Positions 1-64,000 of a stretch of 64,000 nucleotides of DNA are shown one piece after another. How positions within the stretch are numbered: the stretch's first letter is position 1; each line of letters starts with the position of its first letter. The stretch spans positions 4,588,001 to 4,652,000 of the forward strand of contig NC_092680.1 of assembly GCF_964355755.1 (NCBI RefSeq), given 5' to 3'. The notes under the pieces were generated by a model. The model was not told the origin of the DNA. It saw only the letters and a program-made list of their open reading frames with translations, and made no database searches. The position numbers and the translations under genes were made by a program. Source of the stretch: Antedon mediterranea. Its lineage: Eukaryota; Animalia; Echinodermata.

Positions 1-254
1 TGAATGAATACAAAGTAGATGAATATCACACTGTGTATAGTAAATCAAAGGTAATATTTTGTTTATTGTTTTGCTTTAGTATTTTCTCTTTTGGTGAGAT
101 TTAACACATCTTTTTTAATTAACCAGCCTATAAATCCAGAATAGGCGTACACAATATATTGTGTGTTATTTAATAATTTTATTTATGAATGTTAATTTTG
201 CAGTTCAGTTTTACCTGCAGTAGACCAATCAGTTTCACCCAGACAAGTGTTTGA
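1..254 (+). CDS. R0: 3' end of a TM-Roc-COR (ROCO) paralog, truncated by the window edge; exon ends at 50, terminal exon 204-254 (FSFTCSRPISFTQTSV*)
   Basis: 1-50 is nearly identical to the end of the R1 exon (..NEYKVDEYHTVYSKSK). Donor AAG|GTAAT at 50/51 and acceptor TTTTGCAG|TTC at 203/204. Confidence 0.8.
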
Positions 255-755
255 GAAGTTGCTACAGCTTTTAATAGTTTATAATGTTAGTTATTTACTA
301 TCTACACACATGTTCTATCGATATGCACATTGTTAATGGCAGATAATATTCAATAATCTAGAAAGTTTATGTTAAATAACATGCTTGATGATTCGTTCAA
401 TATGGATATAATAGTGTTTATAATATAATGTATATGGTCAACGTAAGGATAGAGATTAATTTAATAATAAATTATATTTTGTATTGAAATTATTATAGAT
501 TGCCATCGTCATAATATTGCATGGTTATCAAATGTTAAATCTATGTAGCAACTTATTACATTACATAAAAGAAGGTATCAGTTCAACCGAGTTGAATACA
601 TATGTCAATAAAGATGCATAGAATGTAAAAGCAAATCAAATTAGTAATTAAAACAAAACTTATAATATTGAAATTGTGGAGTAAATTAATAAACAAAATT
701 AATTGTGCGGTATTATTGTTATGTATGTGCCTACGTAATCATACATGTCTTTATG

Positions 756-2674
756 TAATTTACTACTTTCTATTGTAGAATAATATACAATGTATATATT
801 ATTTACCGGTGATAATATTATTTAAAGTAAAATGTCCCTGTGAAAACGTTTGAACTACAAACCAATGACTGGGGCGGTACATCTGTCAAATGATAACGCA
901 GGCGAGCTCAGCGAGGACGTAAACCTCGCGTAGAACAAAAGGGCAAGCTCGCTTTATTTTGATTTTCAATATGTTTAATGTGTAACAAAACTACCAAATG
1001 TTCCATCTGTCTACTATCAAAATATTTTGACAAAATATGGTATTGATATTTCGAAATATGGTAGTGATATGACATCATCATATCCATATATGGGCACATC
1101 ACATCACATCACATCACTCTACAGCTCACTATGTCGGTCGGTCGGTTGGTCGGTAAACACTAACTTGAGCACGCGACTGCAGCCATGTATATGGCCTTGT
1201 TGTCACATAAAGTTTGATAGTGTAGACAGAGCTTAAGGCGTTGTCTGCTTATCGTGAGAACGAATTCAGCAAGTTCACACATTTATTTTGCAATGTTGAC
1301 TATTAGCAATACTGTTGATTTTTCCTTTTGATTGCATTTGAATACATGATTCACAATAAGAAGTTACATTTTCTTTACTGTAAACACTATACGTTGGTGT
1401 ATAATTTATATTCTTTGTTTTAAAATGGCTGTTTGATACACAGTTTGATCGTATATATTATAATGAATATAGGGACCGAAAACAGAATATTATAAATCAC
1501 ATTGGCACTCGGATACCCTAAAAGGCCATTTATACAAACTAAACAGCAAATGAAAGTAAAACAAACAGAAGAATCTAAAAAGAAAGATACAATCAGGAAT
1601 ATAAACGGTTTGGTTATCCTACTTTCCTCGTCTTATCACAAAGAGTCAGAAAATATGTTAAAAGAATTTTGCATCAACACAACCAGTAATCACGCTATAA
1701 ACAGAAATGGGCATATAATAATTGACAAAAATCGAACACTTAAGATCGGATTATAGAAGAATATGTGGATCCGACAAAGAAGAAATGATATCACCCTAAA
1801 TTTAAACAGAATTGGCCCTCTAGAGGGCAATCTGTTTAGTGACAGAGAGTCATTCTTCTGAAGAGACTGTTAGTGAAAAGAACTAAACTGGAAAGGTAAC
1901 TTTTTAACCTCTTATATTTTTATATTTTCTTTTAAGATACTGTTTTGTTTTGTTTTTTTTTAACTAGTTATTTTAGTTGTTCTATGTCAATTAAAAAAAA
2001 TACTCAAAATGTTAAGGCAATCCAATTACGGTGTACATCAAATTGTGTATTGATTTAGAGAAAGAACAAAAATGATAACTTAAACACAAGGTATGTTTTA
2101 ACATTTTAACTCCATAACCTCAACGATGAAGAATATCGCGTTGCATGCGCCGCCGTGCAAATAGCAATGTCCTTTCGTATATTTTAGGTCTTAGATCTGT
2201 TCTTTCGAGGTCTTATTGTTAGTCATCAAACTTCAATAATTTAGGTGAGAATTAATGCGCATAATAGTTTTTTCTAAGGCATGAATTCATAAATCCGGTA
2301 CTCGATGAGAAAAATTGTATAGGGCCTACTGTTGTTGTATACTCGAGGTCTTACTAATCTAGGCCCGGTATCGCCCGGTAGGGTTTTATGATATTAAATG
2401 ATATCCCCAAGTAGGCCTACTCTAGTAACAAACCATGGTATAAATATAAATATAATATAAATACCTCCATGAACAAAACTACCCTCAATTAATGCTTTTA
2501 AAAGTCTATGTAACAGTGTGTTACATACATTTTCTGCACTGATATGCAACGTAAGTTTATATTAATTATTTTGTATAACAAACGCTATCTGCGTTTTCAA
2601 TTTCACTGTTACCACGTGAATAGAATCCTTTGTTCTGTGAAATTCCAAACATGAAAAGCATATTTTCTGTGGTA
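756..2674. repeat. ~1.9 kb intergenic segment, first copy of a local direct duplication (second copy ~3586-5507; also present once in the next unit ~9897-11796)
   Basis: Near-identical sequence from taatttactactttc to catattttctgtggta; the same 84-aa ORF occurs at 1502 and 4329. Confidence 0.9.
1116..1201 (-). mobile_element. Truncated HINE/DINE-1-like (non-autonomous Helentron) element; equivalent copies at ~3943-4028 and ~10254-10339
   Basis: Reverse complement of AACAAGGCCATATACATGGCTGCAGTCGCGTG...(CCGA)n...CATAGTGAGCTGTAGAG, the same family as 12366-12511. Confidence 0.55.
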
Positions 2675-3585
2675 GTCAGGTGGCTTAGCGACTAAAACGT
2701 TACACGGTGGACATAAGCACCACATTTGGCATGAGGCTTCTTTTAGACGTACTAATTGATTTTTGCCTAGGAGCCACCCGATCATCTTCCGATTTTCCAA
2801 GATGGCGGCCAAAATCCAAAATGGCTGCCAGTAAATTGGTATATCATATATCTCTGGCTGTAAAAGTTACAAATAGACAAATAATGTACTGAATAAAGAA
2901 TTTCTGAGGTCAGTAAAACCGATTCAGGAAATATTATATAAGGTGAGTTCCAAAATGGCGCCCAAAAATAAAAATGGTAGCCATTGAAATTCAAATACAT
3001 ATAATCGTATACAAAGTCACAAATAGTCCATTTCCTAATATAATTTAGCCTGCAAATCAGAAGGAAAGTGCAAGCATTGCATTTTATGAATTTTTTAACC
3101 ATGCTAGTTATAAAAATCCATGTTATCAAATTTCTAAAGTTTTCCCTTGACCTTTGACCTCAATTTGAATATTTTAATCCAATTGAAAACAAAATAACCA
3201 TATCTCCGCAACGCTTGCATTAAATTAAATAATTTTAGTGTCAAAATCTTTGGAAGATGCATATTAATATTCGTCCTAATGGAAACATTTGTCAAAAAAT
3301 GTCCGGAAGTATGATTTTTGGTGATTTTGACCTTTGACCTACATGTCATATAACTTGGTAACTAACAGTTGGACAAACTTGAAATATGTCTCAAATTAAT
3401 CAGAAGATGGATGTTTCTATTCAGTCTAATACAAACTTTTCCAAGAAAATGACCCAGATTCTTGTTATTGACCTTTGACCTGTACTGGTAGTACACATTT
3501 CTATATCTCGAAAACTAGTGGTCGTAAAAGTTTTTTTTATGAGAAATTGTTAGAAAAATATATATTTATATGTTTTATAATAAAA
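2673..3585. mobile_element. Single-ended DNA-transposon terminus fragment (Academ-like by recollection) at the duplication junction
   Basis: Absent from the homologous unit at ~11796. Starts TAGTCAGG...AACGTTACACGG and carries repeated AAAATGGCG and TGACCTTTGACCT motifs typical of long transposon ends. The family assignment is tentative. Confidence 0.45.
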
Positions 3586-5507
3586 TAATTTACTACTTTC
3601 TATTGTAGAATAATATACAATGTATATATTATTTACCGGTGATAATATTATTTAAAGTAAAATGTCCATGTGAAAACGTTTGAACTACAAACCAATGACT
3701 GGGGTGGTACATCTGTCAAATGATAACGCAGGTTAGCTCAGCGAGGACGGAAACCTCGCGTAGAACAAAAGGGCAAGCTCGCTTTATTTTGATTTTCAAT
3801 ATGTTTAGTGTGTAACAAAACTACCAAATGTTCCATCTGTCTACACTATCAAAATATTTTGACAAAATATGGTATTGATATTTCGAAATATGGTAGTGAT
3901 ATGACATCATCATATCCATATATGGGCACATTACATCACATCACTCTACAGCTCACTATGTCGGTCGGTCGGTTGGTCGGTAAACACTAACTTGAGCACG
4001 CGACTGCAGCCATGTGTATGGCCTTGTTGTCACATAAAGTTTGATAGTGTAGACAGAGCTTAAGGCGTTGTCTGCTTATCGTGAGAACGAATTCAGCAAG
4101 TTCACACATTTATTTTGCAATGTTGACTATTAGCAATACTGTTGATTTTTCCTTTTGATTGCATTTGAATACATGATTCACAATAAGAGGTTACATTTTC
4201 TTTACTGTAAACACTATACGTTGGTGTATAATTTATATTCTTTGTTTTAAAAAGGCTGTTTGATACACAGTTTGATCGTATATATTATAATGAATATAGG
4301 GACCGAAAACAGAATATTATAAATCACATTGGCACTCGGATACCCTAAAAGGCCATTTATACAAACTAAACAGCAAATGAAAGTAAAACAAACAGAAGAA
4401 TCTAAAAAGAAAGATACAATCAGGAATATAAACGGTTTGGTTATCCTACTTTCCTCGTCTTATCACAAAGAGTCAGAAAATATGTTAAAAGAATTTTGCA
4501 TCAACACAACCAGTAATCACGCTATAAACAGAAATGGGCATATAATAATTGACAAAAATCGAACACTTAAGATCGGATTATAGAAGAATATGTGGATCCG
4601 ACAAAGAAGAAATGATATCACCTTAAATTTAAACAGAATTGGCCCTCTAGAGGGCAATCTGTTTAGTGACAGAGAGTCATTCTTCTGAAGAGACTGTTAG
4701 TGAAAAGAACTAAACTGGAAAGGTAACTTTTTAACCTCTTATATTTTTATATTTTCTTTTAAGATACTGTTTTGTTTTGTTTTTTTTTAACTAGTTATTT
4801 TAGTTGTTCTATGTCAATTAAAAAAAATACTCAAAATGTTAAGGCAATCCAATTACGGTGTACATCAAAATGTGTACTGATTTAGAGAAAAAAAAATGAT
4901 AACATAAACACAAGGTATGTTTTAACATTGTAACTCCATAACCTCAACGATGAAGAATATCGCGTTGCATGCGCCGCCGTGCAAATAGCAATGTCCTTTC
5001 GTATATTTTAGGTCTTAGATCTGTTCTTTCGAGGTCTTATTGTTAGTCATCAAACTTCAATAATTTAGGTTAGAATTAATGCGCATAATAGTTTTTTTCT
5101 AAGGCATGAATTCATAAATCCGGTACTCGATGAGAAAAAATGTATAGGGCCTACTGTTGTTGTATACTCGAGGTCTTACTAATCTAGGCCCGGTATCGCC
5201 CGGTAGGGATTTATGATATTGAATGATATCCCCAAGTACTCTAGTGACACGCTAACAAACCATGGTATAAATATAAATATAATATAAATACCTCCATGAA
5301 CAAAGCTACCCTCAATTAATGCTTTTAAAAGTCTATGTAAAAGTGTGTTACATACATTTTCTGCACTGATATGCAACGTAAGTTTATATTAATTATTTTG
5401 TATAACAAACGCTATCTGCGTTTTTAATTTCACTGTTACCACCTCAATGTGAATAGAATCCTTTGTTCTGTGAAATTCCAAACATGAAAAGCATATTTTC
5501 TTTGGTA
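3586..5507. repeat. Second copy of the 1.9 kb duplicated segment
   Basis: Direct alignment by eye to 756-2674 with few substitutions or indels. Confidence 0.9.
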
Positions 5508-6109
5508 ATTAACATGAAAATACCAACAATTTCCAATTCAAATCCAACATATTTGTTATTGAAATTACACAATCGTAATAGTACAGAATTATAATTGATC
5601 AGTGAACTTTAAAATGAGTTGGCTCTCGTCACAATTAGGCCATACAAAATCACCTGTCGGTGTCCTCCGCTCGAAGCAGATTGGCTGTCATTTATTTCCA
5701 TTCTTTCCTCAGCTGCGCCTTCGTCACACATTTCTCATAGCTCATTTTTGTCCATTCCTTTGTGTTGGTTGTCCATGTAAAACGTGGTCTACCTCTGCCT
5801 CTTTTCCCGTCTATTTTACCATCTAGTATTTCCTTTTGAAGACTTTCCTTCCTTATGAGATGACCACAAAATTCTAGCTTTCTTTTCTTGAATTGGCATT
5901 TAAATTGGAAACACTATGCATATAATTGCCATTGAGCAGAAAAATGTGAGTTCACATTATAAACTATTTCCTTATATATATACTGGTCTTACAATTTACG
6001 TGAATCAGTCACCAAAACTGTGTGTAATTATCAGACAAGTCCAAAATAGGAAAAGGGTAACTAAAATAATGGCAAGGTTACATAAACGTCATAAAGTGCT
6101 TTGTAAAAT

Positions 6110-6217
6110 AACAAGGCCATATACATGGCTGCAGTCGCGTGCTCAAATGTGAGCCGACTGACCATCCGACCGACCAACCGACCGACTATCCGACCAACCG
6201 ACATAGTGAACTGTAGA
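6110..6217 (+). mobile_element. HINE/DINE-1-like element, 3' hairpin deleted
   Basis: AACAAG start, AGTCGCGTG subterminal repeat and (CCGA) microsatellite; homologous to 12366-12511. Confidence 0.55.
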
Positions 6218-6345
6218 TATGATTTTCAGATACGTGTTGTTAGAATTTATAATTGCTAAAATTTAAATTGTTCTGAATCTGATTGAATCTTCATATTTCA
6301 ATTATAGTGTATACATTGTAATGTTATAATAGAAGACCATATAAC

Positions 6346-9300
6346 ATGGAAAAAAAAGAACTGGATTACTTGAAAGGATATGCTGAATCCTACAAGCGAA
6401 GTTTCAACTTGCGAGTATTAGCAGATGATACTGAGATTAAAGAAGCTTACAAAACTGCTCGAGAAAGAGGAAAGTTACCTTTTAACAGAACTAAGGTTCT
6501 TATTCTGGGTGATCATGGTGCCGGGAAAACGTCAACCTGCAGGCGTTTACAAGGAAAAGATTTTCGTCCAGAAGAACCTAGTACAATTGGAATAGAAACA
6601 AACACTGTTGAGACGAAAGTCAGTGATGTTAATAGTAAATGGTGTGAGGTGACAAACACTCCATTAGAAGACTATGAAAGTTCAGCAGCGTGGTGGACAG
6701 TATCTCGTGTGCTTAAACAGGCAAAAAGGTTGTCAAAGGCACGTGGTTCGTCTGGCAATAAAACACATTTATTGATCCGAAAATTATTGGAGGACATATA
6801 TTACTTAATGTTGTATATTATCCCTTTTACTGTTATACAATGTTTTGGTGGGTTTACATTTGGGTTCGGGTCAGTTGTGTGGTTGTACATCTTTTGCATT
6901 ATGACAATATGTGACGTCCACACTGCATATCGCTTTGGTTGTGGATATGCTATAATGATGGTACTTGTAGATAGAGCTACACAAAATGAACAGTTTTCAA
7001 ACCTACAAAACATAGATATAAATACATGGATTTATTTCACTGTGGTTATGTTTGTTTGCATGTATGGAATTGGCTCATTCCTTGTCGGCATACTTATGGG
7101 CACAGGTGGAAGGACTGGTATCTGTTTAGCATTGTGTTTCATGGTACATCCAAATCAGACTGTTATTTCCATTGAAAGTTTTTTAGAAAAGCTATCATTT
7201 TTTTACAATATGATATATTATCTTAAATTCATATTTTCTGGAGTTATCCTAATAGTAATTTTTAGGAGCATTCACTCACAAATCTTTTCACTTAATCGAA
7301 GAAAGTTTATTACTTTGATAATAATTAACATCGTTTGTATCATTACAGCAATATACTTAGGAAGGAACAATTTTGTTGAAATATGTATTTTATTTTGCTT
7401 CATTGCAATTGTCTTTTCAATCATGTGTGGAGTTATATTAGGAAGAAAGATTGTAGCTTATGGCTATACACCTGGAAATTACTTTGTAAAGAAATCAGCA
7501 GGGTTTATTGTTGGAATATTTTTAGCAAAATTATGTGGTTGGAAATTTGGAAATGTGTCTAATTTAAGAGATGGTCATAACCATTCCAAGTCACAGTATA
7601 TATTTGACTTGATTTTATTTTTTGCCCCAATTACTGGTTTTATTATCTACGAATGGCATTCTTATACAAAAGTAAAAACTACATCGTCAATACCAATAGT
7701 GCATATCAGGAGGTCAATGGAAGCAGATATGCGAAACGAATGTTACATCGATGCCAGACTAAGTTTATGGGATTTTGCAGGACAAGAAATGTACTATAAT
7801 ACACACCACCTATTTATGCCAAAGCAAGGCGTATACTTGGTTGTTTTCAACGCTGTAGAAGCGATTTCTAATCCTGATAGACATATTAAACGGCTACAAT
7901 TCTGGTTACAATCTATTGCTATGCATGTTGATATTGAGAATGTTGTAGTGTTTCTTGTAGGAACAAGGAGAGAAAGTGTACGTGATGAAAATGCGTTTTC
8001 TACTTTTGGGAAATTTGTAACTGCACATCTTTACAAAAGATTTTCAAGATTGCTTGCTTTTCATCCAAGTGGACGACTTTGCTTTTTTATTGAAAACTCA
8101 TTTAATGTTGATAATGAGCTTTCCCTTTTGCGAGAAAGTATATATAATGAAGTTATGAAATTGAGATACTTTCGTGAACAATTTTCTGTAAAATATCTAC
8201 TATTTAAAGAAACGTTAAATGGATTTCGTCATAGACAGTGCGTTATTGCGAGTATAAAAGATATTGAAAACGAATTAGTGTTAACAAGTACCAACTTTGT
8301 GAAATATGAGGTGCGTCAACTTCTGAATTTCTTTGATAAATCTGGAGATATCATATACAATGAACTTGATGAACTACTTCAGAATTATGTTGTTTGTGAT
8401 CCTCAGGTATTAATAGACATTCTGAAATTATTAGTGAATGTACCTGAACCACACAAAAGAAACAGAGCCGTGTCTGATCTTTGGCAGAAATTACTGGAAA
8501 CAGGAATTGTAGACAGTAGACTATTGGAACACATTTGCCGAAACAAAGGAATTTGGAGAGTTTATCCTTACGTTATTCGGTATTTGGTCGGAACACAGTT
8601 AATGTTTCCACTTACAATAACTAACCGAGTTGATCAAGTTGGGACATTTTGTCTTCCTTGCAAATTGCCTAAAATTGAGTTGCAGCCACGTGAATTTAAT
8701 TACAGTTATCATACTTCTGACATATTTTATTTCGATTTTGGTGAAGTTTTACTAGAATTTATATTTCTTCGAATTATTGCAAAATGCTGTCAAGTGTTTG
8801 ATTGGATAAGGATCTATTATAACTGTGCGCATTTCAGAGCAAGTGAAACATGTTTTTTTCAAATAAACTCTGAGACAATTTGTGCAGATAGTATTTATGT
8901 ATATGATAGAAATCTATTAAAACTTTCAGTGTCCAAAGTAATCCCGAGTAAATCAGTCAATATCTTACGGAAAATGCATACTTTCATTGAAGAGATAATT
9001 CAACAAACATTTAATCCGGATTACTTTCACGATCAGTATCTTTTTGGTCCAGTATGTGAAAGATGTAGTTCTTTGGATGCAACGATGTGTTTGGTGAATC
9101 TTGTTGGCTTAAGTGACGATGTTTCTGCATTGAATGAATACAAAGTAGACGAATATCACACTGTGTATAGTAAATCAAAGGTAATATTTTGTTTATTGGT
9201 TTGCTTTAGTATTTTCTCTTTTGGTGAGATTTAACACATCTTTTTTAATTAACCAGCCTATAAATCCGGTATATGCGTACACAATATATTATTTGTTGTT

Positions 9301-9382
9301 TACTAATTTTATTTATGAATTAATTTTGCAGTTCAGTTTTACCTGCAGTAGACCAATCAATTTCACACAGACAAGTCTTTGA
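6346..9382 (+). CDS. R1: ROCO-family protein, Roc GTPase split by a polytopic transmembrane insert, followed by COR (~961 aa); exons 6346-9180 and 9332-9382
   Basis: G1 GDHGAGKTS (aa 55-63), switch I STIGIE, G3 LSLWDFAGQEMYYNTHHLF, G4-like FLVGTRRE; COR-like LLNFFDKSGDIIY and VVCDPQVLIDIL; ~8-10 hydrophobic segments at aa ~150-440. Phase-0 intron AAG|GTAAT...TTGCAG|TTC; last exon FSFTCSRPINFTQTSL*. Confidence 0.88.
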
Positions 9383-12365
9383 GAAGTTGCTACAGCTTTT
9401 AATAGTTTATAATGTTAGTTATTTACTATCTACACACATATTCTATCGATATGCACATTGTTAATGGCAGATGATATTCAATAATCTAGAAAGTTTATGT
9501 TAAATAACATGCTTGATGATTCGTTGCATAACATCATCAATATGGATATAATAGCGTTTATAATATAATGTATATGGTCAACGTAAGGATAGAGATTAAT
9601 TTAAATAATACATTATATTTTTTATTGAGATTATTATAGATTGCCATCGTCATAATATTGCATGGTTATCAAATGTTAAATCTATGTAGTAACTTATTAC
9701 ATTACATAAAAGAAGGTATCAGTTCAACCGAGTTGAATACATATGTCAATAAAGGTGCATAGAATGTAAAAGCAAATCAAATTAGTAATTAAAACAAAAC
9801 TTATAATATTGAAATTGTAGAGTAAATTAATTTAAAAAAATAATTGTGCGGTATTATAGTTATGTATGTGCCTACGTAATCATACATGTCTTTATGTAAT
9901 TTACTACTTTCTATAGTAGAATAATATACAATGTATATATTATTTACCGGTGATAATATTATTTAAAGTAAAATGTCCCTGTGAAAACGTTTGAACTACA
10001 GACCAATGACTGGGGCGGTACATCTGTCAAATGATAACGCAGGCGAGCTCAGCGAGGACGCAAACCTCGCGTAGAACAAAAGGGCAAGCTCGCTTTATTT
10101 TGATTTTCAATATGTTTAATGTGTAACAAAACTACCAAATGTTCCATCTGTCTACACTATCAAAATATTTTGACAAAATATGGTATTGATATTTCGAAAT
10201 ATGGTAGTGATATGACATCATCATATCCATATATGGGCACATCACATCACATCACTCTACAGCTCACTATGTCGGTCGGTCGGTTGGTCGGTAAACACTA
10301 ACTTGAGCACGCGACTGCAGCCATGTATATGGCCTTGTTGTCACATAAAGTTTGATAGTGTAGACAGAGCTTAAGGCGTTGTCTGCTTATCGTGAGAACG
10401 AATTCAGCAAGTTCACACATTTATTTTGCAATGTTGACTATTAGCAATACTGTTTTTCTTTTGATTGCATTTGAATACATGATTCACAATGAGAGGTTAT
10501 ATTTTCTTTACTGTAAACACTATACGTTGGTGTATAATTTATATTCTTTGTTTTAAAATGGCTGTTTGATACACATTTTGATCGTATATATTATAATGAA
10601 TATAGGGACCGAAAAGGGAATATTATAAATCATATTGGCACTCGGATACCCTAAAAGGCCATTTATACAAACTAAACAGCAAATGAAAGTAAAACAAACA
10701 GAAGAATCTAAAAAGAAAGATACAATCAGGAATATAAACGGTTTGGTTATCCTACTTTCCTCGTCTTTTTCACAAAGAGTCAGAAAATATGTTAAAAGAA
10801 TTTTGCATCAACACAACCAGTAATCACGCTATAAACAGAAATGGGCATATAATAATTGACAAAAATCGAACACTTAAGATTGGATTATAGAAGAATATGT
10901 GGATCCGACAAAGAAGAAATGATATCACCCTAAATTTAAACAAAATTGGCCCTCTAGAGGTCAATCTATTTAGTGACAGAGAGTCATTCTTCTGAAGAGA
11001 CTGTTAGTGAAAAGAACTAAACTGGAAAGGTAACTTTTTAACCTCTTATATTTTTATATTTTCTTTTAAGATACTGTTTTTTTTTTTTTTAACTAGTTAT
11101 TTTAGTTGTTCTATATCAATTAAAAAAATACTCAAAATGTTAAGGCAATCCAATTACGGTGTACATCAAATTGTGTATTGATTTAGAGAAAGAACAAAAA
11201 TGATAACTTAAACACAAGGTATGTTTTAACATTTTAACTCCATAACCTCAACGATGAAGAATATCGCGTTGCATGCGCCGCCGTGCAAATAGCAATGTCC
11301 TTTCGTATATTTTAGGTCTTAGATCTGTTCTTTCGAGGTCTTATTGTTAGTCATCAAACTTCAATAATTTAGGTGAGAATTAATGCGCATAATAGTTTTT
11401 TCTAAGGCATGAATTCATAAATTCGGTACTCGATGAGAAAAATTGTATAGGGCCTACTGTTGTTGTATACTCGAGGTCTTACTAATCTAGGCCCGATATC
11501 GCCCGGTAGGGTTTTATAATATTAAATGATATCCCCAAGTACTCTAGTAACAAACCATGGTATAAATATAAATATAATATAAATACCTCCATGAACAAAA
11601 CTACCCTCAATTAATGCTTTTAAAAGTCTATGTAACAGTGTGTTACATACATTTTCTGCACTGATATGCAACGTAAGTTTATATTAATTATTTTGTATAA
11701 CAAACGCTATCTGCGTTTTCAATTTCACTGTTACCACGTGAATAGAATCCTTTGTTCTGTGAAATTCCAAACATGAAAAGCATATTTTCTGTGGTAATTA
11801 ACATAAAAATACCAACAATTTCCAATTCAAATCCAACATATTTGTTATTGAAATTACACAATCGCAATAGTACAGAATTATAATTGATCAGTGAACTTTA
11901 AAATGAGCTGGCTCTCGTCACAATTAGGCCATACAAAGCTGTCATGAATTTCTATTCTTTCCTCAGCTGCGCCTTCGTCACACATTTCTCATAGCTCATT
12001 TTTGTCCATTCCTTTGTGTTGGTTGTCCATGTAAAACGTGGTCTACCTCTGCCTCTTTTCCCGTCTATTTTACCATCTAGTATTTCCCTTTGAAGACTTT
12101 CCTTCCTTATGAGTTGACCAACAAATTCTAGCTTTCTTTTCTTGAATTGGCATTTAAATTGGAAACACTATGCATATGCCATTGATCAGAAAAATGTGAG
12201 TTCACATTATAAACTATTTCCTTATATATATACTGGTCTTACAATTTACGTGAATCAGTCACCAACACTTTGTTAAAGTGTAATTATCAGACAAGTTCAA
12301 AATAGGAAAAGGGTAACTAAAATAATAGCAAGGTTACATAAACGTCAAAAAGTGCTTTGTAAAAT

Positions 12366-12511
12366 AACAAGGCCATATACATGGCTGCAGTCGCGTGCTC
12401 AAATGTGAGCCGACTGACCATCCGACCGACCAACCGACCAACCAACCGACCAACCGACCGACTATCCGACCAACATAGTGAACTGTAGAGTCGCGTTGAA
12501 CGCGACTAAAA
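12366..12511 (+). mobile_element. Complete HINE/DINE-1-like non-autonomous Helentron; further copies at ~17958-18052, ~36449-36535, ~46150-46252, ~52655-52742
   Basis: 5' AACAAG, subterminal AGTCGCGTG, (CCGA/CCAA)n core and 3' hairpin AGTCGCGTTGAACGCGACT followed by an A run. Confidence 0.6.
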
Positions 12512-12639
12512 TATGATTTTCTGATACGTGTTGTTAGAATTTATAATTGTTTAAATTTAAATTGTTCTGAATCTGATTGAATCTTCATATTTCAATTATA
12601 GTGTATACATTGTAATGTTATAATAGAAGACCATATAAC

Positions 12640-15600
12640 ATGGAAAAAAAAGAACTGGATTACTTGAAAGGATATGCTGAATCCTACAAGCGAAGTTTCA
12701 ACTTGCGTGTATTAGCAGATGATACTGAGATTAAAGAAGCTTACAAAACTGCTCGAGAAAGAGGAAAGTTACCTTTTAACAGAACTAAGGTTCTTATTCT
12801 GGGTGATCATGCTGCCGGGAAAACGTCAACCTGCAGGCGTTTACAAGGAAAAGATTTTCGTCCAGAAGAACCTAGTACAATTGGAATAGAAACAAACACT
12901 GTTGAGACGAAAGTCAGTGATGTTAATAGTAAATGGTGTGAGGTGACAAACACTCCATTAGAAGACTATGAAAGTTCAGCAGCGTGGTGGACAGTATCTC
13001 GTGTGCTTAAACAGGCAAAAAGGTTGTCAAAGGCACGTAGTTCATCTGGCAATAAAACACAATTATTGATCCGAAAATTGTTGGAGGACACATATTATTT
13101 AATGTTGTATATTATCCCTTTTACTGTTATACTATGTTTTGGTGGGTTGACATTTGGGTTTGGGCCAGTCGTGTGGTTGTACATCTTTTGCATTATGGCA
13201 ATATGTGACGTCCACACTGCATATCGCTTTGGTTGTGGATATGCTATAATAATGGTACTTGTAGATAGAGCTACACAATTAAATGAACAGTTTACAAACC
13301 TACAAAACATAGATTTAAATACATGGATTTATGTCACTGTGGTTATGTTTGTTTGCATGTATGGAATTGGATCATTCCTCGTCGGCATACTTATGGGCAC
13401 AGGAGGTAGGACTGGTATCTGTTTGGCATTGTGTTTCATGGTACATCCAAATCAGACTGTTATTTCCATTGAAAGTTTTTTAGAAAAACTATCATTTCTT
13501 TACAATATCATATATTATCTTCAATTCACAATTTTTGCAGTTATTATAATTGTAATTTTCAGGAGCGTTCACACACAAATATTTTCACTTAATCGACGAA
13601 AGTTTATTATTGTGATAATAATTAACAACGTTTGTATCATTACAGCAATATACTTAGGAAGGAACTATTTTGTTGAAATTTTTGTTTTATTTTGCTTCAT
13701 TGCAATTGTCTTTTCAATCATGTGTGGGGTTATATTAGGAAGAAAGATGGTAGCTTATGGCTATACACCTGGAAATTACTTTGTAAAGAAATCAGCAGGG
13801 TTTATTGCTGGAATATTTTTAGCAAAAGTATGTGGTTGGAAATTTGGAAGGAGTGTGTCAAATTTAAAAGATGGTCATAACCTTTCCAAGTCACAGTATA
13901 ATATATTTGACTTGATTTTATTTTTTGCCCCAATTACTGGTTTTATCATCTACGAATGGCATTCTTATATGAAAGTAAAAACTACGTCATCAATACCAAT
14001 AGTGCATATCAGAAAGTCAATGGAAGCAGATATGCGAAACGAATGTTACATTGATGCCAGACTAAGTTTATGGGATTTTGCAGGACAAGAAATGTACTAT
14101 AATACACACCATCTTTTTATGCCAAAGCAAGGCGTATACTTGGTTGTTTTTAACGCTGTAGAAGCGATTTCTAATCCTGGTAGACACATTAAACGGCTAC
14201 AATTCTGGTTACAATCTATTGCTATGCATGTTGATATTGAGAATGTTGTAGTGTTTCTTGTAGGAACAAGGAGAGAAAGTGTACGTGATGAAAATGCGTT
14301 TTCTACTTTTGGGAAATTTGTAACTGCACATCTTTACAAAAGATTTTCAAGATTACTTGCTTTTCATCCAAGTGGACGACTTTGCTTTTTTATTGAAAAC
14401 TCATTTAATGTTGATTATGAGCTTTTCCTTTTGCGAGAAAGTATATATAATGAAGTTATGAAATTGAGATACTTTCGTGAACAATTTTCTGTAAAATACC
14501 TATTATTTAAAGAAACATTAAATGGATTTCGTCATAGACAGTGCGTTATTGCGAGTATAAAAGATATTGAAAACGAATTATTGTTAATAAGTACAAACTT
14601 TGTGAAATATGAGGTGCGTCAACTTCTGAATTTCTTTGATAAATCTGGAGATATCATATACAATGAACTTGATGAACTACTTCAGAATTATGTTGTTTGT
14701 GATCCTCAGGTATTAGTAGACATTCTGACATTATTAGTGAATGTACCTGAACCACACAGAAGAAACAGAGCCGTTTCTGATCTTTGGCAGAGATTACTGG
14801 AAACAGGAGTTGTAGACAGTAGACTATTGGAACACATTTGCCGAATGAAAGGAATTTGGAGAGTTTATCCTTATGTTATTCGGTACTTGGTCGGAACACA
14901 GTTGATGTTTCCACTTACAATAACTAACCGAGTTGATCAAGTTGGGACATTTTGTCTTCCTTGCAAATTGCCTAAAATTGAGTTGCAACCACGTGAATTT
15001 AATTATAGTCATCATATTTCTGATATGTTTTATTTTGATTTTGGTGAAGTTTTACTAGAATTTATATTTCTTCGAATTATTGCAAAATGCTGTCAAGTGT
15101 TTGATTGGAGAAGGATCTATTATAACTGTGCGCATTTCAGAGCAAGTGAAACATGTTTTTTTCAAATAAACTCTGAGACAATTTGTGCAGATAGTATATA
15201 TGTATATGATAGAAATCTATTAAAACTGTCAGTGTCTAAAGTAATCCCGAGTGAATCAGTTAATATCTTACGGAAAATGCATACTTTCATTGAAGAAATA
15301 ATCCTACAAACATTTAATCCAGATTATTTTCACGATCAGTATCTTTTTGGTCCATTATGTGAAAGATGTAGTTCTTTGGATGGAACGATGTGTTTGGTGA
15401 ATCTTTTTGGCTTAAGTAACAATGTCTCCACATTGAATGAATACAAAGTAGATGAATATCACACAGTTTATTCTAAATCAAAGGTAACTGTTTAGTACTT
15501 ATATAGAATATATACTAAAATAGAATTTTGCTAAATATAATAATTGCTGTGTTTGGCAAAATATAATTTTTGTTTTTCTTTGTTTGTTAGCACTATAGCA

Positions 15601-16166
15601 TTTACTTTTTAAGATATCGTCCTACATTTTTTGTGGTTGTTAATAAGTATATACTTATTCAAATCTGACTTACCTGTTTATTTCACACGAGATATCAAAT
15701 AGCACACCCTCTGTATTCTTTTAATATGAGCCGAAATAATAAGCAGGTCATTTACTAGGCAGACCAATACAAAAATAGATTACTGAGACAAATAATAAAA
15801 AAATAATAGTACGAATAATAATAATAATATAAATTATTCTTATTATTCTGTGGCAATATTTTGCAAATACTTATGTATGTAGGCCTTATTTGTTATTAAA
15901 TGTGTATTCTTTTAACATGGCCTGAAATATCAACATGTGGCAATATTTTGCCAAGTACTTCACTCAGTTTCTGAGTGCTTTCTTTTTATATTGGTTGTAC
16001 TTTGAATTTTTTTCTTCAATTACCTATATTAGAATACAGTATAAAATGCGTACATATAGATGGTAATAATCTGTTATTATGTATACTAACTTATCATTTT
16101 TAATTTATTTTGCAGTTCAGTTTAACCTGCAGTAGACCAATAACCATCACCCAGACAACTGTTTGA
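12640..16166 (+). CDS. R2: TM-Roc-COR paralog (~964 aa); exons 12640-15483 and 16116-16166
   Basis: Same motifs as R1 (P-loop GDHAAGKTS). Donor AAG|GTAAC at 15483, acceptor TTTGCAG at 16115; last exon FSLTCSRPITITQTTV*. Confidence 0.88.
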
Positions 16167-16223
16167 TATTAAGTTTACTACAATACTTTACAAATTAAGC
16201 AAAAAGTGTTATGATATAAATAA

Positions 16224-17055
16224 TACGATAATTGTTTTTGATAGCTGAAAACCGGTTGAACAGCTCGAGTACAGAATAGGCCGATTTTCTTTAAAAAATA
16301 GTATTTTGATAGATTTAATATTATGTTTATATAAAATAATGTATTGATTTGCGATGAATGGAACATTCCAATCAGTGATTTAACACAAGTAGGTAAACTG
16401 TTGGGTCCTTGTGGATAAACCTAAAACCTTTAGATATAGTATTGCAATACTTTGACAATACTGTAAATATGTATTAACCATTTTTGGTCGCCATTTGAAT
16501 CTCAAATTTCTTACTGTTAGTGTGGATAATAAATATATAAAAACATATACAAATAAATATTTTTTTACTGTGAGTGTGGGTAGGCCCTACTGTTAGTTAT
16601 ATAAAAAATTATAAATAAATAAATAAACTTTATTACCGACAGTTCTCAACGTTTGTATTAATTAATAATTATAAAAATATAAACGTCGTATAGTAGTGGT
16701 GTATCGTTACATGTAGTTTACTATTTCAATCGACTATGACAGTAACAGTTTTAACAAAGTATTTCAAACATATTTCGTTACTAATTGGATAAAGAATATA
16801 TTTAAAAATTTCCTCTCTTTGTACTTCTCTTCCCCATCTCTCAACCCTAATGTTATATACAAAACACAAATTGGGTTTGTTTAAATGAGTCCACATCAAA
16901 CATTTTGACTCATTTTGTGACAAGTTTCCAGGGTACTAATTTTAGTTGACTACATACATCATCGTGTCTATTTATTCGTTTCTGTAAACGACAATGTATT
17001 ATATTCCTGCGGTACGTACTTTTAAAAAAAAAAACCGATTTTTTACGCTGAAATC
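16224..17055 (+). mobile_element. Internal fragment of the non-autonomous Helitron family
   Basis: Colinear with ~23939-24932 (tacgataattgttttt..agctgaaaaccggttgaa through cctgcggtacgt); lacks both termini. Confidence 0.75.
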
Positions 17056-17162
17056 AACACACGTTTGAACGATATCAGTATTGTTAGTGTGCAGATAATA
17101 TGATTCAATAATTATAATCTAGTATGTTTTGGTAAATTTCAATCGTGTAAACATTGCCTTAT

Positions 17163-17196
17163 ATAGCCGCATTTATAACGTTATAAATGCGGCTAT
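17163..17196. repeat. Perfect 34-bp palindrome
   Basis: ATAGCCGCATTTATAAC|GTTATAAATGCGGCTAT. Confidence 0.9.
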
Positions 17197-18549
17197 TAAT
17201 TAATTTATATTATTAACAATAATATTCGAGTAAGTACTCCGTTAACTTGTAGCTTTACAAAAACGAAATTTGTCATCTATAATAATAATTTAATCAACTC
17301 AATAATTAATATGTGTTTCACCAATATTTAATATCAAATATTCATAAAAAAAAAAAAATTTCTAATTCCTTTTTTTTTTCTAATTGATTTTTCTGTCCAA
17401 TACCTTTTTTATAAACATAATTAATAATTGTTATAAACACCGAAGTGGATTCTTCTCATTTTATGGGAATTTTGATGGTCACGTGGTATTCAATAATAAA
17501 AGTGGTGAATATTTCATGAGTTGAAAGATTGACTAGGAATATGTTTCGGTTGTTGATAATTCACATAGAGGTGTGTTAAAAAACAAAGAATTCATGTTTT
17601 ACATTCGTTGAATTCAATCAAAAAATTGACTACTCGAATAGAGCAGTCACTTTTTTCAACTCATGAAATATTCTTACTATCCATCTCATAAGCATTTTGT
17701 TATAAACTTTATCAAATTTATATTACTATTGATAAATGTTTTCTTTTAGTTGTATTTTCCACTGTGATTGTTTATTATTATTTATATATAGATATTCTTG
17801 TTTTATATTTATTTGAGCTTGATTGTCAATATGCTGTGTTGGGTCAATGGTAAAGGTTAAATTTTAAAAAAGGTAAATAAATAAGATTTTGTTAACTAAT
17901 ATTGTTACGCGATTTGTTTTTTAAGAAGGTAAAAGATGGAATGTATATCAAATGGTTAACAAGGCCATATTCATGGCTGCAGTCGCGTGCTCAAATTTGA
18001 GTTTGAGTGTTTACCGACCAGCCGACCGACCGACCAACCGACCGACATAGTGACGAAAATGACGAAAACGTAAAATTAAACAGAAAAAGTAAAATATCAT
18101 TCTATACCCATTATATGGTATTTTTTATTTAGCTAAATATTTAAAAAATAGGTCTACTTAATTAATTCCATTGTTCTCTAAAAGTTCAAAATAAAACAAA
18201 TTTGATCTGAAACTGTGGGATTTAACTATTCTGTGATATTCACATTGCTACAAAGATAACCATATACGGTATACCTATTAGAACAATCTTCGGGTAAGTG
18301 TGTTCAGACTCCAGATAAATACGTTACGTTAAAAGGCAGCGATTCACACACACCCAACATACGTTACCTACAGGGGTTACCTAGTAGGTTACTCAATCCC
18401 AAAAATTAAGACAATTAGATTTAGAAGCACGTATATTCCATTAACTAATTTATTTGAAACCTCATACCACTACAAATTGTTATGTTGATTTCATTCATTC
18501 AACCATTTCGAGAGTCGCTATCTAATCGAGTTTGAACAATACCATGAAA

Positions 18550-18621
18550 GCCCCAGTGGTCTAATGGTTAGGGCAACTGCATATCAAGCAGACGGTCCGA
18601 GTTCGAGTCTTGGTTGGGGCG
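18550..18621 (+). tRNA. tRNA-like sequence (anticodon ATC, Asp-like), degenerate copy; probably SINE- or repeat-derived
   Basis: A box TGGTCTAATGG, B box GTTCGAGTC, acceptor GCCCCAG/TTGGGGC; one mismatch in the anticodon stem; lies in a 262-bp tandem unit ending in (TA)n. Confidence 0.45.
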
Positions 18622-18811
18622 ACTTTTTCTCATTCTCACAGATTTCCTCATCTTTATCGTTTCAAATTAATTAATTAAATTTCAGTATATCACCGGGCGG
18701 TTTAGAATTAATGTTCTTTGCCTACTGTGTTTATATATATATATATATACCGTACCACGCCGAGAATGTTAAAGAGTCGCTATCCAATCGAGTTCAAACA
18801 ATACCGTGAAA

Positions 18812-18883
18812 GCCCCAGTGGTCTAACGGTTAGGACATCTGCATATCAAGCAGGCGGTCCGAGTTCGAGTCTCGGTTGGGGCG
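18812..18883 (+). tRNA. tRNA-like sequence folding as a full 72-nt cloverleaf with anticodon ATC (atypical Asp); tRNA pseudogene or SINE head
   Basis: Stems GCCCCAG/TTGGGGC, GTCT/GGAC, TCTGC/GCAGG and CCGAG/CTCGG; loop ATATCAA; T-run terminator immediately downstream. Confidence 0.55.
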
Positions 18884-18993
18884 ACTTTTTCTCATTCTCA
18901 CAGATTTCCTCATCTTTATCGTTTCAAATTAATTAATTAAATTTCAGTATATTACCGGGCGGTTTAGAATTAATGTTCTATGCCTGATTTGTT

Positions 18994-19030
<37 letters not shown>

Positions 19031-19351
19031 GGAAAAACCAATAATACAAAAATTGTTTAATGCATCATGCATGGATGACGTATTTTGCTATGGTCCGTGT
19101 ATTTTGTATGGTTAGTGTTATTCTCATCAATTTGAAAACGATACAATACAATGAAGGACAATGCATACTTATAATAATAAAGTATTTTTCATATTGCTAA
19201 GCTACGGGGAATTTTGTGCTGTTCTTTATTAAACAATTACAAATTTTAAAAAGCCATTCGTGTTTTTGAGTCACGAAGACAAATAATGAAAACATTTTGA
19301 ATCAAATCTTAGATCGCAAAAATCGGTAAGTGGATAATCGCAAATAGTGGA

Positions 19352-22300
19352 ATGGATAAACAAGGTTTAAATTACTTGAATGGATATAGTGAATCTTTCA
19401 AGCGAAGTTTTAACTTGCGAGTTTTAGCAGATGATACCGAGATTAAAAATACTTACAAAACTGCCGAGGAACAAGGAAAAGTACCTTTTAAAAGAACTAA
19501 GGTTCTTATTTTGGGTGATTATGGTGCCGGAAAAACATCGACTTGCAGGCGTTTACAAGGAAAAGATTTTCGACCAGAAGAGCCTAGTACAATTGGAATA
19601 GAAACAAACACCGTTGAGGCGAAAGTCAGTGATGTTAATAGTAAATGGTGTGAGGTGACAAACACTCCACTAGAAGATTATGAAAGTTCAGCAGCATGGT
19701 GGACAGTATCACGTGTGCTCAAACAGGGCAAACATAAGGTGCCGAATGCTCGTGGTTTGTCTGATAACAATAAACGAGTATCGATCAGAAAAGTACTGGA
19801 AGACACATGTTATTTAATGTTGTATATCATTCCTTTTACTGCTATACTATGTTTCGGTGGGCTTACATTCGGTTTTGGGCCAGTCGTGTGGTTATACACC
19901 GGTAGCATTATGGCAATATGTGATGTTCACACTGCTTATCGCTTTGGTTGTGGATTCTCTGTATGGATGGTACTCGTAGATAGTGTAACAACACTAAATG
20001 AACAATTCGAAAATGTACAAAGCATAGACTTATGGATTTACACAACAGCTGTTAGGGTTGTTTGCATGTATGGAATTGGTTCGTTCCTTATTGGTGTGCT
20101 TGTCAGTGCAGGTAGTAGGACTGGTATCTGTGTAGCATTGTGCTTTATGGTACATCCAAGACAAACTTCAATTGAAGACTTTTTAGAAAAACTGTCTTTT
20201 ATTGAAAATATAGTTTACTTTAAATTTGTAATTTCTGTCTGTATCATAACAGCAATATTTAGGAGCATTCACACCAAAATATTGCCACTTAGTCGAAGGA
20301 AGTTGATTATTATATTAATGATTAACTTAATTTGTATCATTACAGCAATATATTATTTCGGAAGTAATAATTTTGTCGAAATTTGCATTTCATTTTGCTT
20401 TATTGCGATTGCTTTTTCTATAACCTGTGGAATTATATTAGGAAGAACAATTGTAGCTTATGGGTATGTGCCTGAAAATTACTTTATTAAGAAATCTTTT
20501 GGGTTTTTAGCTGGGATATGTTTAGCCACACTGTGTGGTTGGGAATTTGAAAATGTAAAGAATTTAATTATTTTAAATGATGGCCATAGCCATTCAACGT
20601 CAAAGTATTTATTTAACTTGTTTCTATTTTTTGCGCCAATTACTGGGTTTATTATCTACGAGTTATTATCTTATGTTAAAGTAAAAACTACATCATTAAT
20701 ACCATTAAAGCAAATAAGGAAATCAATTAAAGCAGAAGTGCGTAACGAATGTTACATAGATGCCAGACTAAGTTTATGGGATTTTGCAGGACAACAAATG
20801 TACTATAATACACACCATCTGTTTATGCCAAAGCAAGGCGTATACTTGGTTGTTTTCAACGCTGTAGAAGCGATTTCTAATCCCGATAGACACATTAAAC
20901 GGCTACAATTCTGGTTACAATCTATTGCTATGCATGTTGATATTGAGAATGTTGTAGTGTTTCTTGTAGGAACAAGAAGAGAAAGTGTACGTGATGGAAA
21001 TGCGTTTTCTACTTTTGATAAATTTGTAAATGCACATATTTATAAAAGGTTTTCAAGATTGATTGCTTTTCATCCAAGTGGACGACTTTGCTTTTTTATT
21101 GAAAACTCATTTAATGTTGATAAGGAGCTTTACCTTTTGCGAGAAAGTATATATAATGAAGTTACAAAATTGAGATACTTTCTTGAAAAATGTTCTGTAA
21201 AATATCTACGATTTAAAGAAACGATAACTGGATTTTGTCATAGACAGTGCGTTATTGCGAGTATCAAAGATATTGAAAACGAATTGTTGTTAACAAGTAC
21301 CAACTTTGTGAAATATGAGGTGCGTCAACTTCTGAATTTCTTTAATAAATCTGGAGACATTATTTACAATGAACTTGATGAAGTACTTCACAATTATGCT
21401 GTTTGTGATCCTCAGGTATTAATAGACATTCTTACAGTATTAGTGAATGTACCTGAACCACACAAAAGAAACAAAGCCGTGTCTGATCTTTGGCAGAGAT
21501 TACAAGAAACTGGGATTGTTGATAGTAGACTGATGGAACACATTTGCCAAGACAAAAGAATTTGGAGAGTCTATCCTTTAGTAATTAAGTACTTGGTGGG
21601 AACACAGTTGATGATTCCAATTAAAATAACTAATCAAGTTGATCAAGTTGGAACATTTTGTATTCCTTGCAGATTGCCCAAAATTGATTTGGAAAAATTT
21701 GAATTTAATTATAGTGAACATATTTCTGACGTATTTTATTTCGATTTTGGTGAAGTTCTACAAGAATTTATATTTCTTCGACTTCTTGCAAAATGCTGCC
21801 AGGAGAAAGAGTTTGATTGGGTTAAGATATATTACAACTGTGCCCAATTCAGAGCGAGTGAAACATGTTTGTTTCAAATAAACTCTAAAACAATTTCTTC
21901 GGGCAGTGTTTTGTTATATGATAGAAATCTCATCAAACTGTCAGTGTCTAAAGAAATCCCGAGTCAATCAGTTAATATATTACAGAAACTGCACACTTTC
22001 ATTGAAGAAATAATTTTACAGACATTTAATCAGGATTACTTTCGTGATCAGTATGTTTGTGGTCCAGTATGTGAAATATGTAGTTCATTGAATGGAACGA
22101 TGTGTTTGGTGAATCTTGCTTCATTAAGTAACGATGTATCTGCATTGAAGGAATACAGGGTAGATCAATACCACACAGTTTATCGTGAAGGAAAGGTAAT
22201 TTGGTTTTATGATTTTTCTATTAGCAATGAAAATTTAAAGCCATATTTCATTGAATCAATTATATTGTATAATTCATTGTGTATACAAAGGTAAAACAAT

Positions 22301-22389
22301 AATTCATTAATTTTTATTTTATACTAATTTGATTTTTAAATGCTTTAATTTTCCAGTTTTCTTTAAGGTGTAGTCGACCAATAACCTAG
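19352..22389 (+). CDS. R3: divergent TM-Roc-COR paralog (~958 aa); exons 19352-22195 and 22357-22389
   Basis: GDYGAGKTS, STIGIE, WDFAGQQMYY and COR motifs. Donor AAG|GTAAT, acceptor TTCCAG|TTT; last exon FSLRCSRPIT*. Confidence 0.86.
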
Positions 22390-23631
22390 GCAATAATAAT
22401 CTCGTACCGCAGAAAGTGAACTCATACCACTGTTTTAAATGCATGTTATCTTGTATGCGGTCAGTATTTATGTATTTATGTCTTTATTTATTTATTTAAC
22501 AACATATTTATACAGGATTATACACAATCAAATATAAATATACTTGTTTTGCATTGTAGTCCTGTCGTCAGTTATACCATATGTAATATAAATCCAAAGG
22601 CAAATACTGAAAAAATGACAATGCTGTGGGTATCAATAGAGATACAAAATAAAACAAGCAAAAAGATAAATAAAACAGCAACGGCAACACTAGCCCTTCT
22701 TCAATGCAAGTGAGAGTCCTTGGACAAAATTGGGAATATGAAGAAGACAGGCGCTGCATGAGTGGACTGGGATGAAAATAAGAACAAAGGAAGCACAGGC
22801 TGGTGGTGGTGGTGGTGGTGGTGGAGAGAGCAAGATGTTATTCAATATAGTTATTTTTATACGTAATTTTTTTTTTATTGGTTATCAATATTATCTTGTA
22901 GGTAAATGGATTCATTTTGCACCATATTCTGATTTTCATTACACATGACTTTCACCTTGAAAATTAGGATAGTAAAATAGTTTGAACATCACCAATTATT
23001 TATTTTTAAACTAACAATTATTTATTCAAATAAAACTGAAAATTAACAATTAAATACAATTAGATTAATTGTAATTATATGTATAATAATGTAAACTGGT
23101 TTTTTTTTTTGGTGTATTTATATATTTTTCTCACTTTGTCTTTGTGTTTTACCTTTTCCACTTCTCACGATATTAAATATATGGCCCCAATTGGATAAAT
23201 CGGCCAAATAATTGTCGACTTAATGAATAGCTTACTCAATGGATATGAAATAAACTGAATACAGACCGATATTGTTTATTTAACAAATACTATAGTACTT
23301 TGAAGGTACGAAATACATAAAAAGATATTGAGAGTAGACCTTTGAATTTATTGAAAACGTCCAATGAAATCGAATAGAAATAGAATTAATTTCAAGAAAA
23401 TAATTATGCAATGAAAAAAGGAATATCTCCATTCGTGAACATCTTTCAAATGTACCTGATCTCGGAATATTGTGAGTAATACTAATATTTTTAAAACGAT
23501 AACCATTCTGCTGTAGACGCGGAACTGTTTCGCCTATTCAAAACTATAGCAATAGAGGCTATTATAAACTGAATTAACAAACGCAGCAGCATATTTTGGC
23601 ACCAGAAAACTTACATAAAGTGTAGTTTTTA

Positions 23632-25002
23632 TCTATATATAAATTTACGTAAGGGCAAAATTCGATAAATCGCGGTTTATTTCTAGAATTTTTACTCGAT
23701 GGTATATAAAGTTGGTTCGTACTTTTGGTACTGATTTTAACCACCTGATGTAACCCTGTTTACTAATTAAATTGAGTTAGATAATTAGTTATTGACGATT
23801 AAAACGAATTTAGGTTCAACGATTTGCCCCAAATAGGGGTGTTTTCCGGTCGTGGTATACACTGTCAAATGGATGTCCAACTTGAAAAATACCCGCACAC
23901 AATAATACGAGGACGCTTCGCATTTTCCTATCTCCTCCTACGATAATTGTTTTTAATAGCTGAAAACCGGTTGAACTGCTCGAGAACAGCATCATAATGT
24001 TGAAGACAGGCCGATTTTCTTTAAAAATACTATTTTGATAGATTTAATTTACGTTTTTACAAATGTATATTTGCGATGAATGGAACATTCCAATCTCTCA
24101 GTCTGCCAGTTTGGTTTAACACAAGTAGGTAAATTTATGAGCCCTTGGAGAATAAACTTGCAATACTTTGACAATACAGTACTGCAAATACCTATTAACC
24201 ATTTTTGGTCGTCATTTGAATCGAACATTTCTTACTGTGAATACCGTACTGTTAGATGTAAACAAATATATACAAACATTTCTTTACTGTGAATACTGTT
24301 AGATGTAAACAAATATATACAAACATTTCTTTACTGTGAATACTGTTAGATGTAAAAAAATATATACAAACAAATACACTTTATTACTGTGATTATGGGT
24401 AGGCTCTACTGTTAGATATATAAACACGTAATATACAAATAAACTTTATTACTGACAGTTGCATCTCAACGTTTGCATTAATTAATAATTACAAAAAATA
24501 TAAACGTCGTAGTGGTGTATCGTTACATGTACTTTACTATTTCAATCGACTATGACAGTGACAGTTTTAACAAAGTATTAAATCGCAAATGTTTTACTAT
24601 ATTTAGTCACCGTTAGTGGTATATTATTTATAGGCCTATAAAAAATGAAAACAATATTTCGTTACTGACGTGGATAAAGAATATATTAAAAAATTGTTCC
24701 TCTTTGTACCTATCCTCTTTCCCATCCCTCAACCCTAATTGGGTTTCTTTAAATGAATAAACAATTTGGACTCATTTTGTGGTAAGTTTCTCTTTCGGAA
24801 GTAATTCCCAGGGTGCTAATTTTGGTTGACTACATAAATCATCGTGTCTACTTATTCGTTTCTGTAAACGACAATGTATTATAGTCCTGCGGTACGTGCA
24901 CTTAAAATCGCCAGATTTTTTACCCTGAAATTACTGTGTATTCGAGAACCATCTGTGGGCACGACCTAGATGGTACGCGAGCGAAGCGAGCGTACCATCT
25001 AG
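23632..25002 (+). mobile_element. Non-autonomous Helitron (~1.37 kb)
   Basis: A|TCTATATAT 5' end; 3' hairpin CTAGATGGTACGCGAGCGAAGCGAGCGTACCATCTAG|T; inserted between A and T with no TSD; homologous to the inverted copy at 41541-43087. Confidence 0.85.
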
Positions 25003-26298
25003 TCTTTATAATTCATACTGTGTTTTATCATTTTGTATTCTACCTTTCCTAAAAGACGCAATATTAATGAAACATGAAGTAAATTTACCTGCGGTTTTGA
25101 GCGCATCATGTAACTTCACTTATTGCTACAATACATGTTAAATCTAATGTATTTACTAAAATTGCCAGTTCAATCAGAATAAAAGGACGTTCACTTTATG
25201 TATTCACTCTAATAGTCAATTGGCATCTTCCATTATATAAGGGGTCAGTCTTTATGATAGCATAAAACCTTTCGAATTTTGGCATTTTTCACAATGGATG
25301 ATTCAGTTTATTTTAAGCAAATCGTCACAAGGAAAGAATTTAAGGTTTCTGTGAATATTTAGCCTTTTCTTATAACGAATTATAACCATGGTAACCAGAG
25401 TAAACAAAATTAAACACTGTAGGTTGAGTAGGTAAACATTTTTCAGTGGAAGTCATATCCCAGGGGGTATTAGGTATGTTCTGGTTGGGAGGTTGATGGT
25501 AGGCCTACTATATACATTTTTTTTATTGCCCAAGAGATTCAAACATTGATAAAACAATAAACACCACCTGGTACATACAGTATGAAATCAGGGACTGCTG
25601 ACTCTTGTAGTTACAGTAATCTTTCCCTGACCAATTTATCTCTGTATATTTTATCTTATGGTTTGTGGGTCAAATAAATAAATAAATGATGAAATCAGAG
25701 ACTGACATAAATTAGAGATAGTTGTGAAATCATCAGATCGATATCATAAAATGAGAAGTTTCTGATACCGGACTTATACATAAATATAAATTGCATCATG
25801 AGTATGATATCATAGTACGAGATATTTTTGATGGTATCTTGTTTATATCATGTCTTGACTTTTTTTAATCATTATTTTCATTTATATTTATAAATATTTG
25901 CATGTCATTGTATTTTAATGTGAGCGATTGTGCTTTCTTGAATTTCCGCAAGGACCAAATAAATCTGAATGTGAATCTGAAACCAGGAAGTCGCAAAGTA
26001 GGCCTACAGTAATGACTCACCGACCCGGAACCGCGTACGGCTGAACATAGTCTACCGCCAGTTTTCCATTGTGCTCGATGTCGTCAACAATAAACATCAT
26101 TTATATTTATAGATACAGATCAAGGGATCTGGACAATACAATAGTAACACTGTAAGTATGGAGATATCACCCGATCCTTGATCAGATATAGTAGAAGGAA
26201 CTACTAAATGTTAAATTTAACACTTGACAAGTGATATTGACAATTATCTTATATAGCATAAGAGTTGATGCTACTCAGCCAAGTTATATTCCAATAAG

Positions 26299-29291
26299 AT
26301 GGAACAAAACCATTTAAATTACTTGAAAGGATATGCTGAGTCTTTCCAGCGAAGTTTTAACATGCGAGTTTTAGCCGAAGATACTGAGATTAAAGAAGCT
26401 TACAAAACAGCTCAGGAAAGAGGACAAGTACCCTTTAACAGAACCAATGTTCTTATTCTGGGTGATCATGGTGCTGGGAAAACCTCGACTTGCAGACGTT
26501 TTCAAGACAAAGATTTTCGGCCTGAAGAGCCTAGTACAATCGGAATAGAAACAAACACTGTTGAGGCGAAGGTTAGTGATGTTAATAGTACAAATGGTGT
26601 GAGTTTACAAACACTCCTTTACAAGATTATGAAAGTTCAGCAGCGTGGTGGACAGTGTCACGTGTGCTTCAACAGGATAAAAATAAGTTGCCAAAGGCAC
26701 GTAATAAATCTGTCACTGATGTAAATGTGTCGATCCGACAAATATTTGAGGACATAATTTACATGCTGTTTCATATTATTCCAATGCCTGTAATTTTCTG
26801 TTTTGGTGGACTTACTTTCGGGTTCGGACCGGTTGCATGGTTATACATCTTTTACATTTCAAGAATTTGTGATGTTCACAGTGCCTATCGCTTTGGTTGT
26901 GCGTACACTTTATGTATGGCACTCGTAGACAGTGCTACTCAAGTTGCTCAGCAACCTGTCGTTGAGTTAAATATGTGGATTTATGTGACTGTTGTTATAG
27001 TTGTTTGCTTGTATGGGTTGGGTTCGTTCCTGGTTGGTGTGCTTATGAGTGCAGGTGGTAGGACTGGTATTTGCTTAGCTTTTTGTCTCATGGTACATCC
27101 AAAACATACCGTACTATTATTTCTATTGAAGTTTTCATAGAAAAAATATTATTCATTGACAATATAATATACATTGAGTTTGGTATTTTCTGCAGTTATT
27201 TTAATATTTGTTTTTAGAAGTATGCATACCAAAATATTTTCTCTTAGTCGAAGAAAGTTGGTCATTGTATTTATACTAAACATAATGCTTATAACAACAG
27301 CATTATATTTGGGAAGCCACAATTTTGTTGATATATTTACATCGTTTTGCTTTATTTCAATCGGATTTTTTTTGCAATTTGTGGAGTTCTTCTAGGAAAG
27401 CAATTTGGAGCGTATGGGTATTTCACTGAACACTACCTTGTAAAAAAGGCTATTGGGTTTATTGCTGGGATTTATATTGGCAGAATGTTTGGTTGGAAAT
27501 TTGAAAATTTTAACAATCTAACTATCTTAGAGAAAGAACTTTCACAATATTTGCTTAAAGTTGTGTCATTTGTTGCACCAGTTTTGGGTTTTATTATCTA
27601 CGAATGGTTTTCTTACATGAAAGTAAAATCGACGTCATCGATACCAATTGTGCATATCAGAAAATCAATGGAAGCAGATCTACGAAACGAATGTTACATT
27701 GATGCCAGACTAAGTTTATGGGATTTTGCAGGACAAGAAATGTACTATAATACACACCATCTATTTATGCCAAAGCAAGGCGTATACTTGGTCGTTTTCA
27801 ACGCTGGAGAAGCGATTTCTAATCCTGATAGACACATTAAACGGCTACAATTCTGGTTACAATCTATTGCTATGCATGTTGATATTGAGAATGTTGTAGT
27901 GTTTCTTGTAGGAACAAGAAGAGGAAGTGTACGTGATAAAAATGCGTTTTCTACTTTTGATAAATTTGTAAATGCACATCTTTACAAAAGGTTTTCAAAA
28001 TTGATTGCTTTTCATCCAAGTGGACGAATTTGCTTTTTTATTGAAAACGCATTCAATGTTGATAAGGAGCTTAACATCTTACGAGAAAGGATATATAATG
28101 AAGTAACGAAATTGAAATATGTTTGCGAAATGTTTTCTGTAAAATACCTATTATTTAAAAATACTTTAAATGGATTTCGACATAGACAATGTATTATTGC
28201 GAGTGTAAAAGGTATTGAAAATCAATTAAAGTTACCAAGCAAAATCTTTGTGAAATATGGAGTGCGTCAACTTTTGAATTTCTTTGATAAATCTGGAGAT
28301 ATCATATACAATGAACTTGATGAACTACTTCAGAATTATGTTGTTTGTGATCCTCAGGTATTAATAGACATTCTGAAAGTATTAGTGAATGTACCTGAAC
28401 CACACAAAAGAAACAGAGCCGTCTCTGATCTTTGGCAGAGATTACAAGAAATGGAATTGTTGATAGTAGACTGATGGAACACATTTGCCGAAACAAAGGA
28501 ATTTGGTCAGTTTATCCTTATGTTATTCGGTACTTGGTGGGAACAGAATTGATGTTTCCACTTACAATAACTAATCAAGTTGATCAAGTTGGAACATTTT
28601 GTCTTCCTTGCAAATTGCCCAAAATTAATTTACAACAAGGTGAATTTGATTCTAATACATACTTTTACTTCGATTTTGGTGAAGTTTTAGGCCTACTAGA
28701 ATTTATATTTCTTCGACTTTTTGGAAAATGCTGCCAAGTTTTTGATTGGCTTGAGGTCTATTATAACTTTGCACATTCCAGAGCAAGTGAAACATGTTTG
28801 TTTCAAATAAACACTGAAACAGTTTCTTCGGGCAGTATTTTTCTATACGATAGAAATCTCATCAAACTTTCAGTTTTAAAGGAAATCCCGAGTCAGTCAG
28901 TTAATATCTTACAGAAAATGCATACGTTCATTGAAGAAATAATCCTACAAACGTTTAATCCGGAATACTTTCATGATCAGTATCTTTTTGGTCCTGTGTG
29001 CGAAAGATGTAGTTCTTTCGATGGAACAATGTGTTTAGTGAATCAATAAGTAACGATGCATCAAATGAATACAGAGTAGATAAATATCACAAAGTGTATC
29101 ACAAACCAGAGGTAATTATATGGTTATTTTAGCTAAATGTGCTTTAATTAATTATCTTTGTTAGTAGTGAGTAACGCCATAGTTAATTGATTTAGTTTTT
29201 GTTTTTAATATTATTTATACTAATTTGCTTTATAAATTCTTTTTTTTTTTTGCAGTTCAGTTTTACCTGCTGTAAACCAACCTTCACCTAG
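26299..29291 (+). pseudogene. R4: TM-Roc-COR pseudogene with multiple frameshifts; exon to 29111, terminal exon 29256-29291
   Basis: Homologous sequence spread over ORFs 26299, 26655, 27174, 27347 and 28432; indels near 26590, 27115, 27370, 28450 and 29045. Confidence 0.85.
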
Positions 29292-29411
29292 ACAACTGTT
29301 TGATAAATTGATCAAATAAACAGGTTATGTAGTGTTGCATTAAATACAGGAGAACCCCAGGGGACACTACCGACATTTTCCGTTTAATATAGGTTTTTGC
29401 GCGGAAAAACA

Positions 29412-30274
<863 letters not shown>

Positions 30275-30709
30275 TATTGACTACAAGTTCATTTATTTAA
30301 TGGAAACTCATGTGTTAACAAGTTGGACATTTGTATCGTTTGTTTGAAACCATTAGATATCCAATTCGGATATAAACATATTGCTCTTGTTTGTAGACAA
30401 TTGATATCATACACAATTGCGACGAATTAGACTGTAAACATCACTTTTTAAGAGTCCCATAAATCAAAACAAAACGTATGGGCGATGCCAATTATTTTTA
30501 TTTGTAATTGTTGTCCCCCAAAAACATGAAAAATGAAGATTAATTAAATCAGACTTTGAATATGTTATTCTGTAGTTTTAATAAAGTTAATCACTTCAAT
30601 AGAAAAAAAACTAAAAAAAAAGTTTTCACTTATAAAATGACCAAAAATCCATTGCCTGGCAGCCAATTTGACCATTGTTTGCTTTATTTACATTTTTCAG
30701 GTAAATACA

Positions 30710-30834
30710 TTTTTAGTCGCGTGGACGCAACTCTATAGTTCACTATGTCGGTCGGTCGGTCGGTCTGTCGGTCTGTCTGTCGGTCCGGTATCACTATGCG
30801 TTTTAGCACGCGACTTGTGGCTGTTGGCCTTGTT
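30710..30834 (-). mobile_element. HINE/DINE-1-like element (related subfamily)
   Basis: TTTTAGTCGCGTGGACGCAACTCTATAG hairpin, (GTCG/GTCT)n and CACGCGACT...GGCCTTGTT. Confidence 0.6.
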
Positions 30835-32880
30835 TTTTCTCGATCCAATTGTTGGTCAAAGTGGAAAACTATTATGTTACATTAAAATGGAATATTCAAC
30901 AATTTCTTTAAAGAATTATTTTTTCAGGGGGACAATACATCTTTAAGTTATATTGTTTACATATGTATTGTTTAATATTTGTAAGTGTCTCTTACCGCAA
31001 TCTTCTATAGAACGTTTCGAATCAACTGGTAGTCGTAAATAACTATCAACAACCAAACATTAATTAATCGTATGCGCAGTCGGATTGCTGTATTTATATG
31101 CATCAAGGGTTTATTAACAAACATATTTATTATATTGCACTTGTCTTTAAGTTCCTTTTCTTACAGTTAGTACCTAATTACAATTATTAAAATACATTGT
31201 TCCGGAAAACTTTTTTTTTCTCTTTTGTGGGTATTTAAGTGATATTATATTATTATATTATTATATATTGTGTTGAAATCTAAATACGTATATAGAGAAA
31301 ATTTATATTACAGAGCTAAAACGATATAAAGATTGACATCAGTATTAAAAAATGAGATTCGGTATAATAATGATAAAAATGATATATTGCATTATAAGAT
31401 TGTGGTTTGTTTAAATACTTTGATAAAATTGTATAGTTTTTTTTTATAAATAAAAACATTTTGAACATAGTTATTGTTTTCAAGATTTACATGAATCATA
31501 TGATAAAATAACAACAAAGCTAAACCCAAACCGAAGAAGGCCTACGGGGATACGCCCTCGTCGCTAGACAGATCTATTTTTATAGTTTTAGTTGAAGTCC
31601 TGGCTGAAGATAAAGTTACGGAAATATATACCTATAAATAATACAGTAATTGCGTTTTTAATAGGCTGCGCTTTTGACTTGCAGATACTTTACGTTACTC
31701 CGCCGCATTTCAATGTTATTAGCGAGCTAGTTTTGGGACGGCAGACGATGACGCGATATCGTTCGATCAAGATCGATGTTTTGTATAAAACTACTTTCAC
31801 ATTAGTCGAAAACTCGTGCGCTTTTTTAATAGAAAATAGAGTAGGTCTATTCACAGTTGTATTACTAACATATTCCCAAGTTATGTTATGTAGGCCTAGG
31901 CCTGTACTCTCTTGTAAGGCTTCGATATATGTATCAGTATAAGGAAGTACATCTACTGTATCTGATTGATGGATTGTGAGTTAACCAAGGTAAGACTAGC
32001 AATAGTTACAAACGTATTTTTATTCTTTTCTTGTTTTGAAGAGCTAAAAACTATTTGTGGTTTAAGGGTCACTGTACCAGAAAATACGAATCTTCTGATT
32101 GCATTGTTTACTGCTCCTCGTTATCAATACAAAAGATAAGCATAACCTTAAATTGATCGTATATGGTACACTAATGCCAGGTAAATTTCCCTTTTCTTTC
32201 CTTATTCCCTTTTGTATTATGTTATTGTATTGTCTTCTTTAAGATCGGAAATAAATGAGAAAGTAACACAGTTAATAAACCATACTTCCTATTGTGTATG
32301 TTGTTAGGCAATAGGTACCGATAGTACAGTTGGGTTGTTGGTTTCCTGAATCTCGGATGCATCACAAGCAATCTTAGCTTATGTGCCTTCAATTCAAACC
32401 AAGGAACCGTTAAGTGAGTCAAATATAATGTAACCAGATACGGTTAACCCGGGAAGTGGGTTAAATTACAAGTAATGCTGCGAAATGATTTTTAGATGCA
32501 ATATGTCTTATTGAGAGACACTTCTAATTTTGGAAAATTAAAGTTCAGGTTCTGTCGAGGAAACGTAAAATAAATTGGAATCAAATTAACGTACTACTGC
32601 AGTGCGCGAAACCGTTTTAAACCACCGTGTTCTGCAGCTGCGCCTCGACGCGCCATTCACATATCCTTACGAGCTTAATTTTAAGTGCCGATGTTGTTCT
32701 TACCCTTACAATAAGAGTGTTACTTTCAAGAAATGTTTTATTTAATAATTTCACAATCTTTAATTGATAATCACGGTTGAAGAATTAAATGTCCTATTTT
32801 ATACAATTATCTTATATAGGAACAAATCTGATCCGCGATAAACAGGAATATATGGGGAAAAGTCAAAATCAGAAAACAAG

Positions 32881-35865
32881 ATGGAACGGAAAGGATTGAA
32901 TTACTTGAGAGAATGTTCTGAATCTTATAAGCGAAGTTTTAACTTGCGAGTTTTAGCAGATGATTCCGAGATTAAAGAAACTTACAAAACAGCCCAAGAA
33001 AGAGGAAAAGTACCTTTTAACAGAACGAAGGTACTTATTTTGGGTGATCATGGTGCTGGAAAAACGTCAACCTGCAGGCGTTTGCAGAGTAAAGATTTTC
33101 GTCCAGAAGAGCCTAGTACAATCGGAATAGAAACAAACACTGTTGAGGCGAAAGTCAGTGATGTTAATAGTAAATGGCGTGAGGTGACAAACACTCCATT
33201 AGAAGACTATGAAAGTTCTGCAGCGTGGTGGACAGTATCTCGGGTGCTCAAACAGGATAAAACTAAGGATAAGTTAAAGGCAAATAATACGTCTGGAAAT
33301 AATACATATGCTTCGATCGGAAAAGTATTACAGGACACATACTACCTAATGTTTCATATTATGCCTATGACAGTAATGTTCTGTTTTGGTGGACTTACAT
33401 TTGGATTCGGGCCAGTTGCATGGTTTTATATAATTTGTCTTTCGGTATTTTGTGATTTTCACAGTGCTTATCGATTTGGCTGTGGTTATACTATATGTAT
33501 GGTACTCATAGATAGCGCTACACATTTTGGCCAGCAACATGTCATACAATTTAATTTACAGATGTACGTAATGACTATAACAATTGTCTGCATGTATGGA
33601 CTGGGGTCGTTCCTTGTTGGTGTGCTTATGACTACAGGTGGAAGGACTGGCATCTGTATAGCTTTGTGTTGCATGATACATCCAAGCCATACCACAATTT
33701 CTCTCGAAGTCTTACTAGAACACTTATCTAATATGTTTTACAGTATGAAATATTTAGAGTTCTCAATTTATGGAGTTACTATATTGACCATTTTTAAAAT
33801 CATTAACACTAGTCTAAGAAATGTGATAATTGTATTGGTACTTAATATCATGCTTATAACAGCAGCGATATATTTCGGAAGACACAATTTTGTTGACATT
33901 TGTACATTATTTTGTTTCATTTTTACCGTGTGTTTCTTGATTTGTGGGCTTATAATAGGAAGAAAATTAGTGGCGTATGGGTATGTCCCTCAATACTACC
34001 TTTTTAAACGGTTTATTGGGTTTATTGCTGGAATATATATTGGCAAAATGTGTGGTTGGGAAATTGGCAATTTTAACCATCTAAGTATATCAGAGAAAGA
34101 TCATAGCCTCTCTATGTCAAGTTTGTTGACATTTATTGCCCCAATTTGGGGGTTTATAATCTACGAATGGTTTTCTTACATGAAAGTAAAATCGACGTCA
34201 TCGATACCAATTGTGCATATCAGAAAATCAATGGAAGCAGATTTACGAAACGAATGTTATATTGACGCCAGACTAAGTTTATGGGATTTTGCAGGACAAG
34301 AAATGTACTATAATACACACCATCTATTTATGCCAAAGCAAGGCGTATACTTGGTTGTTTTCAACGCTGTAGAAGCGATTTCTAATCCTAATAAACACAT
34401 TAAACGGCTACAATTCTGGTTACAATCTATTGCTATGCATGTTGATATTGAGAATGTTGTAGTGTTTCTTGTAGGAACACAAAGAGGAAGTGTACGTGAT
34501 GAAAATGCGTTTTCTACTTTTGATAAATTTGTAAATGCACATCTTTACAAAAGGTTTTCAAGATTGCTTGCTTTTCATCCAAGTGGACGAATTTGCTTTT
34601 TTATTGAAAACGCATTCCATGTTGATAAGGAGCTTAACATCTTACGAGAAAGGATATATAATGAAGTAACGAAATTGAAATATTTTTGCGAAATGTTTTC
34701 TGTAAAATACCTATTATTTAAAAACACTTTAAATGGATTTCGACATAGACAATGTATTATTGCGAGTGTAAAAGATATTGAAAATCAATTAAAGTTAACA
34801 AGCAAAATCTTTGTGAAATATGAAGTGCGTCAACTTTTGAATTTCTTTGATAAATCTGGAGATATCATATACAATGAACTTGATGAACTACTTCAGAATT
34901 ATGTTGTTTGTGATCCTCAGGTATTAATAGACATTCTAAAATTATTAGTGAATGTACCTGAACCACACAGAAGAAACAGAGCCGTGTCTGATCTTTGGCA
35001 GAGATTACAAGAAACTGGGATTGTAGATAGTAGACTGATGGAACACATTTGCCGAAATAAAGGAATTTGGAGAGTTTATCCTTACGTTATTCGGTACTTG
35101 GTGGGAACAGAGTTGATGTTCCCACTTACAATAACTAATCAAGTTGATCAAGTTGGAACATTTTGTCTTCCTTCCAAATTGCCCAAAATGAATTTGCAAC
35201 AAGGTGAATTTGATTCTAATCATACTTCTAATATATTTTACTTCGATTTTGGTGAAGTTTTACTAGAATTTATATTTCTTCGACTTATTGCAAAATGCTG
35301 CCAAGTGTTTGATTGGCTTGAGGTCTATTATAACTTTGCACATTTCAGAGCAAGTGAAACATGTTTGTTTCAAATAAACACTGAAACAGTTTCTTCGGGC
35401 AGTATTTTTCTATACGATAGAAATCTCATCAAACTTTCAGTTTTAAAGGAAATCCCGAGTCAGTCAGTTAATATCTTACAGAAAATGCATACTTTCATTG
35501 AAGAAATAATCCTACAAACGTTTAATCCGGAATACTTCCATGATCAGTATCTTTTTGGTCCAGTATGTGAAAGATGTAGTTCTTTGGATGGAACAATGTG
35601 TTTGGTGAATCTTGTTGCAATAAGTAACAATGCATCGAATGAATACAGAGTAGATAAATATCACAAAGTATATCACAAACCAGAGGTAATTATATGGTTA
35701 TTTTACCTAAATGTGCTTTAATTAATTATCTTTGTTAGTAGTTAGTAGTAACGCCATAGTTAATTGATTTAGTTTTTGTTTTTAATATTATTTATACCAA
35801 TTTGCTTTTTAAATTCTTTTATTTTGCAGTTCAGTTTTACCTGCTGTAGACCAACCTTTACCTAG
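32881..35865 (+). CDS. R6: TM-Roc-COR paralog (~946 aa); exons 32881-35685 and 35830-35865
   Basis: All Roc/COR motifs present. In-frame TAA upstream of the ATG supports the start. Donor GAG|GTAAT; last exon FSFTCCRPTFT*. Confidence 0.88.
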
Positions 35866-37016
35866 ACAACTGTTTGATAAATTGATCAAACAAACGGGTT
35901 ATGTAGTGTTGCATTAAATACAGGAGAACCCTGGGGGACACTACCGAAATTTTCCCTTTCATAAAGGTTTTTGCGGAGAAAAAACTAATTTCAAAATGTG
36001 TACACTAAATTAATTGTTCTGGACAAGAAATGTTAAATAATGATTAAAACTGTATCTGTCAACGTTTCACCAATGAAAACTATCATTTCAGAGAAAGTAT
36101 CAAATTATTATGAGATCCGTTTTTGTATTAGTAATGCTATAAATTTGGTGTTTTGTTGTTTTGTGAGCTCTAGCTTGGTTTCGAATTTCTTTGGATTTTT
36201 TCTTTTAATTTGAAAGTGAGATATTTAGAGAGTTAAGTTAATTTAGGAAATAGGTAAGCTATCTTTGCGATTCCCACCGTCATAAATGCATAGTCAACTG
36301 TCATGATACATACATTAAATCACAGTAATCGCTATTTATTATAAGGGATGCCTCTTGCCACCGTAGGTATTTTGTCACCCGTGGCCTGTCACCGCCTTCT
36401 GTTACATCAAAAATGCACAAATCATCGGGGTTTCAAGTTCAAGAACATAACAAGGCCATATACATGGCTGCAGTCGCGTGCGCACATTTGAGTTAGTGTT
36501 TACCGACCGGTCAACATAGTGAGCTAAAGCTAAAAATGCTCGAATTAGCCTCAAAGAATTACGACTTCTTGCTATATACTGTACTTAGAACAGTTTTTAA
36601 GAAAGGAAAGTCTAGAAATAGTGTTCAATGTATGTAATATGTTACTAATAAAGAAAGAAATATCGTTAATCGATAGCGCGAACATTTGATTTGTAGCGCT
36701 TAACATTTTTTCATTTTTCATTTATATATTCGAAATCAAAAATGTCCTTGGATCTCAAAAGCAACAGACTTACCATAACAAGATATTTTCTGGGCCCCGT
36801 TAGAGTTGAAACTCCCTTCCCCGAGTTGTCGTAACGCGAAAAAATGAAAGAAACAAAATAACTTCTTTTATCGGATCTCAGACGATACCAATTGAAACTT
36901 TAAAAAGTCTCCTATCAATTCTAAGTAGCCCTAAATAAAAAATACTAAACTTGCCGACAGAGAGCCCACAATGTTACAAAATAAGCATAGTACATTTTAG
37001 TGGGGCATGCGCCGTT

Positions 37017-37170
37017 AAGTCGAATTTCCACTAGGTGAATTTGTTCGCGCGAATCGAAAGCGTCAGCTTATACGCATATTCATGTTTCCATCTTCCAAAT
37101 CCACACATGCTTATAAGCTGACGCTTTTGATTCGCGCGAAAAAATTCGTCTAATGGACAATAGGGTTTAA
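37017..37170. mobile_element. Short palindromic MITE-like element (paralogous copy ~53740-53902)
   Basis: Imperfect inverted repeats TTCGCGCGAATCGAAAGCGTCAGCTTATA / TATAAGCTGACGCTTTTGATTCGCGCGAA. Confidence 0.55.
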
Positions 37171-37332
37171 GCTGTACGACGTACTTCGACAACATGCGTC
37201 ATAGCTATACGCGCGATGTGTCATCATTCACATCATATGCTTCTTTTGAAAATGGCAGAAGCAAACGTTAGTACATGGAGGAAAAGATATAGATTGCGGG
37301 AAAGTTGATGAAATAACAAACAAAAAATCGCG

Positions 37333-39330
37333 GCCGGGTAGATTTTTTTTTTTGTACATAAGGCCCTGTTCAGACCCATGGCGTTAGACCGTTTTAGCGT
37401 ACAACGTTACTAGCAAGGTCACGTTACAAACCGCAGAGAAAAAAACGAGGTGTTCAGACCCATAGCGTACGATTATCGTTACAACGGAAGTACGTCATTC
37501 AGGTTGTTTCTAGTTGCATATTCATGTGCTCTTACCCACGTGTTTTCATCATTATTTCCACTGTGTATAGGCCTAGATCTCAGCCCTACAATTATGACAA
37601 AATTTGCCGTAAATAAAACAACATACCTCAGCATTTATTTAAGAAAAATATAGTAAAGCCAAATTTCTGTTTCTATTGTTTTTATTTTGTATTAAAAAAC
37701 ATTTTCCCCAGGTTCTTGTGTTACGAAAATAAAGCAGGCCTCCTAATGATGAAGAAATTGATTGTGATTAGTCTATCCAGTCCAGTCAAAGATATATATT
37801 CTTTGTTCCAGTAGGTTTTAAATAACCCTTAACTTGCTAAATAAAAGGGACACAGCTCCCCTTGTTTGTTTACTGATTTTTTTTAGGAGTTAGGGGGTTT
37901 TCAGCATTAAACTTGTCCAGTCTAGTCTGCCTTGTATATGAATGAGTGACTTGATGTCTCACGCTAGTTTTTAGCTTGAATGAAATGCGTGAATGACTCT
38001 AGGCCTAGCTAGGCCTAAAAGCGGATGGGATCGTAGTCCCTATGTTTAAATACAAGGTGCATGTATTTATGTCATTTGTTAGAAAATATAATGGTAATCA
38101 GTTGATAGTAGTTTGTAGCCTTTGTAACAGTTGTATTTGTAGTGTAGTTAGGCCTTATTTATTCTGGCCTTTTTGTTATTGAAATCCATCTCACACATTG
38201 ACGATACAAGATGTCAGCCTAGGTCAAACCTTGTATCGCGTCATAACAGGAAACGTTCTGATTGGATACAACGTTGACTTACAGTAGCGTCGTACGCTAA
38301 AACGGTACTATCAACCGTTTTCCACTACAACGCTACAACCGTTGTACGACGCGTTGTACGCTAATCCCCAACTGTTCAGACACACATTCTTTTAGCGTCG
38401 TACGCTAAAACGGTCTAACGCCATGGGTCTGAACAGGGCCTAAGTTGGGGACCCCTCATGAAACGTCACAAAATAAACATGAATAATTCATCAGTTAAAT
38501 TTGTTATTCCGTGTGCACCCAAGCGCATAGCAACAAGAAGTGATTACACAACTGCGATACGATACTTTCTACAGTAGGCCTAGGATTCTAAGTCAATTCA
38601 CGTGATTGCCTTCGCGCACTCTTCTTCACACACACACATCACTATGCAAAATGTGTCGAGTCGAGGCTGATCGACAGCTAGGCAAGGCATTACACTAAGT
38701 AGTAATTCATTGGACATAGCCCAAAGAAAGCTTAGACCCACAAGAATAAAGAATGTGTATAATTTGTGTACTGTATTTTTTTAATTCTGCTATTTTATTA
38801 TCAAACAATATGCATGTACTGTACTCAAAGGAACTTTAAAAACTTCGCGTATATGAACACATGAGATGGGAAGATTAGACCCACGAGAATAAAAAATGTA
38901 TTTTTGTGCAATGTTTATTGTTTAATTTTGCTGACTGATTACTCGGATTGTGTCATACCTAACACACACACGTCACACGCACACCCACACAGCTACTACT
39001 AGAATAGACATGGGTTTAGAGACTAATAATTAGGCCTAATAGTATTAATAGAAATTATAATTTTAACACGTAATTCTTTAGTAATAAATTATATTAAAAA
39101 CACCATAAACTAAAGGCTGATTATTTCGACAATCCACACAAAACGCAGCTATTCGTCTATGAAATCGCACGCCGCAACAACAGCGGAGATAGGCCTAGAA
39201 TCGTACCGCAATACGCTTAGGTGCACACACGGAACAAGAAAATTTAACTGATGAATTATTCATGTTTATTTTGTGAAGTTTCATGAGGGGGTGCCCAACT
39301 TATGTACGAAAAAAAAAATCGCACCCCGGC
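37333..39330. mobile_element. Non-autonomous TIR element with ~120-bp imperfect TIRs; the left TIR is split by a younger MITE
   Basis: Left arm (37333-37361 + 38444-38530) is the reverse complement of ~39208-39330; TSD not resolved. Confidence 0.7.
37362..38440. mobile_element. PIF/Harbinger (Tourist-like) MITE
   Basis: Perfect 41-bp TIR GGCCCTGTTCAGACCCATGGCGTTAGACCGTTTTAGCGTAC; TAA target duplication at 37359-37361 and 38441-38443. Confidence 0.88.
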
Positions 39331-39932
39331 GTGTCTCCGGAGATCACTCCGGAGTTTTGGTGTGAAAGGGGTTTCCAAGTTATATACAGTATGCCTATTC
39401 TCTTGTTGGCCTTTGATAAGAAAGTACACCATTCTTTACCATGGGTTGTGAGTTGACTAACATAAAGATCCATACGATTTAGATATATGCATTTTGCCTA
39501 CATATAACAAAGAAATTAGACAGGTTTTCATCCTATAGGATAACCATTTATGCTGCCCTTGATATAAACAATATTTCACATGTCCAATCAAATGACGTCA
39601 TGATTGGTAAGTAAGAGTAATAATGTCGATGATGACGATAAGATAATCACGATACAAAGATTTCTTATTCTTATTGATCATGACGTGATTTGATTGGATT
39701 TAAAAACATTGTTTTATCATAATTTATTTAGATGTTTTATGTAAGTGTACCTTTTTAATCGTCGATCGTTAGTGAGCCTTTAGACTATCAATAGTTACGA
39801 AGTACAGGTATTCTTTCCTAGGACGTATTCATGAGCAAAACATTTATGTTTTAAGGGTCACTGTACCCGGAAATAAGAATCTTTTATACAGATTGAGGTA
39901 CAATGATGTAATAGTAATGTCAATCATAATGT

Positions 39933-40005
39933 GAATTTTCCGAGCACTTGCTTTATAACGAGCAGTAAATTACTGCTCGTTATAAAGCAAGTGCTCGGAA
40001 AATTC
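39933..40005. repeat. Perfect hairpin, 36-bp arms with a 1-nt spacer
   Basis: GAATTTTCCGAGCACTTGCTTTATAACGAGCAGTAA-A-TTACTGCTCGTTATAAAGCAAGTGCTCGGAAAATTC. Confidence 0.9.
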
Positions 40006-40296
40006 CCCCATTTCTTTTTATATTCCTTTATTTATTTTATGTTTCGTATTGTTCAGCTCTTTTAAGTGAAATAACTATTTACTGAGTTAGACAAAGTAAA
40101 AACTTTCGATTCATGTTAACAAAGGATGCATCGTACCATGTACATTATTGACAATGTAATCATTTTAGTACTTCATTGGTTGTTGGGTTTACTGTACCTC
40201 GGATGCGTCACCAGCAATCTCACTTGATTTGTAGTGTCTTCAAATAATTTCAATATAAGTTAAGGTGAGTTCACTTATAATTTAATCAGATAAGTG

Positions 40297-40565
40297 ATGG
40301 AGTGGAGTTGTAGATTGGTGGTTATGATGCTTAGCTACCAATTTAAGGGTCCTGGGTTCAAGTTCTGTCATATGTCAGGATTTTTTCTCATGACAATTTA
40401 CAACTCCACTCCCAAAGACTTAATAATAAGTCTTTGTTTATATAGAGCATCTTGTGTATATGTTTCTCTTGTAAATGAGATTGCCACTTTTGAGAAGGAT
40501 AGTGAATGAATTCACTTGTGGTTATCCTTGGCAATTTGCCTAAAATGAGAATAAATCAAATAAAA
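40297..40565 (+). mobile_element. tRNA-derived SINE-like insertion
   Basis: Absent from the paralogous site at ~48300; A-box-like TTGGTGGTTATG, B-box-like GGGTTCAAG and an AATAAATCAAATAAA tail. Confidence 0.5.
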
Positions 40566-40987
40566 GTAAAGGAATATTTTACTACAATGTGAATAGAAAC
40601 AGGCAATAGAGTGGTGCTTTGATCATTTCTTTTGGTGTTTATTTTCTATTATTGGTCTTACGTATAAAAAAAATACTTAATGTTACTTTTATAAGCAATC
40701 TTTGATTTGTCAATTGTTACAAAACATTAAGTGAAATATTTCACGATTATAAAGACTTTTTGTTTTAGACAATAATCTTATAATTTCATAGATGTATATC
40801 TGATCTGCGATAAACAGGATTATGAGGTAAAGATAAGAAAACAAGATCGAACGAAAAGCACTGAATTACTTGAGATGAAAAACTGTTTATATTAATATTT
40901 CTATTATTTGGTAAATTGAATTACCATTATATTATATAGCATAAGAATTGATGCTACACAAGCAAGTTAGAAACAGTCCGACTAAAG

Positions 40988-43900
40988 ATGGAACAAGAAG
41001 GATTGAATTACTTGAGAGGATGTGCTGAATCTTTCAAGCGAAGTTTTAATTTGCGAGTTTTAGCAGATGATTCCGAAATTAAAGAAACTTACAAAACAGC
41101 TCAAGAAAAAGGAAAAGTACCTGTTAACAGAACTAAGGTTCTTATTCTGGGTGATCAAGGGGCCGGAAAAACGTCGACCTGCAGGCGTTTACAAGGAAAG
41201 GATTTTCGATCAGAAGAGCCTAGTACAATCGGAATAGAAACAAACACCGTTGAGGCGAAAGTCAGTGATGTTAATAGTAAATGGTGTGCAGTGACAAGCA
41301 CTCCACTTGAAGACTATGAAAGTTCTGCAGCGTGGTGGACAGTATCACGTGTGCTTAAACAGGATAAATATAAGGATAAGTTAAAGGCAATGAATACGTC
41401 TGAAAATAATACACGTCCTTCGATCCGAAAAGTATTACAGGACACATATTACCTAATGTTTCATATTATGCCTATGACAGTAATGTTCTGTTTTGGTGGA
41501 CTTACATTCGGATTCGGGCCAGTTGCATGGTTTTATATAACTAGATGGCACGCTCGCTTCGCTCGCGTACCATCTAGGTCGTGCCCACAGATGGTTCTCG
41601 AATACACAGTATTTCCAGCGAGAAAAAAATGGAGATTTCAAATGTACGTACCGCAGGACTATAATACATTGTCGTTTACAGAAACGAATAAATATACACA
41701 ATGATTTATGTAGTCAACCAAAATTAGCACCCTGGGAATTACTTCCGAGAGAGAAACAAATTTTTTTATTCGGACTCATTTAAACAAACCCAATTTGTGT
41801 TTTGTATGTAACATTAAGGGTTGAGGGATGGGGAAAGAAGATAGGTACAAAGAGGAAACATTTTAAAATATATTCTTATCCACTCAGTAACGAAATATTG
41901 TTTTTAATGTTTTATAGGCCTATAAATAATATACCATTAAATACAGTAAAACATTTACGATTTAATACGGTACTTTGTTAAAACTCTCACTGTCATAGTC
42001 GATTGAAATAGTAAAGTACATGTAACGATACACCACTACGACGTTTATATATTTTTAAATTATTAATTAATACAAACGTTGAGAAGCAACTGTCAGTAAT
42101 AACGTTTATTTATTTGTATATTATATGTTTATAATCTAACAGTAGGGCCTACCCACACTCACAGTAATAAAGTTTATTTGTATATATTTTATATTACATC
42201 TAACAGTACCAACACTCACAGTAAGAAATTTGCTATTCAAATTGCGATCAAAAGTGGTTAATACCTTAACAGTATTGTACAGCATTGCAGTACTATTTAT
42301 GTTTATTCTCCAAGGGGGCCCATAAATCTAAATCTATACCTCTATGGTTAAACCAAATAATTTGGAATGTTTATTTGTATATTATATGTTTATAATCTAA
42401 CAGTAGGGCCTACCCACACTCACAGTAATAAAGTTTATTTGTATATATTTTTATATTACATCTAACAGTACCAACACTCACAGTAAGACATTTGCGATTC
42501 AAATTGCGATCAAAAGTGGTTAATACCTTAACAGTATTGTACAGCATTGCAATACTATTTATGTTTATTCTCCAAGGAGGCCCATAAATCTAAATCTATA
42601 CCTGTATGGTTAAACCAAATAATTTGGAATGTTCCATTCATCACAAATCAATACATTTGTAAAAACGTATATTAAATGTAACAAAATAGTATTTTTTAAA
42701 GAAAATCGGCCTGTCTTCAACATTATGATGCTGTACTCGAACTGTTCAACCGGTTTTCAGCTATTAAAAACAATTATCGTAGGAGGAGATAGAAAAATGC
42801 GAAGCCTCCTCGCATTTTTGTGGCGGGTATTTTTCAAGATGGACATCCATTAGACAGTGTATACCACGATCGGAAAACACCCCTATTTGGGGCAAATCTT
42901 TGAACCTAAATTCGTTTTAATCGTCAATAACTAATTATCTAACTTAATTTAATTAGTAAACAGGGTTACATCAGGTGGTTAAAATCAGTACCGAAAGTAC
43001 GAACCAACTTTACATACCATCGAGTAAAAATTCTAAAAGTAAGGCGCGATTTACCGAATTTTGCCCTTACGTAAATTTATATATAGATTTGTCTTTCGGT
43101 ATTTTGTGATTTTCACAGTGCCTATCGCTTTGGCTGTGGTTGTACTATATGTATGGTACTCATAGATAGCGCTACACATTTTGGCCAGCAACATGTTATA
43201 CAATTTAATTTACAGATGTACGTAATGACTATAACAATTGTCTGCATGTATGGACTGGGGTCGTTCCTTGTTGGTGTGCTTATGACTACAGGTGGAAGGA
43301 CTGGCATCTGTATAGCTTTGTGTTGCATGATACATCCAAGCCATACCACCATTTCCCTCGAAGTCTTACTAGAACACTTATCTAATATGTTTTACAGTAT
43401 GAAATATTTAGAATTCTCAATTTATGGCGTTACTATATTGGCCATCTTTAGGATCATTCACACCAAAATATTTTCGCTTAGTCCAAGAAATATGATAATT
43501 GTATTGCTACTTAATATCATGCTTATAACAGCAGCGATATATTTCGGAAGGAACAGTTTTGTTGACGTTTGTACATTATTTTGTTTTACTTTTACTGTGT
43601 TTTTCTTAATTTGTGGGCTAATATTAGGAAGAAAATTAGTGGCGTATGGATATATCCCCCAACAGTATCTTTTTAAAAAGTCTATTGGGTTTATTGCTGG
43701 AATATCTATTGGCAAAATGTGTGGTTGGGAAATTGGCAACTTTAACCATCTAAGTATATCAGAGAAAGAGAATAACATTTCTATGTCAAGTTTGTTGACA
43801 TTTATTGCCCCGATTTGGGGGTTTATAATCTACGAATGGTTTTCTTACATGAAAGTAAAATCGACGTCATTGATACCAATTGTGCATATCAGAAAATCAA

Positions 43901-45521
43901 TGGAAGCAGATCTACGAAACGAATGTTCCATTGACGCAAGACTAAGTTTATGGGATTTTGCAGGACAAGAAATGTACTATAATACACACCACCTGTTTAT
44001 GCCAAAGCAGGGCGTATACTTGGTTGTTTTCAACGCTGTAGAGGCGATTTCTAATCCTGGTAGACACATTAAACGGCTACAATTCTGGTTACAATCTATT
44101 GCTATGCATGTTGATATTCAGAATGCTGTAGTGTTTCTTGTAGGAACAAGAAGAGGAAGTGTACCTGATGCAAATGCTTTTTCCACTTTTGATAAATTTG
44201 TAAATGCACATCTTTACAGAAGGTTTTCAAAATTTCTTGCTTTTCATCCAAGTGGACAACTTTGCTTTTTTATTGAAAACGCATTCAACTTTGATAAGGA
44301 GCTTAACATCTTACGAGAAAGGATATATAATGAAGTAACAAGATTGAAATATTTTTGCGAAATGTTTTCTGTAAAATACCTATTATTTAAAAACACTTTA
44401 AATGGATTTCGACATAGACAGTGTATTATTACGAGTGTAAAAGATATTGAAAATGAATTAATGTTAACAAGCAAAATATTTGTGAAATATGAAGTGCGTC
44501 AACTTTTGAATTTCTTTGATAAATCTGGAGATATCATATACAATGAACTTGATGAACTACTTCAAAATTATGTTGTTTGTGATCCTCAGGTATTAATAGA
44601 CATTCTGAAATTATTAGTGAATGTACCTGAACCACACAAAAGAAACAGAGCCGTGTCTGATCTTTGGCAGAGATTACAAGAAACTGGGATTGTAGACAGC
44701 AGACTGATGGAACACATTTGCCGAAACAAAGGAATTTGGAGAGTTTATCCTTATGTTATTCGGTACTTGGTGGGAACAGAGTTGATTTTTCCACTTACAA
44801 TAACTAATCAAGTTGATCAAGTTGGGACATTTTGTCTTCCTTGCAAATTGCCCAAAATTAATTTACAAGTTGAATTTGATTCTAATCATACTTCTAATAT
44901 ATTTTAATTCGATTTTGGTGAAGTTTTATTAGAATTTATATTTCTTCGACTTATTGCAAAATGCTGCCAAGTTTTTGATTGGCTTGAGGTCTATTATAAC
45001 TTTGCACATTTCAGAGCAAGTGAAACATGTTTGTTTCAAATAAACACTGAAACAGTTCCTTCGGACAGTATTTTCCAATACGATAGAAATCTCATCAAAC
45101 TTTCAGTTTTAAAGGAAATCCCGAGTCAGTCAGTTAATATCTTACAGAAAATGCATACTTTCATTGAAGAAATAATCCTACAAACGTTTAATCCGGAATA
45201 CTTTCATGATCAGTATCTTTTTGGTCCAGTATGTGAAAGATGTAGTTCTTTGGATGGAACAATGTGTTTGGTGAATCTTGTTGGAATAAATAACGATGCA
45301 TCGAATGAATACAGAGTAGATAAATATCACAAAGTGTATCACAAATCAAAGGTTATAATTATATGGTTATTTTACCTAAATTAATTATCTTGGTTAGTAG
45401 TGAGTAACGCCATAGTTAATTGATTAAGTTTTTGTTTTTAATATTATTTATACTAATTTGCTTTATAAATTCTTTTATTTTACAGTTCAGTTTTACCTGC
45501 TGTAGACCAACCTTCACCTAG
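40988..45521 (+). pseudogene. R7: TM-Roc-COR pseudogene (Helitron insertion 41541-43087; TAC>TAA at 44905-44907); terminal exon 45486-45521
   Basis: Removing the insert restores WFYIICLSVF in frame; a single nonsense codon lies in COR (..SNIF*FDFGE). Confidence 0.88.
41541..43087 (-). mobile_element. Non-autonomous Helitron (~1.55 kb) inserted in the R7 coding exon
   Basis: Minus-strand TC...CTAG termini with 3' hairpin; the empty site TATATAA|TTTGTC is seen in R6/R9; no TSD; internal ~260-bp tandem duplication. Confidence 0.92.
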
Positions 45522-48500
45522 TCAACTGTTTGATAAATTGATTAAACAATACAGTGTTGCATTAAGTGCATTAAGTTCACAGGAGAACACCTATTAAGGG
45601 ACACCGAAACTTTCCCCTTAATAGAGGTTTCTGCGGAGAAAAAAACAAATTTCAAAATGTATATACTAATTTAAATGATCTGGACAAGAAATGTTGAATA
45701 ATGATTAAAACTGTACCAGTCAACGTTTCACCAATGAAAACTATCATTTCAGAGAAAGTACGATAATTATTATGAGATCCATTTTTGTATTAATAATGCT
45801 ATAAATTCGGTCTGTTTTGTTGTTTTGTGATGGACAACGAGCTCTAGCTTGGGTTCGAATTTCTACGAATTATTTTTTAGTTGAAAATAAATACTGTTTT
45901 TCTTTTATTTTAGAAGTGAGATATTTAGAGAGTTAAGTTAATTTAGTAAATAGGTAAGGGATCTTTGTGATTCCCACCGTCATAAATGCATAGTCAACTG
46001 TCATAATACATACATTAAATCACAATAATCGCTATTTATTATATATAAGGGATGCCTCATGCCACCATAGGTATTTTGTCACCCGCGGCCTGTCGCCGCC
46101 TTCTGTCACATCAAAAATGCACAAATCGGGGTTTCAAGTTTTAAGAACATAAAACGACCATATACATGGCTGCAGTCGCGTGCAAAAATTTGAGTTAGTG
46201 TTTACCGACCGACCGACATAGTGAGCTAGAGTCGCGTTGCACGGAAATAAAAATTCTCGAATTAGCCTCAAAGAATTACGACTTCTGGTTATATACTGTA
46301 GAAAAATGCTTTATTTTAGGAAAGGACAATCTAGAAGTAAATAATGTTCAATGTATGTAATATGTTACTAATAAAGAAAGAAATATCGTTAATCGATTAA
46401 GTCGATAAATAACGATAGCGCGAACATTTGATTTGTGCCTTTGAAATTTTGTTTATTTTTCATTTATATATTCGTAATCAAAAATGTCCTGGGAACTTAA
46501 AAGCAACAGAGTCACCATAACAAGATATGTCTGGGCCCCGTTAGAGTTGAAACTCCCTTCCTCGAGTCGTCGTAACGCGAAAAAGTGAAAGATACAAAAT
46601 AACTTCTTTTATCGGATCTCCGAAGAAGATACCAATTGAAACTTGTTAAAAAAATCTTTTTGAGAAAGGTCTCCTACCATTTCTAAGTAGGCCTAAATAA
46701 AAAAATAAGCTTGTTGACAGAGAAAAATGGATGAAATAATAATATAGAAAGAAATTAATCAGAGGATCAGAGAGACTCAGTGAGATACCGACCGTCAACA
46801 ATTAAACAAAGTTTAGTTAACCGTCGCGACAACAAAACGGTGGCGTGCCTAACCTATTGTTTACTGCACATGCGCAACAACCTTTTACCTTGCTGGCTTT
46901 GCTTCGATGATTTCCTATGTTAGCGCTATGGAACAACAATTTATGCGACGACTCGGCCCGGTGATTGGCTGTGACGTGGTTGACATAACCACTAGCCAAT
47001 CACCAGGCACTAAAATATAAATACAATCACATTGATAATTAAGGAAATTCATGAAAAAAAACTCTGCTTATCCATATATTAAAAACACGTTTATTGTACT
47101 GCACACCAGTACACACGATGACGACATACATGGTCAAATGCATAATTCAATATTCTATAGATTAACGCAATTGTTATTTTCAGTAGGTTTCATGAACAAT
47201 GTAAATATTTTATTAATGTTTTACCAATTACGTAAAATTACGATCGTAAGAAGAAAGTGAACTTTTCGTAGTCAGATTGTCATGAAATCAAATATGATTG
47301 TTTAGCAGTATCTTGTTGTTGTCAATTAATCCTCGACGCAGACATGTCAATAGAACAATCAGACTGCGCATACGATTTCTACATGGGTACGTTTTGTTGT
47401 CAACAAGTATAACAGTTGATACGCAGCGTTCTATAGAGGGTCGCGGTTAGAGACATGGAGTTGAAAGAGCGTGTTTACTAATAAATAACTTTCAAGTTAT
47501 GTACAGTATACGTATTCTCTTGTTGGGCTTCGATAAGCAAGTACATCATTCTTTACCATGGGTTGTGATTTGACTAACGTAAAGACCCATACGATTTAGA
47601 TATATATGAATTTTGCCTACATAAAACAAAGAAATTAGAAAGGTTTTCATCAAAATAAACATTTCACAAATGACGTCATGATTGATAAGAGCAATAATGT
47701 CGATGGTGACGCTATGATAATGACTATACAACGATTTTTTATTCTTAATGATCATGACGCGATTTGATTGGATTTAAAGACATTGTTCTATCATAATGTA
47801 TTTAGATGTTTTATGTAAGTGTACGTTTTTTATTGTCGATCGTTAGTGAGCCTTTATACTATCAATAGTTACGAAGTACAGGTATTCTTTCCTAAGACGT
47901 ATTCATGAGCAAAACATTTCTGTTTTAAGGGTCACTGTACCCGGAAATAAGAATCTTTTAAACAGATTGAGGTAAAATGATGTAATAATACTGTCGATCA
48001 TAATGTGTTTACTGCTCGTTATAAAGCAAAATTCCCCCATTTCTTTCTATATTCCTTTATTTATTTTATGTTTCTTATTGTCAAGCTTCTTTAAGTGAAA
48101 TAAACTTTCGATTCATAGTTAACAAAAGATGCTTTGGTACCCTGTACATTATTGACAATGTAATCATTTTAGCACTTCATTTTGTTGTTGGGTTTTCTGT
48201 ACCTCGGATGCGTCACCAGCAATCTCACTTGATTTGTAGTGTCTTCAAATAATTTCAATATAAGTTAAGGTGAGTTCAATTATAATTTAATCAGATAAGT
48301 GAAAAGGTATATTTTGCTACAATAGGAATAGAAACAAGCAATAGAGAACAATACTAATTTTGAAAACTTAAAAGTACATTTATTTTTATCATGGTAACGA
48401 ACAATTAAGCATATATTTTAACTATAAATATATATTAACAACCTGAAACTTGAAGAGCAAACAAATATGGATTAAGATTTACTTTAAAAGTGTAACAAAC

Positions 48501-49039
48501 AAATCACAAACATTCTGAAAAATACATGAATCGATCGAGGAATTGTCAAAATGTATGATCAATTGAAATTTTTCCTCAACCTACATGGCCTTAAAACCAA
48601 TTTCCTAGGTAGGTATCTATTCGTATCTTTGTGTAAAATAGATTGAATTGTGTAAACATTGCCTTTTTGGTGGGATCATTTCTTTTGGTGTTTATTTTCT
48701 ATTATTGGTCTTACGTATACAAAATTTATTTTCCTTTTAAGCAATCTTTGATTTGTCAATTGTTACAAAACATTATGTGAAATATTTCACGATTAGAAAA
48801 GACTTTTGTTTTACTCAATAATCTTATAATTTCATAGATGTATATCTGATCTGCGATAAACAGGATTATGAGGTAAAGATAAGAAAACAAGATGGAACGA
48901 AAAGCACTGAATTACTTGAGAGGAAAAACTGTTTATATTAATATTTCAATTATTTAGTAAATTGAATACGATACATAATTATATTATATAGCATAAGAAT
49001 TGATGCTACACAAGCAAGTAAGAGACAGTCCGATTAAAG

Positions 49040-52000
49040 ATGGAACAACAAGGATTGAATTACTTGAGAGGATGTGCTGAATCTTTCAAGCGAAGTTTTA
49101 ATTTGCGAGTTTTAGCAGATGATTCCAAAATTAAAGAAACTTACAAAAGAGCTCAAGAAAAAGGAAAAGTAACTGTTAACAGAACTAAGGTTCTTATTCT
49201 GGGTGATCATGGTGCCGGAAAAACGTCGACCTGCAGGCGTTTACAAGGAAAGGATTTCCGACCAGAAGAGCCTAGTACAATCGGAATAGAAACAAACACA
49301 GTTAAGACGAACGTTAGTGATGTTAATAGTAAATGGTGTGAGGTGACAAGCACTCCACTTGAAGACTATGAAAGTTCAGCAGCGTGGTGGACAGTATCAC
49401 GTGTGCTTAAACAGGATAAATATAAGGATAAGTTAAAGGCAATGAATACGTCTGAAAATACATATGCTTCGATCCGAAAAGTATTACAAGACACATATTA
49501 CCTAATGTTTCATATTATGCCTATGACAGTAATGTTCTGTTTTGGCGGACTTACATTCGGATTCGGGCCAGTTGCATGGCTTTATATTATTTGTCTTTCG
49601 GTATTTTGTGATTTTCACACTGCCTATCGATTTGGCTGTGGTTATACTATATGTATGGTACTCATAGATAGCGCTACACATTTTGGGCAGCAACAGGTCA
49701 TACAATTTAATTTACAGATTTACGTAATGACTATAACAATTGTCTGCATGTATGGACTGGGGTCGTTCCTTGTTGGTGTGCTTATGACTACAGGTGGAAG
49801 GACTGGCATCTGTATAGCTTTGTGTTGCATGATACATCCAAGCCATACCATAATTTCCCTCGAAGTCTTACTAGAACACTCATCTAAGATGTTTTACAGT
49901 TTGAAATATTTAGAATTCTCAATTTATGGAGTTACTATATTGACCATTTTTAGGATCATTCACACCAAAATATTTTCGCTTAGTCTAAGAAATGTGATAA
50001 TTGTATTGGTACTTAATATCATGCTTATAACAGCAGCGATATATTTCAGAAGGAACAATTTTGTTGACGTTTGTACATTATTTTGTTTTATTTCTACTGT
50101 GTTTTTCTTAATTTATGGGGTTATAATAGGAAGAAAATTTGTGGCGTATGGATATATCCCTCAAAACTATCTTTTTAAAAAGTCTATTGGGTTTATTGCT
50201 AGAATATATATTGGCAAGATATGTGGTTGGGAAATTTGCAATTTTAACCATCTAAGTATATCAGAGAAAGAAAATAGCCTTTCTATGTCAAGTTTGTTGA
50301 CATTTATTGTCCCGATTTGGGGGTTTATAATCTACGAATGGTTTTCTTACATGAAAGTAAAATCGACGTCATCGATACCAATTGTGCATATCAGAAAATC
50401 AATGGAAGCAGACCTACGAAACGAATGTTCCATTGAAGCCAGACTAAGTTTATGGGATTTTGCAGGACAGGAAATGTACTATAATACACACCATCTGTTT
50501 ATGCCAAAGCAAGGCGTATACTTGGTTGTTTTCCATGCTGTAGAAGCGATTTCTAATCCCGATAGACACATTAAACGGCTACAATTCTGGTTACAGTCTA
50601 TTGCTATGCATGTTGATATTGAGAATGCTGTAGTGTTTCTTGTAGGAACAAGAAGAGGAAGTGTACCTGATGCAAATGCGTTTTCCACTTTTGATAAATT
50701 TGTAAATGCACATCTTTTCAAAAGGTTTTCAAGATTGCTTGCTTTTCATCCTAGTGGACAACTTTGCTTTTTTATTGAAAACGCATTCAACTTTGATAAG
50801 GAGCTTAACATCTTACGAGAAAGAATATATAATGAAGTAACAAAATTGAAATATTTTTGCGAAATGTTTTCTGTAAAATACCTATTATTTAAAAACACTT
50901 TAAATGGATTTCGACATAGACTGTGTATTATTGCGAGTGTAAAAGATATTGAAGATGAATTAATGTTAACAAGCAAAATCTTTGTAAAATATGAAGTGCG
51001 TCAACTTTTGAATTTCTTTGATAAATCTGGAGATATCATATACAATGAACTTGATGAACTACTTCAGAATTATGTTGTTTGTGATCCTCAGGTATTAATA
51101 GACATTCTTAAATTATTAGTGAATGTACCTGAACCACACAGAAGAAACAGAGCCGTGTCTGACCTTTGGCAGAGATTACAAGAAACCGGAATTGTTGACA
51201 GTTTACTGATGGAACACATTTGCCGAAATAAAGGAATTTGGAGAGTTTATCCTTATGTGATTCGGTACTTGGTGGGAACAGAGTTGATGTTTCCACTTAC
51301 AATAACTAATCAAGTTGATCAAGTTGGAACATTTTGTCTTCCTTGCAAATTGCCCAAAATTTATTTACAACAAGGTGAATTTGATTCTAATCATACTTCT
51401 AATATATTTTACTTCGATTTTGGTGAAGTTTTACTAGAATTTATATTTCTTCGACTTATTGCAAAATGCTGCCAAGTTTTTGATTGGCTTGAGGTCTATT
51501 ATAACTTTGCACATTTCAGAACAAGTGAAACTTGTTTGTTTCAAATAAACACTGAAACAGTTTCTTCGGGCAGTATTTTCCTATACGATAGAAATCTCAT
51601 CAAACTTTCAATTTTAAAGGAAATCCCGAGTCAGTCAGTTAATATCTTACAGAAAATGCATACTTTCATTGAAGAAATAATCCTACAAACGTTTAATCCG
51701 GAATACTTTCATGATCAGTATCTTTTTGGTCCTGTGTGTGAAAGATGTAGTTCTTTGGATGGAACAATGTGTTTGGTGAATCTTGTTGCACTATGTAACG
51801 ATGCATCGAATGAATACAGAGTAGATACATATCACAAAGTGTATCACAAACCAGAGGTAATTATGGTTATTTTACCTAAATGTGCTTTATTAATTAATTA
51901 TCTTTGTTAGTAGTGAGAAGTAAAGCCATAGTTAATTGATTAGGTTTTTGTTTTTAATAATTATTATTTATACTAATTTGCTTTATAAATTATTTTATTT

Positions 52001-52041
52001 TGCAGTTCAGTTTTACCTGTTGTAGACCAACCTTTACCTAG
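49040..52041 (+). CDS. R8: TM-Roc-COR paralog (~950 aa); exons 49040-51856 and 52006-52041
   Basis: All motifs present; upstream in-frame TGA; donor GAG|GTAAT; last exon FSFTCCRPTFT*. Confidence 0.88.
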
Positions 52042-53004
52042 ACAACTGTTTGATAAATTGATCAAGCAAACGGGTTATGTACGTGTACAGTGTTGCATTA
52101 AATACAGGACACCCCCTATCCAGGCGACATTACCGAAACTTTCCCTTTAATTTAAAAATGTATACACTAAATTAATTGATATGGACAAGAAATGTTGAAT
52201 AATGATTAAAACTGTATCAGTCAACGGTTCACCAATGAAAACTATCAAGTCAGAGAAAGTATCAAATTATTAAAAGATCCATTTTTGTATTAGTAGGCCT
52301 AATGCTATAAAAATTTGGTCTGTTTTGTTGTTTTGTGATGGACAATGAGCTCTAGCTTGGATTCGAATTTCTACGGATTTTTTTAGTTCAAAATAAATAT
52401 TGTTCTTCTTAAATGTATAAAGTATAATATTTAGAGAGTTAAGTTAATTTAGGAAATGGGTAAGGGATCTTTGCGATTCCCATCGTCATAAATGCATAGT
52501 CAACTTTAATGATGCATACATTAAATCACAGTAATCGTTGTTTATTATAAGGGATTCCTCTTGCCGCCGTAGGTATTTTTGTCACCTGCGGCCTTTCGCC
52601 GCCTTCTGTCACATCAAAAATGCACAAAGCGGGATTTCAAGTTCAAGAACATAATACAGGCCTAATACATGGCTGCAGTTGCGTGCTCCGACTGACCGAC
52701 CGACATATTGAGCTATAGAGTCTCGTTGCACACGACTAAAAATGGTTGAATTAGCCACAAATAATATCTTTCTAAATTATTACAGAGTGATATCGAATGA
52801 AAATTGTTTTCAGAAAATCATATAGATATCTAAAGAGTATTAGCCTAAGAACTAGAAAGAATTACGACTTCTATATACTGTACTTAGAAAAATGCTTTAG
52901 TTTCAGTTTCAGATTCAGATTCAGATTAGATATCTAAGCAGTATTAAGAAATAGAAAAGAATTACGACTTCTATATACTGTACTTAGAAAAATGCTTTAG
53001 TTTC

Positions 53005-53316
53005 AGTTTAAGATTCAGATTCAGATTCAGATTAGATTTATTAAGTCATTCATACATAGTACAATGATAATTGTTTTCTTGGCAGAAAAACACAAGCAAA
53101 ACAATACACACATAATATTTACATTCGTGATCAACATCTGGAACTAACAACTGATCACGCAATATAAAATACAAACGACCTAATGACTTGTCTTTGGAAC
53201 TCATTGTTGCGTAGTCTAATAGCGCTAGGTAAGAATGAACATTTATGTCTATTTGTTTTAACTGGAATTGTTGTAAATCTTCCAGATCTGGTAACTACTA
53301 ACTTATTGTTGAGAAT
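53005..53316 (-). mobile_element. 5'-truncated LINE 3' end (CR1/L2/Rex1 group)
   Basis: Minus strand translates as ..TRSGRFTTIPVKTNRHKCSFLPSAIRLRN.., like an ORF2 C-terminus, followed by AATAAA and an (ATCTGA)n tail; absent from paralogous units. Confidence 0.7.
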
Positions 53317-56002
53317 ATGTTCAATGTATGTAATATGTTACTAATAAAGAAAGAAATATCGTTAATCGATTAAGTTGATAAATAACGATAGCGCGAACAT
53401 TTGATTTCTAGCGTTGAACATTTTTTTTTCATTTTTCATTTATTTATTTATTCGAAATCAAAAATGTCCTGGGACCCCATGAAAAGCAACCGAGTCACCA
53501 TAACAATATATGTCTGGGCCCCCGTTAGAGTTGAAACTCCCTTCCTCGAGTCGTCGTAACCCGACAAAATGAAAGAAACAAAATAACTTCTTTTATCCGA
53601 TCTCATAAGAAGATACCAATTGAACAATCTGTTTGAGAAAGGTCTCCTACCAATTCTAAGTAGGCATAATTAAAAATAAACTTGCCGACAGAGAGCCCAC
53701 AATGTTACAAAACAAACTTTTTAGTGGCGCATGCGCCGTTAAGCCGATTCTCCACAGGTGAATTTGTTCGCGCGAATCGAAAGCGTCAGCTTATATGCAT
53801 TTTCATGTTTCCATCTTCCAAATCCCGCTTTACTCTACGCATGCGTATAAGCTGACGCTTTTGATTCGCGCAAAAAAATTCGTCTGGTGGACAATGGGTT
53901 TAAGCTGTACGACGTACGTCGACAACATGTGTCATAGCTACACGCGCGATGTTTCATCATTCACATCATCTGCTTCTTCAGAAAATGGCAGAAGCAAATG
54001 TTAGTACATGGAGGAAAAGATATAGATTGCGGGAAAGTTGATGAAATAATAATATAGAAGGAGATACTTCTAAAGCGGATCAGAGAGACACATTGAAACA
54101 CCGGCCGTCAACAAATAAACAAAGTTTAATTAACCGTCGCGACAACGAAACGGTCACGTGCCTAATCTAATGTTTACTGCACATGCGCAACAACATTTGA
54201 CCTTGCTGGCTATGCTTACAATAATTTATGCGACGGCCCGGTGATTGGCTGTGACGTGGATGACATAACCACTAGCCAATCACCAGGCACTAAAATATAA
54301 ATCAAATCATCATCAAATCAAATCAAAGTAACATTTATTTCTCTTGTCTTTAAAATAAACAGTACAAATTAATACTTTGATAATTAAGGAAATTCATCCA
54401 AAAAAAAAACACTGCTTATTCATATATTAAAAACACGTTTATTGTACTGCACACCAGTACACACGATAACGATATACATGGTCAAATGCATAATTCAATA
54501 TTCTATAGATTAACTCAATTGTTATTTTCAGTAGGTTTCATGAACAATGTAAATATTTTATTAATGTTTTACCAATTGCTTTAAATTACAGTCGTAAGAA
54601 AGTGAACTTTTCGAAGTCCGATTGTGATGAAATCAAAAGTGTTGTTCAGCAATATCTTGTTGTTGTCAATTAATCCTCGACGCAGACATGTCAATAGAAC
54701 AATTAGACTGCGCATACGATTTCTACATGGGTACGTTTTATTGTCAACAAATACAATAGTTGATTCGCAACGTTCTATAGAGGGCCGCGGTTAAAGACAT
54801 GGGGTTGAAAGAGCGTGTTTAATAAATAACTCCCAAGTTATGTACAGTATACCTATTGTCTTGTTGGGCTTCGATAAGAAAGTACATCGTTCTTTACCAT
54901 GGGTTGATTTGACTAACGTAATCCACAGTGCGTGGTTTTGTTACAATATGTTTACATGTCTAATCAAATAACGTCATGATTGGTAAAAGCAATAATGTCG
55001 ATGATGACGATATGATGACGATACAACGATTTCTTATTCTTATTAATCATGACGTGATTTGATTGGATTGAAACACATTGCTCTAGAATGAGAATTCTAT
55101 CATAATTTATTTAGATGTTTTATGTAGGCCTAAGTGTATGTTTTTTATTGTCGATCGTTAGTGAGCCTTACTATCAATAGTTATACAAAGTACATGTATT
55201 CTTTCCCAGGGCGTATTTATGAGCAAAACATTGTGTTTTAAGGGTCACTGTACCCGGAAATAAGAATCTTTTATACAGATTAAGTTACCATGATGTAATA
55301 GTACTGTCGATCATAATTTGTTTACTGCTCGTTATAAAGCAAAATTCCTCTTTTTTCTATATTCCTTTATGTGTTATGTTTCTTTTAGTGAAAAAGATAT
55401 TAAATGAACTGGAGAAGGTAAACACTTTCGATTCATACCGTAGTTAACAACGGATGCTTTTGTACCCTGTACATTATTGACAATGTAATCATTTTAGCAC
55501 TTCATTTGGTTGTTGGCTTTACGGTACCTCGGATGCGTCACAAGCGATCTTACATGTTGTGTTGAGCTAGATAATTTCAATTTAAGTTTAAGGTGAGTTC
55601 AATTATAATTGGACCAGATAAGTGAAAAAGAATATTTTGCTAAAATAGGAATAGAAACAAGCAATGTTAAGGTGAGTCTCTTAGTATTAATAGAGAACAA
55701 TGCTAATTTTGAAAAGTAAAAAGTAAATTTTGTAACGAACAAAATACTTTGGGAATTGTTAAATAAATGTGTTGTTATTGTCCAAACATTAACAACCTGA
55801 AACTTCATGAAAAAAAAATGAAAAAAATACAATGAAATAATACAGAAATCGTGAAGCCGTTAACTACAATTGCCGACTTCAGTTGGTGAGTCTAAAAAAG
55901 GAAAATAAAAATCAAAGCAAAAAACGGTATACATATATAAAGTCATCGGATAACATTTTTTGCCACACCGTTTCTTTTATTTTCTTAACTGCCTCTCTGA
56001 AG

Positions 56003-56178
56003 GGTCTTTCACACCTGTTCCAGCACGTTTCCGGTAAATCTAATCGAAAGTCAATATTTCGTTTTCACGTGGCTACGCGCATATCGATTGGCGCATAGCC
56101 GCGTGGAGCGTCGTGAAAACGAAATATTGATGTTCGATTCGCCGGACCGGAACCGGGCCGGAAGAGGTGTGAAAGACC
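56003..56178. mobile_element. Palindromic MITE ~70 bp upstream of the R9 start
   Basis: TIR GGTCTTTCACACCT/AGGTGTGAAAGACC; internal IR TCAATATTTCGTTTTCACG/CGTGAAAACGAAATATTGA. Confidence 0.7.
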
Positions 56179-56249
56179 ATTTACGTTTCATTTTTAAGTA
56201 CTGTATATCTGCTGCGAACACAATTATGAGGAAAAGATAAGGAAAGAAG

Positions 56250-59243
56250 ATGGAACGTAAAACACTGAATTACTTGAGAGGATGTACTGAATCTTTCAAG
56301 CGAAGTTTTAATTTGCGAGTTTTAGCAGATGATTCCGAAATTAAAGAAACTTACAAAACAGCTCAAGAAAAAGGAAAAGTAACTTTTAACAGAACTAAAG
56401 TTCTTATTCTGGGTGATCATGATGCCGGAAAAACCTCGACTTGCAGGCGTCTACAAGGAAAAGATTTTCGATCAGAAGAGCCTAGTACAATCGGAATAGA
56501 AACAAACACTGTTGAGACAAACGTTAGTGATGTTAATAGCAAATGGTGTGAGGTGACAACCACTCCATTAGAAGACTATGAAAGTTCAGCAGCGTGGTGG
56601 ACAGTATCTCGTGTGCTCAAACAGGATAAACCTAAGGATAAGTTAAAGGAAAATAATACGTCTGAAAATGATACACGTCCTTTGATCCGAAAAGTATTAC
56701 AGGACACATATTACCTAATGTTTTATATTATGCCTATGACAGTAATGTTTTGTTTTGGTGGACTTACATTTGGATTCGGGCCAGTTGCATGGTTTTATAT
56801 AATTTGTCTTTCGGTATTTTGTGATTTTCACAGTGCCTATCGCTTTGGCTGTGGTTGTACTATATGTATGGTACTCATAGATAGTGCTACACATTTTAGC
56901 CAACAACATGTCATACAATTTAATTTACAGATTTACGTAATGGCTATAACAATTGTCTGCATGTATGGACTGGGGTCGTTCCTTGTTGGTGTGCTTATGA
57001 CTACAGGTGGAAGGACTGGCATCTGTATAGCTTTGTGTTGCATGATACATCCAAACCATATGACAATATCCCTCGAAGTCTTACTAGAACACTTATCTAA
57101 GATGTTTTACAGTATGAAATATTTAGAGTTCACAATTTATGGAGTTACTATATTGACCATTTTTAGGATAATTCACACAAAAACAATATCGCTTAGTCTA
57201 CGAAATGTGATAATTGTATTGCTACTTAATATCATGCTTATAACAGCAGCGATATATTTAGGAAGGCACAATTTTGTTGACATTTTTACATTATTATTTT
57301 TTATTTTTACCTTGTTTTTCTTAATGTGTGGGCTAATAATAGGAAGAAAATTAGTGGCGTATGGATATATCCCCCAACAATACCTTTTTAAAAAGTCTAT
57401 TGGGTTTATTGCTGGAATATATATTGGCAAAATGTGTGGTTGGGAAATTGGCAATTTTAACCATCTAAGTATATCAGAGAAAGATCATAGCCTCTCTATG
57501 TCAAGTTTGTTGACATTTATTGCCCCGATGGGGGGGTTTATTATCTACGAATGGTTTTCTTACATGAAAGTAAAATCGACGTCATCGATACCAATTGTGC
57601 ATATCAGAAAATCAATGGAAGCAGATCTACGAAACGAATGTTCAATTGACGCAAGACTAAGTTTATGGGATTTTGCAGGACAAGAAATGTACTATAATAC
57701 ACACCACCTGTTTATGCCAAAGCAAGGCGTATACTTGGTTGTTTTCAATGCCTTAGAGGCGATTTCTAATCCTGGTAGACACATTAAACGGCTACAATTC
57801 TGGTTACAATCTATTGCTATGCATGTTGATATTGAGAATGCTGTAGTGTTTCTTGTAGGAACAAGAAGAGGAAGTGTACGTGATGCAAATGCTTTTTCCA
57901 CTTTTGATAAATTTGTGAATGCACATCTTTACAAAAGGTTTTCGAAATTGCTTGCTTTTCATCCAAGTGGACAACTTTGCTTTTTTATTGAAAACGCATT
58001 CAACTTTGATAAAGAGCTTAACATCTTACGAGAAAGGATATATAATGAAGTAACAAAATTGAAATATTTTTGCGAAATGTTTTCTGTAAAATACCTATTA
58101 TTTAAAAATACTTTAAATGGATTTCGACATAGACAATGTATTATTGCGAGTGTAAAAGATATTGAAAATGAATTAATGTTAACAAGCAAAATCTTTGTGA
58201 AATATGAGGTGCGTCAACTTCTGAATTTCTTTGATAAATCTGGAGATATCATATACAATGAACTTGATGAACTGCTTCAGAATTATGTTGTTTGTGATCC
58301 TCAGGTATTAATAGACATTCTGAAATTATTAGTGAATGTACCTAAACCACACAGAAGAAACAGAGCCGTGTCTGACCTTTGGCAAAGATTACAAGAAACT
58401 GGGATTGTTGATAGTAGACTTATGGAACACATTTGCCGAAATAAAGGAATTTGGAGAGTTTATCCTTATGTTATTCGGTACTTGGTAGGAACACAGTTGA
58501 TATTTCCACTTACAATAACCAATCAAGTTGATCAAGTTGGAACATTTTATCTTCCTTGCAAATTGCCCAAACATAATTTACACGGTGAATTTGATTCTAA
58601 TCATACTTCGAATATATTTTACTTCGATTTTGGTGAAGTTTTACTAGAATTTATATTTCTTCGACTTATTGCAAAATGCTGCCAAGTTTTTGATTGGCTT
58701 GAGGTCAATTATGACTTTGCACATTTCAGAGCAAGTGAAACATGTTTGTTTCAAATAAACACTGAAACAGTTTCTTCGGGCAGTATTTTTTTATACGATA
58801 GAAATCTCATCAAACTTTCAGTTTTAAAGGAAATACCGAGTCAGTCAGTTAATATCTTACAGAAAATGCATACTTTCATTGAAGAAATAATCCTACAAAC
58901 CTTTAATCCCGAAAACTTTCATGATCAGTACCTTTTTGGTTCAGTATGTGAAAGATGTAGTTCTTTGGATGGAGCAATGTGTTTGGTTAATCTTGTTGGA
59001 ATAAATAACGATGCATCGAATGAATACAGAGTAGATAAATATCACAAAGTGTACCACAAACCAAAGGTAATTACATGGTTATTTTACCTAAATGTGCTTT
59101 AATTAGTTATCTTGGTTAGTAGTGAGTAACGCCATAGTTAATTGATTTAGTTTTTGTTTTTAATTTTATTTATACTAATTTGCTTTATAAATTCTTTTAT
59201 TTTGCAGTTCAGTTTAAAATGCTGTAGACCAACCTTCACCTAG
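56250..59243 (+). CDS. R9: TM-Roc-COR paralog (~950 aa); exons 56250-59066 and 59208-59243
   Basis: P-loop GDHDAGKTS, other motifs as in R1; donor AAG|GTAAT; last exon FSLKCCRPTFT*. Confidence 0.88.
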
Positions 59244-59302
59244 ACAACTGTTTGATATATTGATCAACCAAACGAGGCATGTATACAGTGTTGCATTAAA
59301 TA

Positions 59303-59688
59303 CAGGAGAATCCCTATTTAGGGAAACTGTCCACTTAATAGAGTTTTTTGCGGTGAAAAAACAAATTAATTGATCTGGACAAGACATTTTGACTAATGAT
59401 TAAAACTGTATCAGTCAACGTTTCACCAATGGAATTGTTATGAGATCCATTTTTGTATTATTATTGCTATAAATGACTAATTATTTAATCTGTTTTGTTG
59501 TTTTTGTGATGGAAAAAGAGCAAAACTAGGAGGTGAATCAACCATTTGGTTTCTCCGTTCCCTTAATAGGTTGTTCCCTCAGTAGGGGTTGGCCATGTGT
59601 TTCATATAAACATTTGCGCCTTGTTTCGAGTGAAAGTGTCCCTTAATATGGGTTTCCCCTGAATAGGGTGTCCAAGGAGGTTCTACTG
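59303..59688. mobile_element. Degenerate Tc1/mariner-like MITE; left part also downstream of R4 and R6-R8
   Basis: TA|CAGGAGAATCCCTATTTAGGG left end versus repeated CCCT(T/G)AATAGG motifs and GTTCTACTG right end. Confidence 0.4.
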
Positions 59689-60134
59689 TTCAATGTTAAA
59701 ATCCTAAGTGGGCCCACACTGGATAAATAGTGGTACCAGATAAATATGATTAATATTGTTAATGGTTAAGTTTCAATAGTAATACACCTATGCAAAAGAA
59801 AGAAATGTATTTTTCTTTTAACAATGGATAACCATGTCTTCGATGTTTATAATAAATATATAAATAATATTTCACTAATTTCAAATGACGCGTTGTATCG
59901 TAACGATTCTATTGTTCTAACTGTTAATTAAATCTAATAATGATATAAACATAGACAAACATATTTCAACTTTTAATTATTTTATAATAACGGTATATAA
60001 TAAGCCAAATTTTTAATAATGAAACTGAATATAAATTTTAACTACATTTTTAAATAGTTTTTTTTATATTTTAAACTGTATCCATACTGAATAATGTATC
60101 TATGTAACTTCTTGTCTGTTTTTTTATGTTTCTA

Positions 60135-60200
60135 TGTAAAGCGCCTTTGAGCATGTTTTTTCATGAAAAGGGCGCTATATAAATGTGGTATATTTTTATT
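60135..60200 (+). mobile_element. L2-type retroelement 3' terminus
   Basis: TGTAAAGCGCCTTTGAG...AAAGGGCGCTATATAAAT stem-loop typical of L2 LINE/SINE 3' ends. Confidence 0.55.
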
Positions 60201-60442
60201 ATTAACTAATTAAATAATATGCACAGTTATGAATGTTATCAATTGGTAATAATATAGATATTCAATTACATATTTTAAACTGAACAAGTAAGTCCAGTTG
60301 AACAGATTTAATTTAATTTTGGTAAAATGAACTTGCATATAAAAATTACTTTTCTATAAGATCATTCATGCAATATGTTTATTGTACTATCCATTTATAC
60401 ACTTCGCTAAATGAAACTCATTGTACATATACATAACAACAC

Positions 60443-61828
60443 ACGATACCAAACGATATACTCGTTATCAAACAATTATACTCGTTACCAAACGATATAC
60501 TCGTATACTCGTTACCAAACGATATACTCGTTACCAAACAATTATACTCGTTACCAAACGATATACTCGTTACCAAACGATATACTCGTTACCAAACGAT
60601 ATACTCGTTACCAAACGATATACTCGTTACCAAACGATATACTCGATACCAAACGATATACTCGATACCAAACGATATACTCGTTACCTAAAGATATACT
60701 CGTATACTCGTTACCAAACGATATACTCGTTACCAAACAATTATACTCGTTACCAAACGATATACTCGTTACCAAACGATATACTCGTTACCAAACGATA
60801 TACTCGTTATCAAACAATTATACTCGATACCAAACGATATACTCGTATACTCGTTACCAAACGATATACTCGTTACCAAACAATTATACTCGTTACCAAA
60901 CTATATACTCGTTACCAAACGATATACTCGTTACCAAACGATATACTCGTTACCAAACGATATACTCGTTACCAAACGATATACTCGTTACCAAACGATA
61001 TACTCGTTACCAAACGATATACTCGATACCAAACGATATACTCGATACCAAACGATATACTCGTTACCTAAAGATATACTCGTTACCAAACGATATACTC
61101 GTTACCAAACGATATACTCGTTACCTAAAGATATACTCGTTACCAAACGATATACTCGTTACCAAACGATATACTCGATACCAAACGATATACTTGTTAC
61201 CTAAAGATATACTCGTTACCAAACGATATACTCGTTACCAAACGATATACTCGTTACCTAAAGATATACTCGTTACCAAACGATATACTCGTTACCAAAC
61301 GATATACTCGTTACCTAAAGACTCGATACCAAACGATATAATCGTTACCAAACGATATACTCGTTACCAAACGATATACTCGTTACCAAACGATATACTC
61401 GATACCAAACGATATACGGTACTCGTTACCAAACGGTATACTCGTTAAGATATACTCGTTATCAAGAGATAACTCGTTATCAAGAGATATACTCGTTACC
61501 AAAATATATACTCGTTACCAAACGATATACTCGTAACCAAACGATATACTCGTTACCAAACGATATACTCGTTACCAAACGATATATACGTTACCAAACG
61601 ATATACTCGTAACCAAACGATATACGGTACTCGTTACCAAACGATATACTCGTTACCAAACGATATATACGTTACCAAACGATATACTCGTTACCAAACG
61701 ATATATACGTTACCAAACGATATACTCGTTACCAAACGATATATACGTTACCAAACGATATACTCGTTACCAAACGATATATACGTTACCAAACGATATA
61801 CTCGTTACCAAACGAGTATATCGTTTGA
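60443..61828. repeat. ~1.4 kb minisatellite, 19-bp unit TACTCGTTACCAAACGATA, ending in an inverted unit
   Basis: About 70 tandem units with variants; ends AAACGAGTATATCGTTTG (reverse orientation). Confidence 0.95.
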
Positions 61829-64000
61829 AATGTATGTAGACCGCGCTAAAGAGGTTTCGTTCTACCTGAGAATATTTTAAGACCATAATTGAATTTGTAC
61901 ATAGTTAATAGTATAAGTTGTTCTGCAAATCAATTATATTGTTTATTATACTCATCGCATTGTAAATTTGCTGAAACGGCTTATCTAATAAAATGTAAAT
62001 CATTTCATCTGGGTTTAGTTTTACTATTCAATGTGACTTACCTTGTCAGCTGGGGTTCTATTGTTAGCATCTGATCATTTTAAAAATATGCACAATCTGG
62101 TATTTTCCATTGGCAATGTTCATCATTACTTTCATTGCTCGTTTTTCCTTATTCAGTTGCGTATTTTCCACGTAGGCCTATCTCATCTGCTCATATTTAG
62201 CTCACATAATTTTCTTCTCCAAAGACCTTTTTAAACCTATATTTTCAGTTTATCACGCATATAAAACACGAAAACAATCACTATTTTGAACCTCTCTTTA
62301 GCAGTGTTTTCGCGGGTTGTTATACACGTCACATTATCTAGAGACACTTCTGGTTTATGTACCGCAGTGAGTAGTATGCAATTACCGTGCCAGTTCATGA
62401 AGATAAACCTGTCTTTAGTCATTGGGACCAAGTCGAAAAATATTTCGGTCATACTGGATTCGTTCCCTCAAGATGACGTTCATGAATATGCATATTTATG
62501 ACGTAACGATGAATTACGTAATAAAGCGCGTAAAAATAGACTATTACCAGCTGTTCAAGTACTTTACGGCGTAACGGGAAATGCTCGGTCTTGAGAACCG
62601 TCAGCTCTAGCTTGGGTTCGAATCTCAACGGATTTTTTTTAGTTGAAAATAAATATTGTTTTTCTTTTATTTAGAATGAGAGATATTTAGATTCAGGAAA
62701 TGTCAGGCCTAGGCCTAAACAATTTCCTTTATATTGGGGTGGGGGATGCGCGCTGCCGGCCTTCTCACCTGCATTATAAGACGATACAACATGGCTACAC
62801 ATTAAACTGTTCTATTGGCATCAACTTTATTGTCAATGTATTCCATGAAATAACCAAAATTTCAATTACAAAATTAGTATATAATGCAAATACAATAACG
62901 TAATGTGTAAGTACATGGAAAAGGTATTTAAATACGTTTACTATAAATTTAAGCACTCTTAAAGTACGGGTTCAGAAAGCTAATCAATTGTAAAAGGATG
63001 CCATGCAATAATTATGTTACTGACAATCACTACAAAATAATAAATAAATAGGAATAATAATACATCTAGGTTTTACAGCTGCGTCGGATTCGGATTGCGG
63101 CAACGGATAGAGGGCGCTTATACGAACCGACTAAGACTACTGTAATGGTTTGATTTTTTTTTAATCTACTCCAAAGAAAGGGCTTTATTGTAGTATTCCT
63201 CAAATATGCTTCTAATATTAGATAACATGCATTAGTAGGTGACAGCATTTTAATATATTAAACACTTGAGAAGGTATATACATTGAAGATATAGTAGAAA
63301 GTTAAAGCAATTCTAATTCGTACCAATAGGCCAGAAGTTAAGAGAAAATCTATTTGGCTATTTACACTTTCGTTGAGAATAAAAACATCACTATTGTGCC
63401 TATAAAAATAAAGCGTCTATGAATGGTGTGTCAATGACTTTTCTAAACAGTCTCAATTGCATCACTGTTGTGTTTCTATATATTAACTCACTTGGATTAT
63501 TAAACGTAATAAACAATATTTCTATAATTATTTCTATAATATAGTATAAATTAAAATAAACTAAATATTAAAGTATTTCTGTTTCTGTAAAACTACATTT
63601 TGGAATATTCATCTAAATATACTCTATATAACGTAGATTGTTTTAAAGAATCTCTTTTTGAAGTCGGACTAAGAAAAAATGCTTTATATTTACAAAAAAA
63701 AAATCTTGATAAACATAGTTTGTATTATCAGAGAAAGCTTTTTTCTGGTTAAGGAACGGATGTACTCAGTCTGGATGTACTGTGACATCAGGCTCGTCAT
63801 TCAAATATATCGTTTGACAACTCTAACCATAATTATTATATTTTTTTAATTGGTACAAATGTTTTACCCGTAGTTTTAATCAACTCAAAGAAACGCAATG
63901 CAAAATTTGTTAAAAACAATGGATTTTTTTCTCAGAATGTTTTTTTTTCTGAAACTGTACACATCACATTGCATTAATAAGTTTAAAGCGAATCTTATCC

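Follow-up and report, generated by a model that had tools for sequence, protein, structure and literature searches.

A crinoid array of Roco GTPases with a predicted ten-helix membrane insert within the Roc domain: candidate membrane-bound danger receptors

The tandem genes in a 64,000-nt window of the crinoid Antedon mediterranea (Echinodermata; NC_092680.1, positions 4,588,001-4,652,000, forward strand; "the window" denotes this whole stretch) encode Roco GTPases in which an insert of ~380 residues, lying between switch I and switch II, divides the Roc domain, with COR following. In our best reading, the array belongs to a family, not recognised before, of Roco danger sensors embedded in the membrane. 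The insert, predicted to form ten helices, would be the sensor of a one-chain membrane-bound danger receptor, a reading to which we assign a probability of roughly one half. Most of the apparent variability of the insert likely reflects homogenisation of the GTPase part through recombination between copies; no significant positive selection was detected.

Organization of the array

Ten copies, all on the plus strand, make up the array (Table 1), in agreement with a sequence-only reading of the same DNA: six are intact, two are pseudogenes, one is a fragment and one is cut off. The intact copies (R1, R2, R3, R6, R8 and R9) consist of an open first exon of ~945 aa and a short last exon. Three of the nine copies fully visible in the window are dead. 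The birth-and-death array proposed in that reading is supported. The ends of the insertion that disrupts R7 are ones that we take to be Helitron-like.

Table 1. Coordinates of the array copies and their parts, numbered from the first nucleotide of the window
Feature	Position	Strand	Description
R0	1..254	+	main-exon end, intron and last exon; truncated by window start
R1	6346..9382	+	intact; exon 6346-9180, last exon 9332-9382; P0001, XP_071964422.1, 961 aa
R1 68-codon stretch	7198..7401	+	helices 6-8; 16 amino-acid differences from R2
R2	12640..16166	+	intact; exon 12640-15483, last exon 16116-16166; intron longer
R2 Roc first half	12772..12930	+	aa 45-97; P-loop G1 and switch I threonine T80
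R2 membrane insert	13078..13962	+	aa 147-441; ten predicted helices, within Roc domain
R2 Roc second half	14047..14469	+	aa 470-610; G3/switch II and G4
R2 COR region and cysteine-containing tail	14470..15483	+	aa 611-948; weak COR-A match, fold match
R3	19352..22389	+	intact; last exon 22357-22389
R4	26299..29291	+	pseudogene by frameshifts; also mosaic
R5	29412..30274	+	3' fragment: second half of COR, intron, last exon
R6	32881..35865	+	intact; P0006, XP_071965569.1, 946 aa
R7	40988..45521	+	pseudogene: 1548-bp insertion and stop codon at 44905-44907
R7 insertion	41539..43086	-	1548 bp; ends 5' TC and 3' CTAG; A|T target, no duplication
R8	49040..52041	+	intact; last exon 52006-52041
R9	56250..59243	+	intact; last exon 59208-59243; final copy in window

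A Roc domain split by a membrane insert

The Pfam Roc profile (PF08477) matched all six intact copies in two stretches, with scores of 69-73 bits (cut-off 27). Query residues 43-85 align to residues 15-59 of LRRK2 Roc and query residues 465-610 to residues 66-198, so that ~380 residues stand where LRRK2 has ~6. The Roc motifs G1, switch I threonine (G2) and G3 DxxG are present in the copies. G4 is atypical, with T-R-R-E in R1-R3 and T-R/Q-R-G in R4 and R6-R9, which makes the specificity for GTP uncertain; the accessible part of one source describes G4-G5 as varying among Rocos (PMC6337361). The COR-A match following Roc is weak in the window copies (E 0.004-0.02) and above cut-off in Patiria relatives, and the model of this region matches LRRK1/LRRK2 and the Roc-COR of the bacterial Roco from C. 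tepidum (best E 3e-6). In the full-length model the first Roc half is unfolded, with residues 1-147 below a pLDDT of 50. In the proposed receptor, the two halves would reassemble into one G domain. No LRR match was found in the copies, and no other sensor domain either, with only ~45 residues preceding G1.

The insert was modelled confidently as ten helices (pLDDT 87.5, pTM 0.86). Its basic residues alternate as expected of ten membrane crossings with both ends cytosolic, which is the topology that we predict. Conservation across 86 sequences is found in a series of glycines and in the intramembrane residues R196, R257, R368, W400 and E439. Conserved glycines with buried R, E and W residues are just as compatible with a transporter or channel. 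Searches with the insert gave no Pfam match, no NCBIfam match below E 0.07 (three window inserts), and no usable match in Atlas; Foldseek returned nothing at E<=0.001 from the PDB or from viral models. In a comparison against 48,161 chains (VIA) the best Z was 6.7, for a span of about 60 residues; no chain reached Z>=8. These absent matches do not prove a new fold.

Relatives of the array and their effector tails

The same insert is present in proteins of a sea star, a hemichordate, amphioxus, a brachiopod and a nemertean. Homology of the crinoid insert was supported at 99.8% to groups with Ptychodera and Patiria, 99.1% to that with Tubulanus, 98.3% to that with Branchiostoma and 94.5% to that with Lingula, where reversed controls gave at most 4.9%. 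Homology was not shown for a sponge protein group (18%, E 0.0013) or for the deepest-branching group (0.1%). A 97/94 branch (34 versus 21 rows) has the insert-bearing Roc-COR sequences on a single side. A metagenome scan with the crinoid alignment returned 41 pattern matches and 0 confirmed loci, and a word-seeded search with a broader alignment found no further insert-bearing protein.

C-terminal tails were identified in 18 of 46 scanned relatives (Death in 14, TIR in 3, caspase in 1), and the tail types swap among lineages. The other 28 had no Death, TIR or caspase tail, although some of these may be cut gene calls. Within the window no Death, TIR or similar tail was found in any frame (best E 0.36-2.2), nor a hidden effector exon. 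The tails of the relatives lend independent support to a putative immune or danger-receptor role of the array.

Recombination between copies

The GTPase had been described as near-invariant, a description that does not hold: mean identity among nine Antedon array-type proteins is 0.85 and 0.89 for the two Roc-bearing segments, and G1 and G4 residues differ across the array. Recombination between copies very probably homogenises the GTPase-COR part while the insert diverges under purifying selection. For all 11 distant pairs, the fraction of four-fold sites that differ is 0.36-0.57 in the insert versus 0.14-0.23 in Roc-C/COR (Fisher p<=0.0044), and in all four close pairs the two regions are equally diverged. 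The insert exceeds Roc-COR 2-4 fold in silent divergence between distant copies, and the intron and 3' flank have diverged as much as the insert. A mutation-rate difference behind this contrast was ruled out by the equality of the close pairs and by similar four-fold GC (0.27 versus 0.20).

Trees of the regions reject each other (AU p=0.0002 and 0.001). R4 is a mosaic, differing from R6 by 22-29% in the insert and by 1-7% in the downstream part and intron, and Anneissia P0009/P0011 are also mosaic, which places mosaics in two crinoid species. A longest-identical-run test was significant after correction in 5 of 28 pairs, three of them with R4. As this test was mostly not significant, the evidence for older conversion between clades comes from the dS contrast and the tree conflict and not from visible tracts.

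Selection on the insert

In order to examine selection, site models M0, M1a, M2a, M7, M8 and M8a were fitted with our own implementations (F3x4) to the six intact genes, leaving out the pseudogenes, a comparison with low power and with recombination present. The dN/dS of the insert was about 0.31-0.35 versus 0.21-0.26 in the GTPase part. No significant positive selection was found in the insert (M2a/M1a p=0.31, M8/M7 p=0.056, M8/M8a p=0.053; six genes, low power), including the M7 versus M8 comparison suggested earlier, or in the C-terminal part under the same models. The two top sites, 128 and 141, lie in the cytosolic linker outside the membrane part. Of the 36-codon windows, none in the insert exceeded a dN/dS of 0.47, and the predicted outer loops are conserved (0.29).

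Helices 6-7 showed a dN/dS of 0.74 versus 0.27 in the remaining insert (p=0.003), a contrast in a segment picked post hoc that does not exceed 1 and loses significance without R1 and R2. Fitted alone, these helices (36 codons) gave 1.29, not different from 1. Within the insert only helices 6-7 approach neutrality, and this much of the variable module of the sequence-only reading is retained. The module is not hypervariable in a selective sense, with dN/dS below 1 throughout the insert.

The differences between R1 and R2 on which that reading drew were reproduced, with 1 of the first 125 residues and 16 of 68 in the transmembrane-region stretch replaced. The clustering of replacements in this stretch exceeded that in all 5000 shuffles of 59 substitutions, and silent changes were not raised there (6 of 56). 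The near-identical flanks reported for this pair were found upstream (93.7% over 2808 columns) but not downstream, where 87 nt are shared at 82%. Loop indels among the copies were likewise borne out, with 18 of 25 insert gap columns in predicted outer loops.

Candidate function of the insert

From the architecture, it is plausible that the insert determines specificity. With the insert linking switches I and II, a change in it would be expected to alter the nucleotide state and the Roc-COR monomer-dimer cycle. In a bacterial Roco, switch II passes on nucleotide-dependent oligomer changes, according to the accessible part of PMC6337361. In the relatives, a C-terminal Death, TIR or caspase domain would be clustered in this way, leading to inflammation or cell death. 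Weighing against this reading, the window copies have no effector tail that would account for their output, and their predicted outer loops are conserved, in contrast to the ligand-binding LRRs of algal Rocos. The tail-less copies may signal via a partner bound to COR or to the tail, or may act as modulators. More tentatively, and at less than even odds, the array may represent an ancient overlooked animal receptor class in which a ten-helix sensor of unclassified fold between the GTPase switch loops drives Death, TIR or caspase output, one chain combining receptor, G protein and adaptor. Such a class would occur in bilaterian invertebrates and perhaps sponges. In crinoids it would have diversified anew into arrays of tail-less sensors, in which GTPase-COR halves are exchanged beneath sensor modules that stay fixed.

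The insert could instead be a channel or transporter with gating, on a FeoB-like logic, by the Roc-COR switch of the same chain, and so output and not input, a reading that we consider unlikely. Tail-less crinoid copies, still under purifying selection, would be explained in this way, and the ten helices, the glycine series and the intramembrane residues named above are consistent with it. However, classic signalling tails, exchanged among lineages, are found on many relatives and would be needless for a transporter, and the insert halves show no internal repeat (HHalign probability 3.5%).

A role as a mere membrane or organelle anchor of a Roco signalling adaptor is distinctly unlikely. One or two helices suffice for an anchor, as in algal Rocos (accessible part of PMC3341825), whereas the insert is a ten-helix domain, placed between the two switches, with motifs kept over at least four phyla. 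On the anchor account, turnover and divergence would be largely neutral, with a feedback by which the less constrained insert drops below the identity needed for conversion. The three dead copies, and a dN/dS below 1 everywhere in the insert that is highest in helices 6-7, consistent with relaxed constraint, argue for such an account.

Diversifying selection for new recognition specificities, the version of the sequence-only reading, now appears decidedly improbable. Replacements between R1 and R2 do cluster in helices 6-8 with silent changes not raised, indels prefer the outer loops, helices 6-7 stand out from the remaining insert and the M8 tests are borderline (p about 0.055). Against this, no test is significant, the top sites fall in the cytosolic linker, no 36-codon insert window is elevated beyond the value given above, and dS is raised together with dN, by 2-4 fold between clades. 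The outcome that the sequence-only reading named as speaking against it, a dN/dS at or below 1 with dS equally raised, was thus largely observed, and recombination accounts for most of the contrast. A family of chemosensory receptors that carry their own G protein, suggested by the likeness of these multi-pass, nearly single-exon tandem genes and pseudogenes to chemoreceptor clusters, is highly improbable given the Death, TIR and caspase tails of the relatives, ten helices and not seven, and no Pfam or NCBIfam receptor match.

A membrane-embedded Roco danger sensor would give invertebrate immunity a further candidate receptor class alongside TLRs and NLRs, one that annotation misses because no profile exists for the insert domain and Roc shows up as two separate stretches. 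LRRK2 is a member of the Roco family, and it remains a matter of debate how input governs the Roc-COR cycle. A natural Roco whose membrane domain connects directly to both switches offers a compact system for probing how input is coupled to Roc-COR. The array is also a clear case in which an apparent "variable sensor, constant core" comes from gene conversion and not from detectable positive selection.

Comparison with known systems

In the openly accessible main text of the searched literature, no account of a multi-pass domain inside Roc was found in animals. The array copies share with Roco GTPases (LRRK1/2, DAPK1, MFHAS1, bacterial Roco) the order of Roc and COR and an intact G1, switch I threonine and DxxG, but differ in lacking LRR, ankyrin and kinase domains, in the interruption of Roc by the membrane insert and in the atypical G4. 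In the accessible parts of the sources, brown-algal LRR-ROCO genes, candidate immune receptors (PMC3341825), share clustering, high birth and death and pseudogenes with the array, and inserts inside Roc and some membrane segments are noted (PMC3341825, PMC11378527). Their sensor is an exon-shuffled ligand-binding LRR under positive selection, whereas the array shows no LRR and no significant positive selection. The algal proteins are anchored at the C terminus by one or two membrane segments, unlike the ten predicted helices inside Roc.

Among invertebrates, soluble Roco-TIR and Roco-Death proteins are described from Aplysia (PMC9334734) and sea anemones (PMC5094078). Both they and the AP-GTPase conflict systems of bacteria (PMC8195603) combine Roc-COR with interchangeable Death, TIR and caspase effectors, as do the relatives of the array. 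As described in the accessible parts of these papers, they carry LRR or other soluble N-terminal modules and no membrane domain within Roc, and the soluble Roco proteins bear effectors, whereas the crinoid copies have no effector tail. Finally, anthozoan membrane-bound NLRs (accessible parts of PMC3879445 and PMC5094078) are likewise immune receptors of the NTPase-switch type with several membrane helices; these combine a NACHT ATPase with LRRs and 3-5 N-terminal helices, in contrast to the Roc GTPase and internal insert of the crinoid array.

A predicted membrane domain within Roc

In all six intact array copies, Pfam recovered Roc in two stretches, with COR-A matched weakly. Alignment with the LRRK2 Roc placed residues 43–85 against chain positions 15–59 and residues 465–610 against 66–198, so that about 380 residues replace approximately six of LRRK2; the insert lies past the switch I threonine and ahead of the switch II DxxG. 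The full-length structure model was poor (mean pLDDT 49.5), but the C-terminal half of it gave 24 matches at E ≤ 0.001, to LRRK1, LRRK2, and bacterial Roc-COR. Modeling the insert alone with 86 aligned relatives confidently gave ten long helices (pLDDT 87.5, pTM 0.86). With helix boundaries that we assigned ourselves, Lys/Arg appeared enriched in every other loop and at both ends, and acidic residues and most of the conserved glycosylation sequons were placed in the remaining, non-basic loops. This distribution is consistent with an insert crossing the membrane ten times, with both Roc halves cytosolic. Conserved positions include a glycine series, R196, R257, R368, W400, and E439; no family name could be attached to the insert. 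In the guanine-specificity motif G4 (R6 residues 531–537), the acidic residue is a glycine in R4 and R6–R9 and a glutamate in R1–R3; its loss may alter nucleotide use.

Distribution of insert-bearing Rocos

Insert-bearing proteins form a real Roco subfamily found across bilaterian invertebrates. An initial search returned mostly crinoid proteins (29 of 33 hits; Antedon and Anneissia), and a profile search added Ptychodera, Patiria, and further proteins. A full HMMER scan yielded 14,345 hits, the best 150 of which were examined: pattern matching detected both G1 and G3 in 94 proteins, among which 36 carried at least four hydrophobic segments between the two motifs. The insert profile scored at least 20 bits in 57 of the best 150 (reversed decoys reach 6.5), five of these being independent of the profile and most having helped to build it. 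Soluble Rocos among the examined hits mostly have 100–270 residues at the insert site, and PMC6337361 describes variable length at switch I; the membrane domain thus sits at a known variable position.

An unrooted tree was built without the insert, from the second half of Roc and COR, on 55 of 142 rows picked for lineage coverage; one branch (support 97/94) parts 34 insert-bearing from 21 soluble rows. FastTree on all 142 rows supported the same split at 0.99. Of ten representatives looked up, five could be assigned to a named animal: Oscarella (a sponge), Branchiostoma, Tubulanus, Lingula, and Ptychodera. Profile-profile comparison identified the crinoid insert as homologous to the inserts of the groups that contain the ambulacrarian, nemertean, amphioxus, and brachiopod proteins (94.5–99.8%; controls ≤4.9%); homology to the sponge group or the deepest group was not demonstrable by this comparison. 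In the Atlas, the closest cluster (862 aa; Roc 100%; Cnidaria most frequent) serves as a lead only. In the group of the Lingula protein (P0084, P0087, P0089, P0097, P0099, and P0109), R-D-F/Y-A-G replaces W-D-F-A-G at switch II, and the P-loop contains a Q.

Array organization

Six-frame translation and BLAST with one copy bore out the ten co-oriented copies of the sequence-only reading and found none beyond them in the window. Each gene comprises a single long exon (~945 codons), which a GT-AG intron separates from a last exon with 10–17 codons. The A. mediterranea proteins P0001 and P0006 are identical in every letter to R1 and R6, respectively. The reported differences between R1 and R2, one in the first 125 residues and 16 in a 68-residue stretch, were reproduced. 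Their flanks, described as almost identical, are similar upstream but not downstream, where R1 matches R0, as expected from a tandem unit of ~6.3 kb. Eight Antedon members lie outside the window (P0003, P0004, P0005, P0010, P0015, P0022, P0023, and P0025), seven listed on a contig as long as that of the window genes and one on a contig of different length, so the array or family exceeds ten. The public model of R2, P0002 (769 aa), stops early, although the frame in the window stays open for 948 aa and is followed, behind a longer intron, by a normal last exon.

Features of the array and its surroundings
Feature	Position	Strand	Remark
Array R0–R9	1-59243		ten copies, one orientation
R1, R2, R3, R6, R8, R9			intact
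R4			several frameshifts
R7			1548-bp insertion and stop codon
R5			3' fragment
R0			cut by window start
R2	12640-16166		
R2 cytosolic linker	12994-13077		ahead of helix 1
Non-coding element, Helitron-like ends	41539-43086	-	disrupts R7
Second copy of element	23632-25002	+	between R3 and R4
Partial third copy	about 16224-17054		after R2
Two 262-bp tandem units	18511-19011		each with a sequence resembling tRNA-Asp(ATC) (18550-18621, 18812-18883); probably a repeat of tRNA origin or a pseudogene
19-bp minisatellite	60447-61825		~71 copies; long repetitive open frames directly past array
1.9-kb direct duplication (97%)	756-2674 and 3586-5507		R0–R1 spacer; ~900 bp unrelated sequence between

Recombination and selection

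The sequence-only reading took the insert for a hypervariable module beside a near-invariant GTPase. The cluster of R1/R2 replacements is real. The apparent hypervariability is probably for the most part an effect of recombination, as indicated by a dS contrast, tree conflict, and mosaics. Between R1/R2/R3 and R6/R8/R9, dS was 0.79–0.95 in the insert and 0.24–0.35 in the C-terminal part, with dN/dS of 0.32–0.41 and 0.24–0.40, respectively. At four-fold sites, the insert was more diverged in 11/11 distant pairs and equal in 4/4 close pairs. Distant copies diverge by 0.27–0.57 in the intron and 3' flank, similar to silent sites of the insert, which argues that the insert shows the true age and Roc-COR appears too young. 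The insert and C-terminal trees reject each other. Between R4 and R6, the difference drops from 22–29% to 1–7% where the insert ends, and the Anneissia proteins P0009 and P0011 are placed beside P0008 by the insert and beside P0007 by the C-terminal part (99–100% support in each case). The insert may be spared from conversion by selection, or it may simply have become too divergent.

Site models on six genes, of low power and open to bias by recombination, gave no significant positive selection. dN/dS was 0.30 in helices 1–5, 0.32 in helices 8–10, 0.29 in outer loops, 0.18 in inner loops, 0.17 in the Roc halves, and 0.25 in COR. Helices 6–7 are the exception, at 0.74 versus 0.27 (p = 0.003). 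This value does not differ from 1, and significance is lost once R1 and R2 are removed. The R1/R2 cluster is therefore a real local excess of replacements, which either relaxed constraint or weak diversification would fit. The cytosolic linker ahead of helix 1 (R2 residues 119–146) had a dN/dS of 0.62–0.67, the highest among longer windows there, and contains sites 128 and 141, the pair ranked highest by M8.

Effector tails and possible function

Starting from the observed split Roc, COR, conserved membrane domain, recombination, and exchangeable tails in relatives, we propose that the two Roc halves would refold into one G domain, that the insert, as the only candidate input module, would pull on both switches, and that a Roc-COR monomer-dimer cycle, reported from a bacterial Roco (PMC6337361, PMC4104024), would cluster the effector. 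The function of the subfamily is a testable inference, and we give about even odds (roughly 0.5) to the array proteins being danger sensors. That the insert is a gated channel or transporter is unlikely, its being a mere anchor is rather improbable, and a chemoreceptor is very improbable.

An immune or cell-death function of the family is best supported by the tails of relatives, and the lack of such tails is the main gap for the crinoid copies. Among 46 insert-bearing candidates scanned, 14 had Death, three TIR, and one caspase tails, with none detected in 28; Death tails occur in Ptychodera, Lingula, and Oscarella, TIR in Tubulanus, and caspase in Branchiostoma. Crinoid genes end soon past COR, and no frame of the window yields a match to the Death, TIR, and caspase profiles. 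Four relatives (P0071, P0076, P0093, and P0102) have in common a C-terminal domain that Pfam does not recognize, probably a divergent TIR given its weak similarity to the TIR tails (E ~1e-5 to 1e-12).

Relation to known systems

The subfamily with the membrane insert is apparently undescribed so far. The literature search did not find a multi-pass domain inside Roc for animals, and an insert-bearing Roco family is not mentioned in the accessible portions of PMC2575513 and PMC10236652. Roc-COR is reported fused to TIR or Death in Aplysia (PMC9334734) and sea anemones (PMC5094078), and to many effectors in bacteria (PMC8195603); brown algae are reported to have clusters of rapidly turning-over Rocos that combine an LRR sensor with a C-terminal anchor (PMC3341825, PMC11378527), and anthozoans to have membrane-bound NLRs (PMC3879445).

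Follow-up and report, generated by a model that had tools for sequence, protein, structure and literature searches.

A Roc-COR GTPase split by a predicted ten-helix membrane domain: a candidate membrane receptor-GTPase family in crinoids, sea stars and hemichordates

The locus described here raises the question of whether a Roco GTPase can harbor a polytopic membrane domain within its own G domain and, if so, what such an arrangement might serve for. To our knowledge, the characterised Rocos (LRRK1/2, DAPK1, MFHAS1, and Roco, GbpC and Pats1 from Dictyostelium) are soluble proteins that carry LRR, ANK, kinase or death domains and that, as in the case of the Parkinson's-linked LRRK2, reach membranes through partners. 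The window, i.e., the whole stretch of 64,000 nucleotides from the crinoid Antedon mediterranea that was analysed, contains six intact and two broken tandem copies of a gene with a different architecture as well as the tail of a ninth, all on the plus strand. Copy R1 consists of exon 1 (6346..9180, codons 1-945, matching RefSeq), a GT-AG intron (9181-9331) and exon 2 (9332..9382), which contributes the last 16 codons and the stop. The gene end at 9382 in the initial annotation is correct, as the intron and the 16-codon final exon lead to a product of 961 amino acids that is RefSeq XP_071964422.1 (the open reading frame 6346-9234 comprises 962 open codons). Exon 1 alone encodes the entire split Roc domain together with the membrane domain, and all but a small part of COR. 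The view that no N-terminal domain precedes Roc is borne out by the finding that each of the eight starts examined has an in-frame stop no more than 50 codons before it, and by a Met1 column that is invariant in a 29-row alignment. No Pfam match to an LRR or kinase domain exists at either end of the R1 protein, which places it outside the LRR-Roco, LRRK and DAPK1 groups, as it has neither an N-terminal LRR, nor a C-terminal kinase, nor an N-terminal kinase. A Death domain is missing from the R1 gene, and translation of the window in six frames revealed none either (best E 0.68).

The initial annotation had proposed that a multi-helix membrane block separates G1 and switch I of a ROCO GTPase from its G3, and motifs, Pfam matches, fold and family agree that this split is real. 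The Roc N-half (aa 47-95, 6484..6630) comprises β1, the P-loop G1 GDHGAGKTS starting at aa 55 (6508-6534), α1, switch I with Thr80 (6583-6585) and β2. After an outgoing cytosolic stalk (aa 96-151, 6631..6798), the membrane domain (aa 152-440, 6799..7665) and a returning cytosolic stalk (aa 441-466, 7666..7743), the Roc C-half (aa 467-607, 7744..8166) resumes with β3, G3 (WDFAG, 7768-7782, within WDFAGQ at aa 475, including Asp476), a G4-like GTRR at aa 539 (7960-7971) and a G5-like ENS at aa 583 (8092-8100). COR-A and COR-B (aa about 613-949, 8182..9343) follow and terminate in a CxxC...H...C cluster. Thr80 and Asp476 are 396 residues apart, whereas the corresponding spacing from T35 to D57 in Ras is 22 residues. 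Pfam Roc PF08477 matches the R1 protein in two stretches (E 9.5e-20, 71.5 bits with a cut-off of 27), and the Ras-like domain combines G1, the G2 Thr and the DxxG of G3 with the variant G4-G5 of Roc domains. LRRK2 Roc is the best sequence match in the PDB (E 3e-18), and the Roc C-half superimposes on LRRK2 Roc 2zej with a VIA Z of 11.0 (rmsd 2.1, 102 residues). The COR domain claimed downstream of Roc is confirmed as well, weakly by Pfam, where COR-A remains below cut-off (E 0.015), but clearly by fold, as it matches C. tepidum COR 3dpt with a VIA Z of 15.7 (rmsd 3.8, 272 residues) and has a Foldseek structural match at E 1.5e-6. Judged from its sequence, the R1 gene is a Roc-COR (Roco) GTPase, with putative GTP binding, GTP hydrolysis and monomer-dimer cycle.

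The family profile aligns to LRRK2 Roc as two pieces, 39-93 and 464-568, whose junction falls at residues 65-68 of the LRRK2 construct. These residues presumably form the tip of the β2-β3 hairpin of the Ras fold. By this alignment, in which the two halves of Roc abut, the membrane insert is located at the hairpin tip. The spacing between G1 and G3 is 390-435 residues in 45 of 46 family proteins (the remaining model has no G3 motif), compared with 45-48 residues in one MFHAS1 and three LRR-type Rocos, and because the same spacing recurs so consistently, the split architecture is not due to chance. G1 and G3 motifs are present in 45/46 family rows, and conservation extends to Thr80 and the G4-like motif. 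A full-length model reproduces the helices and COR; its residues 1-147 and 442-492 have a pLDDT below 50 and the Roc halves are unassembled.

For the hydrophobic region, about 8-10 helices had been anticipated, and hydropathy as well as AlphaFold2 give ten, located at aa about 152-440. Helices were assigned from alignment-averaged hydropathy with segment boundaries set by hand, and the insert alone, modeled by AlphaFold2 with 34 rows, displays ten long helices (pLDDT 80.8, pTM 0.78). The expectation of an even number of helices with both Roc halves in the cytosol also agrees with the predicted N-in/C-in topology. Taking the N-terminal side as cytosolic and letting loops alternate from there, the density of Lys plus Arg is higher in inner loops (about 42 residues in total) than in outer loops (about 65 residues) in 45/45 rows, the truncated P0053 being excluded, and 45 N-glycosylation sequons are situated outside versus 3 inside. 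Due to this loop charge density and sequon placement, both halves of Roc are predicted to reside on the same side. Residues conserved at 85% or more in crinoid and in hemichordate rows alike are D190, Y195, R196, G254, R256, G258, G362, G366, R367, Y379, and K442, and the conserved residues of the insert, among them also E436, cluster at the cytosolic ends of helices. In the outgoing stalk, a conserved helix with W99, E111, and W116 is followed by a variable basic linker, and K442, V443, and P450 of the returning stalk precede a helix leading into β3. The three long outer loops have a mean identity of 13-33%.

The copies in the window permit estimates of selection on these segments. The 3' tail of an upstream paralogue, comprising the end of exon 1, the intron and the last exon, occupies positions 1..252 (end approximate), and positions 1-2674 are 96.8% identical to 9131-11796. 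Downstream of R1, the main exon is open in R2 (12640..15486, 93% amino-acid identity to R1), R3 (19352..22204, 77%), R5 (32881..35700, 74%), R7 (49040..51874, 73%), and R8 (56250..59072, 74%). R4 (26299..30001) is frameshifted, followed by a duplicated 3' piece (29412-30000), and R6 (40988..45357) contains a Helitron-like element in helix 2 (41541-43087) and a premature stop in COR. More Antedon paralogues are encoded elsewhere on the same 22.3-Mb contig, outside the window. Among the six intact window paralogues, the insert has a dN/dS of 0.40 (0.33-0.49 by bootstrap, in which columns were resampled and paralogue pairs are not independent); it is coding and under purifying selection. The ratio is 0.10 for aa 47-120, 0.20 for the Roc halves, 0.20 for the stalk, and 0.83 for the variable linker (aa 121-148). 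Within the insert, dN peaks in the outer loops (0.285; dN/dS 0.42, 0.29-0.62), but no region class exceeded a dN/dS of 1, and these region-class estimates therefore do not demonstrate diversifying selection, which speaks against a sensor. The insert has a dN of 0.215 and a dS of 0.54 (0.45-0.63), compared with a dS of 0.21 (0.16-0.27) for Roc and 0.26 (0.21-0.31) for COR. Since dS of the insert is about twice that of Roc and COR, with intervals that do not overlap, we infer that gene conversion homogenises the GTPase part while the membrane part diverges between paralogues.

It might be argued that the hydrophobic block is normally removed as an intron or exitron, or that the copies are decaying repeats, and that the main product is a soluble Roc-COR protein. 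Isoform X3 of Anneissia LOC117108504 corresponds to isoform X1 minus residues 95-432, in frame, so that nine and a half helices are gone, and the codons of this RefSeq isoform model suggest that X3 arises by a GT-AG splice within the exon. The homologous donor, which is situated in the outgoing stalk, is GT in five of the six intact window copies and GC in the sixth, and two copies of the window are broken. However, an in-frame AG at the corresponding position of helix 10 is missing from all window copies, RefSeq models include the insert in 45 of 46 aligned rows, and only one of nine protein pairs compared (seven pairs of same-locus isoforms and two pairs from Ptychodera) skips it. In addition, the block is open in six copies and its protein motifs are kept across echinoderms and hemichordates, and together with dN/dS this cross-phylum conservation led us to reject an intron or artefact as the main reading, which we regard as very improbable. 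The concern that the hydrophobic region is spliced out thus applies to one Anneissia isoform model but not to the family in general; some genes may produce a soluble isoform, but this is not the rule.

Insert-bearing relatives, all of which are named 'uncharacterized' in databases, were found at 19 loci in Anneissia japonica and once each in the sea stars Patiria miniata and Acanthaster planci. Among hemichordates, Glandiceps talaboti has one insert-bearing locus with a Death match, and in Ptychodera flava a single 45.7-Mb contig encodes 16 protein clusters, a small number of which may be isoforms; 12 of these 16 clusters have a precomputed Death match. The description of the protein as self-contained therefore holds for crinoid and sea-star members but not for hemichordate members, which carry a C-terminal Death domain. 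An insert-free tree of 39 rows, built from the Roc C-half and the COR-A region, unites the 29 insert-bearing rows with a support of 99/97, the tree including three non-crinoid members, leaving out 14 Ptychodera proteins found later, and carrying a long-branch warning at that join; all window copies fall within an Antedon-only clade. As this tree unites all insert-bearing rows, a single gain of the insert in a common ancestor of echinoderms and hemichordates is most likely. By sequence comparison, crinoid, sea-star and hemichordate members form a single clade, with separate expansions in Antedon, Anneissia and Ptychodera. Word-seeded and phmmer searches of proteins up to 1,903 aa, two of which covered the best approximately 8,000 candidates, revealed no members outside Ambulacraria, and within the same protein length and, in part, the same number of candidates none from sea urchins, sea cucumbers or brittle stars, an absence that is provisional.

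What could such a protein do? In the mechanism set out in PMC6337361 and PMC4104024, the Roc domain, a G domain of Ras type, touches COR through its switch II, and cycling between monomer and dimer, which depends on the bound nucleotide, is mediated by COR-B. The best reading of the available data might be that of a membrane sensor and a Roc-COR switch combined in one chain and acting in innate defence, to which we assign about an even chance. In the predicted arrangement, a compact bundle of ten helices has both termini in the cytosol and is suspended by two stalk arms from the β2-β3 hairpin tip, so that the halves of Roc can come together as a single G domain. A ligand or a state of the membrane might be recognised by the outer loops and the lipid-facing helices, the parts in which paralogues diverge most. 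The conserved cytosolic face of Arg, Gly and Tyr residues might, together with the stalk, relay the signal to β2-β3, which joins switch I to switch II, and thereby bias nucleotide exchange or hydrolysis as well as the COR-dependent monomer-dimer cycle. In hemichordates, this cycle would cluster or expose the Death domain, whereas crinoid and sea-star members, which have none, might signal via a separate adaptor or via the membrane domain itself. Such a sensor-switch is suggested by retained G motifs, a coding insert, same-side topology and variable outer loops, and also by the existence of one clade with separate expansions, by the Death domains of hemichordates and by the fact that two of eight window copies are broken. 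An immune role is proposed on the basis of tandem expansion, birth and death of copies, Death domains, and the analogy to Ectocarpus Rocos and to conflict systems with AP-GTPases. The clustered, fast-turnover Rocos of Ectocarpus have been proposed as pathogen receptors (PMC3341825), and AP-GTPase-COR proteins are placed in counter-invader systems (PMC8195603). On the other hand, crinoid and sea-star members without a recognisable output domain and the Anneissia isoform model that drops the insert argue against a sensor, as do the full-length model, in which an assembled G domain is not seen, and the insertion site, which may be passive. Unrelated soluble inserts in mussel Rocos indicate that the site is permissive, and a direct wiring of the membrane domain to the nucleotide state is therefore something that we infer.

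The direction of signaling might also be reversed, with the membrane domain as the output, i.e., a transporter, channel or pore, possibly of degenerate MFS fold, that is gated by the Roc-COR cycle, in the way that the G domain of FeoB gates the FeoB transporter. What the insert resembles is therefore of importance. It has no match at curated cut-off in Pfam or NCBIfam, and phmmer with the insert against 1.84 billion representatives returned eight matches, namely seven family members and P0052, an unrelated repeat protein that was dropped as a relative. Atlas feature searches with the insert gave no usable match. The Atlas model of the Patiria homologue hits MFS clusters in eight of ten rows (TM 0.51-0.58, 226-239 residues), but this model has a pLDDT of 0.57 and all of these rows are below the tool's bar, and the better AlphaFold2 model of the insert finds nothing at E 0.001 with Foldseek in PDB or BFVD, with TM values of at most 0.26 in the PDB. 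In VIA, no Z of at least 8 was obtained among 48,161 and 991 chains; the top row is the MFS protein SV2A, but its Z of 6.7 (rmsd 6.2, 184 aligned) is within the stated background of helical bundles, and in several weaker rows helices 6-9 superimpose on the second, C-terminal half of an MFS protein. By hhalign, the insert profile matches 30 E. coli MFS proteins with a probability of 0.1-0.2%, no better than it matches four control membrane families, and together with the missing Pfam and NCBIfam matches this leaves MFS membership without support at the sequence level. An internal repeat was rejected, as the best of 12 segment-pair comparisons reached a probability of 16% over 12 columns. The insert shares with MFS proteins a polytopic helical bundle, short basic cytosolic loops and a weak structural resemblance, but has ten helices rather than twelve, no detected two-fold internal repeat and no profile match. 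Altogether, the insert has no significant match in Pfam, PDB or BFVD, the resemblance to MFS is weak and unsupported by sequence, and MFS ancestry seems unlikely, if not negligibly so; these absences are no proof of a new fold.

In favour of a role as output, no other output domain is present in crinoid or sea-star members, and helix 10 ends with an acidic residue that is kept in 45/46 rows. However, conserved charged residues are missing from most membrane helices, and hemichordate members already possess a Death domain as output, which makes the membrane domain more plausible as input. We consider gating of a transporter, channel or pore unlikely, yet the foremost competitor of the sensor. 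Slightly less likely still is that the membrane domain does nothing but anchor or oligomerise the GTPase, control being exerted by local concentration or cytosolic partners and not by allostery through β2-β3. The mussel inserts at the same site, the variable linker between the Roc N-half and helix 1 and the soluble isoform model of Anneissia are consistent with this, and Ectocarpus Rocos can have one or two C-terminal membrane anchors (PMC3341825). In contrast, ten helices with Arg, Tyr and Gly residues that are invariant from crinoids to hemichordates exceed the needs of an anchor, and the conservation of K442, V443, P450, W99, E111, and W116 and the low dN/dS of the stalk also speak against it.

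If a membrane sensor is preferred, the family might tentatively be extended to a new class of one-chain receptor-GTPase, a possibility that we rate clearly below an even chance. Its sensor, ten helices in a fold not described so far or else a former transporter, would be seated in the interswitch hairpin of Roc and drive the Roc-COR dimer cycle and, in hemichordates, the Death output; tandem duplication that keeps the GTPase homogeneous while membrane parts drift away from each other would provide each species with a receptor repertoire of its own, and splicing within the exon could yield soluble decoys or regulators. What sets the Roc-COR cycle is still debated according to PMC6337361, and the crinoid form, in which a membrane domain sits in the two strands connecting the switches and further domains are absent, could offer a minimal test of membrane input driving the cycle from inside the G domain. 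The candidate receptor family is undescribed and repeatedly expanded in invertebrate deuterostomes, including the laboratory model Patiria miniata, and its ten-helix membrane domain is without significant match among solved structures. As had been supposed, the architecture is apparently absent from print, since among the titles and opening lines of abstracts of the openly accessible literature none mentions a Roc domain with a polytopic membrane domain in it, although the domain-architecture source data of PMC8195603 may include proteins of this kind; in the main text of the Roco review PMC6337361, the word 'transmembrane' does not occur.

In comparison with LRRK1/2, the Rocos of C. tepidum and M. 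barkeri, and MFHAS1, R1 has the same order of Roc G1-G5 followed directly by COR-A and COR-B, but it has no LRR, ANK or kinase, about 420 instead of 45-48 residues between G1 and G3, and an integral ten-helix domain within the G domain. With proteins of the DAPK1-type Roc-COR-Death arrangement and the Mytilus proteins P0032, P0044, and P0057 it has in common that LRRs are missing and, as regards Mytilus, that an insert lies between G1 and G3. The remark that some invertebrate Roc domains carry soluble inserts at this place is correct for these mussel Rocos, in which G1 and G3 are 195-196 residues apart. The Mytilus inserts differ in being hydrophilic and about 150 residues long, and the membrane-domain profile finds no match there; a kinase is missing from the R1 family, and a C-terminal Death domain is common to its hemichordate members and Mytilus P0032. 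FeoB, atlastin and mitofusin combine a G domain and membrane helices in one chain, but their membrane part follows an intact G domain, whereas that of R1 is situated inside it. A further parallel is provided by brown algae, whose Rocos have Roc insertions and C-terminal anchors (Teng et al., PMC11378527; Zambounis et al., PMC3341825). As in the family described here, the Ectocarpus ROCO genes form local clusters with birth and death of copies and a proposed immune role, and some of their products have membrane segments and one an 850-residue Roc insert. In Ectocarpus, however, the membrane segments take the form of one or two anchors at the C-terminus, it is the LRR array that varies, and the 850-residue insert consists of an array of repeats that comes after strand 5, whereas in the echinoderm and hemichordate proteins it is a predicted membrane domain that is placed between β2 and β3.

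The residue that follows the G3 glycine of Roc varies among the insert-bearing Rocos, being Gln in most crinoid members, Gly in Patiria, and either Asp or Asn in P0050 and in another nine sequences from Ptychodera. Proteins flagged for this position are P0050, P0051, P0067-P0072, P0074, P0079, and P0080; GTP turnover may differ between paralogues. COR is closed by a CxxC...H...C cluster (aa 904-950 of copy R1, window positions about 9055-9350), which is kept in crinoid and sea-star members, and hemichordate members carry a related Cys/His set immediately ahead of their Death domain. This cluster is a possible zinc site.

The broken copy R6 is interrupted by a non-coding, Helitron-like element (41541-43087, minus strand), which the RefSeq model P0081 treats as an intron, and a second copy lies at 23632-25002 on the plus strand. 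Both window copies begin with TC, end with CTAG preceded by a hairpin, and are inserted between A and T; no target duplication flanks either of them. The assignment to Helitrons relies on the terminal rules of this class.

A eukaryotic LSU rRNA fragment (866-1071, plus strand; Rfam E-value 1.9e-13, model positions 2622-2802) has further copies near 3700-3900 and 9990-10190 and forms part of the spacer that was co-duplicated when the youngest gene copies arose. Upstream of R1 and again within the spacer (6100-6340 and 10230-10350) lies a short element, probably a MITE, that contains GACC-type microrepeats and is present in either orientation. Two tRNA-Asp-like genes on the plus strand (18550-18621 and 18812-18883), arranged as a 262-bp tandem duplication, share the unusual anticodon ATC; they probably represent either pseudogenes or a repeat derived from a tRNA. 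A minisatellite of about 71 copies of a 19-bp unit (60447-61825) accounts for the pair of long open frames at 60411-61448.

Among the proteins compared, a set of unnamed sequences from ENA metagenomes, 646-728 aa long (P0033, P0035-P0042, P0045, P0047, P0049, and P0058-P0060) begin just ahead of Roc, are devoid of LRR, possess the G3 variant H-D-F-A-G, and hold a short soluble insert in the G1-G3 interval. Judged by these features, they represent a predicted minimal soluble Roc-COR family.
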